In this document: positions 1-64,000 of the stretch, one piece after another
Layout: each line of letters begins with the position of its first letter
How positions within the stretch are numbered: position 1 is the first letter of the stretch
NCBI GenBank assembly: GCA_001642005.1
Contig: LWCA01000007.1
Coordinates: 41,675-105,674 of the forward strand
Direction of reading: 5' to 3'
Origin: Intoshia linei
Taxonomy: Eukaryota > Animalia > Orthonectida
Length of the DNA stretch: 64,000 nucleotides
Position numbers and translations under genes: made by a program
Notes under the pieces: model-generated
Database searches by the model: none
The model's input: only the letters and a program-made list of their open reading frames with translations
Told to the model about the DNA's origin: nothing

Positions 1-1075
1 CTCCTAAAACGTGTCATCCTATTGTAGACGATGAAACAGTTTGTAAAGTTAAAAATGACAGGAATTTAATTTCCTTTGAAACGCCAAGTGTTGAGATATT
101 CAATACTAAAATTAGTGACAAACAAAATAATACAAATTCAGTGGAAATTCCTCACGAAACAAAAGAAAATATTGGAAATTTTAATGTTCATATCTATGAA
201 GATATTTCAGAAACAGTATCCGATCATGTAAAAAGAAGTAACAGTTTGAATGAAAACTCATTAATTTGTGATATTCCAATGACTACATCAGTGCCTAATT
301 TGATAAATGAATCACAAATGAGTGTTTGCATAAAAGAAGAACCATTCAGGACAAGAAATGGTTTTTATTTATATTATTTTATTAAATGGAAAATATTTTT
401 TATATTAATTTAACAATGTTAATACACCCGATAATAGGGAATTTTGTGGGCATACCAATTAAAATTATTTTATAATTTCTATGAACCCATTTCACTAAAT
501 AAATTTTATTATAGGTATGAATAGAACAATAAAAGAGTTTGACCCTCCTTATGCATGTAAAGAGCATGTGACAGAATCGGTTGTAAATTATATCAGTGGT
601 TTTTAACTACAATTAATGAATTATGTATTTATTAATGAAATGTCTATAAAACAAAAATACATTAACTGGCCCTAATGTTAACTTTTGCAACATTTTTAAT
701 ATACTGACAGATTTGGAGACTAATTAAATTGACCAGATCAGATACTTGTAAATTTTTTTAATTAAAAAATGATCATTTTAATAAGTTTTCTATGTTTATG
801 GTCGAAAATTAGAATGTCCAAAAAAATTATGGGTAGGTTCTGACCATTACATACTCTATTAACAATCGGTTTAGAATCACTGAAGTATACATAAATGTAA
901 TTACATTTTATAAATGTTTATTTAGTCGTCGGAAGATGAATTTAAATATCGAATGGAAATCCATCAAACACTTTTTGAAATGGGATTAACAGATTTTAAT
1001 TACAACAACAAATTAATCCTGAAACACAACTACGATATAAGCAAGATAGTAGAGGAATGCTTCGATTACAAATAA
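1..1075 (+). CDS. 3' part of an NBR1-like autophagy receptor with C-terminal UBA domain (5' end outside window); exons <1-360, 515-582, 926-1075
   Basis: Open frame from the window start to a GT at 361. Exon 515-582 lies between TTATAG and GTAAAT. The last exon follows TTTAG(925) and translates SSEDEFKYRMEIHQTLFEMGLTDFNYNNKLILKHNYDISKIVEECFDYK*, matching the NBR1-type UBA pattern (LFEMGF.D...N..LL.KHNY.I..VV.E). AATAAA at 1118-1123. Confidence 0.7.
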
Positions 1076-1202
1076 TGTACAAGTATGGGATAATGTAAAA
1101 ATGAAAATTAAAAAATTAATAAACTGTACTCTTGAGATAAAACATATAACGGGAAGAGTTTAATATGAAATTAAAATGTATACACATGATATAAACAAAT
1201 GC

Positions 1203-4200
1203 CTAAATGACATTGTAGGTTGGAACTGTTTGAAACTGTTTGTAGGATTTGACACATTTATAAGATTCTCTATAATGTTCCTTAAACCATTTTAATAAAT
1301 CAGGCAAAGTGGCAAACATTTTTTTCCTATATCGTATTCCATTCACAGTTATAGTCAAATACTCAATTTTAGTTTTGGTTGTAGGACAGTACGCCAATAT
1401 AAACTTTCCAGGGTACTCATGTGACGCAATTAATTTGTACGGTATGCGACTAGGTTGACTTCTTTTTTCCAATAGAATAATTTTCTCAATCTCTGCATTA
1501 TTACTATTTTGCATAGCAAGATAATATTTGTGAGTGACAATATCCCGAATATAAGATGCCATTGGTTGAATATATCTTGCAGTAATTTCGTCAAGATCTT
1601 CATAATATTCATTTTCAATTTTTAGTTTTCGACCAATACTAAAATTATTTGTTTTATCAAATTCAGAAATGTCGATATGACGATAAATGTTTTCAGATAT
1701 TTTCCAGGTGGCTGTCAAGTGATCACTAGCTTTACTGCTAGGCCGATACATGACATCACCAATATTACATTCTTTTGACATTATATCAATACAAGAGCTG
1801 TATGGAACATTTTTAAAAAGAGAATGAACTATGACCCTTTTAGTGTATTGTTTTTGTTTATTAGCTCGGCTGGTTTCCTGACGATCTTTGACAATATCCA
1901 AATATTCTTTGCAAGAATCATAAAACCTGTCTCTAGCCGGTTTCCATTTGTGATCTTCATCTGTTAAATCAGAGGTCCTACATGTAACTTCAACGGAAAA
2001 TCGAGTAACGTCAATTTTTCTTACTCTGGCATGAATTAGCATGCCTATTCTGACTTTCTTTTTAGGGTTTGATATATGATTATCACTGAGATACATGAGT
2101 GGAATATATCCAGTAAGGCTGTTTTCAAGTCGAATTCTTATTCCAGTAATTGTTCCGAGACATTGGTTTGATTCATAATGACGTAATACTCCGCTAATAT
2201 TTTTAAAATCTTCGACAAAACAGTATTGACACATCCAAGTACCACAACTCTCGTTCTTTATAGGTTGTGCTACTTTAATACTTTCTTCGTTAAGCCTACG
2301 ATACGAAAACCCAACAACAATACATGTGACTAATTTTCCGAGGCAAAATGTTTCAGGGGTTTCGTTAATAGTCATTTTAAACAAACTATCCGGGTTCGGA
2401 GATCTGTAAGGAAACCTTAAATCTTGATATGGACTATAAAATTCAGCTTTAATGTCTTGTAATGTAATCATTTTATCAAAAACTACACTACCCTCAACTT
2501 CACAATAGTTATTTAAATCAATTTTGTTTAAAATTGCAGCATTTTTGAAAGTTCGATAAATTAAAATGTTATCATTTTCATTCTCACCTTCATCTTCGTC
2601 ATCGAAATCTTTAACGTCTCGAATAATTTTTTTGGCAATGTCATACATTTCGGGGTGAATTCTAGTAACGTCGAGTAAATGCGTATGCGTTTCAGTAGCA
2701 TTATCAACATCGATATTTGATAGTTTCAATTTTATAAAACCACTGCAATTGACAAAAATTTTCGCAGCAATGCCGCATCGAATAACAAGATAGGTACGAT
2801 TATAAAGAAGATCTCTAGACGACCTAAACTTTTTCAAAATATGACTTGCTTTTCGAGGTCCTAATCCACTAACAAACTGTAAAACACAATCCTTATGTAC
2901 ATTTTCGATAATGTCGTTCAAATCTACTCCAACTTCGTTTACTCTATTGGTAAAAATGATATTGTATGCATCCATCAATTCCTTTTTATCCCCAGAAAAC
3001 CTCTTTTTCGAATAATTTACATTCAAAATGTCATTATCTTTGTTAAATAAACGAGATATTTCAGTTAAAGGGTCTAATAATTTACGGCACATGGAAACGG
3101 CTTGTCTTTCTAGAATGTGCATATTCGACAACTCTTTTTTCCCGAAATTTGAATTTGAAAAAGCTATGCAAGTTTCCTGGTCGACAACATCAATTTTTAT
3201 AGATTTAAAGGCCCTTTTGTCTTTCTTATTTGTTTCAAAATTGGCCAAGTCAATAACCAAATCTTCAATTTCTCTTGCCAATGAAACGGAATTTCTGTTT
3301 GTTGCTCCAATACCGATGAAATGAGGTTTATGGGTTTCTACAAACTCGCCAAGATTATGAATATCCTTTCTACGATTCTTTGCTAGTAATGAAACTCCGT
3401 CTCGCGCTAATCTACTCATATATACATGCAAAGCTTGGAACGTAACACTTTGCAAAACATCTCCATTACTATTACACAACACACCAAAAGTTTCTTCGTG
3501 TTCGTTATCAGAATACACTAAACAAAATATCCTTAAATCGTCTTCATGGTCCCCTTCAAATGTAAATTCTCGTTTTATTGGAGCCACACTGATATCGTTG
3601 TAGAGCAAACGAGACGCGTCACTAACAACAAAATTTTTACCTTCTTGTATAAGTTTTAACGTAACCTCTTTTTTTAATTTGGGATACAAGCAATTATAAA
3701 GAGCACTTTTAAGTCCTTTTTCGCGAATATCATTCCATTCCTGAACGGCATAATTATATTCATCTTTTAAATACAAGTGTTTGATTTTTTCGTAAAAATT
3801 AATTTCCTTTTTGCCAGTATTGTCCATGTGGATATCGTATTCAATTAATCCATTCTCATAAGCTTGGTGTAATTTCCAAAATTGATCATGATGAAATGAA
3901 GATATTGGCTTGTTGGTAAGATACATCATGGAAAATATATCATGTGATTCGTCAATTATTGCCCTTCCCTTTTTAGTAACACTGGCATCAACCAATGCTC
4001 TTTCAAAATAAACACTTCGAACAATCTTAGCAATGAGAGGTTCAATCGAAAGTGTTTTTGAAATATAACTAACTAGCAACCCTTTAATCACATCATAATT
4101 TTCATCAGTGAAGCGCGAAAATAACGTTTTGGGTATTTCATCAGAACTAGTCACATCATTATGCTGGAAATTGTCTCTTAAATTTTCAGCAAATTGATAA

Positions 4201-5607
4201 GGTTTCATGCCGATATGTTGTATTGATTCTTTAAACCCCTTTTCGTAAAAGTATTGGCGTATATTGAATTTTGCTCGTTTAAATAATTTTTTATCTAGAT
4301 TCGGGTCTAACTCGTCAACATGTGTTTCGTTACAATTATCAAATTCGCCAAAATAAAACAATAAATATTTCGTAAAATCGTCAATTTCGTCAACAGTCTT
4401 GAGGTTTTTCAAAACATCGACAATTTTTATCCCGTTAATCATATCCACTAATTCTTTACTATTTTCCGTTAAATCTTTAGAATCGAAATAAATTTTAATT
4501 TTATCAAAAAGATTCGAGACGGCTTTTTTTCTATTAGTAAAATGAATCCATTTTTCGTCATATTTGTAAATGGACCACAAATCTTCCATTTGCAATTCAG
4601 GATGAATTGCCTCCTTTCGATAGAAAGCAATAAATGGAATATCAAATCCTTCCAATTTAATAAATTTCAAAACATTGCAAATTTTTTTAGACAACTCTAA
4701 AGTAGATGTACGTTCCATAGCTGACCGTAAATGCATATCGTCTTGACTGGACAATGATTTAGTATAAAAATAATTCAATTTTATCCATTCTGCTTCTTCT
4801 TCAATTTCTTCCATATCAACTGTCGCTACAGGGTATTTTCTCAGTTGAAACCTTTCGGGAATATCACTAACACTAATTTCAACATTTTTTTGACTCTTTT
4901 CCAATCGATCCATTTCATAAGGTTCAAATATGTTATTTAAGTTGAATTTTGTCTTTTCTAAATCTTCCAAATCATCGTCAGAAGATTCAATGTTTTTGAA
5001 ATCATCATAGTCAAAATTTATTCCAAATATTTCTTCAGCATCTTTTAAACCTTCAATCATATCTTCATCAATTTCTGATTTTGATATTGCTGCAATTTCA
5101 TCGCGTGTATTGAAATTTTCAATTTCTTCGTCAATGGAAGAATCTACCTTTAATTTAGGATTATCATAAAAATAAATTACCGTCCATATCGGGATTCGTG
5201 TAATTGTAGTTTTGTTGTACTGGTATAGATTTTGCACTTAGAGCTGCACTCATTTCTTCATCTTCGTCGTCGTCAGCCATCATGATACGGCGTCGTTTCT
5301 TTTTCCTGTTTACTTTAATACCCAAATTGTCTTCTAGTAAATCCAAGTCTTCGTCGGACAGAGAATCGTCAGAGCTACTTACATGTTTTTCTCTTTTCGT
5401 CGATAATTCCGCAATTTCTTCTTCAGTGTCATCATTAATCAATCCTGGCAAGTTGATGTTAATTTCTTTGTCATCTAAAAAATTACGTTTAAAATTTACT
5501 TTAATAATTTATTTTCGTTTACCTTCTTCGTCGCTACTCAACTGGGACAGTTCGTTTTCGTCACAAGACGATAATTCAGCTTCTTGATCAAAAAATTCAC
5601 TCATCAT
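1203..5607 (-). CDS. SUPT6H: Transcription elongation factor/histone chaperone SPT6; exons 5607-5523, 5474-5181, 5143-1203
   Basis: Acidic N-terminus MMSEFFDQEAELSS..., then DIPERFQLR, IPFIAFYRKE, YqgF/HhH region (VNEVGVDLN, LQFVSGLGPRKA), S1 domain with the metazoan WxCxxC...H...C insertion, and tandem SH2 (RPSSKASDHLTATWK; RIPY; KWFKEHY). Two GT-AG introns (5475-5522, 48 nt; 5144-5180, 37 nt) join the frames. Confidence 0.96.
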
Positions 5608-5859
5608 TAATTTTTGTGATATACAAATATTTAATACTTAAAATGACGATTAAATTAAATATATGTTTCTATGGTGTATATATTTCGTTGTTATTGAAAC
5701 GAATATAAACAGTAACTTTATTTTTGAATAAATTATTACATTTTTGCACAAAATTATACAATTGTAATTATAATCCCTACTTATATAAAGTAAATTAGTT
5801 AAAAGTGTATCTGTCAATTTATTGAATATTTACATTTTCATTATTAATTTTAATACACT

Positions 5860-7030
5860 TGTACAAACATTTGAAAATATTGGTTGATAATTTATTAAGA
5901 TATTGGTATCCAGGATTGCGTAGATTTCTGGGGCTGAAATTTTGTATTTACATCAACTGGACTAAGCTGTATCAGCATAATCTTTTTTTTAAATTTAGGA
6001 CCATTAATTATTTCAAATTTTTTGTTATAATAAAATAGTTTCATAATAGTAGTAGAAAAAATGAATACTAAAGTGTTTTTTACAGTGAAGGCGTCACTTT
6101 GTTACATTGACATTTTTTTGTGTGTATTAATTGGATATAACTGTCAACTGTAAATTTTTTTAAATTACACAGTGCGCATTATGAAAAACACACAACATTG
6201 GTATATCACATTAAATAAAACTTAACTTCACGATTAAAAAGAGCCATATATAACCGTCGGTTCTGGTTGCTAAAATATTAAAAACGAGGCTTGAACATTA
6301 TTACTTATTTGTGATTTATGATGTTAACGTTCACATGATTTATATATTTTAATATTATATTACATTAAATTGTGTATATATCAATATATAATTAAAGCGA
6401 AAAAATATTTTTTTAATATATACATTTTTTTCCGTATATGGGGGTAAAACCACCGTTTTTCGAAAAAGAAGAACACCTAACACGTGACGTATGATATACA
6501 TACTCAACATATGCATGGTCATTAGTCCATGTTCTGCTTATAAAATTTTGGTCGTATTAAATAATTACAAGTAATTTAATAATTTGAAAAAATATAATAT
6601 ACAAAAATTAAATATTTATTTATGATATAATGATTTTACAGTCCATAAATAATCACATATCATACTTATATCATGTTTTTTTTTGTATCTTATGTTATGT
6701 TTAATAAAATTTTGGGACATGTTTCTTTTTTAAAACAATGTGTAATTTGTGGTTTTGACCGTGAAGGTATGCGTTCTGAGTCTGAGATGTACGACAATGT
6801 TAATCATTTTAAAACGCGTCCCAGAATGTATGTTTTATTAAATGTTTGGGTTGATTTATTTTTTTAACAAAAAGAAAAATGGGGTTTTTGGCCCTGAAGG
6901 ATTAAATCTAGGAAACTGAAAAATAGATATAAACACGCTTCGGGAAAAACACTATTTGAAATTGGGTTTTTTAAATAAACGTCATCACACATAGACACAA
7001 AATCACATTCAATTTTATATAAGTAATAGA
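5860..7030 (-). mobile_element. Helitron-family non-autonomous element, minus-strand copy (5' end at 7030, internally interrupted, 3' end not seen)
   Basis: The reverse complement at 7031 reads A|TCTATTACTTATATAAAATTG...GTTTATTTAAAAAA, the same 5' terminus as copies at 26468 and 55000. Segments 6700-7000 and 5860-6080 match internal parts of 55000-56086 in reverse. Confidence 0.6.
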
Positions 7031-7825
7031 TAGCTTTATCCGAAATACAATTTAAGTTTATAAAATTCAATTACATATTGTATATTGACATATTTTATAG
7101 CTCAACAAAAAATGTAGGCGATGAACGTAAGACCACTCAAAACATAACTACCAGATCTCATCATAACATTCCAGTAAATAAAGTTATATTTTAGTTTTTG
7201 TAAACATTTTTATATGAAATTTCTAAAATGGCAAGCTCTTTCACTAAAAATTTTCTTCTTTTCACGATTTCTAATGGTATTAATGAAATATAAGGTTATT
7301 AAATCTGAAGTTCGAAGAATCTTGTAGATTTAAAGCCCGAATCTAACATAATGAAAATAGAAATACAAATACATGTGCTCAAAGAAGTTTATTAATATTA
7401 AGGTGAAGTTACAGTAACAGTTCCAACTGAACTCTAACTTCACTATCACAACATGATTATCATAAAAGTATGACCCGCAATTTTATCAGTATTTGGACCA
7501 TGAAATTTCGAAAAAAAGTATAAAAAATTACACTCCGAATGTTGACATACTGTTAACAATCCAATTCAACTGACAAAATTACATTTGGGCGTGGTTAACT
7601 AATACGCGTCGGAAATGTCAAACATTTATTGCATTTTGTTAGACAACCATCGCGGGCCAGAATTTTGTCACCTCTCATGTAAGCTATTTAAAATTTTATT
7701 GTAAATATATAAATTCTAAAATTCGTGTTATTCATGACGAGTTTTTTTGAGTGTAATTAATTGGATTGTTTTTAGTATTATACATCATACTTTATAATCA
7801 ATTAAAAAATCCGTTTTAAATTTAA

Positions 7826-7884
7826 AAAGTTGTCCTCAGCAGAGCTAGCTACTTTTTGCACTGAGTACATAACAGTCAAACTAA
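7826..7884 (+). mobile_element. Helitron-family 3' terminus (degenerate)
   Basis: CCTCAGCAGAGCTAGCTACTTTTTGCACTGAGTACATAACAGTCAAACTAA matches the 3' ends at 24476-24523, 26910-26960 and 56037-56086. Confidence 0.6.
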
Positions 7885-9110
7885 ATAATATATTTAATAA
7901 TAGACATTTATTATAGTGCATCATTTATATATTAAAATCGTGTTGTATCAAATGTCATGTTAAAGTATATTTATGTTGAAACGATTACAATGCATTATTT
8001 TGAAAGGTAATTAACCCTTGATTCGCATAATGATGTTATAAAAGTAACCTCAATATATCAAATAATAAATAATCATAATACAGAATAAACACATGTTATG
8101 TAATATTTGTTGACAATATTCCGTAAAAAGAAATAATAAACATTTTATTTTTTGCACATTGTACGAACATTAAACATTACTCACTAAATAATTATAATTA
8201 ATTAATAAATGTATGCAAATTAGTTCAAATTATAAGGAAGGTTGTAGGACATTTTCAATATTCTGTTTAATATACAACTTATGTGAAAAAATAAGTGTAA
8301 CTAATCAATATAATATATTATATAATAAATCATATTATGGTATTCCCTAAAAATATACAATACACGTATACAATAAATTTGCCACATTTACCAGTTATAT
8401 ACAAATATATACAAACGTTGAACACCATTATAACTTTTTTCCTTCCTACTTTTTTTATTGTTTGAATAGTCTCAAAAAGTGAGACATGGTAATTACATAA
8501 TCGATTTGATAACATGATAATATCTAATTATGATTGGGTTAAGATTCATAACTTATGAATAACATTTTTCGTGTGAAAATATAAGTGATTAGGAAATAAT
8601 TATAAAAACTGTATCTGCATTAATTTTGATTGCATTACACTATGGAAATGTTGATAAGCCTTAATTGAATAAGTAATACAAAAAAGTACAAATAATTGTT
8701 TTAATTATTAAGTCACCTATTTTAAACATTAAATTTGGTTTTATTGTTTTGTATCCAATCAATTTGGAAACGGTAGAGAAGATTGTGAAACAAAACTGTA
8801 ACTATAAAACAAAAAGATATAAGATAAATTTCAAATCTAAACAAAAAGTATTCTGTTCGACATGAAACAATACTATTTTGACAAACAATTGCTTTAACAT
8901 TAAATACGAAATATAATGGTTTGTTTATTACCTGTTTAACTTTACTAATACATATGCATTGTTTCGGTTTTGTCGAAATAAATTTAAATTTGGACGTAAC
9001 TTAATACATGCATTAATTTTGAACATAATGAAATTGAGTTAACGCAAATTATTCAAATCACACATTACAATTGTCAGTAATACGTGTCTTTTTAGTTATT
9101 AGTTTCATAA

Positions 9111-12100
9111 ATGGAACGAACTGTACGATCCCACAGTAAAGCCAGAAATGAAATATTAATAGACTCTAAAAACAGGTAACATATTACATTACCAAGAATC
9201 ATTACATTGATACGTCAATGACATGTGTCATTTTCAAATATTAAATGATAAATGCATTTTTAGAGAAATTTTAAAATTAAAACCAGGAAAACATGGAGGA
9301 CGCTATCGTACACCTTCTTTCCATGGAGGTCTTTTGGCAACATTTCCTAGCAATACATTTTCTAAGCACGATATAATAACATTTAAATTGGTAAAAAACC
9401 CAGAAAGATTGAAACATTTCGAACAGGATCTCAATAGACATTTTAGTGAAAATGACAGTCTTGCTAGTGATATTTTTCAAATTAATTATTATCATAAAGG
9501 CAAGCAAATTTCAAAAATTAAAAAAATGATTGAAGTTGAAATTCCGTATTTTGAAAATATTTCTGATGCCAGTCATTACACTTTTACGCTTTTATCAAAA
9601 TGTAATGATCTCGATGAATGGAATAGTATTGAGAATTATAAAGTTACGGTAACATTTAATTTGATTTAAACATTCTAAACATTGAAAAACCTTTACGTTA
9701 TTATTATTATTATTATCGTGAAAGCTTGTATCTGTAGTTAGTATTAGTAATTAGTAGCAATGCTTTTGAGAAAATGAAATATTGATTGGATTTTAGTATG
9801 TCAGTAATGATAATCAATACATTTGTACATTTGTAAATTTGTATTATTTTCAGTCTAATCAAAATATTTCTATATAATTAATCATTTTCAATTATTAATA
9901 ATTATTTAAAATACATTAATAGTATTTCTAACATATTATCGAAACTCGATAAACAATGAGAAAGTCACGGACAGTGTCTAACCCACCGTTCCGGCACCCC
10001 TCTTCGGGAGGAGTCTCGACACCATTTTTGTAAAATGGAGGCATTATTTTTTCAAACTAAGCAATGTGTGAAATCGTTTGTGAAAATTTATTTAGAGGAA
10101 TATTTTCCATTTTCGGGCGAACTTATTGAAGTACATTTGATATCATCATCTTTTATAAGGGAAGTTGTCACTTAAATAAATATTTTGTATTTTAAAGTGA
10201 AAAAGACCCCAAAAAATCGTACAAAATCAAAATTAGCATTTATAATGCATTTTAACAATATAATTTAAATTGTATAAAAAATTGTTGGAATGCACTGTAA
10301 TTCGATTTTAGACTTTATTATTATGTATTTTGTATATTAACGTATTTTTAGTCAAAATTTATTTTTTTTAAGCCAATATAATTGTTTAATTCCAGCCATT
10401 GAGTCTAGACTCTAGACTCCAGTCAATTTAAATTTAATCCTTATATGCAACTTTTAATAAACAAACATGTTACAAAATATGTACTATATTCAAAATTCAT
10501 AGTTCAATATTGTCATGATTATAAAAAATTTTCCAGAATTGGTGTTTTTTAAAATTTTAAGACTCTTTTCATTTTTGAAAAAAAGGAGTAATTTGTGGTT
10601 TTGACGGTGAAGGTAACAATTTTTAAATTTGAAATTTATCTTAGTTTCTGCCAGGAAAAAACTAACTTGGAATTTGTGTTTTTAAAATTTGTGGGCTGCA
10701 AGATATCTTAATAATGATTACCAGACAATTTTTCTGAGACAAATTAATTAACCAGACAATTTTAGCAACTTTTACGCTGTATAATTTGTTGTAATGTAGG
10801 GAACTAAATTAAATCATTTATTAAATTCTCAGTAACAAGTATACTATAATAAGACTCATAGAAATAAGAATATTGTAAAAAATTCTCCGTAAATCCTCGT
10901 ACTTTATGAACTTGAAGACAGGCTAATTCCTATTAAACGGAATTCATCGTTAACGGATAAAAACACTTGACTAACGGACTTTCAATTATTTTGAAGTAAA
11001 AATTTGCGTTAAATTTTAACTTAAAATGTAGTATCAGTGGCTTTTTATCTAGGATTTTTAGCCAGGGGGGCGAAATAATTATTGCCTCCCTGCACCCACC
11101 TAGATCCGTTACTGACTATCATAATTATAGTTAAGCTTTTTCGGTTCAAAGTAAAAGCTTTAGATACGTAAAACATTTTATTTTCTTTCATGATTAATGA
11201 TGATAATAATGGTTACATCTAGAAACTCTGTAATAAATATTAAAAATTATCCTATAAACATAAACAAAAGTTGGTCAAAATTTTTCAATATTTTATTTGA
11301 ATCTCATGGACCGAGGCATATAATTTTGGATCTCAATCGAGAACCACTGTTTTAATTTATACATTATTGATAAACAATTCCTCGTTGACAGAATGAGATT
11401 TTGTTTCATGACCAATTATTCCTTTAACGAGGAATTAACCTGTATAATATTATTATTTTAATTTTATATCTAATCAGTTTCTTTCTTTTTTTATTGTGTT
11501 GCATTATACGGACGTATATTGTATATCGTACATAAACTACAAACTAGGATTTGATTCAATTTTAATTAAATTTATAGTTTTTAAAACATTTTAAGAGAGA
11601 TACACCTGTATAACTTTTTTTGTGTGAAAAAATAATTTAAAATTAAAATTTAAATTTAAAATTTAATTTAATTTAAATTTTGAATAAAAATACAAATGAA
11701 AATGAATTATTTTTCAGACTAAAAAATCTTATCGAACCGTGGTTTTCAATTCAACAGTACTTTGTTTAAAAGCAGAACCGATAAAGGAAAATGTTAGTGT
11801 TTTTATCAAAGGGTGTATGCATACAAGTGTGATAAACAAGAAACTAACATTACGAGTTCCGAAATTTGCTTTAAAACACGACAATGAAATTTCTATTACG
11901 GTAATCCCTCATTATACGCCGATATTTAATATATTTAGACTAAATTCATTGACGAAAGAGAACTAGGAAAATTACGTGAAGAATACGAATATGACATGAA
12001 AAGTTTGAAATCTATGTCTCCAATTTACACGTTTGACTTTGTCAATACAAAATTAGATGTAAAAACTCGAGCAGTATCATTTGCCAATATAAAATCTGAT

Positions 12101-13808
12101 GAAAGTGTCAAGTCCATTATAAATTGTGCAATAAAAAGAAACTTAACCATACAGCTACCACTAAATTCTAAGCTTAATAACATTCCTGAAGATTCAAACA
12201 CTAACGACATTATTGGGGTTTTTAGTCTAGATTCGGATGAAAATCGTTGGAAAATGTTGAACACAACCATGAATATATCGAAAAGTACGGTTTCGTTTGA
12301 CACAAACAAGGTGGGTAGTTATTGTGTGGTATCAACGCATGATAACAGCAGCAAGTACAGCTTAACAGAAGCAATGCGATGTGTCAGAATGTATGAACTG
12401 TATGGAAGTAGTGGAGATGTTCTGGCCTGGTTGAAATTGGAAGACAAGGATTGGAAATTAAAAATTGAAGTTAGTTTATTAGAAAACATTGACACTATTA
12501 AAATGTTAAGAGAAAAAGAGGGGTATTCATCTGTGAAATTGGAAATGAATGATGTGGCAGCCGTTTCACAGCAAAAGTCCACTCTATTGCCTTATGGAAG
12601 ACGTAAAAGTTGGAATAGACGAAAATCGACAATAACTGACGATCGAAAATCTTCAGTTGCCTCGTCAAATTCATTATTTGATAATGTGAATTTAGAAAGA
12701 AGTGACTTTACCTTACTACGATTGGAAGATTTCATGAAATTTAAAATTATACTATCAAATGATTCAAAAGCAAAATTTCGACAACAACCAAGCTGTGATA
12801 GAAAAATATCTCTGGATGGAGGAAATTTCATTGAATCAGTTTCTAATTTTGATGAAAATGAAATAAATTTAGTATTTTATAAACACTCTTTAAACAATTC
12901 AATAGTAATCGACATTGAACCTAGTTCCGAATGTGACCAAACTAATGAATGCTTATTGAAATTGGAGATTACGGGAGAACGTCGAAATAATGTAGAAAAA
13001 GGATTAGAATTACGTAGAAATATAAAATATTCACTAAATTATACAATTCCTTCCGATACTGTCCATGAGTATTTACACGAAAAGGAAGTAATTGTAATTA
13101 CCCAAGAAATTCCAAAAAGACTATCAAGTGTTACTATTGAAAGAAAATCAATTTCAGAAGCTTCTACACCCGACATCAAATCGAAATACAAAAAAAAAAG
13201 ACGAAGTATTGAATCCTTCATGCGACTCACAAAAAGAACACGATCACCCATTAAATGTAAATTTTAAGATATCTTGTGTATTATGTATTTTTTCTTTTTT
13301 AACATTATTTATTTTAGTAACAAAGGAGTCAAAAGTTTTATCTCGACAAAGTATATCAATCATGTCCGCACATATTATCCATGGATTAACATTGGGAGTA
13401 CAACTAAATTTAGATGATAGTACCATCACTGGTATAGGTTTTGACGCTTTAGCTAATGGATTTAATCTACAAAACATTACTTATAGAATTTTACTTTTAT
13501 GGAAAAGAAGAACCTCGCAATATGCATCTCAACAAGTCGATATATTATACAATGCATTATGTAAAATGAATCTAAGTAATGTCGCCAATGTTATAAAAAT
13601 GTTTGATAGTAATAATTGTGAACTAGTTGAAGGTTGTTTCGATCATTGTCTTGAACCCGATGAAAATACAATTGGAGATAAAACTGAAACAAAAACTACT
13701 CAATCTCCTACCAATACAGATAAAAGTAATTTCTCTTCTACTCAAAATGATTCAATGTATAAATCCATCAACAAATCCAAAAATACATACCATACTGACA
13801 AATTATAA
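9111..13808 (+). CDS. Death domain-containing protein 1-like (ZU5-like repeats plus C-terminal death domain); exons 9111-9175, 9264-9648, 11718-11900, 11939-13256, 13318-13808
   Basis: Frame-preserving GT-AG joins. ZU5-like segments (KHGGRY...ATFPSNTF...IEVEIP; KGCMHTS...LRVPKFAL...SMSPIY...LTIQLP...W). C-terminal death fold (LSRQSISIMSAHI..GLTLGVQLNLDDSTI...ITYRILLLWKR...LYNALCKM). The architecture resembles DTHD1. The start codon is tentative. Confidence 0.75.
10919..11442. mobile_element. pogo/Tigger-like MITE in the DTHD1-like intron
   Basis: TIRs CAGGCTAATTCCTATTAAACGGAAT / rc CAGGTTAATTCCTCGTTAAAGGAAT. TA on the right flank, GA on the left. Confidence 0.55.
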
Positions 13809-14061
13809 TTTCTATAATAAAAATTATTTTCCGTTTAATTAATTTACCGTTAAGTAATATAATAATTTGTATCATACATGAATAAGAATATGATTATGTG
13901 ATGGAAATAATTGTTACATGATTTCTTGAATTTCGATTACAGTTCTCTATTTATAATAATAATTATTTTTTGTCTAATAATATGATTGTCAATTATCCAG
14001 TATTAATGATATATTTTTAAATTTTTTAAAAAAATTTTATAAAAAAATTTATTTTACAAAT

Positions 14062-14911
14062 TTATGTTAGGGTTTGTTGTTTCTTTCCCGATTTTAAAAT
14101 GCTCTCTAGTTGTATTTTGTCAGATTCATTTACTTTTAAATTGACCTAAATTACATTAATATATAGTAGGGACAGATTAAGCGGACCATATTTTGAAAAA
14201 GGTGTTAATTTACCATATCCACATCGATATTTTTTAATTGCAGAGCAAAGTAGATATTAGGTTTGGCCACAGGTCTGATCTCTCTCAAAATAGCCAACGC
14301 ATGATCAAAACTGCATTTCAAGATAACCATGATATAAGCAATAATCACAGACGAAGATCGAGATATTCCAGCAAGACTAAAATCAACATAAACAAACATA
14401 AACATAAATAAATGTAGTATAAAATAACATCAACTAATCCAGTGCTTCAAATTCAAATCAAACCGTACACTGACACAATATCAGGTACACGTATACATTT
14501 TTTGAAAATTGCAAAAAATCCACAATTCATTTTAAACAACTAATGTATGTACCAAATCATACCAGTGAACTAAAACGCATTTATTGTTAACTCTAGCATT
14601 ATGAATAAACTTTATACATCCGGGCAAAACGTGAGATATTTTGGTTTTGCAATTATCCGAAACATTGACAATATGATAAACAAAATTCTATCAAGTGTAA
14701 TTTAAAAAATATTAACCTAAACAAAAAATGTTAATTAACCTCATGCATATTTTTGGCTCTATCATGAATAGCTAAAATATGAGTAATATTGTGTATTTTC
14801 AATTGTTCTCGGTTTAATGCATCTCTAATGTTTCCGATATATAAATTTGGCATTACCTAATAATTTATATTTAAACACCGTACAAACAACCTTTGTCATA
14901 GGAACGCCCAT
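14062..14911 (-). CDS. Atypical dual-specificity phosphatase, DUSP22/DUSP15-like; exons 14911-14891, 14856-14740, 14687-14563, 14376-14214, 14145-14062
   Basis: Spliced product MGVPMTKVMPNLYIGNIRDALNREQLKIHNITHILAIHD...VSDN...FIHNAR...VLVHCLAGISRSSSVIIAYIM...IRPVAKPNIYFALQL. The catalytic HCxAGxSRS has its Cys codon split TG|T by an intron. The N-terminal MG resembles myristoylated DUSP22/15. Confidence 0.9.
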
Positions 14912-15050
14912 AATTGTCGATACAAACTTTGGTACGCAAGTGAAATCTATTTGTATTTGACTTAAAATTGTATGATATCGAAACAATTTGTACAATATTT
15001 ATTTTAGATACAATGTTAAAAAATAACTCAACAACTATATACTGCAGCAT

Positions 15051-15065
15051 GTTGCCTATAGAGAT
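15051..15065 (-). promoter_or_regulatory. Candidate RFX X-box (ATCTCT-ATA-GGCAAC) ~140 bp upstream of the DUSP start
   Basis: One perfect RFX half-site (GTTGCC/GGCAAC) and one plausible half-site with a 3-nt spacer, in promoter-proximal position. Confidence 0.3.
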
Positions 15066-15222
15066 TTTCCAAATATGGTGTCTTTTCCATTGAATTCAAG
15101 GGATTTCAAAATTTTCAAAATACAAGTTTAGTTATTTTATTTTTTTCACCCTAAAATGACTTTAACCTAAAAATGACTTGAAAAAGTGAAATATCAATTG
15201 AAAATATATATTTATTACAATA

Positions 15223-18200
15223 TTATAAATTTTCAATGTCGTTTTTCGTTTTTAATAATTTAATCAAATTAGATTGATCCATGTAATGAATAAGTTTGTC
15301 AATTTTCTAAATAAAAAAAGTTTTAAAAAATATAAAATCTTTAGAAATTACCTCATAATCAAAATCTGTATAAAAATTGTTGAAATCATCATTAAGCACA
15401 AAAACTTGACCGCAAACCACTTTAAGTATCTAAATAATGATATTATTAACATGTAAATATGTACAATAACGGTTAAAATAGTACCTTTTGAAAAACCCGA
15501 AAGAAAGTCACATCAAAGTCGTCATTCATATTATTAGCAATAATGTGTGATGCACAATGAGTTAGGATGAATAAAAATGATCCGACATTAGCGCAAATCT
15601 CTTTTCTAATGTATAAAATATTTTGTTCATTTTGATAGTGAATGCAATATCTGAAACAATTTTGCAAATAATTATTGGGAGGAATTTGAGAGGCAAGTAG
15701 AATTTTAAAATTTAAGTTTAAATTGAGACAATTAATGAGTCTTTTAAAGATTGTTGTTCCAAAATTATAAATAATAAAATCTGTGCAGTCTAAACTTGAA
15801 GCAGGAATTATCTTGAGTTTAGAATCGAAATGATTGAAATTACTGAATAACGTAGTATAAGATTTGCAGTTTTTATATTTATTCAATGCAGTTAAACCGG
15901 GGTTCGAAGTGTTGATCATATTTGAAATATTTTCAATTTTTTTATATAGTACAGAATTTTGCAATAAATTCATGTATTGTGATTCCAGACATTTTTCTTC
16001 TTTGTGTGGATTATTATCTTCAAGTTGTTTAATTCTATTTGTTAGATATGAAGAGTTTTTATCAAAATTTGTTTTATAATTTGACATTAGTTTTTCGTGG
16101 TTTGTTTTAGATTCATTTAGTAGTTTTTCTCTTTCGTCTTCTTCTATGGTAGATTCTTTTATTTTTTCTCTTTCGTTTTTTTCATTTTCTAATTCTCGTC
16201 TCTTTTTTTCATTGAAATCATCATTTAATTGGTTTAATTCGTCTTCAATTTTTCTAATTTTTCTAAAAAATAATACATTTTCAACACATACAATACATGT
16301 ATGATTAATGTTTAAACACCAAGAAACTAATTTCAACAAATTTAAAAACACACCCATTGCCGTACACCAGGACCATGGAAAACCAGAAGTAGGTCCAATC
16401 AGATGGAAATTGTAGGCCCTACAAAAATATTTTTACAAAATGGACCTCTATACATTGCTTAACCGATCGTTCATTGCCTAAACATTAAAAATAACCGTTG
16501 GAAATTCTCCAAAATAACCTATTAATACATTAAAAAAGTAGACCCCTCATGATTGTATGATCCGGTCTAGGGAATTATACTTAATTTCAAAAACAAAATG
16601 TAGTGGACTTGAGGATTGTAATTGATTGTTGAAATTGTAAGTTTCAATGTTATAAACCGTTTACCGTGTGTATATATAACATACCCTTTTATGTCATCTG
16701 ATTCTTTAATTATTTTTGTCTGACCATGTTGATTAATTAATAAATTATCATATTCATTAATTTCAACCAATTTTTCAGTTCCACCCGATGGACCTTTAAC
16801 ATTTGTATTGTAAATGCAAACAATCAAATCATTTAATAATTGATCCAATTCTTTCGATACATAAGCCTGAGATAAAAAAGTAAATTGTTCAGATTTGAAG
16901 TGTTCGTTAAATATACTATAACTGTACAAATAAAAAAAGTCGTTACATCTATTAGAAATAGTTCGTTTGAGATATAAATAAAAACTTTTTTCAATCAACA
17001 CCTGTTGAGTTAAAGAGGACAAAGAAAATATAAAATCATTGTAAACGCTTCTGATGTTTTTAATATGATCCTCCCTATCAGAATCCGTATACCTTTCAAA
17101 CAATTGTTTCAATTCATAAAAAATTGATTTCATTTTGTTAAATGAATTCTCCAAATTAGACAAATGATTTACTTTCTGAGAAATCAAATTTTTAATTATA
17201 TAAGAATTCAAATAAGAATTATTCACATTATATTCAAATATAGTTCCATGAAAAGTTTGATCAATCAATTCATCAACTTTGCCAATTTTCACAGAAAATT
17301 CTTGCAATAATTCCATATTCATTATAACATTTTTAGTTGATTTAAGAAATGGATCCATTTGTGGTAAAAATTTTTCCACCCTTCTTATTGATTCCAAAAC
17401 GTTGCTAGACATGATTGCAATAGAACCTCTTAAATGAAGACCTTGAGGTGGAGGGCATGTCGATTGGACTGTCTTACACACCGTGTGACAATTTTTATAG
17501 TCGTATTCAACACTACATACTTTTCCAATACCCAACGTATTATAATCTATAGTCATTTTTCCAAATTCAATTGGTATTTTTTCAGTTTTATCTATTGTGT
17601 GCATTAATCCACACAATGGGAATAATTTGTCCTGAGATGTATCGTACATTGTTCCAAGAATATGTGCGTTATTCATTTTATTTTCAATGTCGAAATATTT
17701 TGACCCGATTAGAAGAGGTATTTTTACATTTTCGTCTTGGTTTATCCTGTAGAATCCATCACATCCTCCAGTTTTAGACATTCTTGAAAAACAATGGTAC
17801 ATACTGGACCAATAATTTAACTTGTTTATAAAACTGTTGGACTTTTCGGTTTCAACGTTTTTTAAGCTCATTAAAAAGTTTTTTGAATTTTCACATATAT
17901 TACTCAAATTTGATAGGCTTTCTTCAGAAAATATTTGATCCTGTTCCATAGTTTTTATTTTTTCAAAATTTTTATCCGAATAATCAGAAAGAATCTTTGA
18001 ACTAAATGAAATAAATATAAACAATATAATTAATTGCGAATTATTTAAAAAATCTGAGGTTTTTATCTAAGAAAATTCACTTTTTTGATGTTACGATTTA
18101 TGAAAATCTAAATGATTTTAAAAATAATTCAAGAATTTATGGGTTATAAAATTGTAGAAAACGGGGTTATTTAGGTTTCTGAGGGTGAGATTTACTAAAA

Positions 18201-21200
18201 TGTTAATGATTTTAAAACGAGTATCAGTGTTTATGTTTTATAGAATTCTAAGGTTGATTTTATTTTTTAAAAAAAGGAGGAATTCGGTGTTTGACCCTGA
18301 AGGACTCTATTTCCAAAGATAAAATGTGGATTAAAACATCAATCTCGAAAAATTATAGCAATAAGGGGTTGTATTAAATTCTAGAATTGTTAATTGTTTA
18401 AATAAACACTAACATATACTCCCTGGCATTCAATTTTATAAGTAACAAATTTGTGTCAAATGGTAAAATGCGTTTTTGACCGTTAAAAAGCCAATTAATA
18501 TTATTAAATTTGATAATAAAACATTATCAGTAAAACAGTGTCGTAAATCATAAGTTTTATAAAATTCTAGGACTATTAGTTTCTGAAATAAATGGTAACA
18601 CAGAATCGTACCATTTTATATACTGATTTTTTTTACCAAGGATATTCAAAATATGCCGAGTCGTATACTACGATTCGTATTATAGGTTTTGCACTGTATA
18701 CAGTAATGTATTGATTTGTGAGGTTCATTTTTATAAATTTTTATTATTAACAAAATTGACAAGACCAGACATTATCAAGTTAGTAATGTGGACTCCCAGG
18801 AGTCTCAATAAAAAATTTAGATTATATATGGTTTTTCATTATTTTCAAGTATTAATACTGGAAATCCATGTCAATTAAGATTTAATTAGTACTCAGTATT
18901 TTAAAATTTCTCCTTGCCACCATCACAATGTAAAATCTAAATGAGCCAACATAAAAAAAGTTTTATGAATATTTAATTATTATGATGACAAACCAAGAAT
19001 TGTTAAGGACTCGCAGCGCAACAAAAATTGAGAATATCAGAACTAGATGATAGAAAGAGTTTTATTTGGTAGTACCAAATTGGTACTATAAAACTTTTAT
19101 TCAATATTTCACAACTCAAATACTAATCCAACCCACGAAACCTTAAACATAATACCTACCACATCAAAACATAAAAGTTGTCATCCATCAAAATAAAATT
19201 CATTGCACATGGTAAATTTTCAAGCTGACCAGACTGATATTTAAGTGTTTTTGCACAAACGTTTCCACTTTTAAATTTGAGACCAATACACACCTCTAAT
19301 CCGGATTTTGTTTGCAAACATGAACCAACAGTTAAGGGATGAACTAAATTGGTAATTGGATCAATAAAAGTTTTTCCTAAAGCTATAAAATGTTTGCACT
19401 TGAAACAAAACGTTACAGCCAAAGTGGGAACATAAAATCCATTTTCGTAATCTAAAAAATAATAAGTGAAAAACGAACCAATAAATAATTATTAAATATA
19501 AATAAACTTACCAATAATGAAACCATCTGCAGACAAATAATCATTTTGAGTATGTTGATGCACATGAAAAGCAGTCATTTCTTCATTATTCACATCCACA
19601 GGCATTGGAATAAATGGGATTAACACATTTTTTCCATTATTGGAATTATTAATCAAAAGTTGATAATTATCGAGATAATTGACAAGTTTTTTCTGAACAC
19701 AATCATAAAACACATTACCTTCAATTTTCGAAAAAAAGCAATATTTTTTAGAGTAAAAGTAAGCATCTCTTTTGTAACATTTATCATTATTCGGATTAAT
19801 TAATGTGTAATCTTCTTTAAGCATGTCCAGTCCCGTCAACTTGTCGAAATATGTAATTGTATCAATATCATCTTTAATGGGTAATGTGGTCATGTGTCCA
19901 TCTGAATCTTTAAAATTTTTAATTTTTTTGTCCAAATTTATAATAGATATGAGTCTGTTCATATAATATTGTCTCATATTAGAGATTAAATGAACATTAC
20001 TGATTAAAGAGTTATATAAACTTGACGATGCGTCATTTTGAGATTTGTTTATTTTTATTAATTCACAACAATGTATTATGGCACTCAAAGTCGAATGCAA
20101 ATTAGAATTAAACAAAAAGTTTTCTTTATATATCCCCGTTATATAATCTTGTATTTGTTTGGATATTTTTGTAACTATTTCAGCAAAATATTTTCTTCTA
20201 ATAATTTCCTGGTTTAACATTTCCAAATGTTTATTTAATCTATAAAAATTAACGGTGTACGTTTCAGGTTGAGAGTCATCTTTAATTTTATTGACCATCT
20301 TTTCCAGTTTAGTTACATTTTGTTTTATATTACTGTAAAATGTACAAATTTTATTGTCAAAACTTTCAGATTTAAGTAAAATGTGGGCAGATTGCTTGTT
20401 TAATAAATTGTAAAACGTTTCTTTATTAAATTTATCCAGATCCAAATAAACGTTTCGCATTTCACTCAATTCGTCAATTTCAAAATCGTCAATATTTTCA
20501 TTACAATTTGCGTATTTATCTACACTTTCCAATTTTGTACCTCGGCTAGCTAATTTTGATAAATCAAACTTTTTTCCATATTGTCTGCCTTTCAAAGAAA
20601 CGTTACCCTTCTTCCATCCAAATCTTGTAAAAATTATCTAAATAAAAGTAAATACTTGCCAATATAAAACTTACATTTATTACGATAATCAACACGAAAG
20701 ACACAATGATAGTTATTATTGTTAAAATAAAAAATAGTAAATTTGATTTGACCAAAATATCTGTATTGAACGAAAATTTCATTGTATAAAAGTTTTGTTG
20801 CGTTTGATGCATAAATTTTTTATAACTTTGACATTTACTTGAGGCAGACATGACTGCTATGTAAATTTTTTTTCCGTGGTCCACACTGTGTTTAAATACA
20901 AATACTCCCGGTTGCATGAATCGATAGGGAAATATATTGTATGATTTTGTATTTGAAGTGTTTGTCTTAACATTTTCTAATAAATCAAATGCCTTTGTAT
21001 CCAAATTTGAAGTTGGAGAATTGAATAAATTTAATCTATACATTTAATAATTTTAGTATAATTTAGTGTATGTTATTTATAAGGGTTTCTCAACTTATGG
21101 TTCCCCGGGACGAAAAATAACTAAAATTATCAAATATGATTAGCTTATTAAAAAATTTTCGTATTAGAAGTTAGTTTTTTTAAATAATACGAGTCTTACT

Positions 21201-24200
21201 TTTTTAATTAAATGGTAACACAGAAATTCATTTATACACAAGTCACAAATTATAAAATTTTAAAATTTCATAGATTCAGGGGTTTAAAACCGCAGAAAAT
21301 TTGACCATCAAATTTTTTTATAAACTTTTTGTATAGCAACAAAAAAATGTTTATACTATTCAGGTTACTTGGTTACATATACCAAAAATATCTTAATTTG
21401 GTGATTCCCACACTATTTCACGACGATTGAATAAAAAATTATAGTTCAGAATTAATTTAGCGAGCTAAACTGAATAAGACATGCATAAATATAATAAAAA
21501 AATTTACGGCGGGTACGCACGGTTTTCGAAAATTTTGACGTTCTTGGATACAATTACGAACATAACTTACCGAAAAACTCTTCGGGTGTGGGAAGGATGG
21601 CTTGACAAAATTTTTGTAAAATGGGGGATCATTTTATAAATTTATATTAAAAAATTATATTCTTGAATATCATAACTATTGTTTTAAGTTTGAAATATCA
21701 ACTGAAGAGTCAAGAAGTAGTTAGGGCTATAGGACACTATATTTTATGTATATTTTTTTAGGGTCCAAATTTTCATTTTCTTCTCGTCAAAAGCTGGGTA
21801 GGTTCGGCTCTGGTTGAATGGATAGAATCTGATAATGTCGTCCCGTGTATGAGTCTATTTTATCAGTTTTTTTAATAAATATTTGACATGAATAAAATTT
21901 ATTATCATCGTAATTGTAAAAAAACATATTTTTAAAATAAAATTTGCTCTAAATAAACTAAAATTTATAGTAAGTTTTTTCTGATTACTTCAACTTAGTT
22001 ATATTCATAGACTCATATCTGGTCCAGAATCTGAATTCCAGATCATCTGGTATTTGATTATTTGTATTGCATTTTAATGTAATGCATTTTTAGTAATTTT
22101 CCAAATTTAATTTTTATTTTAGTCCAAAACTATTTGGGAATTTTAAATTTAAACCAAACTTAAAATACTACTAAAGGCTACCCGGAAGTATTGATATCAA
22201 AAAGAACTACTGAAGCAAATATTTTTTTAAACTAATGATGGTACAGTAATTAACACATTCTTTAAATAACTAGTTTTGTCAATACATGCGTTGGTGAATA
22301 AAGAATTAAGTTTATATGTATAGTTTGATTTTATCATTTTAATAAAATGTATTTTTATATGACATGAATACTGCTACAAAATTGATGTCCTTGTGGCGCA
22401 ATGGATAGCGCATCGGACTCCTAATCCGGAGGTTGCGGGTTCGAGTCCCGTCGAGGACTTTTTTTTATTTTAACATTAAAAGAATACAATTTAATTTTAC
22501 TCAATTTAGAATGTATATTTCATCCAATTAATTTGGACAGAGTTGCAACCTTATTACTATATAATAATTATAATTAATAAACCTATCAAAAATGGGATAA
22601 TTTTGATCATTGTGAATAAAAATGATAATTTCATTAATTTCCAAGCATACAATAGGATTATGAATCCCAGAAAATTCATTCTCTGAGATGACGCCATCAA
22701 ATTTAGATTCCGATGAGCATTCTGAATTTTGATTAAACAGTTTATAGAGCACATCAGTATTATAATGTTCAACGCCTATAATGTATTTATCAATCAAAAC
22801 TACAAAATTGAGAGGTTCCACGCGATCTATATGATGGGAGCAATATTTTTCACTAAGACTATATTCATAATTGGGAATATTTAAGCAACTAGTCAAAACT
22901 TTTTGCTTCCCAATTTTTACATATGACCGTTTTACAAATTCTCCGTTTCGACAATTTAAAGTTAAGTCATTGTTGATATTTGATATACATTTTGTGTCAC
23001 AAAACGTATTACGTTCCATTATTTTGCATAAACAACGACCCAATTGAACATCGAATCGAATAAACAAATTTGAAGAGTCACAAACCTATAGATAAAAAAA
23101 TGTCACTAATAGAATTGATATATATGTACCTCATTTTTACAGTGTTGATCAAGCCAATCGATAGTCACACAATCACCATACTCATTACGAATTAAATGAT
23201 TATCGCAGTTATTATATACATGTCTTTTACATTGATAGTAACCGTTTATTTTTGCAGTGTCTGATAAATACGTACCTATTTCACAAGCACATGAGCGACT
23301 ACTCGTCTAAATTTTTGTTGTAATTGTTAATATACCAATTTATATACCTGATAGTACAAATTTTTGTTAGGTGGGCAAACGCACGAATTTTTTGTTATCA
23401 AACTATGCGTTCTTTTGCTTCCACAGTGTATACAGCTGGACATACCAACCATGTGCGTAAAGTAATTTGATTTGCAAGGCAAACATTGTCGTACATCATC
23501 CTTTCCAATAAATCGGTTAAAATACCCAATAGGACAAGGCGTAGGAATTCCACTTCCCATGGGACAATAATGACCTAAATCAGATTAAAAATGTAATTTT
23601 AATTTCTACCTATTGGACAAATGTATGATGTGTTCTGTAAAGCCCAATTTACACTATTCGCAATCGTAGAAATGTTGTAAGAAATTGTCGCCGTCGGACA
23701 AACTTGTTTACTCGGGCATAAATTACATTTCAGTCTTGTTTCGTCGCCATAGTATCCTGAGGGGCAAGGTTGACAGGTATTCTTAAAGGAATCTTGATTG
23801 GAACCAATAATATACCTGTACCCCAATGGACATTTGATCATACTAACAGCACCGCTGTTTTCTCCCAATGGACAGTAATGTGCTATTGGACATTTTATGG
23901 GTATCTCCTAATTTAAATATTTTAAGTTTTCAATTTTATCTTAATCTTTATCATAATATTTTAATTCGTACCGAACTTACAGGACAATAATATCCAACAG
24001 GACATTTAATTTTTTGAATTATTTTAGGACAAAAATATCCTAAATTGACAATTTTAAGTAAATTGAGTAAAATAATTTCACTTCATTGTTAAAGTAAATA
24101 AAAGTATTACCAATTGGACAATTGGAAGGAATTATAGTACCAGTCGGGCAATATTTACCGCTATTGCATTTATTTAGAGGAACATTCAACGCGACTTGAT

Positions 24201-27200
24201 CACAATCTATTTAAACTAATATTATTTGAAAAAACCAACATTATTAATTGTTAATTAATTACAATATCCTTCAGAACAAGAGAAACAGTCAAAATTTGAT
24301 TTTCCATGAGTATTATTTCTAAATATACAATTTCAAGGCGGTAATTACAACACCGGGGGATAAAGTGCTAGGAAACTAGAAATTAAAATATCTTGGTGTC
24401 AATAAAAATACTATGAAAATTTTGAAGTACTACAAAATCTTAAAAATGACAGTATAGCTTGTTTGTTTTCCGCCCTCAGTAGAGCTAGGTGCTGTTTGTA
24501 CAAAGCAAAAACAGTCAAGTTAGTATAAAATGCTATAGAATGTATACCTGAATGTAGAGACGACGCAAGGCTTGATGGAATCAGCTTTAATTGGACAATA
24601 ATTTCCAATTGGACATTCCGTTAATTTATACAGTACAGTAGCTTTTCTTGAACAAATATACCCTGCAGGACAAAATTTACACTGAAATATAGATTTTGCT
24701 TCTTCAAAATCCAAATAAGTACCCTTTGGGCATCCGACCATATTTCTAAGAAAATATATATAGAAATATAATTATCAATACTTATTATATTCACAATAAT
24801 GGCCAACACTACACGGTTTAGGAATGACAGCTCCAATTGGACATTGTTTTCCTTTATTTGAAAATTATAAAATTACATGAATATAAATAATACCAGCAGG
24901 ACAAAAATCACAATCATTAATAGATTTCGCGCCAATCATGTTAATTACTTTACCGTCCATGCATTTTTCAGGTTTTTTACAGCCTTAGTAAATTAATTAA
25001 CATACATGTATTATTAATTAAAATATTTTAAAATAAATTAATTGAATTGAAAATACCTATTGGGCACCAATATCCATATGGACTAATCATAATTTAAATT
25101 TTTCATTAGAAAAATTACCATAAACTACCAATAACGGGATATGATGAAACTTCTGGATTTGAAATTTTGTTTCCAGAAACACAATAAAACCCAGCATCGC
25201 AATCACCAGTAATTTTACCACTTTGACAATATTTACCTAACGGACATATGGTACATTGTGAGGCATCTTCAAGTTGATCGGTAGTTGCGTCAGTAAATGT
25301 TCCTACATTATTTGGATATTTTATTTTTAATATAATTTTACCATCCGGACATGTTATGGGTTCAACAGAAGCCAAAGGACAATATGAATAAGCTGAACAA
25401 ATTGTTGGTTTAATTGTGGCTAAATCTTTACAAAAAAATCCTAAAATTATAAAAATCAAAAATAAATCAGCAATGCTCATAAATTCATAAACGTCAATCT
25501 TGTTTAAATTTGTAAAGATTTGAAAGGTTACCTTTTGGACATTTGATACAAACAGTACTTTGTATGGAAGGTTGAAAGTATCCTAGTTTTATTTTACGTA
25601 TTCATTTATAATAATTTACCTTTCTGACATTTTAAAGGTTCTAAACTTCCGACAGGGCAATAATGACCTAATAATAAAATAATCATTAAACAAAATTGAA
25701 CCAAGTAATGAAACGTTCATTGAAAACGTAAAATACCTTTAGTACACTTATGATTGGTAGGTCGAGCTGTAGATCTAAGTTCGTTATCGGGACAAAAGAA
25801 CCCTGCAGAGCATACATCAGTAGGTTCAAAACCACCAATTTTATCACAATAATGCCTTCCTATGCAGTTTAAACATTCAGATGCCTGTTTGGCACCAATA
25901 TTTGATAAAATCATTCCTATTGGACATGGTGTACCGCTTATTGCGCCTAAGTTAAATGGATTATAATGATACAAAGTCATTATAAATAATTACCAGCTAA
26001 GCAATAATTTCCTTTTGGACATGGTATGTTAACATTATCATTTGGAGAAATAGATTTTGATCCGCTTATACAAATATATCCAGCAGCACATGAACCGGTC
26101 GGTGCAGATAAACCATCTATATTATAAGTATACATTTATATCAACTATTTCATCAAACCAGAATCACAGTATTTACCCGAAGGACAATATTTACATGCGA
26201 TTTCACTCCTACCACCAACATTGGGGTTAAAAGTTCCTAAAATATAACATAATTTATAATTTTTTAAATTGGTCATGCTCAATAAAATATATGCATCAAA
26301 GTTAACTAGTACTAGTACCTTTGGGACAATTAATAGAATTCTTAATAGTGCCTTCTTTGCAGTATTTACCAACTTCACATTTTATTGGAGTTATTGTTTC
26401 TAGTTCTGGACAACGAAGGCCAGATGGACAAATTTTACAGGCTCCTAAATTGATGAAATATTAATAATCTTTTACTTGTATAAAATTGAAAGTGTTTGTG
26501 TGTTTACCGTTTATTTAAAAAATTAAGTCACAGAATTTAAAAAATCAAATTATAAACAGTTTTTTGTGAGTGTTTACCCAAGTTTCATTGTCCGAAATTG
26601 AGTCCTTCAGGGTCAAAAATCAAATTTACTCATTTTTTTAAAAATAAAATCAGTCAAAAATTTTAAACAAACATTAACATGAAGATTAAATCATTAAAAT
26701 TGTCGTAAATCAAACATTTTTTACATTATACACTCATTCTCACTAATGAATTAAATAAATTGAATGGTAATGTGAAATGACCGGTCCGCGGTGAAAAAAT
26801 TTTTGGTACGAATCAGTTAAACTTTAAAGGATTGAACATATAGTATAGTACCATTTTTTGAATAAGATTTTATTCAATTTATTTTTTTGGTAGAATTATA
26901 AAAGTTCGCCCTCGGCAGAACTAGCTACTGTTTGTACGAATTTCATAACATTCAAACTAGTTCTTTAATAATATTTTGTTTTTAAATGACAAAAATTTAA
27001 GCAAATAATAAAATTACCCAATCCAATAATATCAGCATAAGTACCTATATTCGAAGATTGATATAAACATTATATTAATAATTTGATACCTGCAGCACAC
27101 TTTGTTGGGTTTATTGCTCCTTCCGTACAGTAATTACCTTTAGGGCATGCATATCCTAATATTTTGATTAGAAATTAAAAAATCATAAAAATTCTATATA

Positions 27201-30200
27201 CAAGGTTTGTAATGGTGAACATTAGTTATATAAAAATATGTATATACATTGTACACGTATTTCAGATTTCTTGTCCGTTTGCAACCATTTATTTAAGAAA
27301 AGAGTCCAATAATTTTAAAAAACACCATTTCTAAGACATTTTTTTCAGAATATTTTATTACCCCTTTCAATCAGAGCAATTTACATTGTCATATTCAAAA
27401 CGCATTATTTTAATAAATTATTTCAGCAAAAATAAAAAATATTCAATAATGATAATTGATAGCCCTAAAATTAAATAAAAGGTTAATTGTAACCCATATC
27501 AGATTTTCTGCTGTTAAAACCTTGTGACAGTTAAATATTTTTACACCTGTAATTTAGTTAATATTAATTTCTTGTTAATTAAAATATGATCACGTAATTC
27601 TCCGCTAAAAATTGCATACACATTGAAAAAAAATTGAAATAGTAAATTAAAAATTAATCAACTAAAATTAATTGAAATAACTTAGTTGTTATGATGTTGT
27701 TAATTAATATCTTTTAATTTAATAATGATAGCGAACTGTAAAATTAAAAAGAGAAATATTATGTTGATCACGAAAATTTTAGCTTTTCAATCGTACAAGT
27801 TGGTATAAGTCGCATTGAGGTTTTCGGAAATTTTTTTTCATTTTATTGTGCAGTGTTACAATAAAACTGTTTTCCGTTTAAAATATATTCAAACAAACCT
27901 ATGACATTATCCGTTGGCGCCTTAATATACGAACCGGTCAAGCAGATGTAGCCAGCTGCACATTTCCTCAAATTTACTAAAAAATTAAAATTAGAAGAAA
28001 TTTGAAAATCACCATTAAATATGCATGCAAATAAAAATGTTGATATAATAAATAAAATACATATTGAGTCTGTTCCAATTTCACAATATCGACCAGCTAT
28101 ACACTTTGTACATTCTGAAGATTTAGTGAGTCCTTTGGTAATTGAATAAGTTCCCTTTGGACAAGGTGCAGGATATAAAGTTCCTTCTAAACAAAAATAT
28201 CCCAATTTACAGATATTGGAAGCTAATTTTGGATTTGATTGACCTCCACTACAATAATATCTAAAATTGACATTTAATAATCCATTAAAAAATATCAATA
28301 ATTTATACATAAAATTGTATTTGCTCTTACATACACGACCGCAAAGAGGGACTACGGGAGCATGCGACGGACCTATGTTTGTAAATTAAGAGGTGATATT
28401 AGAAAAAAGTTTAAAACCGTTGAATTAAACAATGAATGGAGGAACGAAATAATGTTTTTTGTAAAATAAAATAATGGTTGCATTTAAGTAAACACCCATT
28501 AAAAATTAGGTAAAAATCCACATTTACAAACCCTAAGGAAAAATCCCAATTTTACCAACCTTTATGGGAAAACTCACTTTTACCAACCTTTAATGGAAAA
28601 TTCCAGTTTTACCAACCTTTAAGGGAAAATCCAATTTTACAGAATTGCGAAGTATCCCATAAAAACCGGAGTATCAGCCATAAGGGTTGATAAAATTGGG
28701 ATTTTTCCTTAAGGTTTGTAAAAGTGAATTTTTCCCTTAAAGGTTTGTAAAACTGGAATTTTCCCTAAATGGTTTTTAAAACCGAATTTTTCCTTTTAGG
28801 GTTGGTAAAAGTGGGTTTTTCCCTAAGGGTTGGTAAAATTGGGATTTTTCCTTATGTGTTTGTAAAAGTGGATTTTTCCCTTAAAGGTCCGTAAATTTTG
28901 ATTTTTAGTACTAATGGTTGGATTTAAGTAAAAATGGTTGAATTTTAGTAAAAATTGGTTGGAAATAAGTAAGATAGATAAATAGATAAGTAAAGTAAGA
29001 ATATTCTCTATTTTAATTTATAAATAGAGGGACCTACAAATGTCATCACATTCGGATCCATTGTTGACTGTCTACGGGCCTCTTCCTTATATAAAGTAAA
29101 AATTGCTAAAAATGAGTCTGCGTGTGTATAACAATTTATTTAAAAAATTGACAGTTGCAAAAATTTAACAACAAAAATTTGAAAATTTTAAATTTACAAA
29201 TTTAATTTTTCATAAATATACTATTAACTAAAATAATAATAATACTCATTAACTGAAATACAAATTGATTATCATTTTTAAATTGATTTGAATTTGGAAT
29301 TATAAAAATTTCAGTTAATTTAATTATTAATTAATTGCCAATAATTATGTATAGACGAAATACGTGTATCTAACATAATAAATGAAATAATTTAATCATA
29401 CCCTGCTGTACACTTTGCAGAATAAGCTGACATTCCAATAGAGGGGCAATAATATCCTAAAATTTGTAAATTATTATTTTAAGAATCCAATACCGATAGG
29501 ACATTGTTTGCATTGATTCACAGATGCTGCAATTTCGTTATCATTATATGTACCTAAATAAGTTACATTTAGAATATACTGTTATCTCATCTAAATTCGG
29601 CAATATTGGCACCGTAAATAATGTTCACATGGAAGAGAATTTATAAAAATAAAGAAAAGACTACTACCGAAACCACATAAAACTGTTAATTTTTTCATAC
29701 ATTGGTCTATGTTATCTACATCTGTTACATATGTTTAAATAAACTTTTCTGAACATGTTATAGAGCTGTGGAAAATTGGAAAACTACGGAACTGGCTAAA
29801 AATTTTCAAGACATTTTCAGAGTCTCTGATTTACCGTTTGAAATAATAATCAAAATCGTTTGATTGTATAGGCATACCGCCGTTTATGACAGGGATGGCC
29901 AATAAGGCCAGTAGGATAGAATCATTATTATTATTTGTGTTTATAATTTAAATTGTAAATTATACCAATAAGACATGGATATTTTTTGTTGCTTGTAGTT
30001 TTCAATGGACAATAATACCCTTTTGGACATTTTGATAAATACGGATCGATGACAGGGTTCAAAGTAGCATCACAAAAGTAACCAGGTGGACAATCTTCAC
30101 ATTTACTACTCCCTAGTTTATTTTGATATGTTCCTGACTCACATGGCACTGGAGCAGCAGACCCTGTGTAAATAATAAATTAAATTTTAATTGTTGTTTT

Positions 30201-33200
30201 CAATTAATATATAGTACTTTCTGTAATTGTAATTTTCCGAAAAGTTAAAAACGGCTATACATTGTTTAATTGTATTTTGTAAATTTTATTGTTTTGGAAG
30301 ATATTAATTTTTCGGAAAATCGTCGTTGTGTATGATGGTTTTCACCAGTAATGACTCATCACCCTTACTGACAGATGGCCACATTTATAATATTTTTTTA
30401 TGGTACAATTTGTAGTAATTTTATTATTAGAGTCCTAGAATTTAAATAAACCTAAATTTGGTGTCTGAGTTTTTAAATAATTTTTAATCTATAAATTAAA
30501 TGTAATTTTATAGTTGACAATAAAATAAATTTGATAAAAACACGGGAATTTTTTTTTATATAAACTTAAATATTATTAGTTACGAGAATGAAGACTGTTA
30601 TAAATAATAATAAAATTGAATAGCAAATAAACATTTACATTTTAAAATTAAATTTAATTATTTTCAACTACCTTAAATTAATAATTTTTGTAATTAAAAT
30701 TACCTTCAACACATTTATGACCTTTTGTACATTTCAATGTAAACGTAATAGTTTTTGTAGGACAATAGTAACCTGTAATTTGAAGTTATAAATAATATTA
30801 TTTAAAAATTACAAAAATGTAAATATAAAAATACCTGACGGGCACAGACCAATTGGTTTGTCAATTCCAGGCATACTACAATAATATCCAGCTATACACG
30901 ACAAACAATCGCTCAACTTTACTAACCTAAGCATATTAGAGTAGGTTCCTGCAGGACACCGTGTTGGATAATCACTTCCTGCTGTACAGTAGTGTGCTAA
31001 AAAAGGCAATACGAGTGTATAATCCATAGTTTGTATAGAGAGTAATTCAAATAAAATTTGAAATGATGTAATTTCAAACAATCAATCTAATGGGCAGTAA
31101 TACGTTTAGGGTTTTCAAATATAAAATTCATTATTTATTAGTAATATATATAACTCTCCCACCGGTCACGCAATGGGTCGTTGGCTTATTTAAATTAAAA
31201 ATACCTATTGGGCACGGCTTTTCAAATCTTTAAATAAAAATTAAAAATATATGCTTAAGAATTACCTCGATTTAGAACCAATGGGACAATAATATCCTTC
31301 ATTACAATCACCAGAAACTTTGGATAAAACGGATCTATCGCAGTATTTACCAGCAGTACACTTAAAAGCAAAAGAAGATCCAAGCGGGCAATAAAACCCG
31401 ACTTTACAAAATCCTCCATTGATGTATGGCTAAATTGTTATATACAGCTTTTAAATTAACACATAAAAGCATGGATTTGATATAAAAATACAGATGGGCC
31501 TGCTCAACCAAAAATTATATACTCGAGCCTTCCCGTCTGCCCGAAAATCAAAAATAAACATCTAACACGATGTGTAGTGTCATATAACCTTATCCACCCA
31601 ATAATCATGCGAGACATCAATTAAATCACAAACATCAAACATGTCATCAATTTTTACAAAATTGGCACATTATCACACTTGGTGACACGAGTTGATAATT
31701 TGAGAAAAATTTTTATAAATGTAATAAAAAATTTTGATCCTTCGTTAAAATTCTAGTTGAAAACCATTAGTTTAGGATAACACAGTTTAATTTTCATATC
31801 GATAAATAAACGATTAAAAGAAATACCAACAAATACCTTTTTTGAAAAAACTCCAGATTCACAGAAATATCCTTCAGCACAATCTCCAGTTGGACCAACA
31901 TTTCCGACACCTTCACAATATTTACCGACTGTGCACAGTTTACATTCAGTTGATATTTTTAATCCTGTGACATCGGAATATTTACCAGCTTCGCATGGAT
32001 TTGTATTTTTGTCAAAACTACGTTTTGGACAGAAATGCCCCTTTGGACATATTATTGGGTTGACAGTACCCAAAACACAATAATATCTAAATATTAATTG
32101 TATTATAATGTAGGTAATTGTAATGTATTACTTAGAGTAAGTAAAACTTTAATTCATAGAAAAATCCTAAATAAAATCCTTTTTACAACTTTTTATACAA
32201 ATTGATTATAATGACTTTTTAGTATAACAAAATAAAAAGTAAAAAATCTCAAAATTTCCAATTTTTAATAATTTCAAGATAAAAAAAAAGTTAAAAAGCT
32301 CAAAATTGGCCAAATGTTTTTAATTTTCAGTTCTCCGTATAAATACTAGAATAAATACTTTGCAGGACATTCTTGACATTCAAATTGTCCCAACAAATCA
32401 GTATAGTAGCTTTCCGCGCATTTTATAGGAACACTGGCAGCTAAAAATAAATATTATCGCCTTTATATGTATTTTTATAACATATTCGAAAAGGAAACAC
32501 AAAATTTCTGAGGGACCCTTTCAAAACTTTGATCAACTTAAACACCACACCTCATGGTGTCTTATCTTTGATTAATTAATCTAAGGAAGTGAATCAACAT
32601 TTCTGAATCTGACTACTGTTAATAATGTTATTAATAATAAAGATTTAAAATAGTCATAAATTAAAAATATAAAAATAAAGAAAATATAATCAAACCCAAT
32701 AAACAATAATGCCCTTTTGGACACTGTCCAGCGTCTTCAGTTGACGAAACTAGTGTACAAGAATTTACAGCAGTTATTATTGGTGTTTCGGAAAAAGAAC
32801 CTATTTAAAATGAGTATATTTTAATTAATTAATTTATAATTATATAGTATCAAAAGTATTATCAAATAATTAAAAAAGATTACCTATTTTACAATAAAAA
32901 CCTTTTTTACACGGACCCTTGACGCTTAATAATCCAAAACCTAAAAAAAATATTAATTTTTTATTATAATATACAATTTAAATAATTAATATCAAATTAT
33001 TTTACAATTACCGTCACAATAAAATCCTGCTTTACAGGGAATGCAATCACTAGCCTTTGTGTTTCCATTATCACTTGAATAAGATCCAGGGTAACATTTT
33101 AAGCTATAGTACCCTGTACCAGCCAAGCAATAGTAACCTTTTTCACAACTTATTTTAACTGATGATAAACTGTTCAAAATTATGGTTTTTGTCAGACAAT

Positions 33201-36200
33201 AACTACCTATTAAATTTCAAATAAATTATTCAAAATATGAAAATTATAATAAATAAAAGTAAATATTATTGTAAGAGTACTATTTAAAATACAATGGTCG
33301 GGGTCGTTGAGAGGGATAGGGCCATACGACGAGTGTACTATTCTAAATTAATCGCTGATTTTAGAAAATATTTTCGTATGGTGACTCGCATTTTTTTACT
33401 CTGCAGAGTAACACTGAAAAAAAGTTTTGGAACTGCTGGATTAAATAAAGGATAGACGAACGAAACCAGTTTTGGATATATGGATTAACAATTTTCATCA
33501 GACTAAGGCTCAGTGTCGGCTGTCCATGGTCCTTAAAAATTTTCTGAAATTTTTGAAATAACTTGTGACCCTTTAAAAATATCAATTACATGCAATGATC
33601 ACGGAACCAAGTTTGAGAATGGAAACATGACTATCCAGAGTTATCACTCATATAAAGGGTTCCTGACTCTCAGTTGAGATTATATTAGTTGAAAATAACG
33701 ACATCATTATACGACTAATTGTTTTCATTTTACACTGTAAAGTTTACAGTTTAATATATATCATCTTGATAAAATGTAATTACCAGCTGGACATTCTAAA
33801 CATTTATCGGAATTGGCTATAGATGTAAATGTTCCATCTTGACATTTAATAGGTTCCGCAGATTGTAAAGGACAATACTGGCCAATAACACAATCAATCT
33901 CTTTATCTGTTTTAGAACCAATCGGGCAGTAATATCCTAAAACATTTTCAGAATTTAATTACATTTAGATTACCTGCTGAACATTTTCCTGTTGGAGCAG
34001 TTAGTGCCTCCGTTTGACAATAAAATGAACTTGTACACAACAAGCATTCACTTTTTGACTTTATCATTACAATATTGGAAAATGTTCCGATAGCGCACTT
34101 AGTTTCTATTGACGTGCCGGATGCACAATATTTCCCAGATGCGCATTGCTGAGCTGTAGCGATGCTAGAGCCTTCTGGGCAGTAATACCCTGAAGGACAT
34201 TTCAATGTTGAATCAGTCATGGCTAAAGAATTAAGTAAAATTTGAATACTATACCATATAAAATGGTTCAACATTTTATAAACAAAACAATATATACCGA
34301 TTGTAGGGCAGTAATTTCCAACAATACACTTCTTACATTCAACAACTGCCTTTAAACCACGGTTTCTTGAGTAAGTACCAATAGGACAAGGTATGGGAAC
34401 AGCAGTTTCTAAATTTATTAAATTATATCACATGTAAATTAAAAATTTTCATATAACATACATATTAGGGATGTGCAGTTTTGGAATTTTTTTAGAAAAT
34501 ACAAAAGTACATTCACGTACGATAAAGAGAAGATTCAATACTACACAATCTGAAAAAAATAATTCAAAAATGATTAAAAAAATCCTCGGAGCAAAGCACT
34601 TCAAAATTTAAATAATTAGTAGTAGTGTAGTATAGTAGGGTACTTTTGATATTAAAATTTTCGCACACACCTAATACATCATACATATACATCAATGGGT
34701 CGAAACTTTAGACTATAAATCTGGGTGATATCACCTATATAGTTTGATTTGAGTATTTAAGGTAGAATTCGGCAACCTCCCTCGAAATCTAACTCACATC
34801 TTACGGGTCAAAAAGCCCAATTGTCCTTTTTTTTGAAAATCAAACGAGTTCGAGAATTTAAAAAAATATATACTTTGATACGGATTTTAAAATGATAAAT
34901 ATTATCATAAATTTAAATTTAAAAAAAATATGATATGACTGTTCCACCTAAAACAAGTTTCGGAACCACTCCTTGAAAGGTTTGATAATAATGAATAATA
35001 GGATTTTTAATTTAGATTATCAATGTGAATTTATTTTTTGGTAGAATAAACATGTGCCATCGTTAATGTTGTTTGTACGTAGTACATAAAAGTCAACCTA
35101 GTTATATACACATATATTATTATATATATATATATATAAAAATACCTATTGGACAGTAATAGCCAGCTGGACAAATGCTTGCTAAGGCTACATTAAATAT
35201 ACATGTAGTAAAATATATCATATAATTTACCCAAATTTGGTGTTAATGTATTAGCACCGTATTTGCAATAGTAAGTAGCAGGACATTTAACAGTTGGTGT
35301 ATGTGTCGTGACTTGATCGCATACTAAACCACTTGGACAGTTTTTGCAATAATCCTTGGATATAGCATCTTTAAATTTTTAAATAAAGATAATTTATAAT
35401 TATATAATTACTGAGTTTATCATTATACGTTCCACTAGAACAGGAAACGGCTTGTTGGGATTTATCAGTGCAGTATTTTCCTGAATTTTAAAATATGTAG
35501 ATGTGTTATATTATATACTATGTAGTTTTGCAACACGATTAAAACGTTAATTTTAAAATTTTTGAAAACAATCAGAGTTTTCACCAATTACCAATAACAA
35601 TTAATAATAATTAAAAAATACAATATAAATTATCATGGAGAATATCGAAAATTTTTTCATAGACATTTATACCTGCCTAATACAATTATTTTAAAATTTT
35701 TAGAATAATCTATCATGTCGAATAGAAGCTATAGTCATGTAAAGTAGCCAATTTCTGGTTAAATTTGAACCATAGATTAATATATTTCCAACACAAATTA
35801 TATTTATGCAACCATAATATGTATGTATAAAATTATTTCAAAAGAACTTTGTAATTAATTATGCAGGTATTTTGTAATTTTTAATTAATCAATTAAAATG
35901 ATTAATCAAATTGTATACATATTTACACATACATCGTCAGCACCATTCGATACGATCGTGCTGCATAAATCTTTTTATTAATTAATAAATAATACAAATA
36001 TTAACCTTTATCGCAATTTAATATTCCAGTTGGATTAGTTAATGTATTAATACTGCCATTGCAGTAATATCCAGCGAAACAGTTTTTACATGTAGAAGAC
36101 CCATCTTCATCCTATTTAAAATTTTGTATTAAAAATGTTAATTTTATAAAACATAATATTACAATAAACTTAATAATATAGTGTAATTATTATTAATTAT

Positions 36201-39200
36201 GTATCTTCATGTAAATATTAATTACCTGATATTTACGACTCTCACAAGGTCGAGGTGAACTGCTAGATTCGGTACAGTAATGTCCAATTGTGCATGGAGT
36301 TTGTTGTGAAAGTGAGGCACCCGTAGGGCAGAAATATCCAGCTTGACACTAAATTATCAATTTTATAATATAAATGTGAATATAAATATATAATTAATAA
36401 TTTATAAGAATAGCTTACATTTCCAGTAGGAGTTGTCAAAAATTCAGAAGAACAATATTTTCCTAGATTATAATAATCACCGTTAAAGAAATTAATTAAA
36501 AAAATTATTCATAATTTAATTTATTTATAAATGAATGCACCTGATTTGCAAAATATACAATTTGTACTGACAGTTTGACCTTTTGAAGATAAGTATGTAC
36601 CAACCGCACAAGGCAATCCATATTTTGATCCTTTTTTTAAAATGTATAACAGTTGTTTTTAAACTTAAATCTCCACGATTCTTATTCCCCTATTCCCCTA
36701 GAGACCTAAAACTAAGACCCTTAAACAATTCATAAATCACTTAATGTACTAAATATTTGATAATAGCAATATTATTTTGATAATATTATAATTTTGTAAT
36801 TTTTGAATGTGAAAGTGAAAAAGATTTTTGAATTCTCGGTAAAAAAGTTTACCATGGATCAGATACAAACTACGATGCTCAATTTCCACCAAAAAAGATA
36901 CCTAATCATTACTTGCAAATGATGGATAATGCCATACAATCCCAAACCACCTTTCAAGCAGAGCCGTTTTAAAGCATGGGCAATATAGGCTGTAGCCCAA
37001 GGCCCCAAATTAATAAAAGTACTTTACATTTATATCTTAAGAATCAGTTTATAAGTTTTGAAGTTTATTGAAGTTTGAACTTTTTCTAAACTAAAAATAA
37101 TTAAGAATGAACTTCGATATTTCTTAGCTCAACCTCGTTTGAATGTGCTCTTCTTAATGTCAATTGAGAATATCAGTTTTGATAATATGATATTTGATTT
37201 CTCTCAGAAAATAGTGAGAAAACTACATTTGTGAAGAATTGTCAAGAATTTTTTGTGACTGCATGGTGCATATTTTCAAATGAAAAAGTAAACTTTGTTT
37301 ATTAATTAATGTAAGTAGGTTTTTGTAAAAGAAGTAAAAGTTACTAGAAACCCACATAATATCTTTTAATGCCTTTATTAATACTCAATGAAATAAAACT
37401 CTAAGTCTCCAACCAACAGTATGCCCTGTCTTCTAAACAGGGGACCTAATTTTTTTTATCGCTTTGCTCGAAATTTTAAAGGGCCCCGAAGTGGCTTAAG
37501 ACGACTCTGCTTTCAAAGAGTCTCGACGTAAAATTTAAATTTTACACACAAAATAGTTATGATGGTTAAAAAGGTATTTTTTAAGGTTTTCATTTGGAAA
37601 AATAAGACCTTATTTTCCAAACATTTTAGTCTAGGTCCAGAAAAAAGGGTTACGGTAAAGTAGATTTGGCTCTCCTATCGATATTTATGATTTTTATTTT
37701 TTTGTTTCAATTTAATTTAACATTTTGTAGATAAAAAATTTTTTGTCGATAACATGTTTGTGAAATGTTTTTGACTGATAAGGGGTAAGTTTCTGTGGTT
37801 CAAATTTTTTTTTGGTTTTAGGTTCAAAAATCTAGGTTTCAAATTGAAATTACATGTTAAAAATTAATCTCTTACTTTTTACCATTATCCAAGTATTACT
37901 CCAATAAATGTAATAGCCAATTTTAAAAATTTTTAAGGGGACCGTTAACAATTTTTAATGAAATAGGAGATTCGTGGAGTTTTGATTTTAAGAAACATTA
38001 ATATATAATATACATATGTATTATTATTCAGACAATAATGACTTATTTTATTACTATCATATATTTAATGATTAATAATAATTAATATTTAATAATATAA
38101 ACCAGATTATAAAAATATTTATATTACAAGAAATGCTTGTTAAGCATATAACGTACCGATTGGACAGTAATACCCTTCAAGGCATATATTTCCAGTTACA
38201 CCATCCATTGGCGTACTTATTTTAGTTCCAATTGTACAGTAATGACCTTAATTGTGGATAGTAATATTAGGAAAAAAGTATCCAACCTTTCTGACAATCA
38301 GCTGTCGGTAAAAGTAAACCAACCGAATCACAGTATTTCCCAGGTGGGCAGATTATTGGAACTGCAGAACCTTCAGGACAATAATAACCTATGAAATAGT
38401 AACAATTTAGTATTAAAATCAAAAATTAAAATATATACAGCTATAGTACAGCTTTAGTGTACTTATAAATCAATAAATTACCAATTGGACAGATATCTCC
38501 GATATTTTCCAATTTCGGATCTTTCGTGGTTGCACTTTTCATACAGTAATAACCGCCAGAACTAAATAATAATCAAGTTTGTAATTATATTGATATTACC
38601 ATTTTTTTATGGGTAAAACCAACGCTTCGACATCACAGTAATATCCAGGTAAACATGATAAACAATCGGTCAAGATTTTTCGATTTTTAAGTCTATTAAA
38701 CGTTCCTACCGGACATTTCAGTTCAGTTGCTGTTTTGGTTCCCTACAAATATTATATATCACCTCTAAAATACACTATCATTGACAATAAACCACCCATA
38801 TTTCAATAAAGAGAACTGGAACGTATTATTTATAATAAATAAAAACAGAGTACATTTCCGTATGATATAATTATATTTAATTCACAATGTGCCTTGCACA
38901 TTGTGCACCATGTTAATTTACCTCTGGACAATAATGACCTTGAGGGCAATCATTCCCAATAAAGGTTGAAATAGCAGCACCACAAAAATATCCTAATAAA
39001 TTATAATAAATAAATTCGAAAATGTATTAAAAAACCTGCAGGACATTTTTTACAACTAGACGATCCTTCTTCATCCTGGTAAAATCCGGCTAAGCATGGA
39101 ATGGGTTGATCTTTACCGGTACAATAATTTTTTGTTGGACATATAGCACCTAATCAAATAGATTTAGTACACAAGTATGTTATTTGAAATCCTAATATAA

Positions 39201-42200
39201 CAATGCAATATCAACACATACCAATACTAGTCAGAGTACACACATTTGGAGAAGAAATAGAAGAACTAGTAACGCAATAACTACCAGCTTTACATGATCC
39301 AGTGGGTTTATACAAGTGTAGATTGTCACAATATTCTCCAATTTTACATTTTGTACATTGGGAAACCTGGCGAATTATAAATTATACAATTAATATTTAC
39401 TAGAGTAAGTTTAGAAGTGGTTGAGAAAGTGGAAATTGGACAGGGTTTCCAGTTTAATGCTGTACCCGCTTCACAATAATATCCTATCAAAAGCCGATTA
39501 AAAATGTAAAAAATTTAAATGTAATCTAATTTACCTATAGGACAATCATATCTTAGATGTTTGATAATTGGTTCCGTTTTATAGTCATGAGTTAAACAAT
39601 AGTATCTAATTTTTAATTAAAAGTTCAAATTTAAAGATTGTATATTATCATTTACCCAGCATCACAAATTTTACAAGCAGATTGAGCTTTAATGTCAGTA
39701 TAATAACCTGATTTACAACTAAATTTATAAGGATAGTTATTTCTAGAGTAATGGAATAAATTTGAATATAATACCTCATTGGCTGAATTAAACCGGTCGT
39801 TGGACACTGGTAACCAATTGGACATTCATTTGTACTGTAATCAATGGTTCCTAAAATTTAGTGCATTCACTATACAGTACTAGTATACTAACTATATTTA
39901 ATATTGACAATAGCCAATGGTATATTAAAAATTAATATTTTTGATTTTTTAAACCCTGATGAAGTGAACTGGAGTAAGATTCCTTCGATACATCATAATG
40001 TAAAATTTAAATGTTAAAGTCAACGCGTCAATATAAATTTTTGCAAAAAAAATTTATATAACTCAATGTTATACCTTCAGGACAGAAATATTTGGCTGGG
40101 CATTTGGCTTTTGGTGCAGCCAAGCCAGCAACATCACAATAATAACCAATGGTGCATATTTTGCATTGATTCACATTTGATAGTCCAACCAAATCAGACC
40201 AATATCCGGCAGGGCAATCTAAAATTACATATATTAAAAATTACATAAATAAAATGTACTTTGAGGAGAAGTCGAACTTGCAGGACAAAAGGTACCTAAA
40301 TTATAAATTATCGTTGGACAAATAAATATTAGATAATTATAATTATGTATTTTGTACCTGCAGGTGCACACACTTTATTATTCTCTATTTTTGATCCTGA
40401 TTCACAATAATAACCGGCTAAGCAATTTCCAGATTCGATAGTTGCGCCAAGCTTATCGCAGTATTTTCCTAAGATAATTAATAAAAATATATAAATGTAT
40501 TCATAATGTCATAGTTAGCGTGAGCCAGCAGTTTATCATGTGGATCGGTAAAGGTAGGTGTTTTGAGGAGCCGATGAAAGTTTTGTAATGCAATAAATTA
40601 TGAACTTATATCGAAATTATCTCGAAAATGTTTCACTTGCAATTATAATATATCATAAACAGCTCAAAATATTTTATATATCAGACGTCTCAATCAGCGA
40701 CTTTCAAATGCCGGTCCATGAAATAATTTTACCGGTCCATGGAAAATGTTTTTGAAAATTGAAATACAATTACAATTTGAAATATTATAATGTACAATAG
40801 TTTTATAATATTTTTTTAAATTTTTCCTAATACTTTCCTTTTAGTTGTTCGTGAGAATTTCATAGTAAATTATTGGTATGTGCTGAAAAAATTGTGGAAA
40901 CCTCTGATCAAATCATGTGTAAATGATAAATTTTAAACACCTTGCGTCGATGAACCTATGTGGTGAAGGTGCTCCGTAAAATTTTTAAGGATTATTTTTG
41001 ACACCAGCTCAGTCACATTTATCATGTATCATATTAATGAAAATAAAAATTTACCTGCGGTACAATCAGTACATTGAGATAATAGTGATAAACCAATAGC
41101 TGCTGAAAAGGTTCCAACAGGACAAGGTATCGGCTATAAATTCATAATTATTATATGATTAAGTATGCAATTGTAATATTAATGATACAGAATATATTCA
41201 ATATATAGTATATACCTCATAACTACCCAATGGACAATATGAACCTAAAATATGTATTAACTAAAATAAAAAACACTAATCAGGAAGTAAAATTTATTTA
41301 AATTATGTGATCAGTTTTGGCAAACAATACTAAATAAATACCGGCAGTACAGCTTAAAGGATTTTCTCCAAATCGACAATACGAACCAGCAGGACACTTT
41401 TTTGTAGGTATCACCAATCCTAGACTGTCGCAAACATAACCATCTACAAATATAAATTTGAAAGTATATACTATTAATATGTGCATTATGATGTCAACAT
41501 TTTATACTTTTTAACTATTTTATTAAAACCAAAAATTTGAAATATCACAATAATTAATGGTCCTAAAATTTAAAAAAAATATATTATTCTTATACAGCTT
41601 ATTCGCTTTGATATATACCTCATTTGAACCTCATAAATCTACACTTTCTCAGTCAACACCAACTTTTAATATACTATCAGCCAATATTTTTCAAATTTTA
41701 ATAAATTCAAATTAAAATTAAAAATTAAAATGTAAATATTCATCCTACAATTTTATAACATAACAAAACAGTAGTACCTAACAAACTAGCTAATTATAAA
41801 AAAAAGCAATCCGATTATTTTTTATTTTTATTAGAATTTAATATACCTTTACATTTTTTGCAACCAACCGATGATTTTGCCATAATTGCATCATTATATT
41901 TTCCTAATTTAAATGTTAATAATGTAAATAAAGCATTGATATTTAAACATAATTTAACAAATAAAAAATTATTCGTATAAACTTCACTGGAGAAAAAAAT
42001 TACCTAATGGACAAGGACTTTGATTGGATGTTTTGGTTCCCATTAAACAGAAATAGCCTAACATAAATGAAATTAAATTACGCTATGATAATAGTAAATT
42101 ACATTAGTTTAAAAGTAATTATAATAATAATTTAATGATGTAACGTAATGTAATATAGTGGCATAATTTAAATACCCTTTGGACACGGAGATGTGGATAT

Positions 42201-45200
42201 TGTAATGACTGGTGATCCGCCAGCATTGTTACAAAAATAACCAGATTTGCATTGCTTACAGGAAGACTGGTGTGTGTTGAAATTATATTGTCTGAAATAA
42301 AAAAGTAATAATGTATAATACTATCAATAATGTTTAGTACATTGATTTAAATCGTATTTACTAAACAGTAAAGACGTTAAAACTTACCCGGAAGGACACT
42401 CAGATTTGTCTGTAGCAGCTGATTTGCAAAAGTAACCTTTTGGGCAAAATGCGGTCTTTGGTTTTGGACTAACAGTACCACTTTTGCAAAAATATCCTAT
42501 ACACATTCGATATGATGAATATTACGTTAGTCTTATTAATTACCTGATTTGCATGTTCCACTAACTTCGATAAGACCTGAACCAATACAGTAACTTCCTA
42601 AATATAAATATAGTATTCAATATAGTAATATATGTATTCTTAATAATATAGTAATATTGATCAACTGAAACATTCTTAAATTTGTAAGTTTGCAAATTTA
42701 CCTGCTGTGCAAGGTAAACAATCCGATAAAGCTTTAGCATTGGTATTTGGTTGATATGTTCCTATATATTACATTGCATTTTAAAATTATTATTATTTTA
42801 CCCGGTGGACAGGCGACTGGAATATAACTTCCAGCTAAGCAGTAAAATCCTTTATCACAAATATTTCCTAGAAAATAATACTATTACCCATACATTTCAA
42901 TTTAAAATAATATAATAAAACTTATTTCCTTTAACTTGTATTTTAATATTTTTTATTGTATCATGTTTACCGTTCGTTCCGGTTGGTGTTTTGGAAGAAG
43001 ATCCAGATGTGCAATAATAACCAGCATCACATAAACCAGTAACGACGCTTAATGATTTGATTTCACAGTACATACCAGGTGAACAAGCTAAATGGAAATT
43101 ACCAAATTGTAGATACATTTTTGGGACTTTAATCAACATTTTTATTTATTATTATTATTATTTAAATCGTTATTAATAAACATTACTAATCGGTTCTGCG
43201 GTGCCAATTGGACAAAAGAAGCCTATTAATAAAAAATATTAAAATATTAAAATAAAACCTATCGGACAGTCTATTTCAACAGTAGTCCCTTGAGGGCAAT
43301 AAAATTTAGCTGAACATTTAGTTTCACTTGGAGATGATGCTTTTATTTTGCAATAATATCCTTTTTCACATGACCCCGTGGGGACCAACAATCCTTTAGT
43401 TTCACAATATTTTCCTAATTAACAAGTAAAATTGAAGTAATCAAAAGTTTGTATTTGTTTTAATAATCTTAACCTGCTGTACAATCTGTACATTCCGTTG
43501 CAGTTTTTAATCCAAACGAAGAAGAAAATGATCCAATTGGACATGGAATAGGATTTACGGAGCCTACAACACAATAGTGTCCTGGTTTGCATATATTTGC
43601 CAATAAACTTTGTGTTGGCGTAGCTGTTTTCGCGCCAAGTATGCAATAATATCTAAAAATAATTATTGCTGTGCTAAAAAAATATAAATGTAAATGTATG
43701 TGTAATAATAAGCTATATGCTATAAAAAAGATCTAAAAAGTAAGATACAAAACGATTTTCTTTGGAAATGTAAATTTATATTGTACTTTGTACAATGCAA
43801 TCTTTACAAAGAACAAAAAATTGTTTCATCATTTTTCAACATTCAGCCATCTAACGCGGGTCGCTAAAGTTTTTTTGTGGTAGATCCCAAAATCGTTGAA
43901 TTTTTTATATAAAAATGTAATTAACCTTAAATAAATAAATTTTTTAAATTCAACATTAAATATACTACATGATATGGAATGAAAATGAAATTTTTTCATG
44001 GAGCCATGGGCCATATCGACCTTTTTCGGTCCATTATCGAACAATACAAATGAAAATTTGGTGAACCCACACCACAATTTAAATTTTCTACTTGAAAACC
44101 TTCATGCACATTTCATCATTTAATTTAAGTAATATCTGTATCGAACTCATCCAAATAATGGGCCAACACAATTAAACATTTTATGTATCATAATTATACC
44201 CTGCACTACACTTTTTGGTTGGAGTCACAATACCAGTAGTGTCACAATAGAATCCACCGGGACACGGTTCACACTGTGATATATCCAATGAACCAACTGC
44301 AGATTTATATGTGCCGATTTGACAAGGGTATTGTGTCGAACTTGACGTACCTTCTCGACAAATGTGACCTAAATTAGAAAATATAATTTTAATGGTTCAT
44401 GTTGTAATTCATGATGTAAAATGTACATTTAACTAAAAAAGTTTTAATTTAAAGTTAATTTTAAAATAATTTTATTACATTAATATATAAAAATGACATG
44501 ATGAATAATACCTTTAGGACATAATGTAGCATCAGATAATGTGATTGCTCCTCCACTATTGTCACAGAAATTGCCTATATTTTTAATTTAAATAGATTTA
44601 TGTATAATTTAATAAATTTTCTGTAGATATCTCTATGATTGCATAAATAATATAATATACAATGTATATTATACATATATATATACTAGATGCCGGGATG
44701 GTTATTTATCTTTGTATGATTGCACAGGGTTTAAGGAATTTTTATGCCCGCACACATTCAATATACTACTCTATTACTGCGTGTTTACTTTTTTGTTTAG
44801 CTGAAAAACCTCAGAAAGACTACTAAAAAACTACTGTAGTCCTTTTCACTTTTCCAATTCTTTCTATTGTAATATCTAACTCATAACGGAAAATTTCCAT
44901 ATACAGTGATTAAAAAAATTAATTTATCTTAATTATGATAAAATTGCACTACATGTATATGCGGTGTTCCTATTAAACTTTAACTAGGTATGAATAGTTT
45001 ATTAATGTATTACTTGTAGGACATGGAATGCAAGAAGATTGTCCAACTTGAGGTTGATAAGTACCACTAGCGCATATAATTTGAACTGAGGATCCCTCAG
45101 GGCAATAATATCCTAGTTTTATGTTAAATATTATTGTTTTGTTTAATATTTTAAAAAAATAAATAAATTTACCAATTGGACAAACATTTCCTACAAGTGA

Positions 45201-48200
45201 TGCCATTATTGAATTTTCTGGACAAAAATACCCAGCTTTGCATATTTTAACACTTTGACTATTAGCAATACCATCACAATACTTTCCAGTAGGACACTTG
45301 GCACAGTCACCCACAAGTTTAGCTCCAGTGGTACTTCTAAAGGTTCCACTTGGACACGGTTCCGGTAAAACTGTGCCACTGGTACAAAAGTGACCAATTG
45401 GGCAAATGTTTCCTATAATAAATTTTAATTTTAAATTAATTTTTATACATGGATGAGGCACCCTAATATATACTGTATATCCAATATATTACCTTTAGTA
45501 CCATCCGTTGGATTTTTAACTTTTGATAAACCGTTACAAATATAACCAGCATCACAAGACCCATTTGGCGTTGCCAAACCAAGACCAGAGCAATATTTAC
45601 CGGCTGAGCATTCTTTCATATATTTGGAACCGATAGGGCAATAATATGTATCTTTACACTTTCCGTTCAATGCAGTTTCGGGTGGTGTTTTACTTGTAGC
45701 CTTTGCAACACAATAATATCCTTACATAAATTTAACAAAACACTATGGTTAAAAAATACCTGCATCGCATTTAGTTGTTATCGTAATTTTGGCCATTGTA
45801 TCACAATAATATCTAAAAAATATTTTTGAAAAAATTAATTCAAATAAAACCCAGATGTACAATCCAGACATGAATTTATGCTTTTTTGTTGTTCCAGTGG
45901 CTAAATTATGTTTAGTTTCAAATTCATCAATATTTTTACATTGTAAGTTCCAATCGGACATTTATACGCAGTATATGTGGAAATACCTAATGTATATTTT
46001 ATTTATTGTTATTTACTATTATTTTTAAATTTATATTGAAATTTATTAATTATTTCATTATTACCATTGGGGCAGTAATAACCTAAAATAAAAATTAATT
46101 TAATTTTTATTCTTCTTATATGCGAGGTATACCTTTGGGACATTTGATTGGATTTGTAGATGCAGCTGGACAATAAAAACCACTTTTACAAACTTTACAT
46201 TCACTTTTTCCTATTTCATCTTGATATGTTCCTGCTTTGCAGCTTATTTCAGCTGTTGTTGCCTGGGTGCACATTTTACCTAATCCGCATAAATTTCCGC
46301 TCATGCCGTCAACAGGAGTCGTTGTAATTGACCCAGCTTTACAAAAAAAATTTGCTAAACAAGGTAATGCGTTATTTGTTGAAGTTGTTGCTTTAAAAGG
46401 ACAGGCGTATCCTGCTGAACATTTTACACAGCTCGCTATACTTGTTTGACTCCAATCTTTTCTAAAATAACGTAAATATTTTTTTAGCTTCATTACAGTC
46501 CAAATCTCATTTAACGAAAATGGCAAAACGTTAAAATTGCATATTCGTTAAATGAATTTAACGAAAATATTAGAAATGTAACTGTATTAGAAATGTTCTG
46601 CTGCACACCTGTCTTAAATTTATCAAAAGTATATTTAATATAAACAAATAATTAAACTTTTTATTATAATAATATCTTACATTGATACTTTATTATAATT
46701 TTATATATATAAAAAGATTCAATGACTTTTTAAAAGAGACAATCTAATATTTAAAGCCAGATCACAAGGACAGATTTTAATATTTATAGTGAATAAAAAG
46801 ATTTTAAATGTATATTTTAGACATACCCATAATATCCTGATTTACATTGTATTGGCTTTCCACTACCCAAAGGACAATAATGCCCCCTTGGGCACCTTCC
46901 AAAATAACCATCCGCACTGTCTGTCGGCGTGGAAGATGATGCAAGTGTATATGCCCAATAACCAGCAGCGATATCACCAGTCACTGCGGATAAACCTATT
47001 TAAAATATTTATTAAGTTTTCATATTAGAATCATTCAGTGATAATTAAATGTTACCAGTTGCATCACAATATTTTCCTGACTTACAAGGTATACAGTCAT
47101 CAACGGTACTACGTCCGGTTAAACCGTTGTAGTATCCGATTCCACATTTTATTGATACCTTTAATTTATAATCAACTGTACTTTTGGGACAATAACCACC
47201 TATATTGCAATGTTTACTCAAAATATTCTCAATTTGAGATACCTGATGGACATATTGCTAGTTTCACTCCAGCCAAACAAATATACCCTAGATTTAAGTT
47301 TTCATTTCATAATAATTATAATTTAGCATACACTCTAAAATTTTAAAAGGGACCCGTAGGGTCCACATCAACCACATTTAAAATACCTCAAATAGATGAT
47401 CCAGTATTATTACTTAACATGTTAAAACTGAATTCCTTCAATAAACAATATATAAAGATTTCCCGTGTTCGATCGAATAGTTTCAATACAACAAAATCAA
47501 TATTAAATCTTTCAATTATTTTTATGAGCTCATTTTTTAAATTTTTAACCTAATTTCATGTTAAAGGGACAGTGTCCTACAAATTTTTAAGAAATTCAAT
47601 TAAAAAAATTATTTTTTTTATTATCATTTATCATCTCGTAGTTTGTTAGTTTACCTGTTCAAGTTTACTATATAATAATATTATTAGTATATATTAAATA
47701 ATATTATAAAAACAATACATTCTACTTTTTAACAATTAAAATTATATTTCTAACCATTCTTGCAAAGAATACAAGCAGATGAACCCTTATTATTGTTGTA
47801 ATATCCGTCTTCACAGGGTGTAGCAGAAGATGAACCTGAGACGCAATAGTTGTATACTGGACAAATATTTCCAGTGGTTCCGTCCAAAGGTGTCAATGTA
47901 AAACTTTTTAATGTACAATAAAATCCATCACTACATTTATCTAAAGATACATTTGTATATACATTTGTAGCATTTGAAATTTTAAATTCTAAACATGCTA
48001 ATAGACATGACATAAAAAATTACTGGCCGGACTAGTCATTCCAGAATTTGGACAATACATGCCTTTTTCACACGACAAACAATTTGTAAGACTCGTTCCA
48101 CCAAAGTTAGGATTATATGTTCCAATCGGGCAAGCTATTTTACAGTATGAATAAATATGCCATACGCGAATTTAAATTGTTAAAAAAATTTACGTATATA

Positions 48201-51200
48201 ACTGGATGATCCTGCCAAACAGTAATGCCCTTGTTTACAAATGTCTCCATATGTAATAACGGCCTTACCTCCTGAAACATCGATATTATAAACGGGATCT
48301 TCTATAAGTGCGTAACCAAAACAGACATGTCCTAAAATAAATGATGTACTATAATGGCCTAAATACTAAAAAATAAAGTATACCTGCTTTACAAAGTCCA
48401 TAGGATTGACTTGCGCCTTTATTAGAACAGTACTGCCCCGGTGGACATGATATACAATCAGCAAACGATATTTGTCCATCAAATTTGGAATAAGTTCCAG
48501 GTGGGCATTCTTTCGGTACCTGTGAATTTAATAATGATTATATACATTATTAAAATTAAAATATTCATATATTAAAAACGGTAGATAAATTATGAAAGGA
48601 ACATTTGTAAATTACTATTGTTTTTGTTGGACAATAAAAACCAATTGGACAAATAACTGGTACAGACATCTTTAAATTTTCACAATAATATCCTTTATCA
48701 AATATCAATTAAAAAATCAATATAAAATACCCGCTAGACAGTCTACGCAAGCAGCCATACTCGGTTCCGGTGTAAATGTTCCAATGGGACATTCAGTTTG
48801 TACCGCAGAACCCTGTGGAGCATAGTACCCTATACAACGTTAGTTAATGATGCTAATAATCGTAATACCCGGATCAGTTGCTAATTGTTTACTATATTGC
48901 GCAGCGTCAGGGCAATAATAACCGGCATCACAAGGATTTGTAACAGCTACTGCTCCAAGAGAGGAGCAATAGTAACCAGCATCGCATTTTTTACATTCTG
49001 TAATGCCGTTCAATCCTTCTACGTTACTATAAGTCCCTACGGGACACGGCAAAGCAATTTCAATTCCTGCAAATGCATTAATTAACATTATAAACCAGTG
49101 GTTTTCAACCGGGGGTCGCGAAATTTATCAGGGGGTCGTGAGAATTTGAACACAGTAAAAAATATAAATTAAACTAAATATGCTTCTTTAATATTTTCAT
49201 TTATGTGAATTAATAAGATGTTTGGAGTACATGTTTGGTGTATGTAGAAAATTTTTTATGTTTATCAGGGGGTCGCGCACACAAAAAGGTTAAAAAACCA
49301 CTGTTATAAACTTTAAAAATATTAGTTTATATACCTTTAGGGCAATAAAATCCTTTCGGACAAATTTTTCCTGTAGTTCCGTCAATAGGTTTCTGTATTT
49401 TTGAACCAGAAATACACAAATACCCAGAATCGCATTTTCCAGTGGGATTTGTTACACCAGGCTGAGAACAAAAGTAACCAGGGTCGCACTTTTTACAGTC
49501 TGCAGAACTACCCTTACCTAAAATAAATATGTATATCAAATCAAAAGATTAATATGCCTTCAAATTCATTATAACTTCCAACAGGACAAGCGATAGGCGA
49601 AAATGTGGAAATTGGACAATAATGCCCCGCAGGACATATTAGTGGATTAACAGTTGCAACACCACAATAAAAACCAGATGTACAAGCTATACAGTCTTCT
49701 AGTTTTGATTTTTTATAATAAATATTGTATGTTGCTTGTGGACATTTTATTTGTTTTGGTCCGTAAGAACCAATATTTCCGTATGAATTTGAAAATGGAT
49801 TTGCAATGTTTGATGGGCAATAGTATCCTTTATCGCTATAAAAATATATATAAACCGTTGATTTATGGTTTTTTGAATTACCATTGACCATCTGGGAATT
49901 GTTTTCCACCGGTACAATATTCACCACTTCTAAGATTCATAATATTAATATTGTAAGTGCAATGTACTTAGTATATATTATTAATAAAAAATTAAGATCT
50001 CACGTCGTTTCAAGGTGAACGATAGTGATATGCATTTATAACATGTTAAAAACATTTTACCTACACATTGTACATTCACTAATAGATTTTAAACCTTCGG
50101 TGGCCCCAAAAGTTCCAGCTGGACATGATATTGCCACGTTTGTACCTATAAATTCATATCGTATAATATACATATTTGTGAATTATTGCATTAATTATAT
50201 CAGTTATTATTATAGCATTTTAAAATTAAATAATATATTTTAAAATTTAAGTAATGTTATTAATCAATATATAATCATACCCTCTAATGAATATTTTCCA
50301 GGTTTAACAATTTCTGCAGTGGATATGTCTATTGTTCCAGCTTTACACAAATAACCTATTGAGAATATTACAGTATTACTTTAAAAAATGATCAGAAAAA
50401 TAAAGTTAATAATATGATAATAATAATAATATACAAGCGTATTTCTATATTAAATATCTCTAATATAGAATCTACATTATACTACATTGTATACATTGTA
50501 CTACTTTATCTTATATTAAATATGTATATACCTGCTGTGCATTTCGCTGTAAGCATTGTTGTTTTAGATGTAGTAGTTGATGAGCACATGTACCTAAATA
50601 CATAATAAACGTAAATACGTATAACAAAAATTTAAAGAAAATACCCTTCCAAGCACGTTTCACATATTGTACTTTTGGCCAAACTATACATTCCTTTACC
50701 ACACTATTTATTATATATAAATTGAGTTATAATAAAATCAAATTAAAAAATTACTGATGTTGTTTATTAATAATAAAATTTGACAAAATAAATAATAATA
50801 TTACTGCTATTGCAACATTAGCTCCCTTTTTGCATATACTACCTATTTGTATACATAATAAAAATTCATAAAGTTAATAAAAATAATATTATCAATAAAG
50901 CTGTAATTATAACCTGCCGGACAATCTTGACAATCTTGTATTTTTGAAGCTCCAGTATTACCTTATTATTATTATATAATCATATATTATATTGTATAGT
51001 ACCTGTTATAGTTAACGGAACATAAGGATTTGTTTTAGATGACTCGACAGTTACTCCATCGGTCATAAACGTTCCTTCCGGACACATTATTGGTTCAATC
51101 TGTAGATTTTTAGAGTTTATTTATATAAAAATATTACAGTAGACACTCGAAAAGTGACAACTTCGTATAGGTGACCACTTCCCAAAAGTGACCACTTTTT

Positions 51201-54200
51201 AAAAATATATATAAAAAATCCATACTAATATAAATAAATTTCTCTTCGAAAAAGTGACCAAAAATATAAATTAAAACATGTCAATTTTATTGAAGACCAA
51301 ATTAATGACGTTACTGACAATAGCAATATAGGAGAAAATGAAGAATAGAAAGATTTTGAAGAATTAAGAAAGGATGTCAATTATTAGCATGCAATATTTA
51401 ATAATCTTAGAAATTATGCAAAACAACATTGTCCAAAGAATCTAGAACAGTGGTTTTGAAATGAGGGGTCGCGAAATTTATTATGGGGGTCGTGAGAATT
51501 TGAACACAGTATAAAATATAAATAAAACTGAATACGCTTTTTTAATGTTTTCATTTATGTGAATTGATAATATGTTTGGAGTATATATAAAATTTTTTAT
51601 GCTTATAAGGGGATCGCGAACACAAAAAAGTTGAAAACCACTGATCTAGAAGATATATTTATTGGAAAGCAAAATGATACAATCCTCAGGTGTTTCAAAT
51701 GAAACCACTCTGAAATATTTTTGTATAATAAACAAAGAATATATAAGCTTAGAAATTTCTCGTTTGATTTTTAATATATTTTCAAGGTCATAGTCAACGT
51801 AATTAATAATTTTAGTCGATTAATCAATCAGCTTTTGTTTCAGTTATTGTTAAAATGATAAATATTATGGTATGTAAAATGAATGAAATAAAAGTGATGA
51901 AAAAAAATGAAAAATGAAAATGAGATAAAATGAATACTATATTTTAAATAACATGTAACTATAGTGATATTATCATTTCAACTTTAGTGGTTAAAGTGAC
52001 CAAGTTGCCCAAATAAGTAGTCACTTTTCGAGTGTTTACTGTAATAATATTGTACTTAATTTTATTAATTTATAATTGTAGAAAGCAGGGATATAACATA
52101 ATTATAGTAAAACACATATATCAGTGTAAAGTACATACCGAACTTTCGGTGCAATAGTGACCCTGAAGACACTTTCTGCATTCTGCTGCTGATTTACCAC
52201 CGTAATCTGAATTGTATGTTCCTGCCAAACATTTTGCATTGTTTGGATTTTTTGAGCCCGCCACACAATAATGCCCAGGATCACATCTTCCTGAGGTCGT
52301 AGTTTCCCCTTTTCCTATAAATTACAATTTTAAGCTATACATGGTGATATTTAGCTTACCTAAGCAAAACTCACCAGCTGGACAAGTCACACAATCGGAT
52401 GATTGTGAATAACCTGCCGCGAGGCCATATGTTCCAGGTGGACATGGATATGATTTAGCATATCCTGTTGAAGTTGGACTATACATCGTTTTAATTTAAA
52501 AAAAATTGCATAATACCAGTAGTAACCCTTTGGACACTCTAAAAAATGAATCAAATAAAATAACTAATTAATAAAAAAAAAATTTTATAAAAGTTACCTA
52601 TAGGAACGTTTTTACATCCACTCAGTGTTGATTTACCTAAATTATAGATATGCATTTTTATGATAATTATGATATCATTAATATTCCACCAAATTGACTT
52701 TTTAATTATTTTTAAATTTTTACTTAAACTTTTTGACAATCTATTTGACAAATGTCTTCTGATGACAATTTTTAAAAACGTTATTAAATCAAATAAAATT
52801 TACTCTAATAAAATGTAAAATATTAATTAGTATTATGAATTATATCGAAAAAATTACAAGTTGAATCTAAGCAATAAAATCCTACTGGACAAGAAGAACA
52901 TTCTGTTGATAGTTTTAGACCCATAGTATTGTCGACAGTGCCACTTGGACAAGAAATTGCTCTTGATTTTTTTGAACCAGTCGGACAGTAATAGCCTAAA
53001 ATTTCAATATTTCATCAAAGGAAATTAAAATATAATTACCAGCTTCACATGTAATTGATAACGAATTTAGACCAATCGAAGGACAAGAAAATCCAGACGT
53101 ACAAGGCAAACAATCTGACAACAATTTTGATCCAATATTAGAATTATAGGTCCCGGTGGGACACGGACTAAATGTTGGTTAATAATTCAAAATTGAAAAC
53201 TATAATATACGCAACAAATTAAAATGTTACATAGCATCCACTATTGGCTTGGTTCGACTTCCTTTAGGGCAATAATGTCCAGCTATGCAATTTAAACATT
53301 TTGAAACCGCTAATAATGAAAATAAAAATTATTTAATTTATTTGCAAATAATAATATAATTAACAGTCGTAATCATATGCTATATAAAATATATCACGTC
53401 TTAATGCATTGGCCGTCACACTCGTTTTTTTATCACCACCCTGCAGAATTAATAAACATTTTTCCACGTTTTGAATTAGTTATACGACAGTTATTATTAG
53501 TGGTTTAAAGATGTAGAAAACTATATAATTATAATATTCGAAAAAATATCTTTCATTTAATTTGGTCAACACTGTCTTACTGCATGATAATTATGATAAA
53601 ACGGATATTTTTTATTTATTATTTATGTTAATTAGGTAAATTAATTATTTATTAAAGAATAAATATCACCGTCTGCCTGGATGCTATTTCCATAAGTTCC
53701 TTCAGGGCACAATTTGCCTTGCGATGAACCTAAAATTTTAAATAAAACTTTCATTATAACATTATGTAGGAAAATAAAATAATTATATAATGTGACGTAC
53801 CTAGAACACAGTAAAATCCTTTTGCGCAATTTCTCGGAAGATAACTGCCTAAAAATTAAAATAATTGTATTATTGTTAAATTGCATATTATTAATTTGAA
53901 ATAGATGAAAAATTTACCTTCTAGACAATACGACCCGGCAGGGCATATTGTACATTCATTAGCTAAACACATGTATAAATGTTATCGTATAAATAATTAA
54001 TATTTTATATTACCGGCTGTAAGAGAAGTTGATGCACTATACGTTCCCTCTAAATTAAATTCAAATAAATAATGAATCAAAAACAATTAAATAAAAAAGC
54101 TAAATTTAATTAAAAGAAATAAACCTTTACAAGGAAAATCCATACAATTTGTTGTTCTTTCAGGACAATAGTAGCCTTTCACACATGGAGAGGATGCTGA

Positions 54201-57200
54201 TGTTGATAAAGCTGAGGTAGAACAACATGTTCCCGCTGGACATGCTTGGCAAGCGTCTATTGACGAGGAACCAGTATTACCATTATATGTTCCTAAAATT
54301 ATTAATTTGTAACCATTAACAAAGTTTTTATACTCAATTTATATCAATTTTATGTGAATCATTTTCACAAATTGAAAAACGAAAATCTATCATATGAGTA
54401 AAATGTTACCAATAGGACATTTGAAAGAATCTTTTCCATCACAATAATGTCCAATTTTACATAATCCAGCAGTTGGGTTAGGAACAATAGATCCAGATTC
54501 ACAAACATAGCCAACGGTACAAATCGTACAATATAGTGACCCAATAGATGAATATGTTCCTTTATCGCATTGCTTTTTTTTATAATCTAATTCAAATATA
54601 TATTATTTTAGTGATTATTGGAAATAACCTTCAGTATACAAACAAGCATAGCCTAAATTATTTTATTAATTGAATATTTTTTGAGAAGACAATGTCTGTT
54701 AGGCATTGATTAATTAAGAATTAATTATATTACCAGCTTCACATTGTATACATATTGTTTGTTTTTTGGCAGAATAATAACCAGAACTGCATTTAACAGG
54801 TCTTAGTGTTTTAGTTGCACATTTATAACCGGATGGACAATCAATACAATAATATGAACTTCCCAGAGAATACTGTCCAGCATCACAAGCAGTTCTAAAC
54901 TCGTACTACAAATGATGAATTGAATTCGAATGCAGATGGCGGAATCATTTATTCGTTAATTTATTCGAATTATTCTTATCATCCTTTTCATAATTATAAT
55001 CGTTTACTTATATAAAATTGAATATACGTGTGGGTTACCGTTTATTTAAAAAATTATCAATCCAAGAAAAATAACCCAAATTTTCATTCAGGTTTTTGAA
55101 TGTCATGTTTTAATCCAAGATTCATTTTCAGAAATTGATTCTTTCAAGGCGAAAAACCCAATTTCCACTTTTTTTAAAAAAATAAAATCAGCCCTAGAAT
55201 TTTCAAAAACATAAATTGCAGGACGCGTTTTAAAATCATTAACGTTATTGTAGAATTTTTTTGAAAGAATTTTCCAGAAACGTACATTTTAACGTTAAAA
55301 CCACAAATTACCCTTTTATTGAAAAATTTAATAGCCCTAAAATTTTAAAAAAAATTACATTTCATTTAGTTGTCTCCAGTTAATACGCATTAAAAATTTT
55401 AATTTCACAAAGTAATGCTTTCACGGCCAAAAAATCACTATTATTTTGTAACTATTTTATTAACAAACATGTAAAACAAAAATTTTTAAATAATTAATGA
55501 TTCTATAATTTAAAAAAAACTATTCTAATACAGCTTATTCCAGGTAATATAGACATAAAATTTTAACCTCAGAAATCTACGTATTCCCGGTGAAAAATAA
55601 TCTTGAATATATTATGAACCAATATTTTTCAAATTTTTGAATTAAAATTTAAATATTGATCCTACAATTTCGAAAAAAGTGGGAATTGACGGTATGGATA
55701 TTTAAAATACAGTAAATATGAATTTCAATCTCATGAATTGATGAATTATGTTTTTTTATCATTTCTACGCAATTTCTAATTTTCAATAACTTTCAAAGTT
55801 TAAAATCAACTTTAATTACAAATATAACTTTGATAATATAATTTTTAGTTTTATTTCAATGTTGGTAGCATTACTTTATCCTAAATGTTTGATTGAAGAA
55901 AAAGTATGTAAATTAAATTTTAAATTTTATTGGTATTTAAAATTTTATTTTTTCTGGAATTCATGTTATTTATGACGATTTTTATGGTTGTTTTTAAAAT
56001 AATACAATCACTTTCTATAAATAATCGAAAATTCAGCCCGGTAGAACTAGCTGTTATTTGTACGAAGTACATGACAGTCAAGCTAGTTTATTATTATTAT
56101 TATGGTGAATAATATAATTAATTTGGCTTACACTATCGCTGTAGTCGTAGATGGACAGTAAGACCCAGCTGGACAAAGTGTACAGGAAGTACTACTTGCA
56201 AGTGCGTATGATCCGAGAGTACACTTTGTTATTGTGGCTAAATATTTTTTTAATAAATAAAATATGTAAAAAGTGTGTGCAAAACTAAACCTATACTCTT
56301 AGATGGACATATACTTCCGGCTACACATACATGGCATTTATCGTCGCCAGCTACCGAATATTCGCCAGAATTACATTGAGTTTTCGCAATCGTTGTACAA
56401 CTATAACCGGCTGGACATATGATACACTCTTCTAATCCCACCGTTGAATATGTACCATATTTACAATTGACTGGCAAATAGGCTCGATTTAATATGAATT
56501 TTCCTAAATTATAATTATTATAAAATGTATAATTACAAAATTTTAAAACAAAAAGATCAGTTATATATTTTCAAAATAACCTGCAGGAGATATAGTACAT
56601 GTTGTACTCAAGGGTAAAGCATAGTGTCCAAATGCGCATGAATACTCTTTAAATCTATTTCATAATTAGTAATTTACCATATAATGCATACCCGTCTGTA
56701 TAGTAGCCACCTCTACTAGGAATACAATACATATTTCCAGCTTCCGAATAGTAACCATCAGAACATTTCGTTTTAGTTACATGACATCTATAACCTTCTG
56801 GACAATAAATACAACTGGTTGATTTAACAGCACTGTAATATCCTATAAACATCATATACAATATGTTATGTTTCATGAGTCAGCAATAGGTAACATTTAT
56901 CAAAAGTACGTCAGGTACTACGATAAAGTGGGACAATTTTCACATAAATTATTAAATTATTACCTTTTTCACATAAAATAGGAATACTATAAGCGTTTTT
57001 ACAATAGCTACCGGCTAAAAATTACAAATAAATTTTTTAAATCAAATCTAGGAATTGATGAATATTACCGGGACAATCTGTACATGCAGTAGCTGTTGGA
57101 GTTTCAACGTTATACGTTCCTAATTTATTCAATTATTAAATTTAATACTGTTTAATACATTCCATGTATATTGAATTTTGATATAATATACACATTGTAC

Positions 57201-60200
57201 AATGTACAGGGGATAGATTTTATTGTCAAAGTAATGATATTTTTTTATTTAAACTGATACATACAAATCCAATTCGAAGGCAACCCAAAATAAAAACCAA
57301 TTCAGAATCACCATTAATTCATTAGAATTAGCTTCTTGATGAGACAATGGTGTAAATTAAATTACTTTTACTTACTATTTAATTATACACTTTATAATGT
57401 ACATTAAATTTAAATTAATTGTTTATGTAATTTGTAAGGTAGACGAGTACATAATAAAGTAAAAGACATTTCAGTATGGAACTCATTTAGTCCTAGATCG
57501 GAATGTTTATAGGCAAAATTGTGAAATAATGTACCATGTAATAATGTGTCGTTATTATTTATTGTTTTTAAATATACCTGATGGGCATGGAACAGGCAAA
57601 ACATTATTATTAGTACAAAGATTTCCATCCGGGCATAATGTACATTCTAAAAATAAATATAAAAATAAAATTTTGAAATAAATACAAATATTTCATTGAA
57701 ATAAAAGTTTTATAAATAATAGGTTTAAAAAAATAATATAGTACAATGTACATAAACAATTGTACAACACCAAGATATATTACTAGATTTTCCAGTTAAA
57801 GAATAATATCCAGCAGGACAAACAACAGCTTTTTCGTTATTTTGACAATATGAGCCAGCCGGGCAAATAATGCATAAATCGGTGCCTAATAAAGAATAAT
57901 AGCCTTCTTTACATTCTTCTGCTTGTCTTTTTTCGTTGCATTGAGAGCCAACAGAACATTTGAAGCATTTTATTTCTATTAAACGTAAAATTAATTGTTA
58001 CTACATGCATTATAATATAATGCTTACATTAATCATAAATACATTAAAAATTACGTCCAAATTGAGACGTATAACCAGTGGCACATGCAATCGGAATTAC
58101 ATTATTGTTTAGACATGAAAATCCAAAGGGGCATGTTATACATTCTATTGCCTTTGCAAGTGAATAAGTACCAACATTACAAGCTGATTCGGTAATTTTA
58201 TTAGCACAATGATATCCAGCTGTACAGGGTGTACACGTATTTTCACTTGTTGCTGAATAATACCCATAATTGCATGGTGTAGGGTTTGTACTAAAAATAT
58301 AAAAAAATAATCAAGTCATTAAATCTTATCAAATATATTGAAAATATAAAATACCCAGATGAGCAGTCAAAACCACCAGGACAGTCATAACATCCTGTTC
58401 CCATAGCATTTATTATTTTTCCTATAAATTAAAGTATTGTAATTTACACGATAAAATAGTAATACATATAGTAATAAATGTATGCTTTTTTGGCCGGGTA
58501 GATGAATGTTTATAAGATTACAATTAATGATATGCTCAGGTTTTATATATCTCAGATGTTGTGTTATTTAAAATTCTAACCCCATAATTTACAAACAGAC
58601 AGATAAGTAGACAAAGTCTAATACTATACATCATGGGTTCTTAACTTTTTTCAACTTGGCACCACTTAATTCAATAAAATTCAATTTGGCACCCCTAGAA
58701 TGTAGTAAACTTAAATTTAAAAAAAGTTAATAATATCATAATAATATACGGTAACAAGAAATTTCTAGTTGAAATGGCTAAAATGGCTTTAAATTTAAAT
58801 TATAAAAAACATTTGAACATAAAAAATACTGTGGTTTGTACGATTTATCAGTATCATTTATTTTAGTATCGTTTAATATTAACCGATTTGATTTTTTTGA
58901 TAAATTCTTAAAATCAAAAAAGGCATCCACGTGCAAAATAGGTTTTTCTAATAAAAAAAATTGGACACCCTAATATACATATTATAAATATTTAATATTT
59001 TAAAAAGTTAAATTAATAAATAAAATTTAACTTAATTTTCGAAACTTCATTCAACTTTAAAAATTATAGCTACAAAATCATTTTTATTCAAAAATTTTCT
59101 GGTACCCCCCAAAAACCGGTTTTCATTCCAGCACTCCAGGTTAATAACCAATGCTATTCATTTTAGATATTTTACTTTCAATAGGTAAAGATGAATTATA
59201 AAGTCATTATTTTATAATTTTTAATATTTTTTTAAATTACCGGCAGTGCACGAAGTACATGTAACAACACCAATATCGGAATATTCTGTGTCAGCGCATT
59301 TCGTTATGGTTGTCGTTGTGCATTTATAATCAACTGGGCACAATTCACAAGTTGTTGCACCTGTAAATGTTAATTATATATTTTACTAATATTAAAACTA
59401 ATATTAACTTGAAAATAAGAACTTAAAAACACCCAAAATGAAAAAATTGAGTAAATTTAAAGTATTTTTAAAATTTTGTATCATTCATCATAAGTTTTCT
59501 ATAACCATTCACTAGTTCAGTGGTTCGTCACTCCTCTGCAGCGCCATGTATTTTTATCAAAAAGTATATTTTATTAGTGGGAAGTTCCCATTGGGAACCA
59601 AATACGAAAAATTTTCTAACAAAAATGAATTGTATTATACATGGTATATATTCTTATCCTTTCTCTATTTCTCTCTATTGGTGAATTAGATAGATAATAC
59701 TGTATTTGCTTAATTTGCTTATTTTCTTCATGTATTATAATGACTGAGCATGAAAAATCGTTCAATATTTTTAGTTTTTATTCTAACCTGTAGTTAGAGA
59801 GTATTGATTTGCTGGGCATGCGATATGGTTTGATAATCCATCGGTAGGACAATAAAATCCAGATTCGCAAGTTTTACCTTAGAATAAAATAAATTAAAAA
59901 TAATGGATTTATAATAAATTTAAATACACGTTTTTCCATCAGAGTAGGTGCCAGCCAAGCAAATAATAGGCTGAAAAGTTCCTACATTTTCACATTTATA
60001 CCCCGGTTTACACGTTGTGCATGATGTAGAACCAGAGGTATCGGTATATTTTCCAATTATGCAGTTTACACAAGCCGTTAAACTTGTTTGAGAAGTGATG
60101 GCATTGCTTGTACCAACCGGGCATGGTATAATTGATATAGTACCATCTGGACAGTAAAATCCTTTTGGACAAGTTTGACAATTTAATGACGTGTCTAAGT

Positions 60201-60273
60201 ATTTACCGCTAATGCAGGGTGTAATGGAATAAATTGATTTAACAATAAGAAAAAATAATAATAAGCGAATCAT
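15223..60273 (-). CDS. Giant Cys-rich GCC2/GCC3 (ephrin-receptor-like) repeat type I membrane protein, ~138 exons, ~6,300 aa (hand estimate)
   Basis: ATG 60273 starts a signal peptide (MIRLLLFFLIVKSIYS). Hundreds of CPxGxYC / CxxCxxG units can be spliced in frame across the junctions I traced, down to ~23100. Then a globular domain (PIVCLE...YPIFDRLNLFNS...FPYRFMQPGVFVF), a TM helix (~20675-20745, continuing IIFTRFGW), and cytoplasmic exons 20637-19512, 19451-19160, ~18001-16685, 16262-15486, 15428-15351, 15306-15223 (TAA). AATAAA at 15216-15211. Confidence 0.85.
18040..18590 (-). mobile_element. Internal fragment of the Helitron family (minus strand)
   Basis: Shares TTTGACCCTGAAGG, GGTTGATTTTATTTTTTAAAAAAAGG and TTTTTGACCG blocks with 6700-7000 and 10530-10700, and in reverse with 55020-55350. 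Confidence 0.5.
22387..22459 (+). tRNA. tRNA-Arg (anticodon CCT), intronless
   Basis: Cloverleaf: acceptor GTCCTTG/CGAGGAC; D-arm GCGC-AATGGATA-GCGC; anticodon arm TCGGA-CT CCT AA-TCCGG; T-arm GCGGG-TTCGAGT-CCCGT. Intact A and B boxes. Confidence 0.96.
22459..22466 (+). terminator. RNA polymerase III oligo-T terminator of the tRNA
   Basis: A run of 8 T begins at the discriminator position. Confidence 0.85.
24476..24523 (+). mobile_element. Helitron-family 3' terminus in an intron
   Basis: CTCAGTAGAGCTAGGTGCTGTTTGTACAAAGCAAAAACAGTCAAGTTAG|T, homologous to the other 3' ends. Confidence 0.6.
26468..26960 (+). mobile_element. Complete short non-autonomous Helitron (~493 bp)
   Basis: 5' end A|TCTTTTACTTGTATAAAATTGAAAGTGTTTGTGTG; subterminal hairpin ACTGTTTGTACGAATTTCATAACA; 3' end CTAG|T. 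Inserted between A and T with no TSD. Confidence 0.75.
28512..28887. repeat. Foldback-like inverted array of ~28-30 bp tandem repeats
   Basis: About 4.5 units of AAAATYCMAYTTTACCAACCTTTAAGGG-like sequence (28512-28641), a ~40 bp spacer, then about 7 inverted units (28681-28887). Confidence 0.85.
34466..34673. mobile_element. hAT-type MITE
   Basis: TIRs TAGGGATGTGCAG / rc TAGGTGTGTGCGA. Flanks ATACATAT / ATACATCA (6/8 TSD). Confidence 0.5.
34770..35101 (+). mobile_element. Helitron-family 3' fragment
   Basis: Internal CGGGTCAAAAAGCCCAATT block, and end TTGTTTGTACGTAGTACATAAAAGTCAACCTAG|T. Confidence 0.55.
36650..37998. mobile_element. Older TIR element hosting the nested hAT insertion
   Basis: Left end TGTTTTTAAACTTAAATCTCCACGATTCTTATT versus rc right end TGTTTCTTAAAATCAAAACTCCACGAATCTCCTATT. 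Subterminal CCCTTAAA also mirrored. Confidence 0.5.
36959..37509 (+). mobile_element. Internally deleted hAT transposon retaining the transposase C-terminal dimerization region
   Basis: TIRs CAGAGCCGTTTTAA / rc CAGAGTCGTCTTAA; TSD CTTTCAAG / CTTTCAAA. ~37079-37234 translates TFSKLKIIKNELRYFLAQPRLNVLFLMSIENISFDNMIFDFSQKIVRKLHL*, the hAT C-terminal pattern (ERSFSKLK.IK..LR....Q.RLN.L.L.SIE). Confidence 0.85.
49096..49303. mobile_element. hAT (Charlie-like) MITE, 208 bp
   Basis: TIR CAGTGGTTTT...AAAACCACTG; perfect 8-bp TSD TTATAAAC (49088-49095 / 49304-49311); internal GGGGTCGCG motifs. Confidence 0.9.
51137..52041. mobile_element. pogo/Tigger-like non-autonomous element
   Basis: TIRs CAGTAGACACTCGAAAAGTGAC / rc CAGTAAACACTCGAAAAGTGAC; TA on both flanks; repeated AAAGTGACCA subterminal motifs. 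Confidence 0.85.
51448..51643. mobile_element. hAT (Charlie-like) MITE nested in the pogo-like element; sister copy of 49096-49303
   Basis: TIR CAGTGGTTTT...AAAACCACTG; perfect TSD ATCTAGAA (51440-51447 / 51644-51651); body aligns along its length with 49096-49303. Confidence 0.9.
55000..56086 (+). mobile_element. Complete longer non-autonomous Helitron (~1.09 kb) filling one intron
   Basis: 5' end A|TCGTTTACTTATATAAAATTG; hairpin CTGTTATTTGTAC-GAA-GTACATGACAG; 3' end CTAG|T. Confidence 0.8.
58632..59153. mobile_element. hAT-type MITE (~520 bp)
   Basis: TIRs CATGGGTTCTTAAC / rc CATTGGTTATTAAC; TSD CTATACAT / CTATTCAT (7/8). Confidence 0.65.
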
Positions 60274-60883
60274 TTCAATATTTAATAATCCCTCATAATA
60301 TTTACGTTGTACATATTTTAATGACTAATTTGTATATTAAAGTGTATCAACCGGTATACTTATCAACAAATAGTGACCAACGCAATTTATTTTGAAATTC
60401 CGTTGTTAAATTCCAAACAATACTAATTAATATTATAAAAGTCAATAATTTGACTGTATCTAACGTACGTGTGTATATGTTTATGCAAGTTCAGCAGTAT
60501 TGTTTTTAACTTTTGAACATTATAAATACTAAAAATTGTAGTTAAATTTAGTTATTTTTAAATGCGGCTCAAATGAATTTATAATAAATCATAATTTACA
60601 ATACGTTAAGGTGAGTTGGAGACTTCATAAACGGATTAAAAATTATTTTATAAACAAAAATATAAAAAAAATCAACTAAAACGATATTAAACACTGGTTG
60701 TCATATACTAGAAACGACGAAGTTCCAACGAATTTGAATATTTTTAAAATAACACTCCAAATACAATTGAAATGTTACAACTTGTATAGCAATAAAATTG
60801 TATCGCACTTGATAAACCAGTATAATTGAAACGCAGTAATATTTAAAAACATATAGTGACATATAGTGACTTAAAAATATATA

Positions 60884-61945
60884 ATGGACATTTACGATGA
60901 CATTATGGAACGAAACAGGCAGAACAAGCCAGGAAATAATGTGACATTTGCGCCAGTTGCAATGGAAGTTATAATTCATATGATAAGCGCTTTCTTTGAA
61001 GATGAAAATAAAAACCCCTTTACTAAATACTTAAATTTGAATAAAATACACTATAACGCACTTGATGAATTAAGAAAACGAAAGGTATTATTTGAGAAAA
61101 GTCAATTTTACGTTAATATTGGTACATCATTATTTTATAACGAAAATTTCAAATTTGAGAAAGAGATACAGGCTAAACTTTCAAGTTTTGAATTTAATAC
61201 ATTTTTCCAGGAAATTGATTTTAAAAAGAAACAGGCAAAGGATTTTGTATACAAATTTATAAAAATAATGTTGAATGAATCTTATCAACCTCCAGTTGTC
61301 ACACTTTCACCTTACAATGATATGAAATTATTAGTAATCAATATGTTTACTCTATGCGTACCGTTCTATCACGGGTTTAATATTGAAATGACGGAATATA
61401 GAAGTTTTTTTTGTTTGGGAACTAGAAAATACACTCGAGTCGAAATGATGTGTGTTAATGCCAAATTAAATTGTCAAAGAATTGATAACATGTCAATTGT
61501 TGACGTTCCTTTATTAGTGGATGGTTTAAAAATGCTTCTTGTGCATAGCAAAGATAATACTTATAAAATGGATAGTCAAGACATTTTAAAACTTTCAAAA
61601 AAAGATAATTGCAATCTCAGAAAAGATTATACATTGTATGTGCCAAAATTTTTTCTAGAATCAAATTTAGACATTGAAGAATCTTTTAATAGCTTGGTTG
61701 ATAAATTATTGATTCGCCCTGATTCAGTAAACCTTTCTAATATTACGCACATTAGTAAATTAAAAGTTAATGAAAGTGGAGTTAATGTTACTATTAATAA
61801 GAATCAAGCATCTAAATATACCAGATTTTATGAAGATATAATTATTGATTCTTCGTTTTATTGTCTCATTTTATTTTATCCACCTACTGCACTTTCTTTA
61901 CCTGAACCCATCATTTGTCAATATGCTTTCATCGACAACCCATGA
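60884..61945 (+). CDS. Divergent intronless serpin, probably non-inhibitory and intracellular
   Basis: 353 aa; N-terminal NVTFAP (serpin N..FSP), LLVIN...F, F....T....F, VEMM, IVDVP, LYVPKF.LES.LD, THISKLKVNESG, C-terminal IDSSFY.LI...FIDNP. No signal peptide. Confidence 0.8.
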   Translation: MDIYDDIMERNRQNKPGNNVTFAPVAMEVIIHMISAFFEDENKNPFTKYLNLNKIHYNALDELRKRKVLFEKSQFYVNIGTSLFYNENFKFEKEIQAKLSSFEFNTFFQEIDFKKKQAKDFVYKFIKIMLNESYQPPVVTLSPYNDMKLLVINMFTLCVPFYHGFNIEMTEYRSFFCLGTRKYTRVEMMCVNAKLNCQRIDNMSIVDVPLLVDGLKMLLVHSKDNTYKMDSQDILKLSKKDNCNLRKDYTLYVPKFFLESNLDIEESFNSLVDKLLIRPDSVNLSNITHISKLKVNESGVNVTINKNQASKYTRFYEDIIIDSSFYCLILFYPPTALSLPEPIICQYAFIDNP

Positions 61946-62005
61946 TTTTGTATTTACATATTTATTAATAAATGTTGGTATTTTTTATACATTGAGTTTT
62001 ACATT

Positions 62006-64000
62006 TTACATTTTTACATTACATTCATTATTAAAAGAGGGTCTTTTATCAACATCTTTATTCTAGCACATGCTAATTAAATCAAATCTAAAAATTTTTA
62101 GAGTTTAACAGTTGCTGAATAAATAAATTAATCGATAAAAATCTTCAATAAACTTTTTATATTACCTGACATCCTTTAAATTCGAATAAGATCGATTTCC
62201 ATTACTGAATAATTTCCAAACTAATACTCCGTATATATTATTATTTATTATAATATTTATTAGTAATATAATAATTACTACTAATAACCGTAATGTTTTT
62301 AGTTACTACTGAATAATTCAGTTTTTCTAAACTTAATTAATAACAATAAACATAATAAGCAACTTAAACATAATAACTTAACTTAAACCTGTACCCCATC
62401 ATACGAACCGAACCTACCGTAAACGAGGCATAGACGAAATTTTGGAAAAAGGTGGCATTATTTTTCCAAATTGAACATTTAAAAAAAAATAATATTTTTG
62501 AAAATCGAATCTATTTTTTGATTAAAATTTAAACTGTCTAGACCAGGCATTTTCAACCCTTTTTCGCTGTGGACCCCCAAAAAATTAAATAATAATGACA
62601 ATTTTTAATAAATCATTACATTTAGGTGGAACAAATGATGTTCAAAAGACATATAATACTCTATTTTTGCGAGATAATAAACTTGATGAACTATTAATAT
62701 TAACTTTTAACCCGTCAATGTTCACAAAATAGAACATGTTTTTCAGGTATTGTTTACAGTACATTATTAATTGTTTACCACATATTTTATTGTAGTGTTT
62801 ACATATTACATGTTTTTTAAATTCTAGTACACTTAATTTTGTAATTAAACGGTATTACATTCAATTTTATATAAATAAAACATAAATTTGGTACTCACGA
62901 AACTATTAATATTACTGAATTTGCCCATTCGTCAAAAAAAGTGAAGACCCCTAGTTTATAAGTAGATAAAAATTAAAGTATGAAAATAATTTTGCTTTCA
63001 TTTTTTTTGAATCGTCCAGATCATTTTTAATACGTTATAGTTTTGAAGAGCAATAATTAACTGATTAATTCTAATCTTAGGGACATTATTATAAAAGGTG
63101 GTAGGTTGAAATCACTATTTTAGCAAATCAAAATAAATTGTTATAATTATTGACATTCGTGGAACAATTTAATTGGATTTGAAATATTTATTTTTTTAAA
63201 CTCCTTTCATAAAATGTCCTTCAATAATATTGAATCAATATCATCAGTCAAATGAACTATTTAAATTGTCTTTACTTTTCCCATAAGAAACGGTACCCTA
63301 TTAAACAATATTTTTTTAATTACAAACAATTTCGAGTTGCCAAATCTCTGTGAACGTATTTTTCATTAGCAATATAATTCATTCCTTTTGCAAATCAGTC
63401 ATAAACTTGTACAAAATATCCATTTTAATATCCTACTGTATCATAAATATCATAAATTATGTAAATTTTAAAAAGTTTATGGATTTACCGGATTAGACTT
63501 TAAATAGTTGTTTAAATCTCCACAGTTCATGTAAGGAGTAACAAAATAAATTCGATTGTCTAAAATACTGACACCAATCTGTTTGAGTAAATAGTTTTCC
63601 TCACATAATTTAGCCATTATGGCAGATTCAATCATAAAATTTTCGATGCATTTTGAATTAGTTTCTATTAAAAAAATAAAATGTACATTGTACACGTTAA
63701 AAATATTTACCTTTAAAAGTTTTTAATGCAACCTTATGGCATTGGTAAATACCAATATACACGCAACCATATGCACCTAAAAATTTATATGAAACTACAA
63801 TTAAATTAAAATAATTTTACCTGATCCAATTATGTTATCGAGTAGTGTAATTTTAGTTGAAAATAAATCGTATTTTTTCTGAATAGACTTTTAGTACTAT
63901 TATTAAGATATTAAAATATTTTTTAAATTAAATATATTTTTAAACTTACAGTGATAATAATTGGACTTTGTGATAGCATATGAAAGTTCCGTGACATTTC
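62006..64000 (-). pseudogene. Protein tyrosine kinase pseudogene (5' part outside window)
   Basis: Exons encode IIGSGAYGCVYIG, KVALKTF, FMIESAIM, FVTPYMNCGDL, AKGMNYIANEKYVHRDLATRNC, YGVLVWKLFSNGNRSY and FDLISMC*NKDVDKRPSF. Lesions: 1-nt frameshift at ~63392-63394, TGG>TAG at the conserved Trp (62065-62063), no intact DFG, no AG before the subdomain IX exon, and a MITE inside. Confidence 0.8.
62544..62953. mobile_element. Degenerate hAT (Charlie-like) MITE inside the kinase pseudogene
   Basis: TIRs CAGGCATTTTCAACCCTTTTT / rc TAGGGGTCTTCACTTTTTTT; flanks GTCTAGAC / GTTTATAA (decayed NTCTAGAN-type TSD). Confidence 0.55.

What the first reader, a model, noticed from the sequence alone, without database searches (positions are those of the whole stretch)
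15223..60273. One giant orphan surface receptor hidden across ~138 exons
Seen: dozens of small Cys-rich ORFs in the track are exons of a single gene. They splice in frame from a signal peptide (60273) through roughly 4,800 aa of CPxGxYC/CxxC repeats to one TM helix and a ~1,200 aa cytoplasmic tail (coiled coil, beta-hairpin repeats, HxxxH module). Known: GCC2/GCC3 (ephrin-receptor-like) repeat arrays occur in large, poorly characterised surface proteins of protists and animals. Inference: keeping a ~6,300 aa protein intact in a compact genome implies strong selection, e.g. a long sensory or adhesive filament on cilia or gametes coupled to an unknown intracellular output. Automatic annotation probably splits it into several genes. 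This is the best candidate for an undescribed system in the window.
Basis: partly seen in the sequence, partly recalled or inferred. Interest (0 to 1): 0.8.

Follow-up and report, generated by a model that had tools for sequence, protein, structure and literature searches.

The report
Giant cysteine-repeat membrane protein gene
The span holds one real 137-exon gene for a 6,337-residue single-pass surface protein of the parasite Intoshia linei, but it is neither hidden nor orphan: GenBank already carries the same single model, and it belongs to an uncharacterised family of giant membrane proteins found from protists to birds.

Summary
Observation confirmed. The minus strand from 60273 to 15223 reads as one in-frame chain of 137 GT-AG exons. 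It runs signal peptide, about 4,750 aa of CPxGxYC repeats (Pfam Ephrin_rec_like), a 330-aa juxtamembrane domain, one TM helix and a 1,223-aa tail.

Interpretation only partly right.
- The public annotation does not split the gene. GenBank A3Q56_00182 (6,337 aa) maps exactly onto these exons.
- The protein is not an orphan. The juxtamembrane domain, TM, tail repeats, coiled coil and C-terminal HxxxH domain align in order with giant proteins of oyster, annelid, brachiopod, Trichoplax, Oikopleura, fishes, frogs, reptiles, birds, a choanoflagellate, metamonads and other protists.
- Intoshia itself has four loci with the C-terminal domain.

That domain folds (AF2, pLDDT about 90) like minimal zincin metalloproteases, but the whole family has HxxxH…D and never HExxH. 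It is probably a non-catalytic or atypical zincin.

No Pfam model, solved structure or paper describes the tail. Function is inferred only: a long disulphide-stapled surface rod tied to the cytoplasm. The cilia or gamete idea could not be tested, and no RNA data for Intoshia were available. Another note of this scan (s1-789528) had flagged the same C-terminal domain on this window.

The parts
15223..60273 (-). Whole gene: 137 exons, CDS 19,014 nt, 6,337 aa. It equals GenBank hypothetical protein A3Q56_00182 of Intoshia linei.
   Evidence: Exact spliced mapping of P0001 onto the window. Independent DP prediction gives the same start and nearly the same exons.
59928..60273 (-). Exon 1: start codon, signal-peptide-like N-terminus and the first Cys-rich modules.
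   Evidence: ORF listing. Pfam Ephrin_rec_like 29.4 bits against a cut-off of 23.1, plus a weaker TNFR_ELAPOR1_6th match.
23348..59877 (-). Exons 2-128: array of CPxGxYC / CxxCxxGxYC modules (aa 116 to about 4760). Cys periodicity is 18/36/54 aa, which gives roughly 90 modules of about 54 aa. Introns are mostly phase 1 at G|YYC.
   Evidence: Pfam PF07699 on single exons and precomputed for P0001.
36541..36630 (-). Candidate extra 90-nt repeat exon (phase 1-1) absent from the public model. It is either a missed exon or a cassette exon.
   Evidence: Chosen by my DP. It is the only Cys-motif ORF found inside any intron over 150 nt.
28013..28060 (-). 48 nt kept as coding in the public model, giving a 16-aa hydrophobic insert. 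It is probably intron: an alternative phase-1 GTATTT donor lies at 28060, and using it restores the normal repeat spacing.
   Evidence: Sequence read. A spurious 'TM' at aa 4009 appears in the hydropathy scan.
20741..23306 (-). Exons 129-131 up to the TM helix: conserved non-repeat juxtamembrane ectodomain (aa 4764 to about 5090, with a PGV(F/Y)VF motif). The 1,547-nt intron here holds an antisense tRNA-Arg.
   Evidence: Lophotrochozoan profile against P0001, E 1.9e-52 over aa 4764-5164. BLASTP against oyster, Trichoplax, Oikopleura and Kipferlia. No Pfam match.
20626..20740 (-). Single TM helix (aa 5092-5114), split by a 37-nt intron and followed by a basic stretch (positive-inside).
   Evidence: Hydropathy scan. 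Translation of 20740-20675 and 20637-20605.
16685..20637 (-). Exons 132-134: membrane-proximal tail, helical stretches and degenerate hairpin-type repeats (aa 5415-5767). The repeats are homologous to the DPxTGxxxPIxG repeats of relatives.
   Evidence: phmmer tail against tail. Profile matches at 5417-5534 (2.5e-11) and 5659-5768 (7e-11). Repeat motif seen in oyster, Trichoplax, Salpingoeca and Kipferlia.
15485..16262 (-). Exon 135: coiled coil (aa 6025 to about 6115) plus the conserved C-terminal zincin-like domain. The invariant HxxxH lies at 15559-15545 and the invariant Asp at 15520-15518.
   Evidence: Alignment A1 invariant columns. AF2 with A1 gives pLDDT about 90 for residues 150-259. 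Foldseek and VIA matches to minigluzincins and Wss1. Coordinates checked.
15223..15429 (-). Exons 136-137 (15429-15352 and 15306-15223): last 52 aa and the stop codon.
   Evidence: Exact mapping of P0001.

Best explanation
Shown:
- The span is one protein-coding gene of the orthonectid Intoshia linei, already in GenBank as hypothetical protein A3Q56_00182.
- It encodes a type-I membrane protein. The order of parts is signal peptide, about 4,750 aa of disulphide-rich ephrin-receptor-like (GCC2/GCC3, TNFR-like) modules, a conserved 330-aa juxtamembrane domain, one TM helix, and a 1,223-aa cytoplasmic tail.
- The tail has hairpin-type repeats, a coiled coil and a C-terminal zincin-like domain. 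That domain carries invariant H-x3-H-x8-D but no catalytic Glu.
- The protein is a fast-evolving member of an unnamed, functionally uncharacterised family of giant proteins. The family has the same order of parts in many animals (placozoans, spiralians, a tunicate; shorter or partial gene models in vertebrates) and in distant protists.

Inferred (about 40% likely):
- The ectodomain forms a long, stiff rod projecting far from the cell surface, which adheres or senses mechanically.
- The tail couples the rod to cytoplasmic partners, probably the cytoskeleton.
- The Glu-less zincin domain works as a metal- or peptide-binding module rather than as a protease.
For: One gene:
- Exact 137-exon GT-AG mapping of a database protein found by searching a single tail exon.
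- My own DP finds the same chain.
- Flanking genes are unrelated: DUSP at 14205-14853 and a serpin at 60884-61945.
- Relatives carry array, TM, tail and C-terminal domain in one polypeptide. These include a 4,706-aa protein on a 14.7-kb contig and a 4,775-aa 'complete' MMETSP transcript.

Family membership:
- BLASTP and phmmer hits in the same order along the juxtamembrane region and tail.
- The profile of oyster, Owenia and Lingula hits P0001 at 4764-5164 (1.9e-52) and 6118-6295 (3.5e-30), with three weaker modules in order between them.
- The tail is 50% identical over 2,359 aa between oyster, annelid and brachiopod.
- 38 further members were found, including vertebrates and protists.

C-terminal domain:
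- Invariant P, Y, L, H, H, D, F, F columns.
- The HxxxH motif is kept in over 30 members and is never HExxH.
- AF2 model has pLDDT about 90 in this domain.
- Best folds are jannalysin, selecase, abylysin and Wss1: Foldseek probability 1.0, TM-score 0.55-0.61 when normalised by target length, and VIA Z 7.5-8.4 at rmsd 2.0-2.9.

Type-I topology: N-terminal signal sequence, a single hydrophobic helix, and basic residues after it.
Against: - No transcript data for Intoshia could be reached, so splicing of all 136 introns is predicted rather than observed.
- Function rests on architecture only. No member of the family has a described function in the papers searched.
- The fold match of the C-terminal domain is modest (Foldseek E 6e-3; VIA Z about 8, which is near the background level for that tool). 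Metal binding is unproven.
- The middle of the Intoshia tail (exon 134) has no detectable relative by single-sequence search of 1.84 billion proteins. It also folds poorly (pLDDT 35).
- Orthology to a particular branch of the family is unresolved (quick tree).
Confidence: 0.85

Rival explanations
1. The span holds two or more separate genes, for example secreted Cys-repeat proteins plus an independent TM/tail gene. The single model would then be a prediction artefact.
For: My DP gene finder chains neighbouring genes too easily. It also swallowed the DUSP gene downstream, so a continuous chain alone proves little. No Intoshia RNA evidence was available. Some introns are long (1.0-1.7 kb).
Against: Only one signal peptide and one TM helix exist in the span. 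Relatives in more than 20 taxa show array, juxtamembrane domain, TM, tail and C-terminal domain in one polypeptide in the same order, some from single contiguous ORFs or transcripts. Long introns contain no start-plus-signal-peptide ORFs and only one extra repeat exon.
Confidence: 0.05
2. One reading: a lineage-restricted (orphan) sensory or adhesive filament of cilia or gametes with an unknown output module.
For: The architecture suits a long surface filament. Among the 53 proteins retrieved, none came from fungi, land plants, arthropods, nematodes or mammals. Orthonectid free-living stages are ciliated (general knowledge).
Against: It is not orphan. The taxon list comes from three word-limited searches and is not a presence/absence profile. 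No ciliary-proteome evidence was found: the supplementary tables of the one ciliome preprint opened are not held, and its main text mentions neither ephrin-type nor cysteine-rich proteins.
Confidence: 0.15
3. The C-terminal domain is an active metalloprotease, so the protein is a membrane-anchored cytoplasmic protease or a self-processing receptor.
For: The domain has a zincin-like fold. The two His sit on the predicted active-site helix, followed by an invariant Asp.
Against: The residue after the first His is S, C, A, I or T in all members that keep the motif, and never Glu. No Pfam peptidase model matches. One Intoshia paralogue and some fish copies have lost a His.
Confidence: 0.1
4. A decaying or non-functional gene, i.e. 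a repeat array drifting in an AT-rich genome.
For: The sequence is very divergent from relatives (22-27% identity). The tail is shortened by about 800-1,000 aa. N-glycosylation sequons are nearly gone.
Against: The 19-kb CDS has no frame break across 136 introns. All family-invariant residues of the C-terminal domain are kept. The Cys framework is intact, with 511 Cys.
Confidence: 0.03

Closest known systems
Unnamed giant 'ephrin type A/B receptor-like domain-containing' proteins. Examples: Saccostrea cucullata LOC134264959 (6,488 aa), Owenia fusiformis unnamed product (4,208 aa), Lingula anatina LOC106159584, Trichoplax TRIADDRAFT_55968 and _51343, Salpingoeca rosetta PTSG_01976.
   Same: Same order of parts: Cys-repeat array, conserved juxtamembrane domain, one TM helix, DPxTG-type repeats, coiled coil, and a C-terminal HxxxH…D domain. 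The similarity is significant and runs in the same order.
   Different: The Intoshia protein is much more divergent. Its hairpin repeats are degenerate, and it lacks about 800-1,000 aa of the E/K-rich middle tail. It is depleted of N-X-S/T sequons where most relatives are enriched. Its gene is broken into 137 exons.
Minimal zincin metallopeptidases: minigluzincins (projannalysin 4jix, proabylysin 4jiu, selecase 4qhf) and WLM/Wss1 (5xbn).
   Same: The predicted fold of the last 110 or so residues of exon 135 matches these. It has a helix, a three-stranded sheet, and a helix carrying two His four residues apart.
   Different: No catalytic Glu (HxxxH, not HExxH) anywhere in the family. No sequence-level match to any Pfam peptidase family. 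The domain sits at the end of a giant membrane protein.
Characterised proteins with GCC2/GCC3 (Ephrin_rec_like, PF07699) modules: Eph receptors, SCUBE, SVEP1, ELAPOR1/2.
   Same: The Cys-rich module type matches PF07699, and exon 1 gives a below-threshold match to TNFR_ELAPOR1_6th.
   Different: Those proteins carry a few modules among other domains (from general knowledge). Here about 90 modules form almost the entire ectodomain. There is no kinase, CUB, EGF, sushi or M6PR domain.
Plakin (plectin) repeats.
   Same: The tail repeats of relatives share a hydrophobic-DPxTG hairpin-like core. This resemblance is recalled from memory.
   Different: The period is about 16 aa instead of 38. The Pfam library, which should include the plectin-repeat model, reported only Ephrin_rec_like for the Owenia protein and nothing relevant for the Intoshia tail exons.

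Membership tests
Ephrin_rec_like / GCC2_GCC3 repeat proteins (Pfam PF07699) | Match to PF07699 above the gathering score | tested here: met
   Exon 1 scores 29.4 bits and the ORF at 44973-45461 scores 34.9 bits against a cut-off of 23.1. PF07699 is precomputed for P0001.
Unnamed giant array-TM-tail family (oyster LOC134264959, Owenia, Lingula, Trichoplax, Salpingoeca PTSG_01976) | Conserved non-repeat juxtamembrane ectodomain followed by a single TM helix | tested here: met
   Profile of three lophotrochozoan members against P0001 aa 4764-5164, E 1.9e-52. A single TM helix lies at the equivalent place in the retrieved models that include this region.
Unnamed giant array-TM-tail family | Cytoplasmic DPxTGxxxPIxG-type repeat region | tested here: met
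   Profile hits at 5417-5534 (2.5e-11) and 5659-5768 (7e-11). The motif itself is degenerate in Intoshia, with one clean copy at aa 5519.
Unnamed giant array-TM-tail family | C-terminal domain with NAFRNS…ILFIR…H-x3-H-x8-D…F…FY signature | tested here: met
   Profile E 3.5e-30. All eight invariant columns are present in the window protein.
Zincin metallopeptidases (minigluzincin / WLM-SprT type) | Zincin fold: mixed sheet plus active-site helix | tested here: met
   Foldseek top hits are 4jix, 4qhi and 4jiu, with 5xbn at rank 11: probability 0.93-1.0, TM-score 0.51-0.61 normalised by target length. VIA-align gives Z 7.5-8.4 at rmsd 2.0-2.9 over 81-93 residues. The scores are modest.
Zincin metallopeptidases (minigluzincin / WLM-SprT type) | HExxH motif with catalytic Glu | tested here: not met
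   The window has HCASH. More than 30 relatives have H-[SCAIT]-x-[AS]-H, and none has Glu.
Zincin metallopeptidases (minigluzincin / WLM-SprT type) | Bound zinc and a third metal ligand | not testable with these tools
   An invariant Asp lies nine residues after the second His and is a candidate ligand. Metal binding needs experiment.
Eph receptor tyrosine kinases | Ephrin-binding domain and cytoplasmic kinase domain | tested here: not met
   No Pfam kinase or ephrin-binding-domain match in any tail or N-terminal exon.
Plakin repeat proteins (plectin-type repeats) | Match to a Pfam plectin-repeat model | tested here: not met
   No such match in the Intoshia tail exons at E up to 10, nor in the Owenia relative at E up to 0.01.

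The most novel reading that the evidence does not exclude
The gene is the orthonectid representative of an undescribed, probably very ancient eukaryotic family of giant type-I membrane proteins. Their cytoplasmic tails combine three domain types that have no Pfam model in the copy used, no solved relative and no literature found here. These are a juxtamembrane domain, DPxTG hairpin repeats, and a Glu-less zincin-like HxxxH…D terminal domain. The family would be a surface-to-cytoplasm tether or mechanosensor, retained in four copies even in one of the smallest animal genomes.
Probability: 0.45. Interest if true: 0.55.

Novelty: new member of a known kind. Interest (0 to 1): 0.38.

Why it matters
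As a gene model the finding is ordinary: it is already in GenBank as one protein. What came out of checking it is more useful.

A giant membrane-protein family with a 50%-conserved, 2,300-aa cytoplasmic tail in spiralians has no described function, no domain models for its tail and no structure. Members occur from metamonads to birds.

Its terminal domain looks like a zincin that lost, or never had, the catalytic Glu. This gives a concrete handle for biochemistry, and tractable organisms carry clear copies (Salpingoeca, Trichoplax, Owenia, oyster, zebrafish-like fishes).

That a 42-Mb parasite genome keeps four loci with this domain argues that the family does something basic.

Tried and rejected
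- Ciliate genetic code as the cause of the many short ORFs: rejected. TGA-only reading gives no long frames beyond what the AT-rich composition explains, and clear GT-AG introns are present.
- My DP gene finder as a test of gene borders: rejected. It merged the downstream DUSP gene, and after self-training it over-split the tail and even skipped the TM exon.
- Pfam on all tail exons at E up to 10, and on relatives P0013, P0015, P0018 and P0020: only Ephrin_rec_like.
- PDB sequence search with the Owenia relative: nothing.
- ESM Atlas with exon 134 and with the C-terminal domain: no usable hit, or only composition-like phage hits.
- AF2 on exon 134 without an alignment: pLDDT 35, unusable.
- PF27023, which is precomputed on one MMETSP relative: not in the local Pfam copy, so its identity is unknown.
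- Literature: no paper mentions the locus tags, and GCC2/GCC3 papers do not treat this family. The supplementary tables of the ciliome preprint are not held.
- Quick tree of the C-terminal domain: the Intoshia copies pair up (window with C1601; C24 with C2635), but deeper orthology is unresolved. The careful search did not finish.

Exons were searched one by one by reference. The whole protein was searched only through the database entry P0001 that a tool returned. Joined chains were built only inside scripts, to check frame and exon mapping.
Full report
**What the window is.** The window is AT-rich (about 28% GC) and eukaryotic, with short GT-AG introns. Earlier notes of this scan named the genome as the orthonectid Intoshia linei. 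The source name of the protein found below agrees.

The span is bounded by unrelated genes:
- a dual-specificity phosphatase at 14205-14853 (minus strand);
- a Death-domain ORF on the plus strand at 13128-13808;
- a serpin at 60884-61945 (plus strand);
- SPT6 at 1203-5237 (minus strand).

**Checking the observation.** Table-11 ORF lists show dozens of short minus-strand ORFs rich in CPxGxYC. I first ruled out a ciliate code as the cause.

I then wrote a small dynamic-programming gene finder using codon log-odds, splice-site matrices and frame-aware introns. With an intergenic state allowed, it returned one chain starting at the ATG at 60273, with 133 exons. After self-training it returned 139 exons. 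It also swallowed the DUSP gene, and later over-split the tail. It therefore shows that a frame-consistent chain exists, but it cannot set gene borders.

The decisive check came from a search by reference with one tail exon (window:16687-18000:-) against 1.84 billion representative proteins. The only hit was a 6,337-aa protein, 100% identical over its residues 5587-6024.

An exact spliced mapping of that protein (P0001) onto the window gives the following:
- 137 exons from 60273 to 15223, all introns GT-AG;
- CDS 19,014 nt, median exon 99 nt, median intron 70 nt.

Further counts:
- 96 of the 136 exons that follow an intron start in phase 1, and 71 internal exons are phase 1-1.
- In 68 phase-1 introns the split codon is a Gly, mostly the Gly of G|(Y/F)YC. 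This is what tandem duplication of exon-sized repeat units would leave.
- The motif C..G.[YFWH]C is found 85 times in minus-strand frames and never in plus-strand frames.

P0001 is GenBank 'hypothetical protein A3Q56_00182 [Intoshia linei]'. UniRef names it as an ephrin type A/B receptor-like domain-containing protein. The public annotation thus already holds exactly this single model. It is not split and not hidden.

I found two small flaws in that model:
- A 90-nt phase 1-1 repeat exon at 36630-36541 is skipped. It is the only Cys-motif ORF inside any long intron.
- 48 nt at 28060-28013 are kept as coding and give a 16-aa hydrophobic insert that mimics a second TM helix. A canonical GTATTT donor at 28060 in the same phase removes it and restores the usual repeat spacing.

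**Anatomy of the protein.**
- N-terminus: signal-peptide-like, a short basic start followed by a hydrophobic run.
- Ectodomain: the 4,743 aa after the signal peptide hold 511 Cys (10.8%) with periodicities of 18, 36 and 54 aa. This gives roughly 90 modules of Pfam Ephrin_rec_like (PF07699) size.
- Juxtamembrane part: a non-repeat domain at aa 4764 to about 5090, then one TM helix at 5092-5114, followed by basic residues.
- Tail: 1,223 aa.
- Pfam finds nothing in any tail exon, even at E 10.

**Not an orphan.** A word-based search with P0001 residues 4300-6337 returned giant proteins (3,500-7,800 aa). They come from Saccostrea, Elysia, Trichoplax (two), Lytechinus, Oikopleura (two), Salpingoeca rosetta and Kipferlia bialata, plus a second Intoshia gene, A3Q56_02216.

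Local BLASTP and phmmer show that the similarity is not limited to the repeats. The juxtamembrane region (4765-5230) and the C-terminal module (6010-6295) match in nearly all of them. The oyster protein aligns over 4765-5773 and 6009-6294.

Searching onward with the oyster tail found Owenia (annelid) and Lingula (brachiopod) proteins that are 50% identical over the whole 2,359-aa tail.

A profile of these three matches P0001 in order:

| P0001 residues | E-value |
|---|---|
| 4764-5164 | 1.9e-52 |
| 5417-5534 | 2.5e-11 |
| 5659-5768 | 7e-11 |
| 6026-6099 | 1e-3 |
| 6118-6295 | 3.5e-30 |

Intoshia lacks about 800-1,000 aa of the E/K-rich middle of the tail.

A third search, with the Owenia juxtamembrane-plus-repeat region, added 38 proteins:
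- spiralians: a nemertean and further molluscs;
- vertebrates: frogs, turtles, a gavial, birds and several fishes;
- protists: strain Nk52, Barthelona, Chilomastix, Aduncisulcus, Stylonychia and Phytophthora.

Every retrieved model that includes the membrane-proximal region has a single TM helix placed after the Cys-rich part, where one is present. Several models are partial.

Two relatives come from single contiguous sequences: a 4,706-aa protein on a 14.7-kb contig and a 4,775-aa 'complete' MMETSP transcript. Both carry the array, the TM helix and the C-terminal domain. This is the best available evidence that the one-gene model is right, given that I could reach no Intoshia RNA data.

**The tail modules.** In oyster, Trichoplax, Salpingoeca and Kipferlia, the region matching P0001 5415-5767 consists of tandem units of about 16 aa of the form hydrophobic-DPxTGxxxPIxG.

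For the C-terminal part I aligned exon 135 by reference with eight full-length relatives (alignment A1). The invariant columns are P194, Y209, L216, H235, H239, D248, F253 and F257. This gives an H-x3-H-x8-D signature at window 15559-15518.

AF2 with this alignment gave mean pLDDT 76, and about 90 over residues 150-259. The predicted layout is helix, three strands, then a helix bearing both His.
- Foldseek against the PDB ranks jannalysin, selecase and abylysin first, then Wss1, ZMPSTE24, BlaR1 and IrrE. Best E is 6e-3, probability 1.0, TM-score 0.61 normalised by target length.
- VIA-align, independent of Foldseek, gives abylysin Z 8.4 (rmsd 2.0, 81 residues), jannalysin 7.9, Wss1 7.9 and selecase 7.5.

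These scores are modest but consistent. The domain has a minimal zincin fold. Yet the residue after the first His is S, C, A, I or T in more than 30 family members, and never Glu.

The family therefore fails the defining HExxH test for zincin peptidases. It is best read as a non-catalytic, or at least atypical, zincin-like module. This agrees with a note left on this window by the scan (s1-789528).

**Copies in Intoshia.** Four loci carry this domain:
- the window (HCASH);
- contig C1601 (HSLSH);
- contig C2635 (HCLSH);
- contig C24, which is A3Q56_02216 and has lost both His.

In a quick tree they pair as window with C1601 and C24 with C2635. Deeper placement is unresolved.

**How it most likely works.** The following are shown:
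- type-I topology;
- a huge disulphide-rich modular ectodomain;
- a conserved juxtamembrane domain;
- a conserved cytoplasmic tail ending in a zincin-like domain.

The following are inferred, at about 40% likelihood. The array forms a long stiff rod on the cell surface that adheres or senses force. The tail ties it to cytoplasmic partners, and the terminal domain acts as a metal- or peptide-binding module.

But those lists come from three sensitivity-limited searches and are not a presence/absence profile. I found no ciliary-proteome support either. I rate the idea at about 15%.

**Comparison with what is known, and novelty.** The module type is the known Ephrin_rec_like / GCC2_GCC3 domain. 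There is no kinase, CUB, EGF or sushi domain, so the protein is not an Eph receptor, SCUBE, SVEP1 or ELAPOR relative in architecture.

The true family is the unnamed set of giant proteins listed above. All are 'uncharacterized' or 'hypothetical' in their source records. No paper in the held library mentions the locus tags I tried. The Owenia member has no sequence relative in the PDB.

The gene itself is therefore a new, divergent member of a kind already present in databases. The family's tail architecture seems undescribed, with one caveat: a very recent Pfam entry (PF27023), precomputed on one relative, could not be inspected.

**How the searches were done.** Exons were searched one at a time by reference. 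The full-length searches used the database protein P0001 returned. Joined chains existed only inside scripts, to check frame and mapping.

**Verdict.** It is somewhat higher for the uncharacterised family and its Glu-less zincin domain.

Noticed in passing
window 22387-22459 (+): A tRNA-Arg (anticodon CCT) gene lies antisense inside the 1,547-nt intron between exons 130 and 131 of the giant gene.
   Followed up: no
P0001 ectodomain (window 23348-60273, minus strand): N-X-S/T sequons are strongly depleted: 8 observed against 34 ± 5 in shuffles, z -4.8. The ectodomains of oyster, Trichoplax, Salpingoeca and a fish relative are strongly enriched (z +8 to +16). Strain Nk52 is also depleted. STT3 is present in the genome, so the N-glycosylation machinery is not simply missing.
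   Followed up: partly
G000 contigs C1684, C2523, C2734, C1687 and others: At least 114 further Ephrin_rec_like matches lie elsewhere in this 42-Mb genome. Several sit in long uninterrupted frames (1,808, 1,281 and 1,264 aa), in contrast with the 137-exon structure here.
   Followed up: no
G000:C1601:1680-1952 (L004), C2635:20650-20841 (L005), C24:29718-30473 (L006): Three more loci carry the family's C-terminal zincin-like domain. C1601 and C2635 keep HxxxH. C24 (GenBank A3Q56_02216) has lost both His.
   Followed up: partly
G000:C1364:1426-1761 (L008): A paralogous juxtamembrane-plus-TM exon (32% identity, inside a 676-aa open frame) lies on another contig. It is possibly the 5' part of one of the paralogues above.
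   Followed up: no
window 1203-5237 (-), 13128-13808 (+), 14205-14853 (-), 60884-61945 (+): Neighbouring genes are SPT6 (a 1,344-aa single ORF), a Death-domain ORF, a dual-specificity phosphatase and a serpin. The gap between the giant gene's stop codon and the DUSP start is only about 370 nt.
   Followed up: partly
relatives P0030, P0032, P0033, P0050: Some vertebrate gene models of this family are named after neighbouring genes (NF-kappa-B inhibitor zeta, sodium channel beta-3) and carry their Pfam domains. They look like annotation fusions. Tetrapod models (about 2,300-2,900 aa) lack the Cys-repeat array, which may be real loss or truncated models.
   Followed up: no
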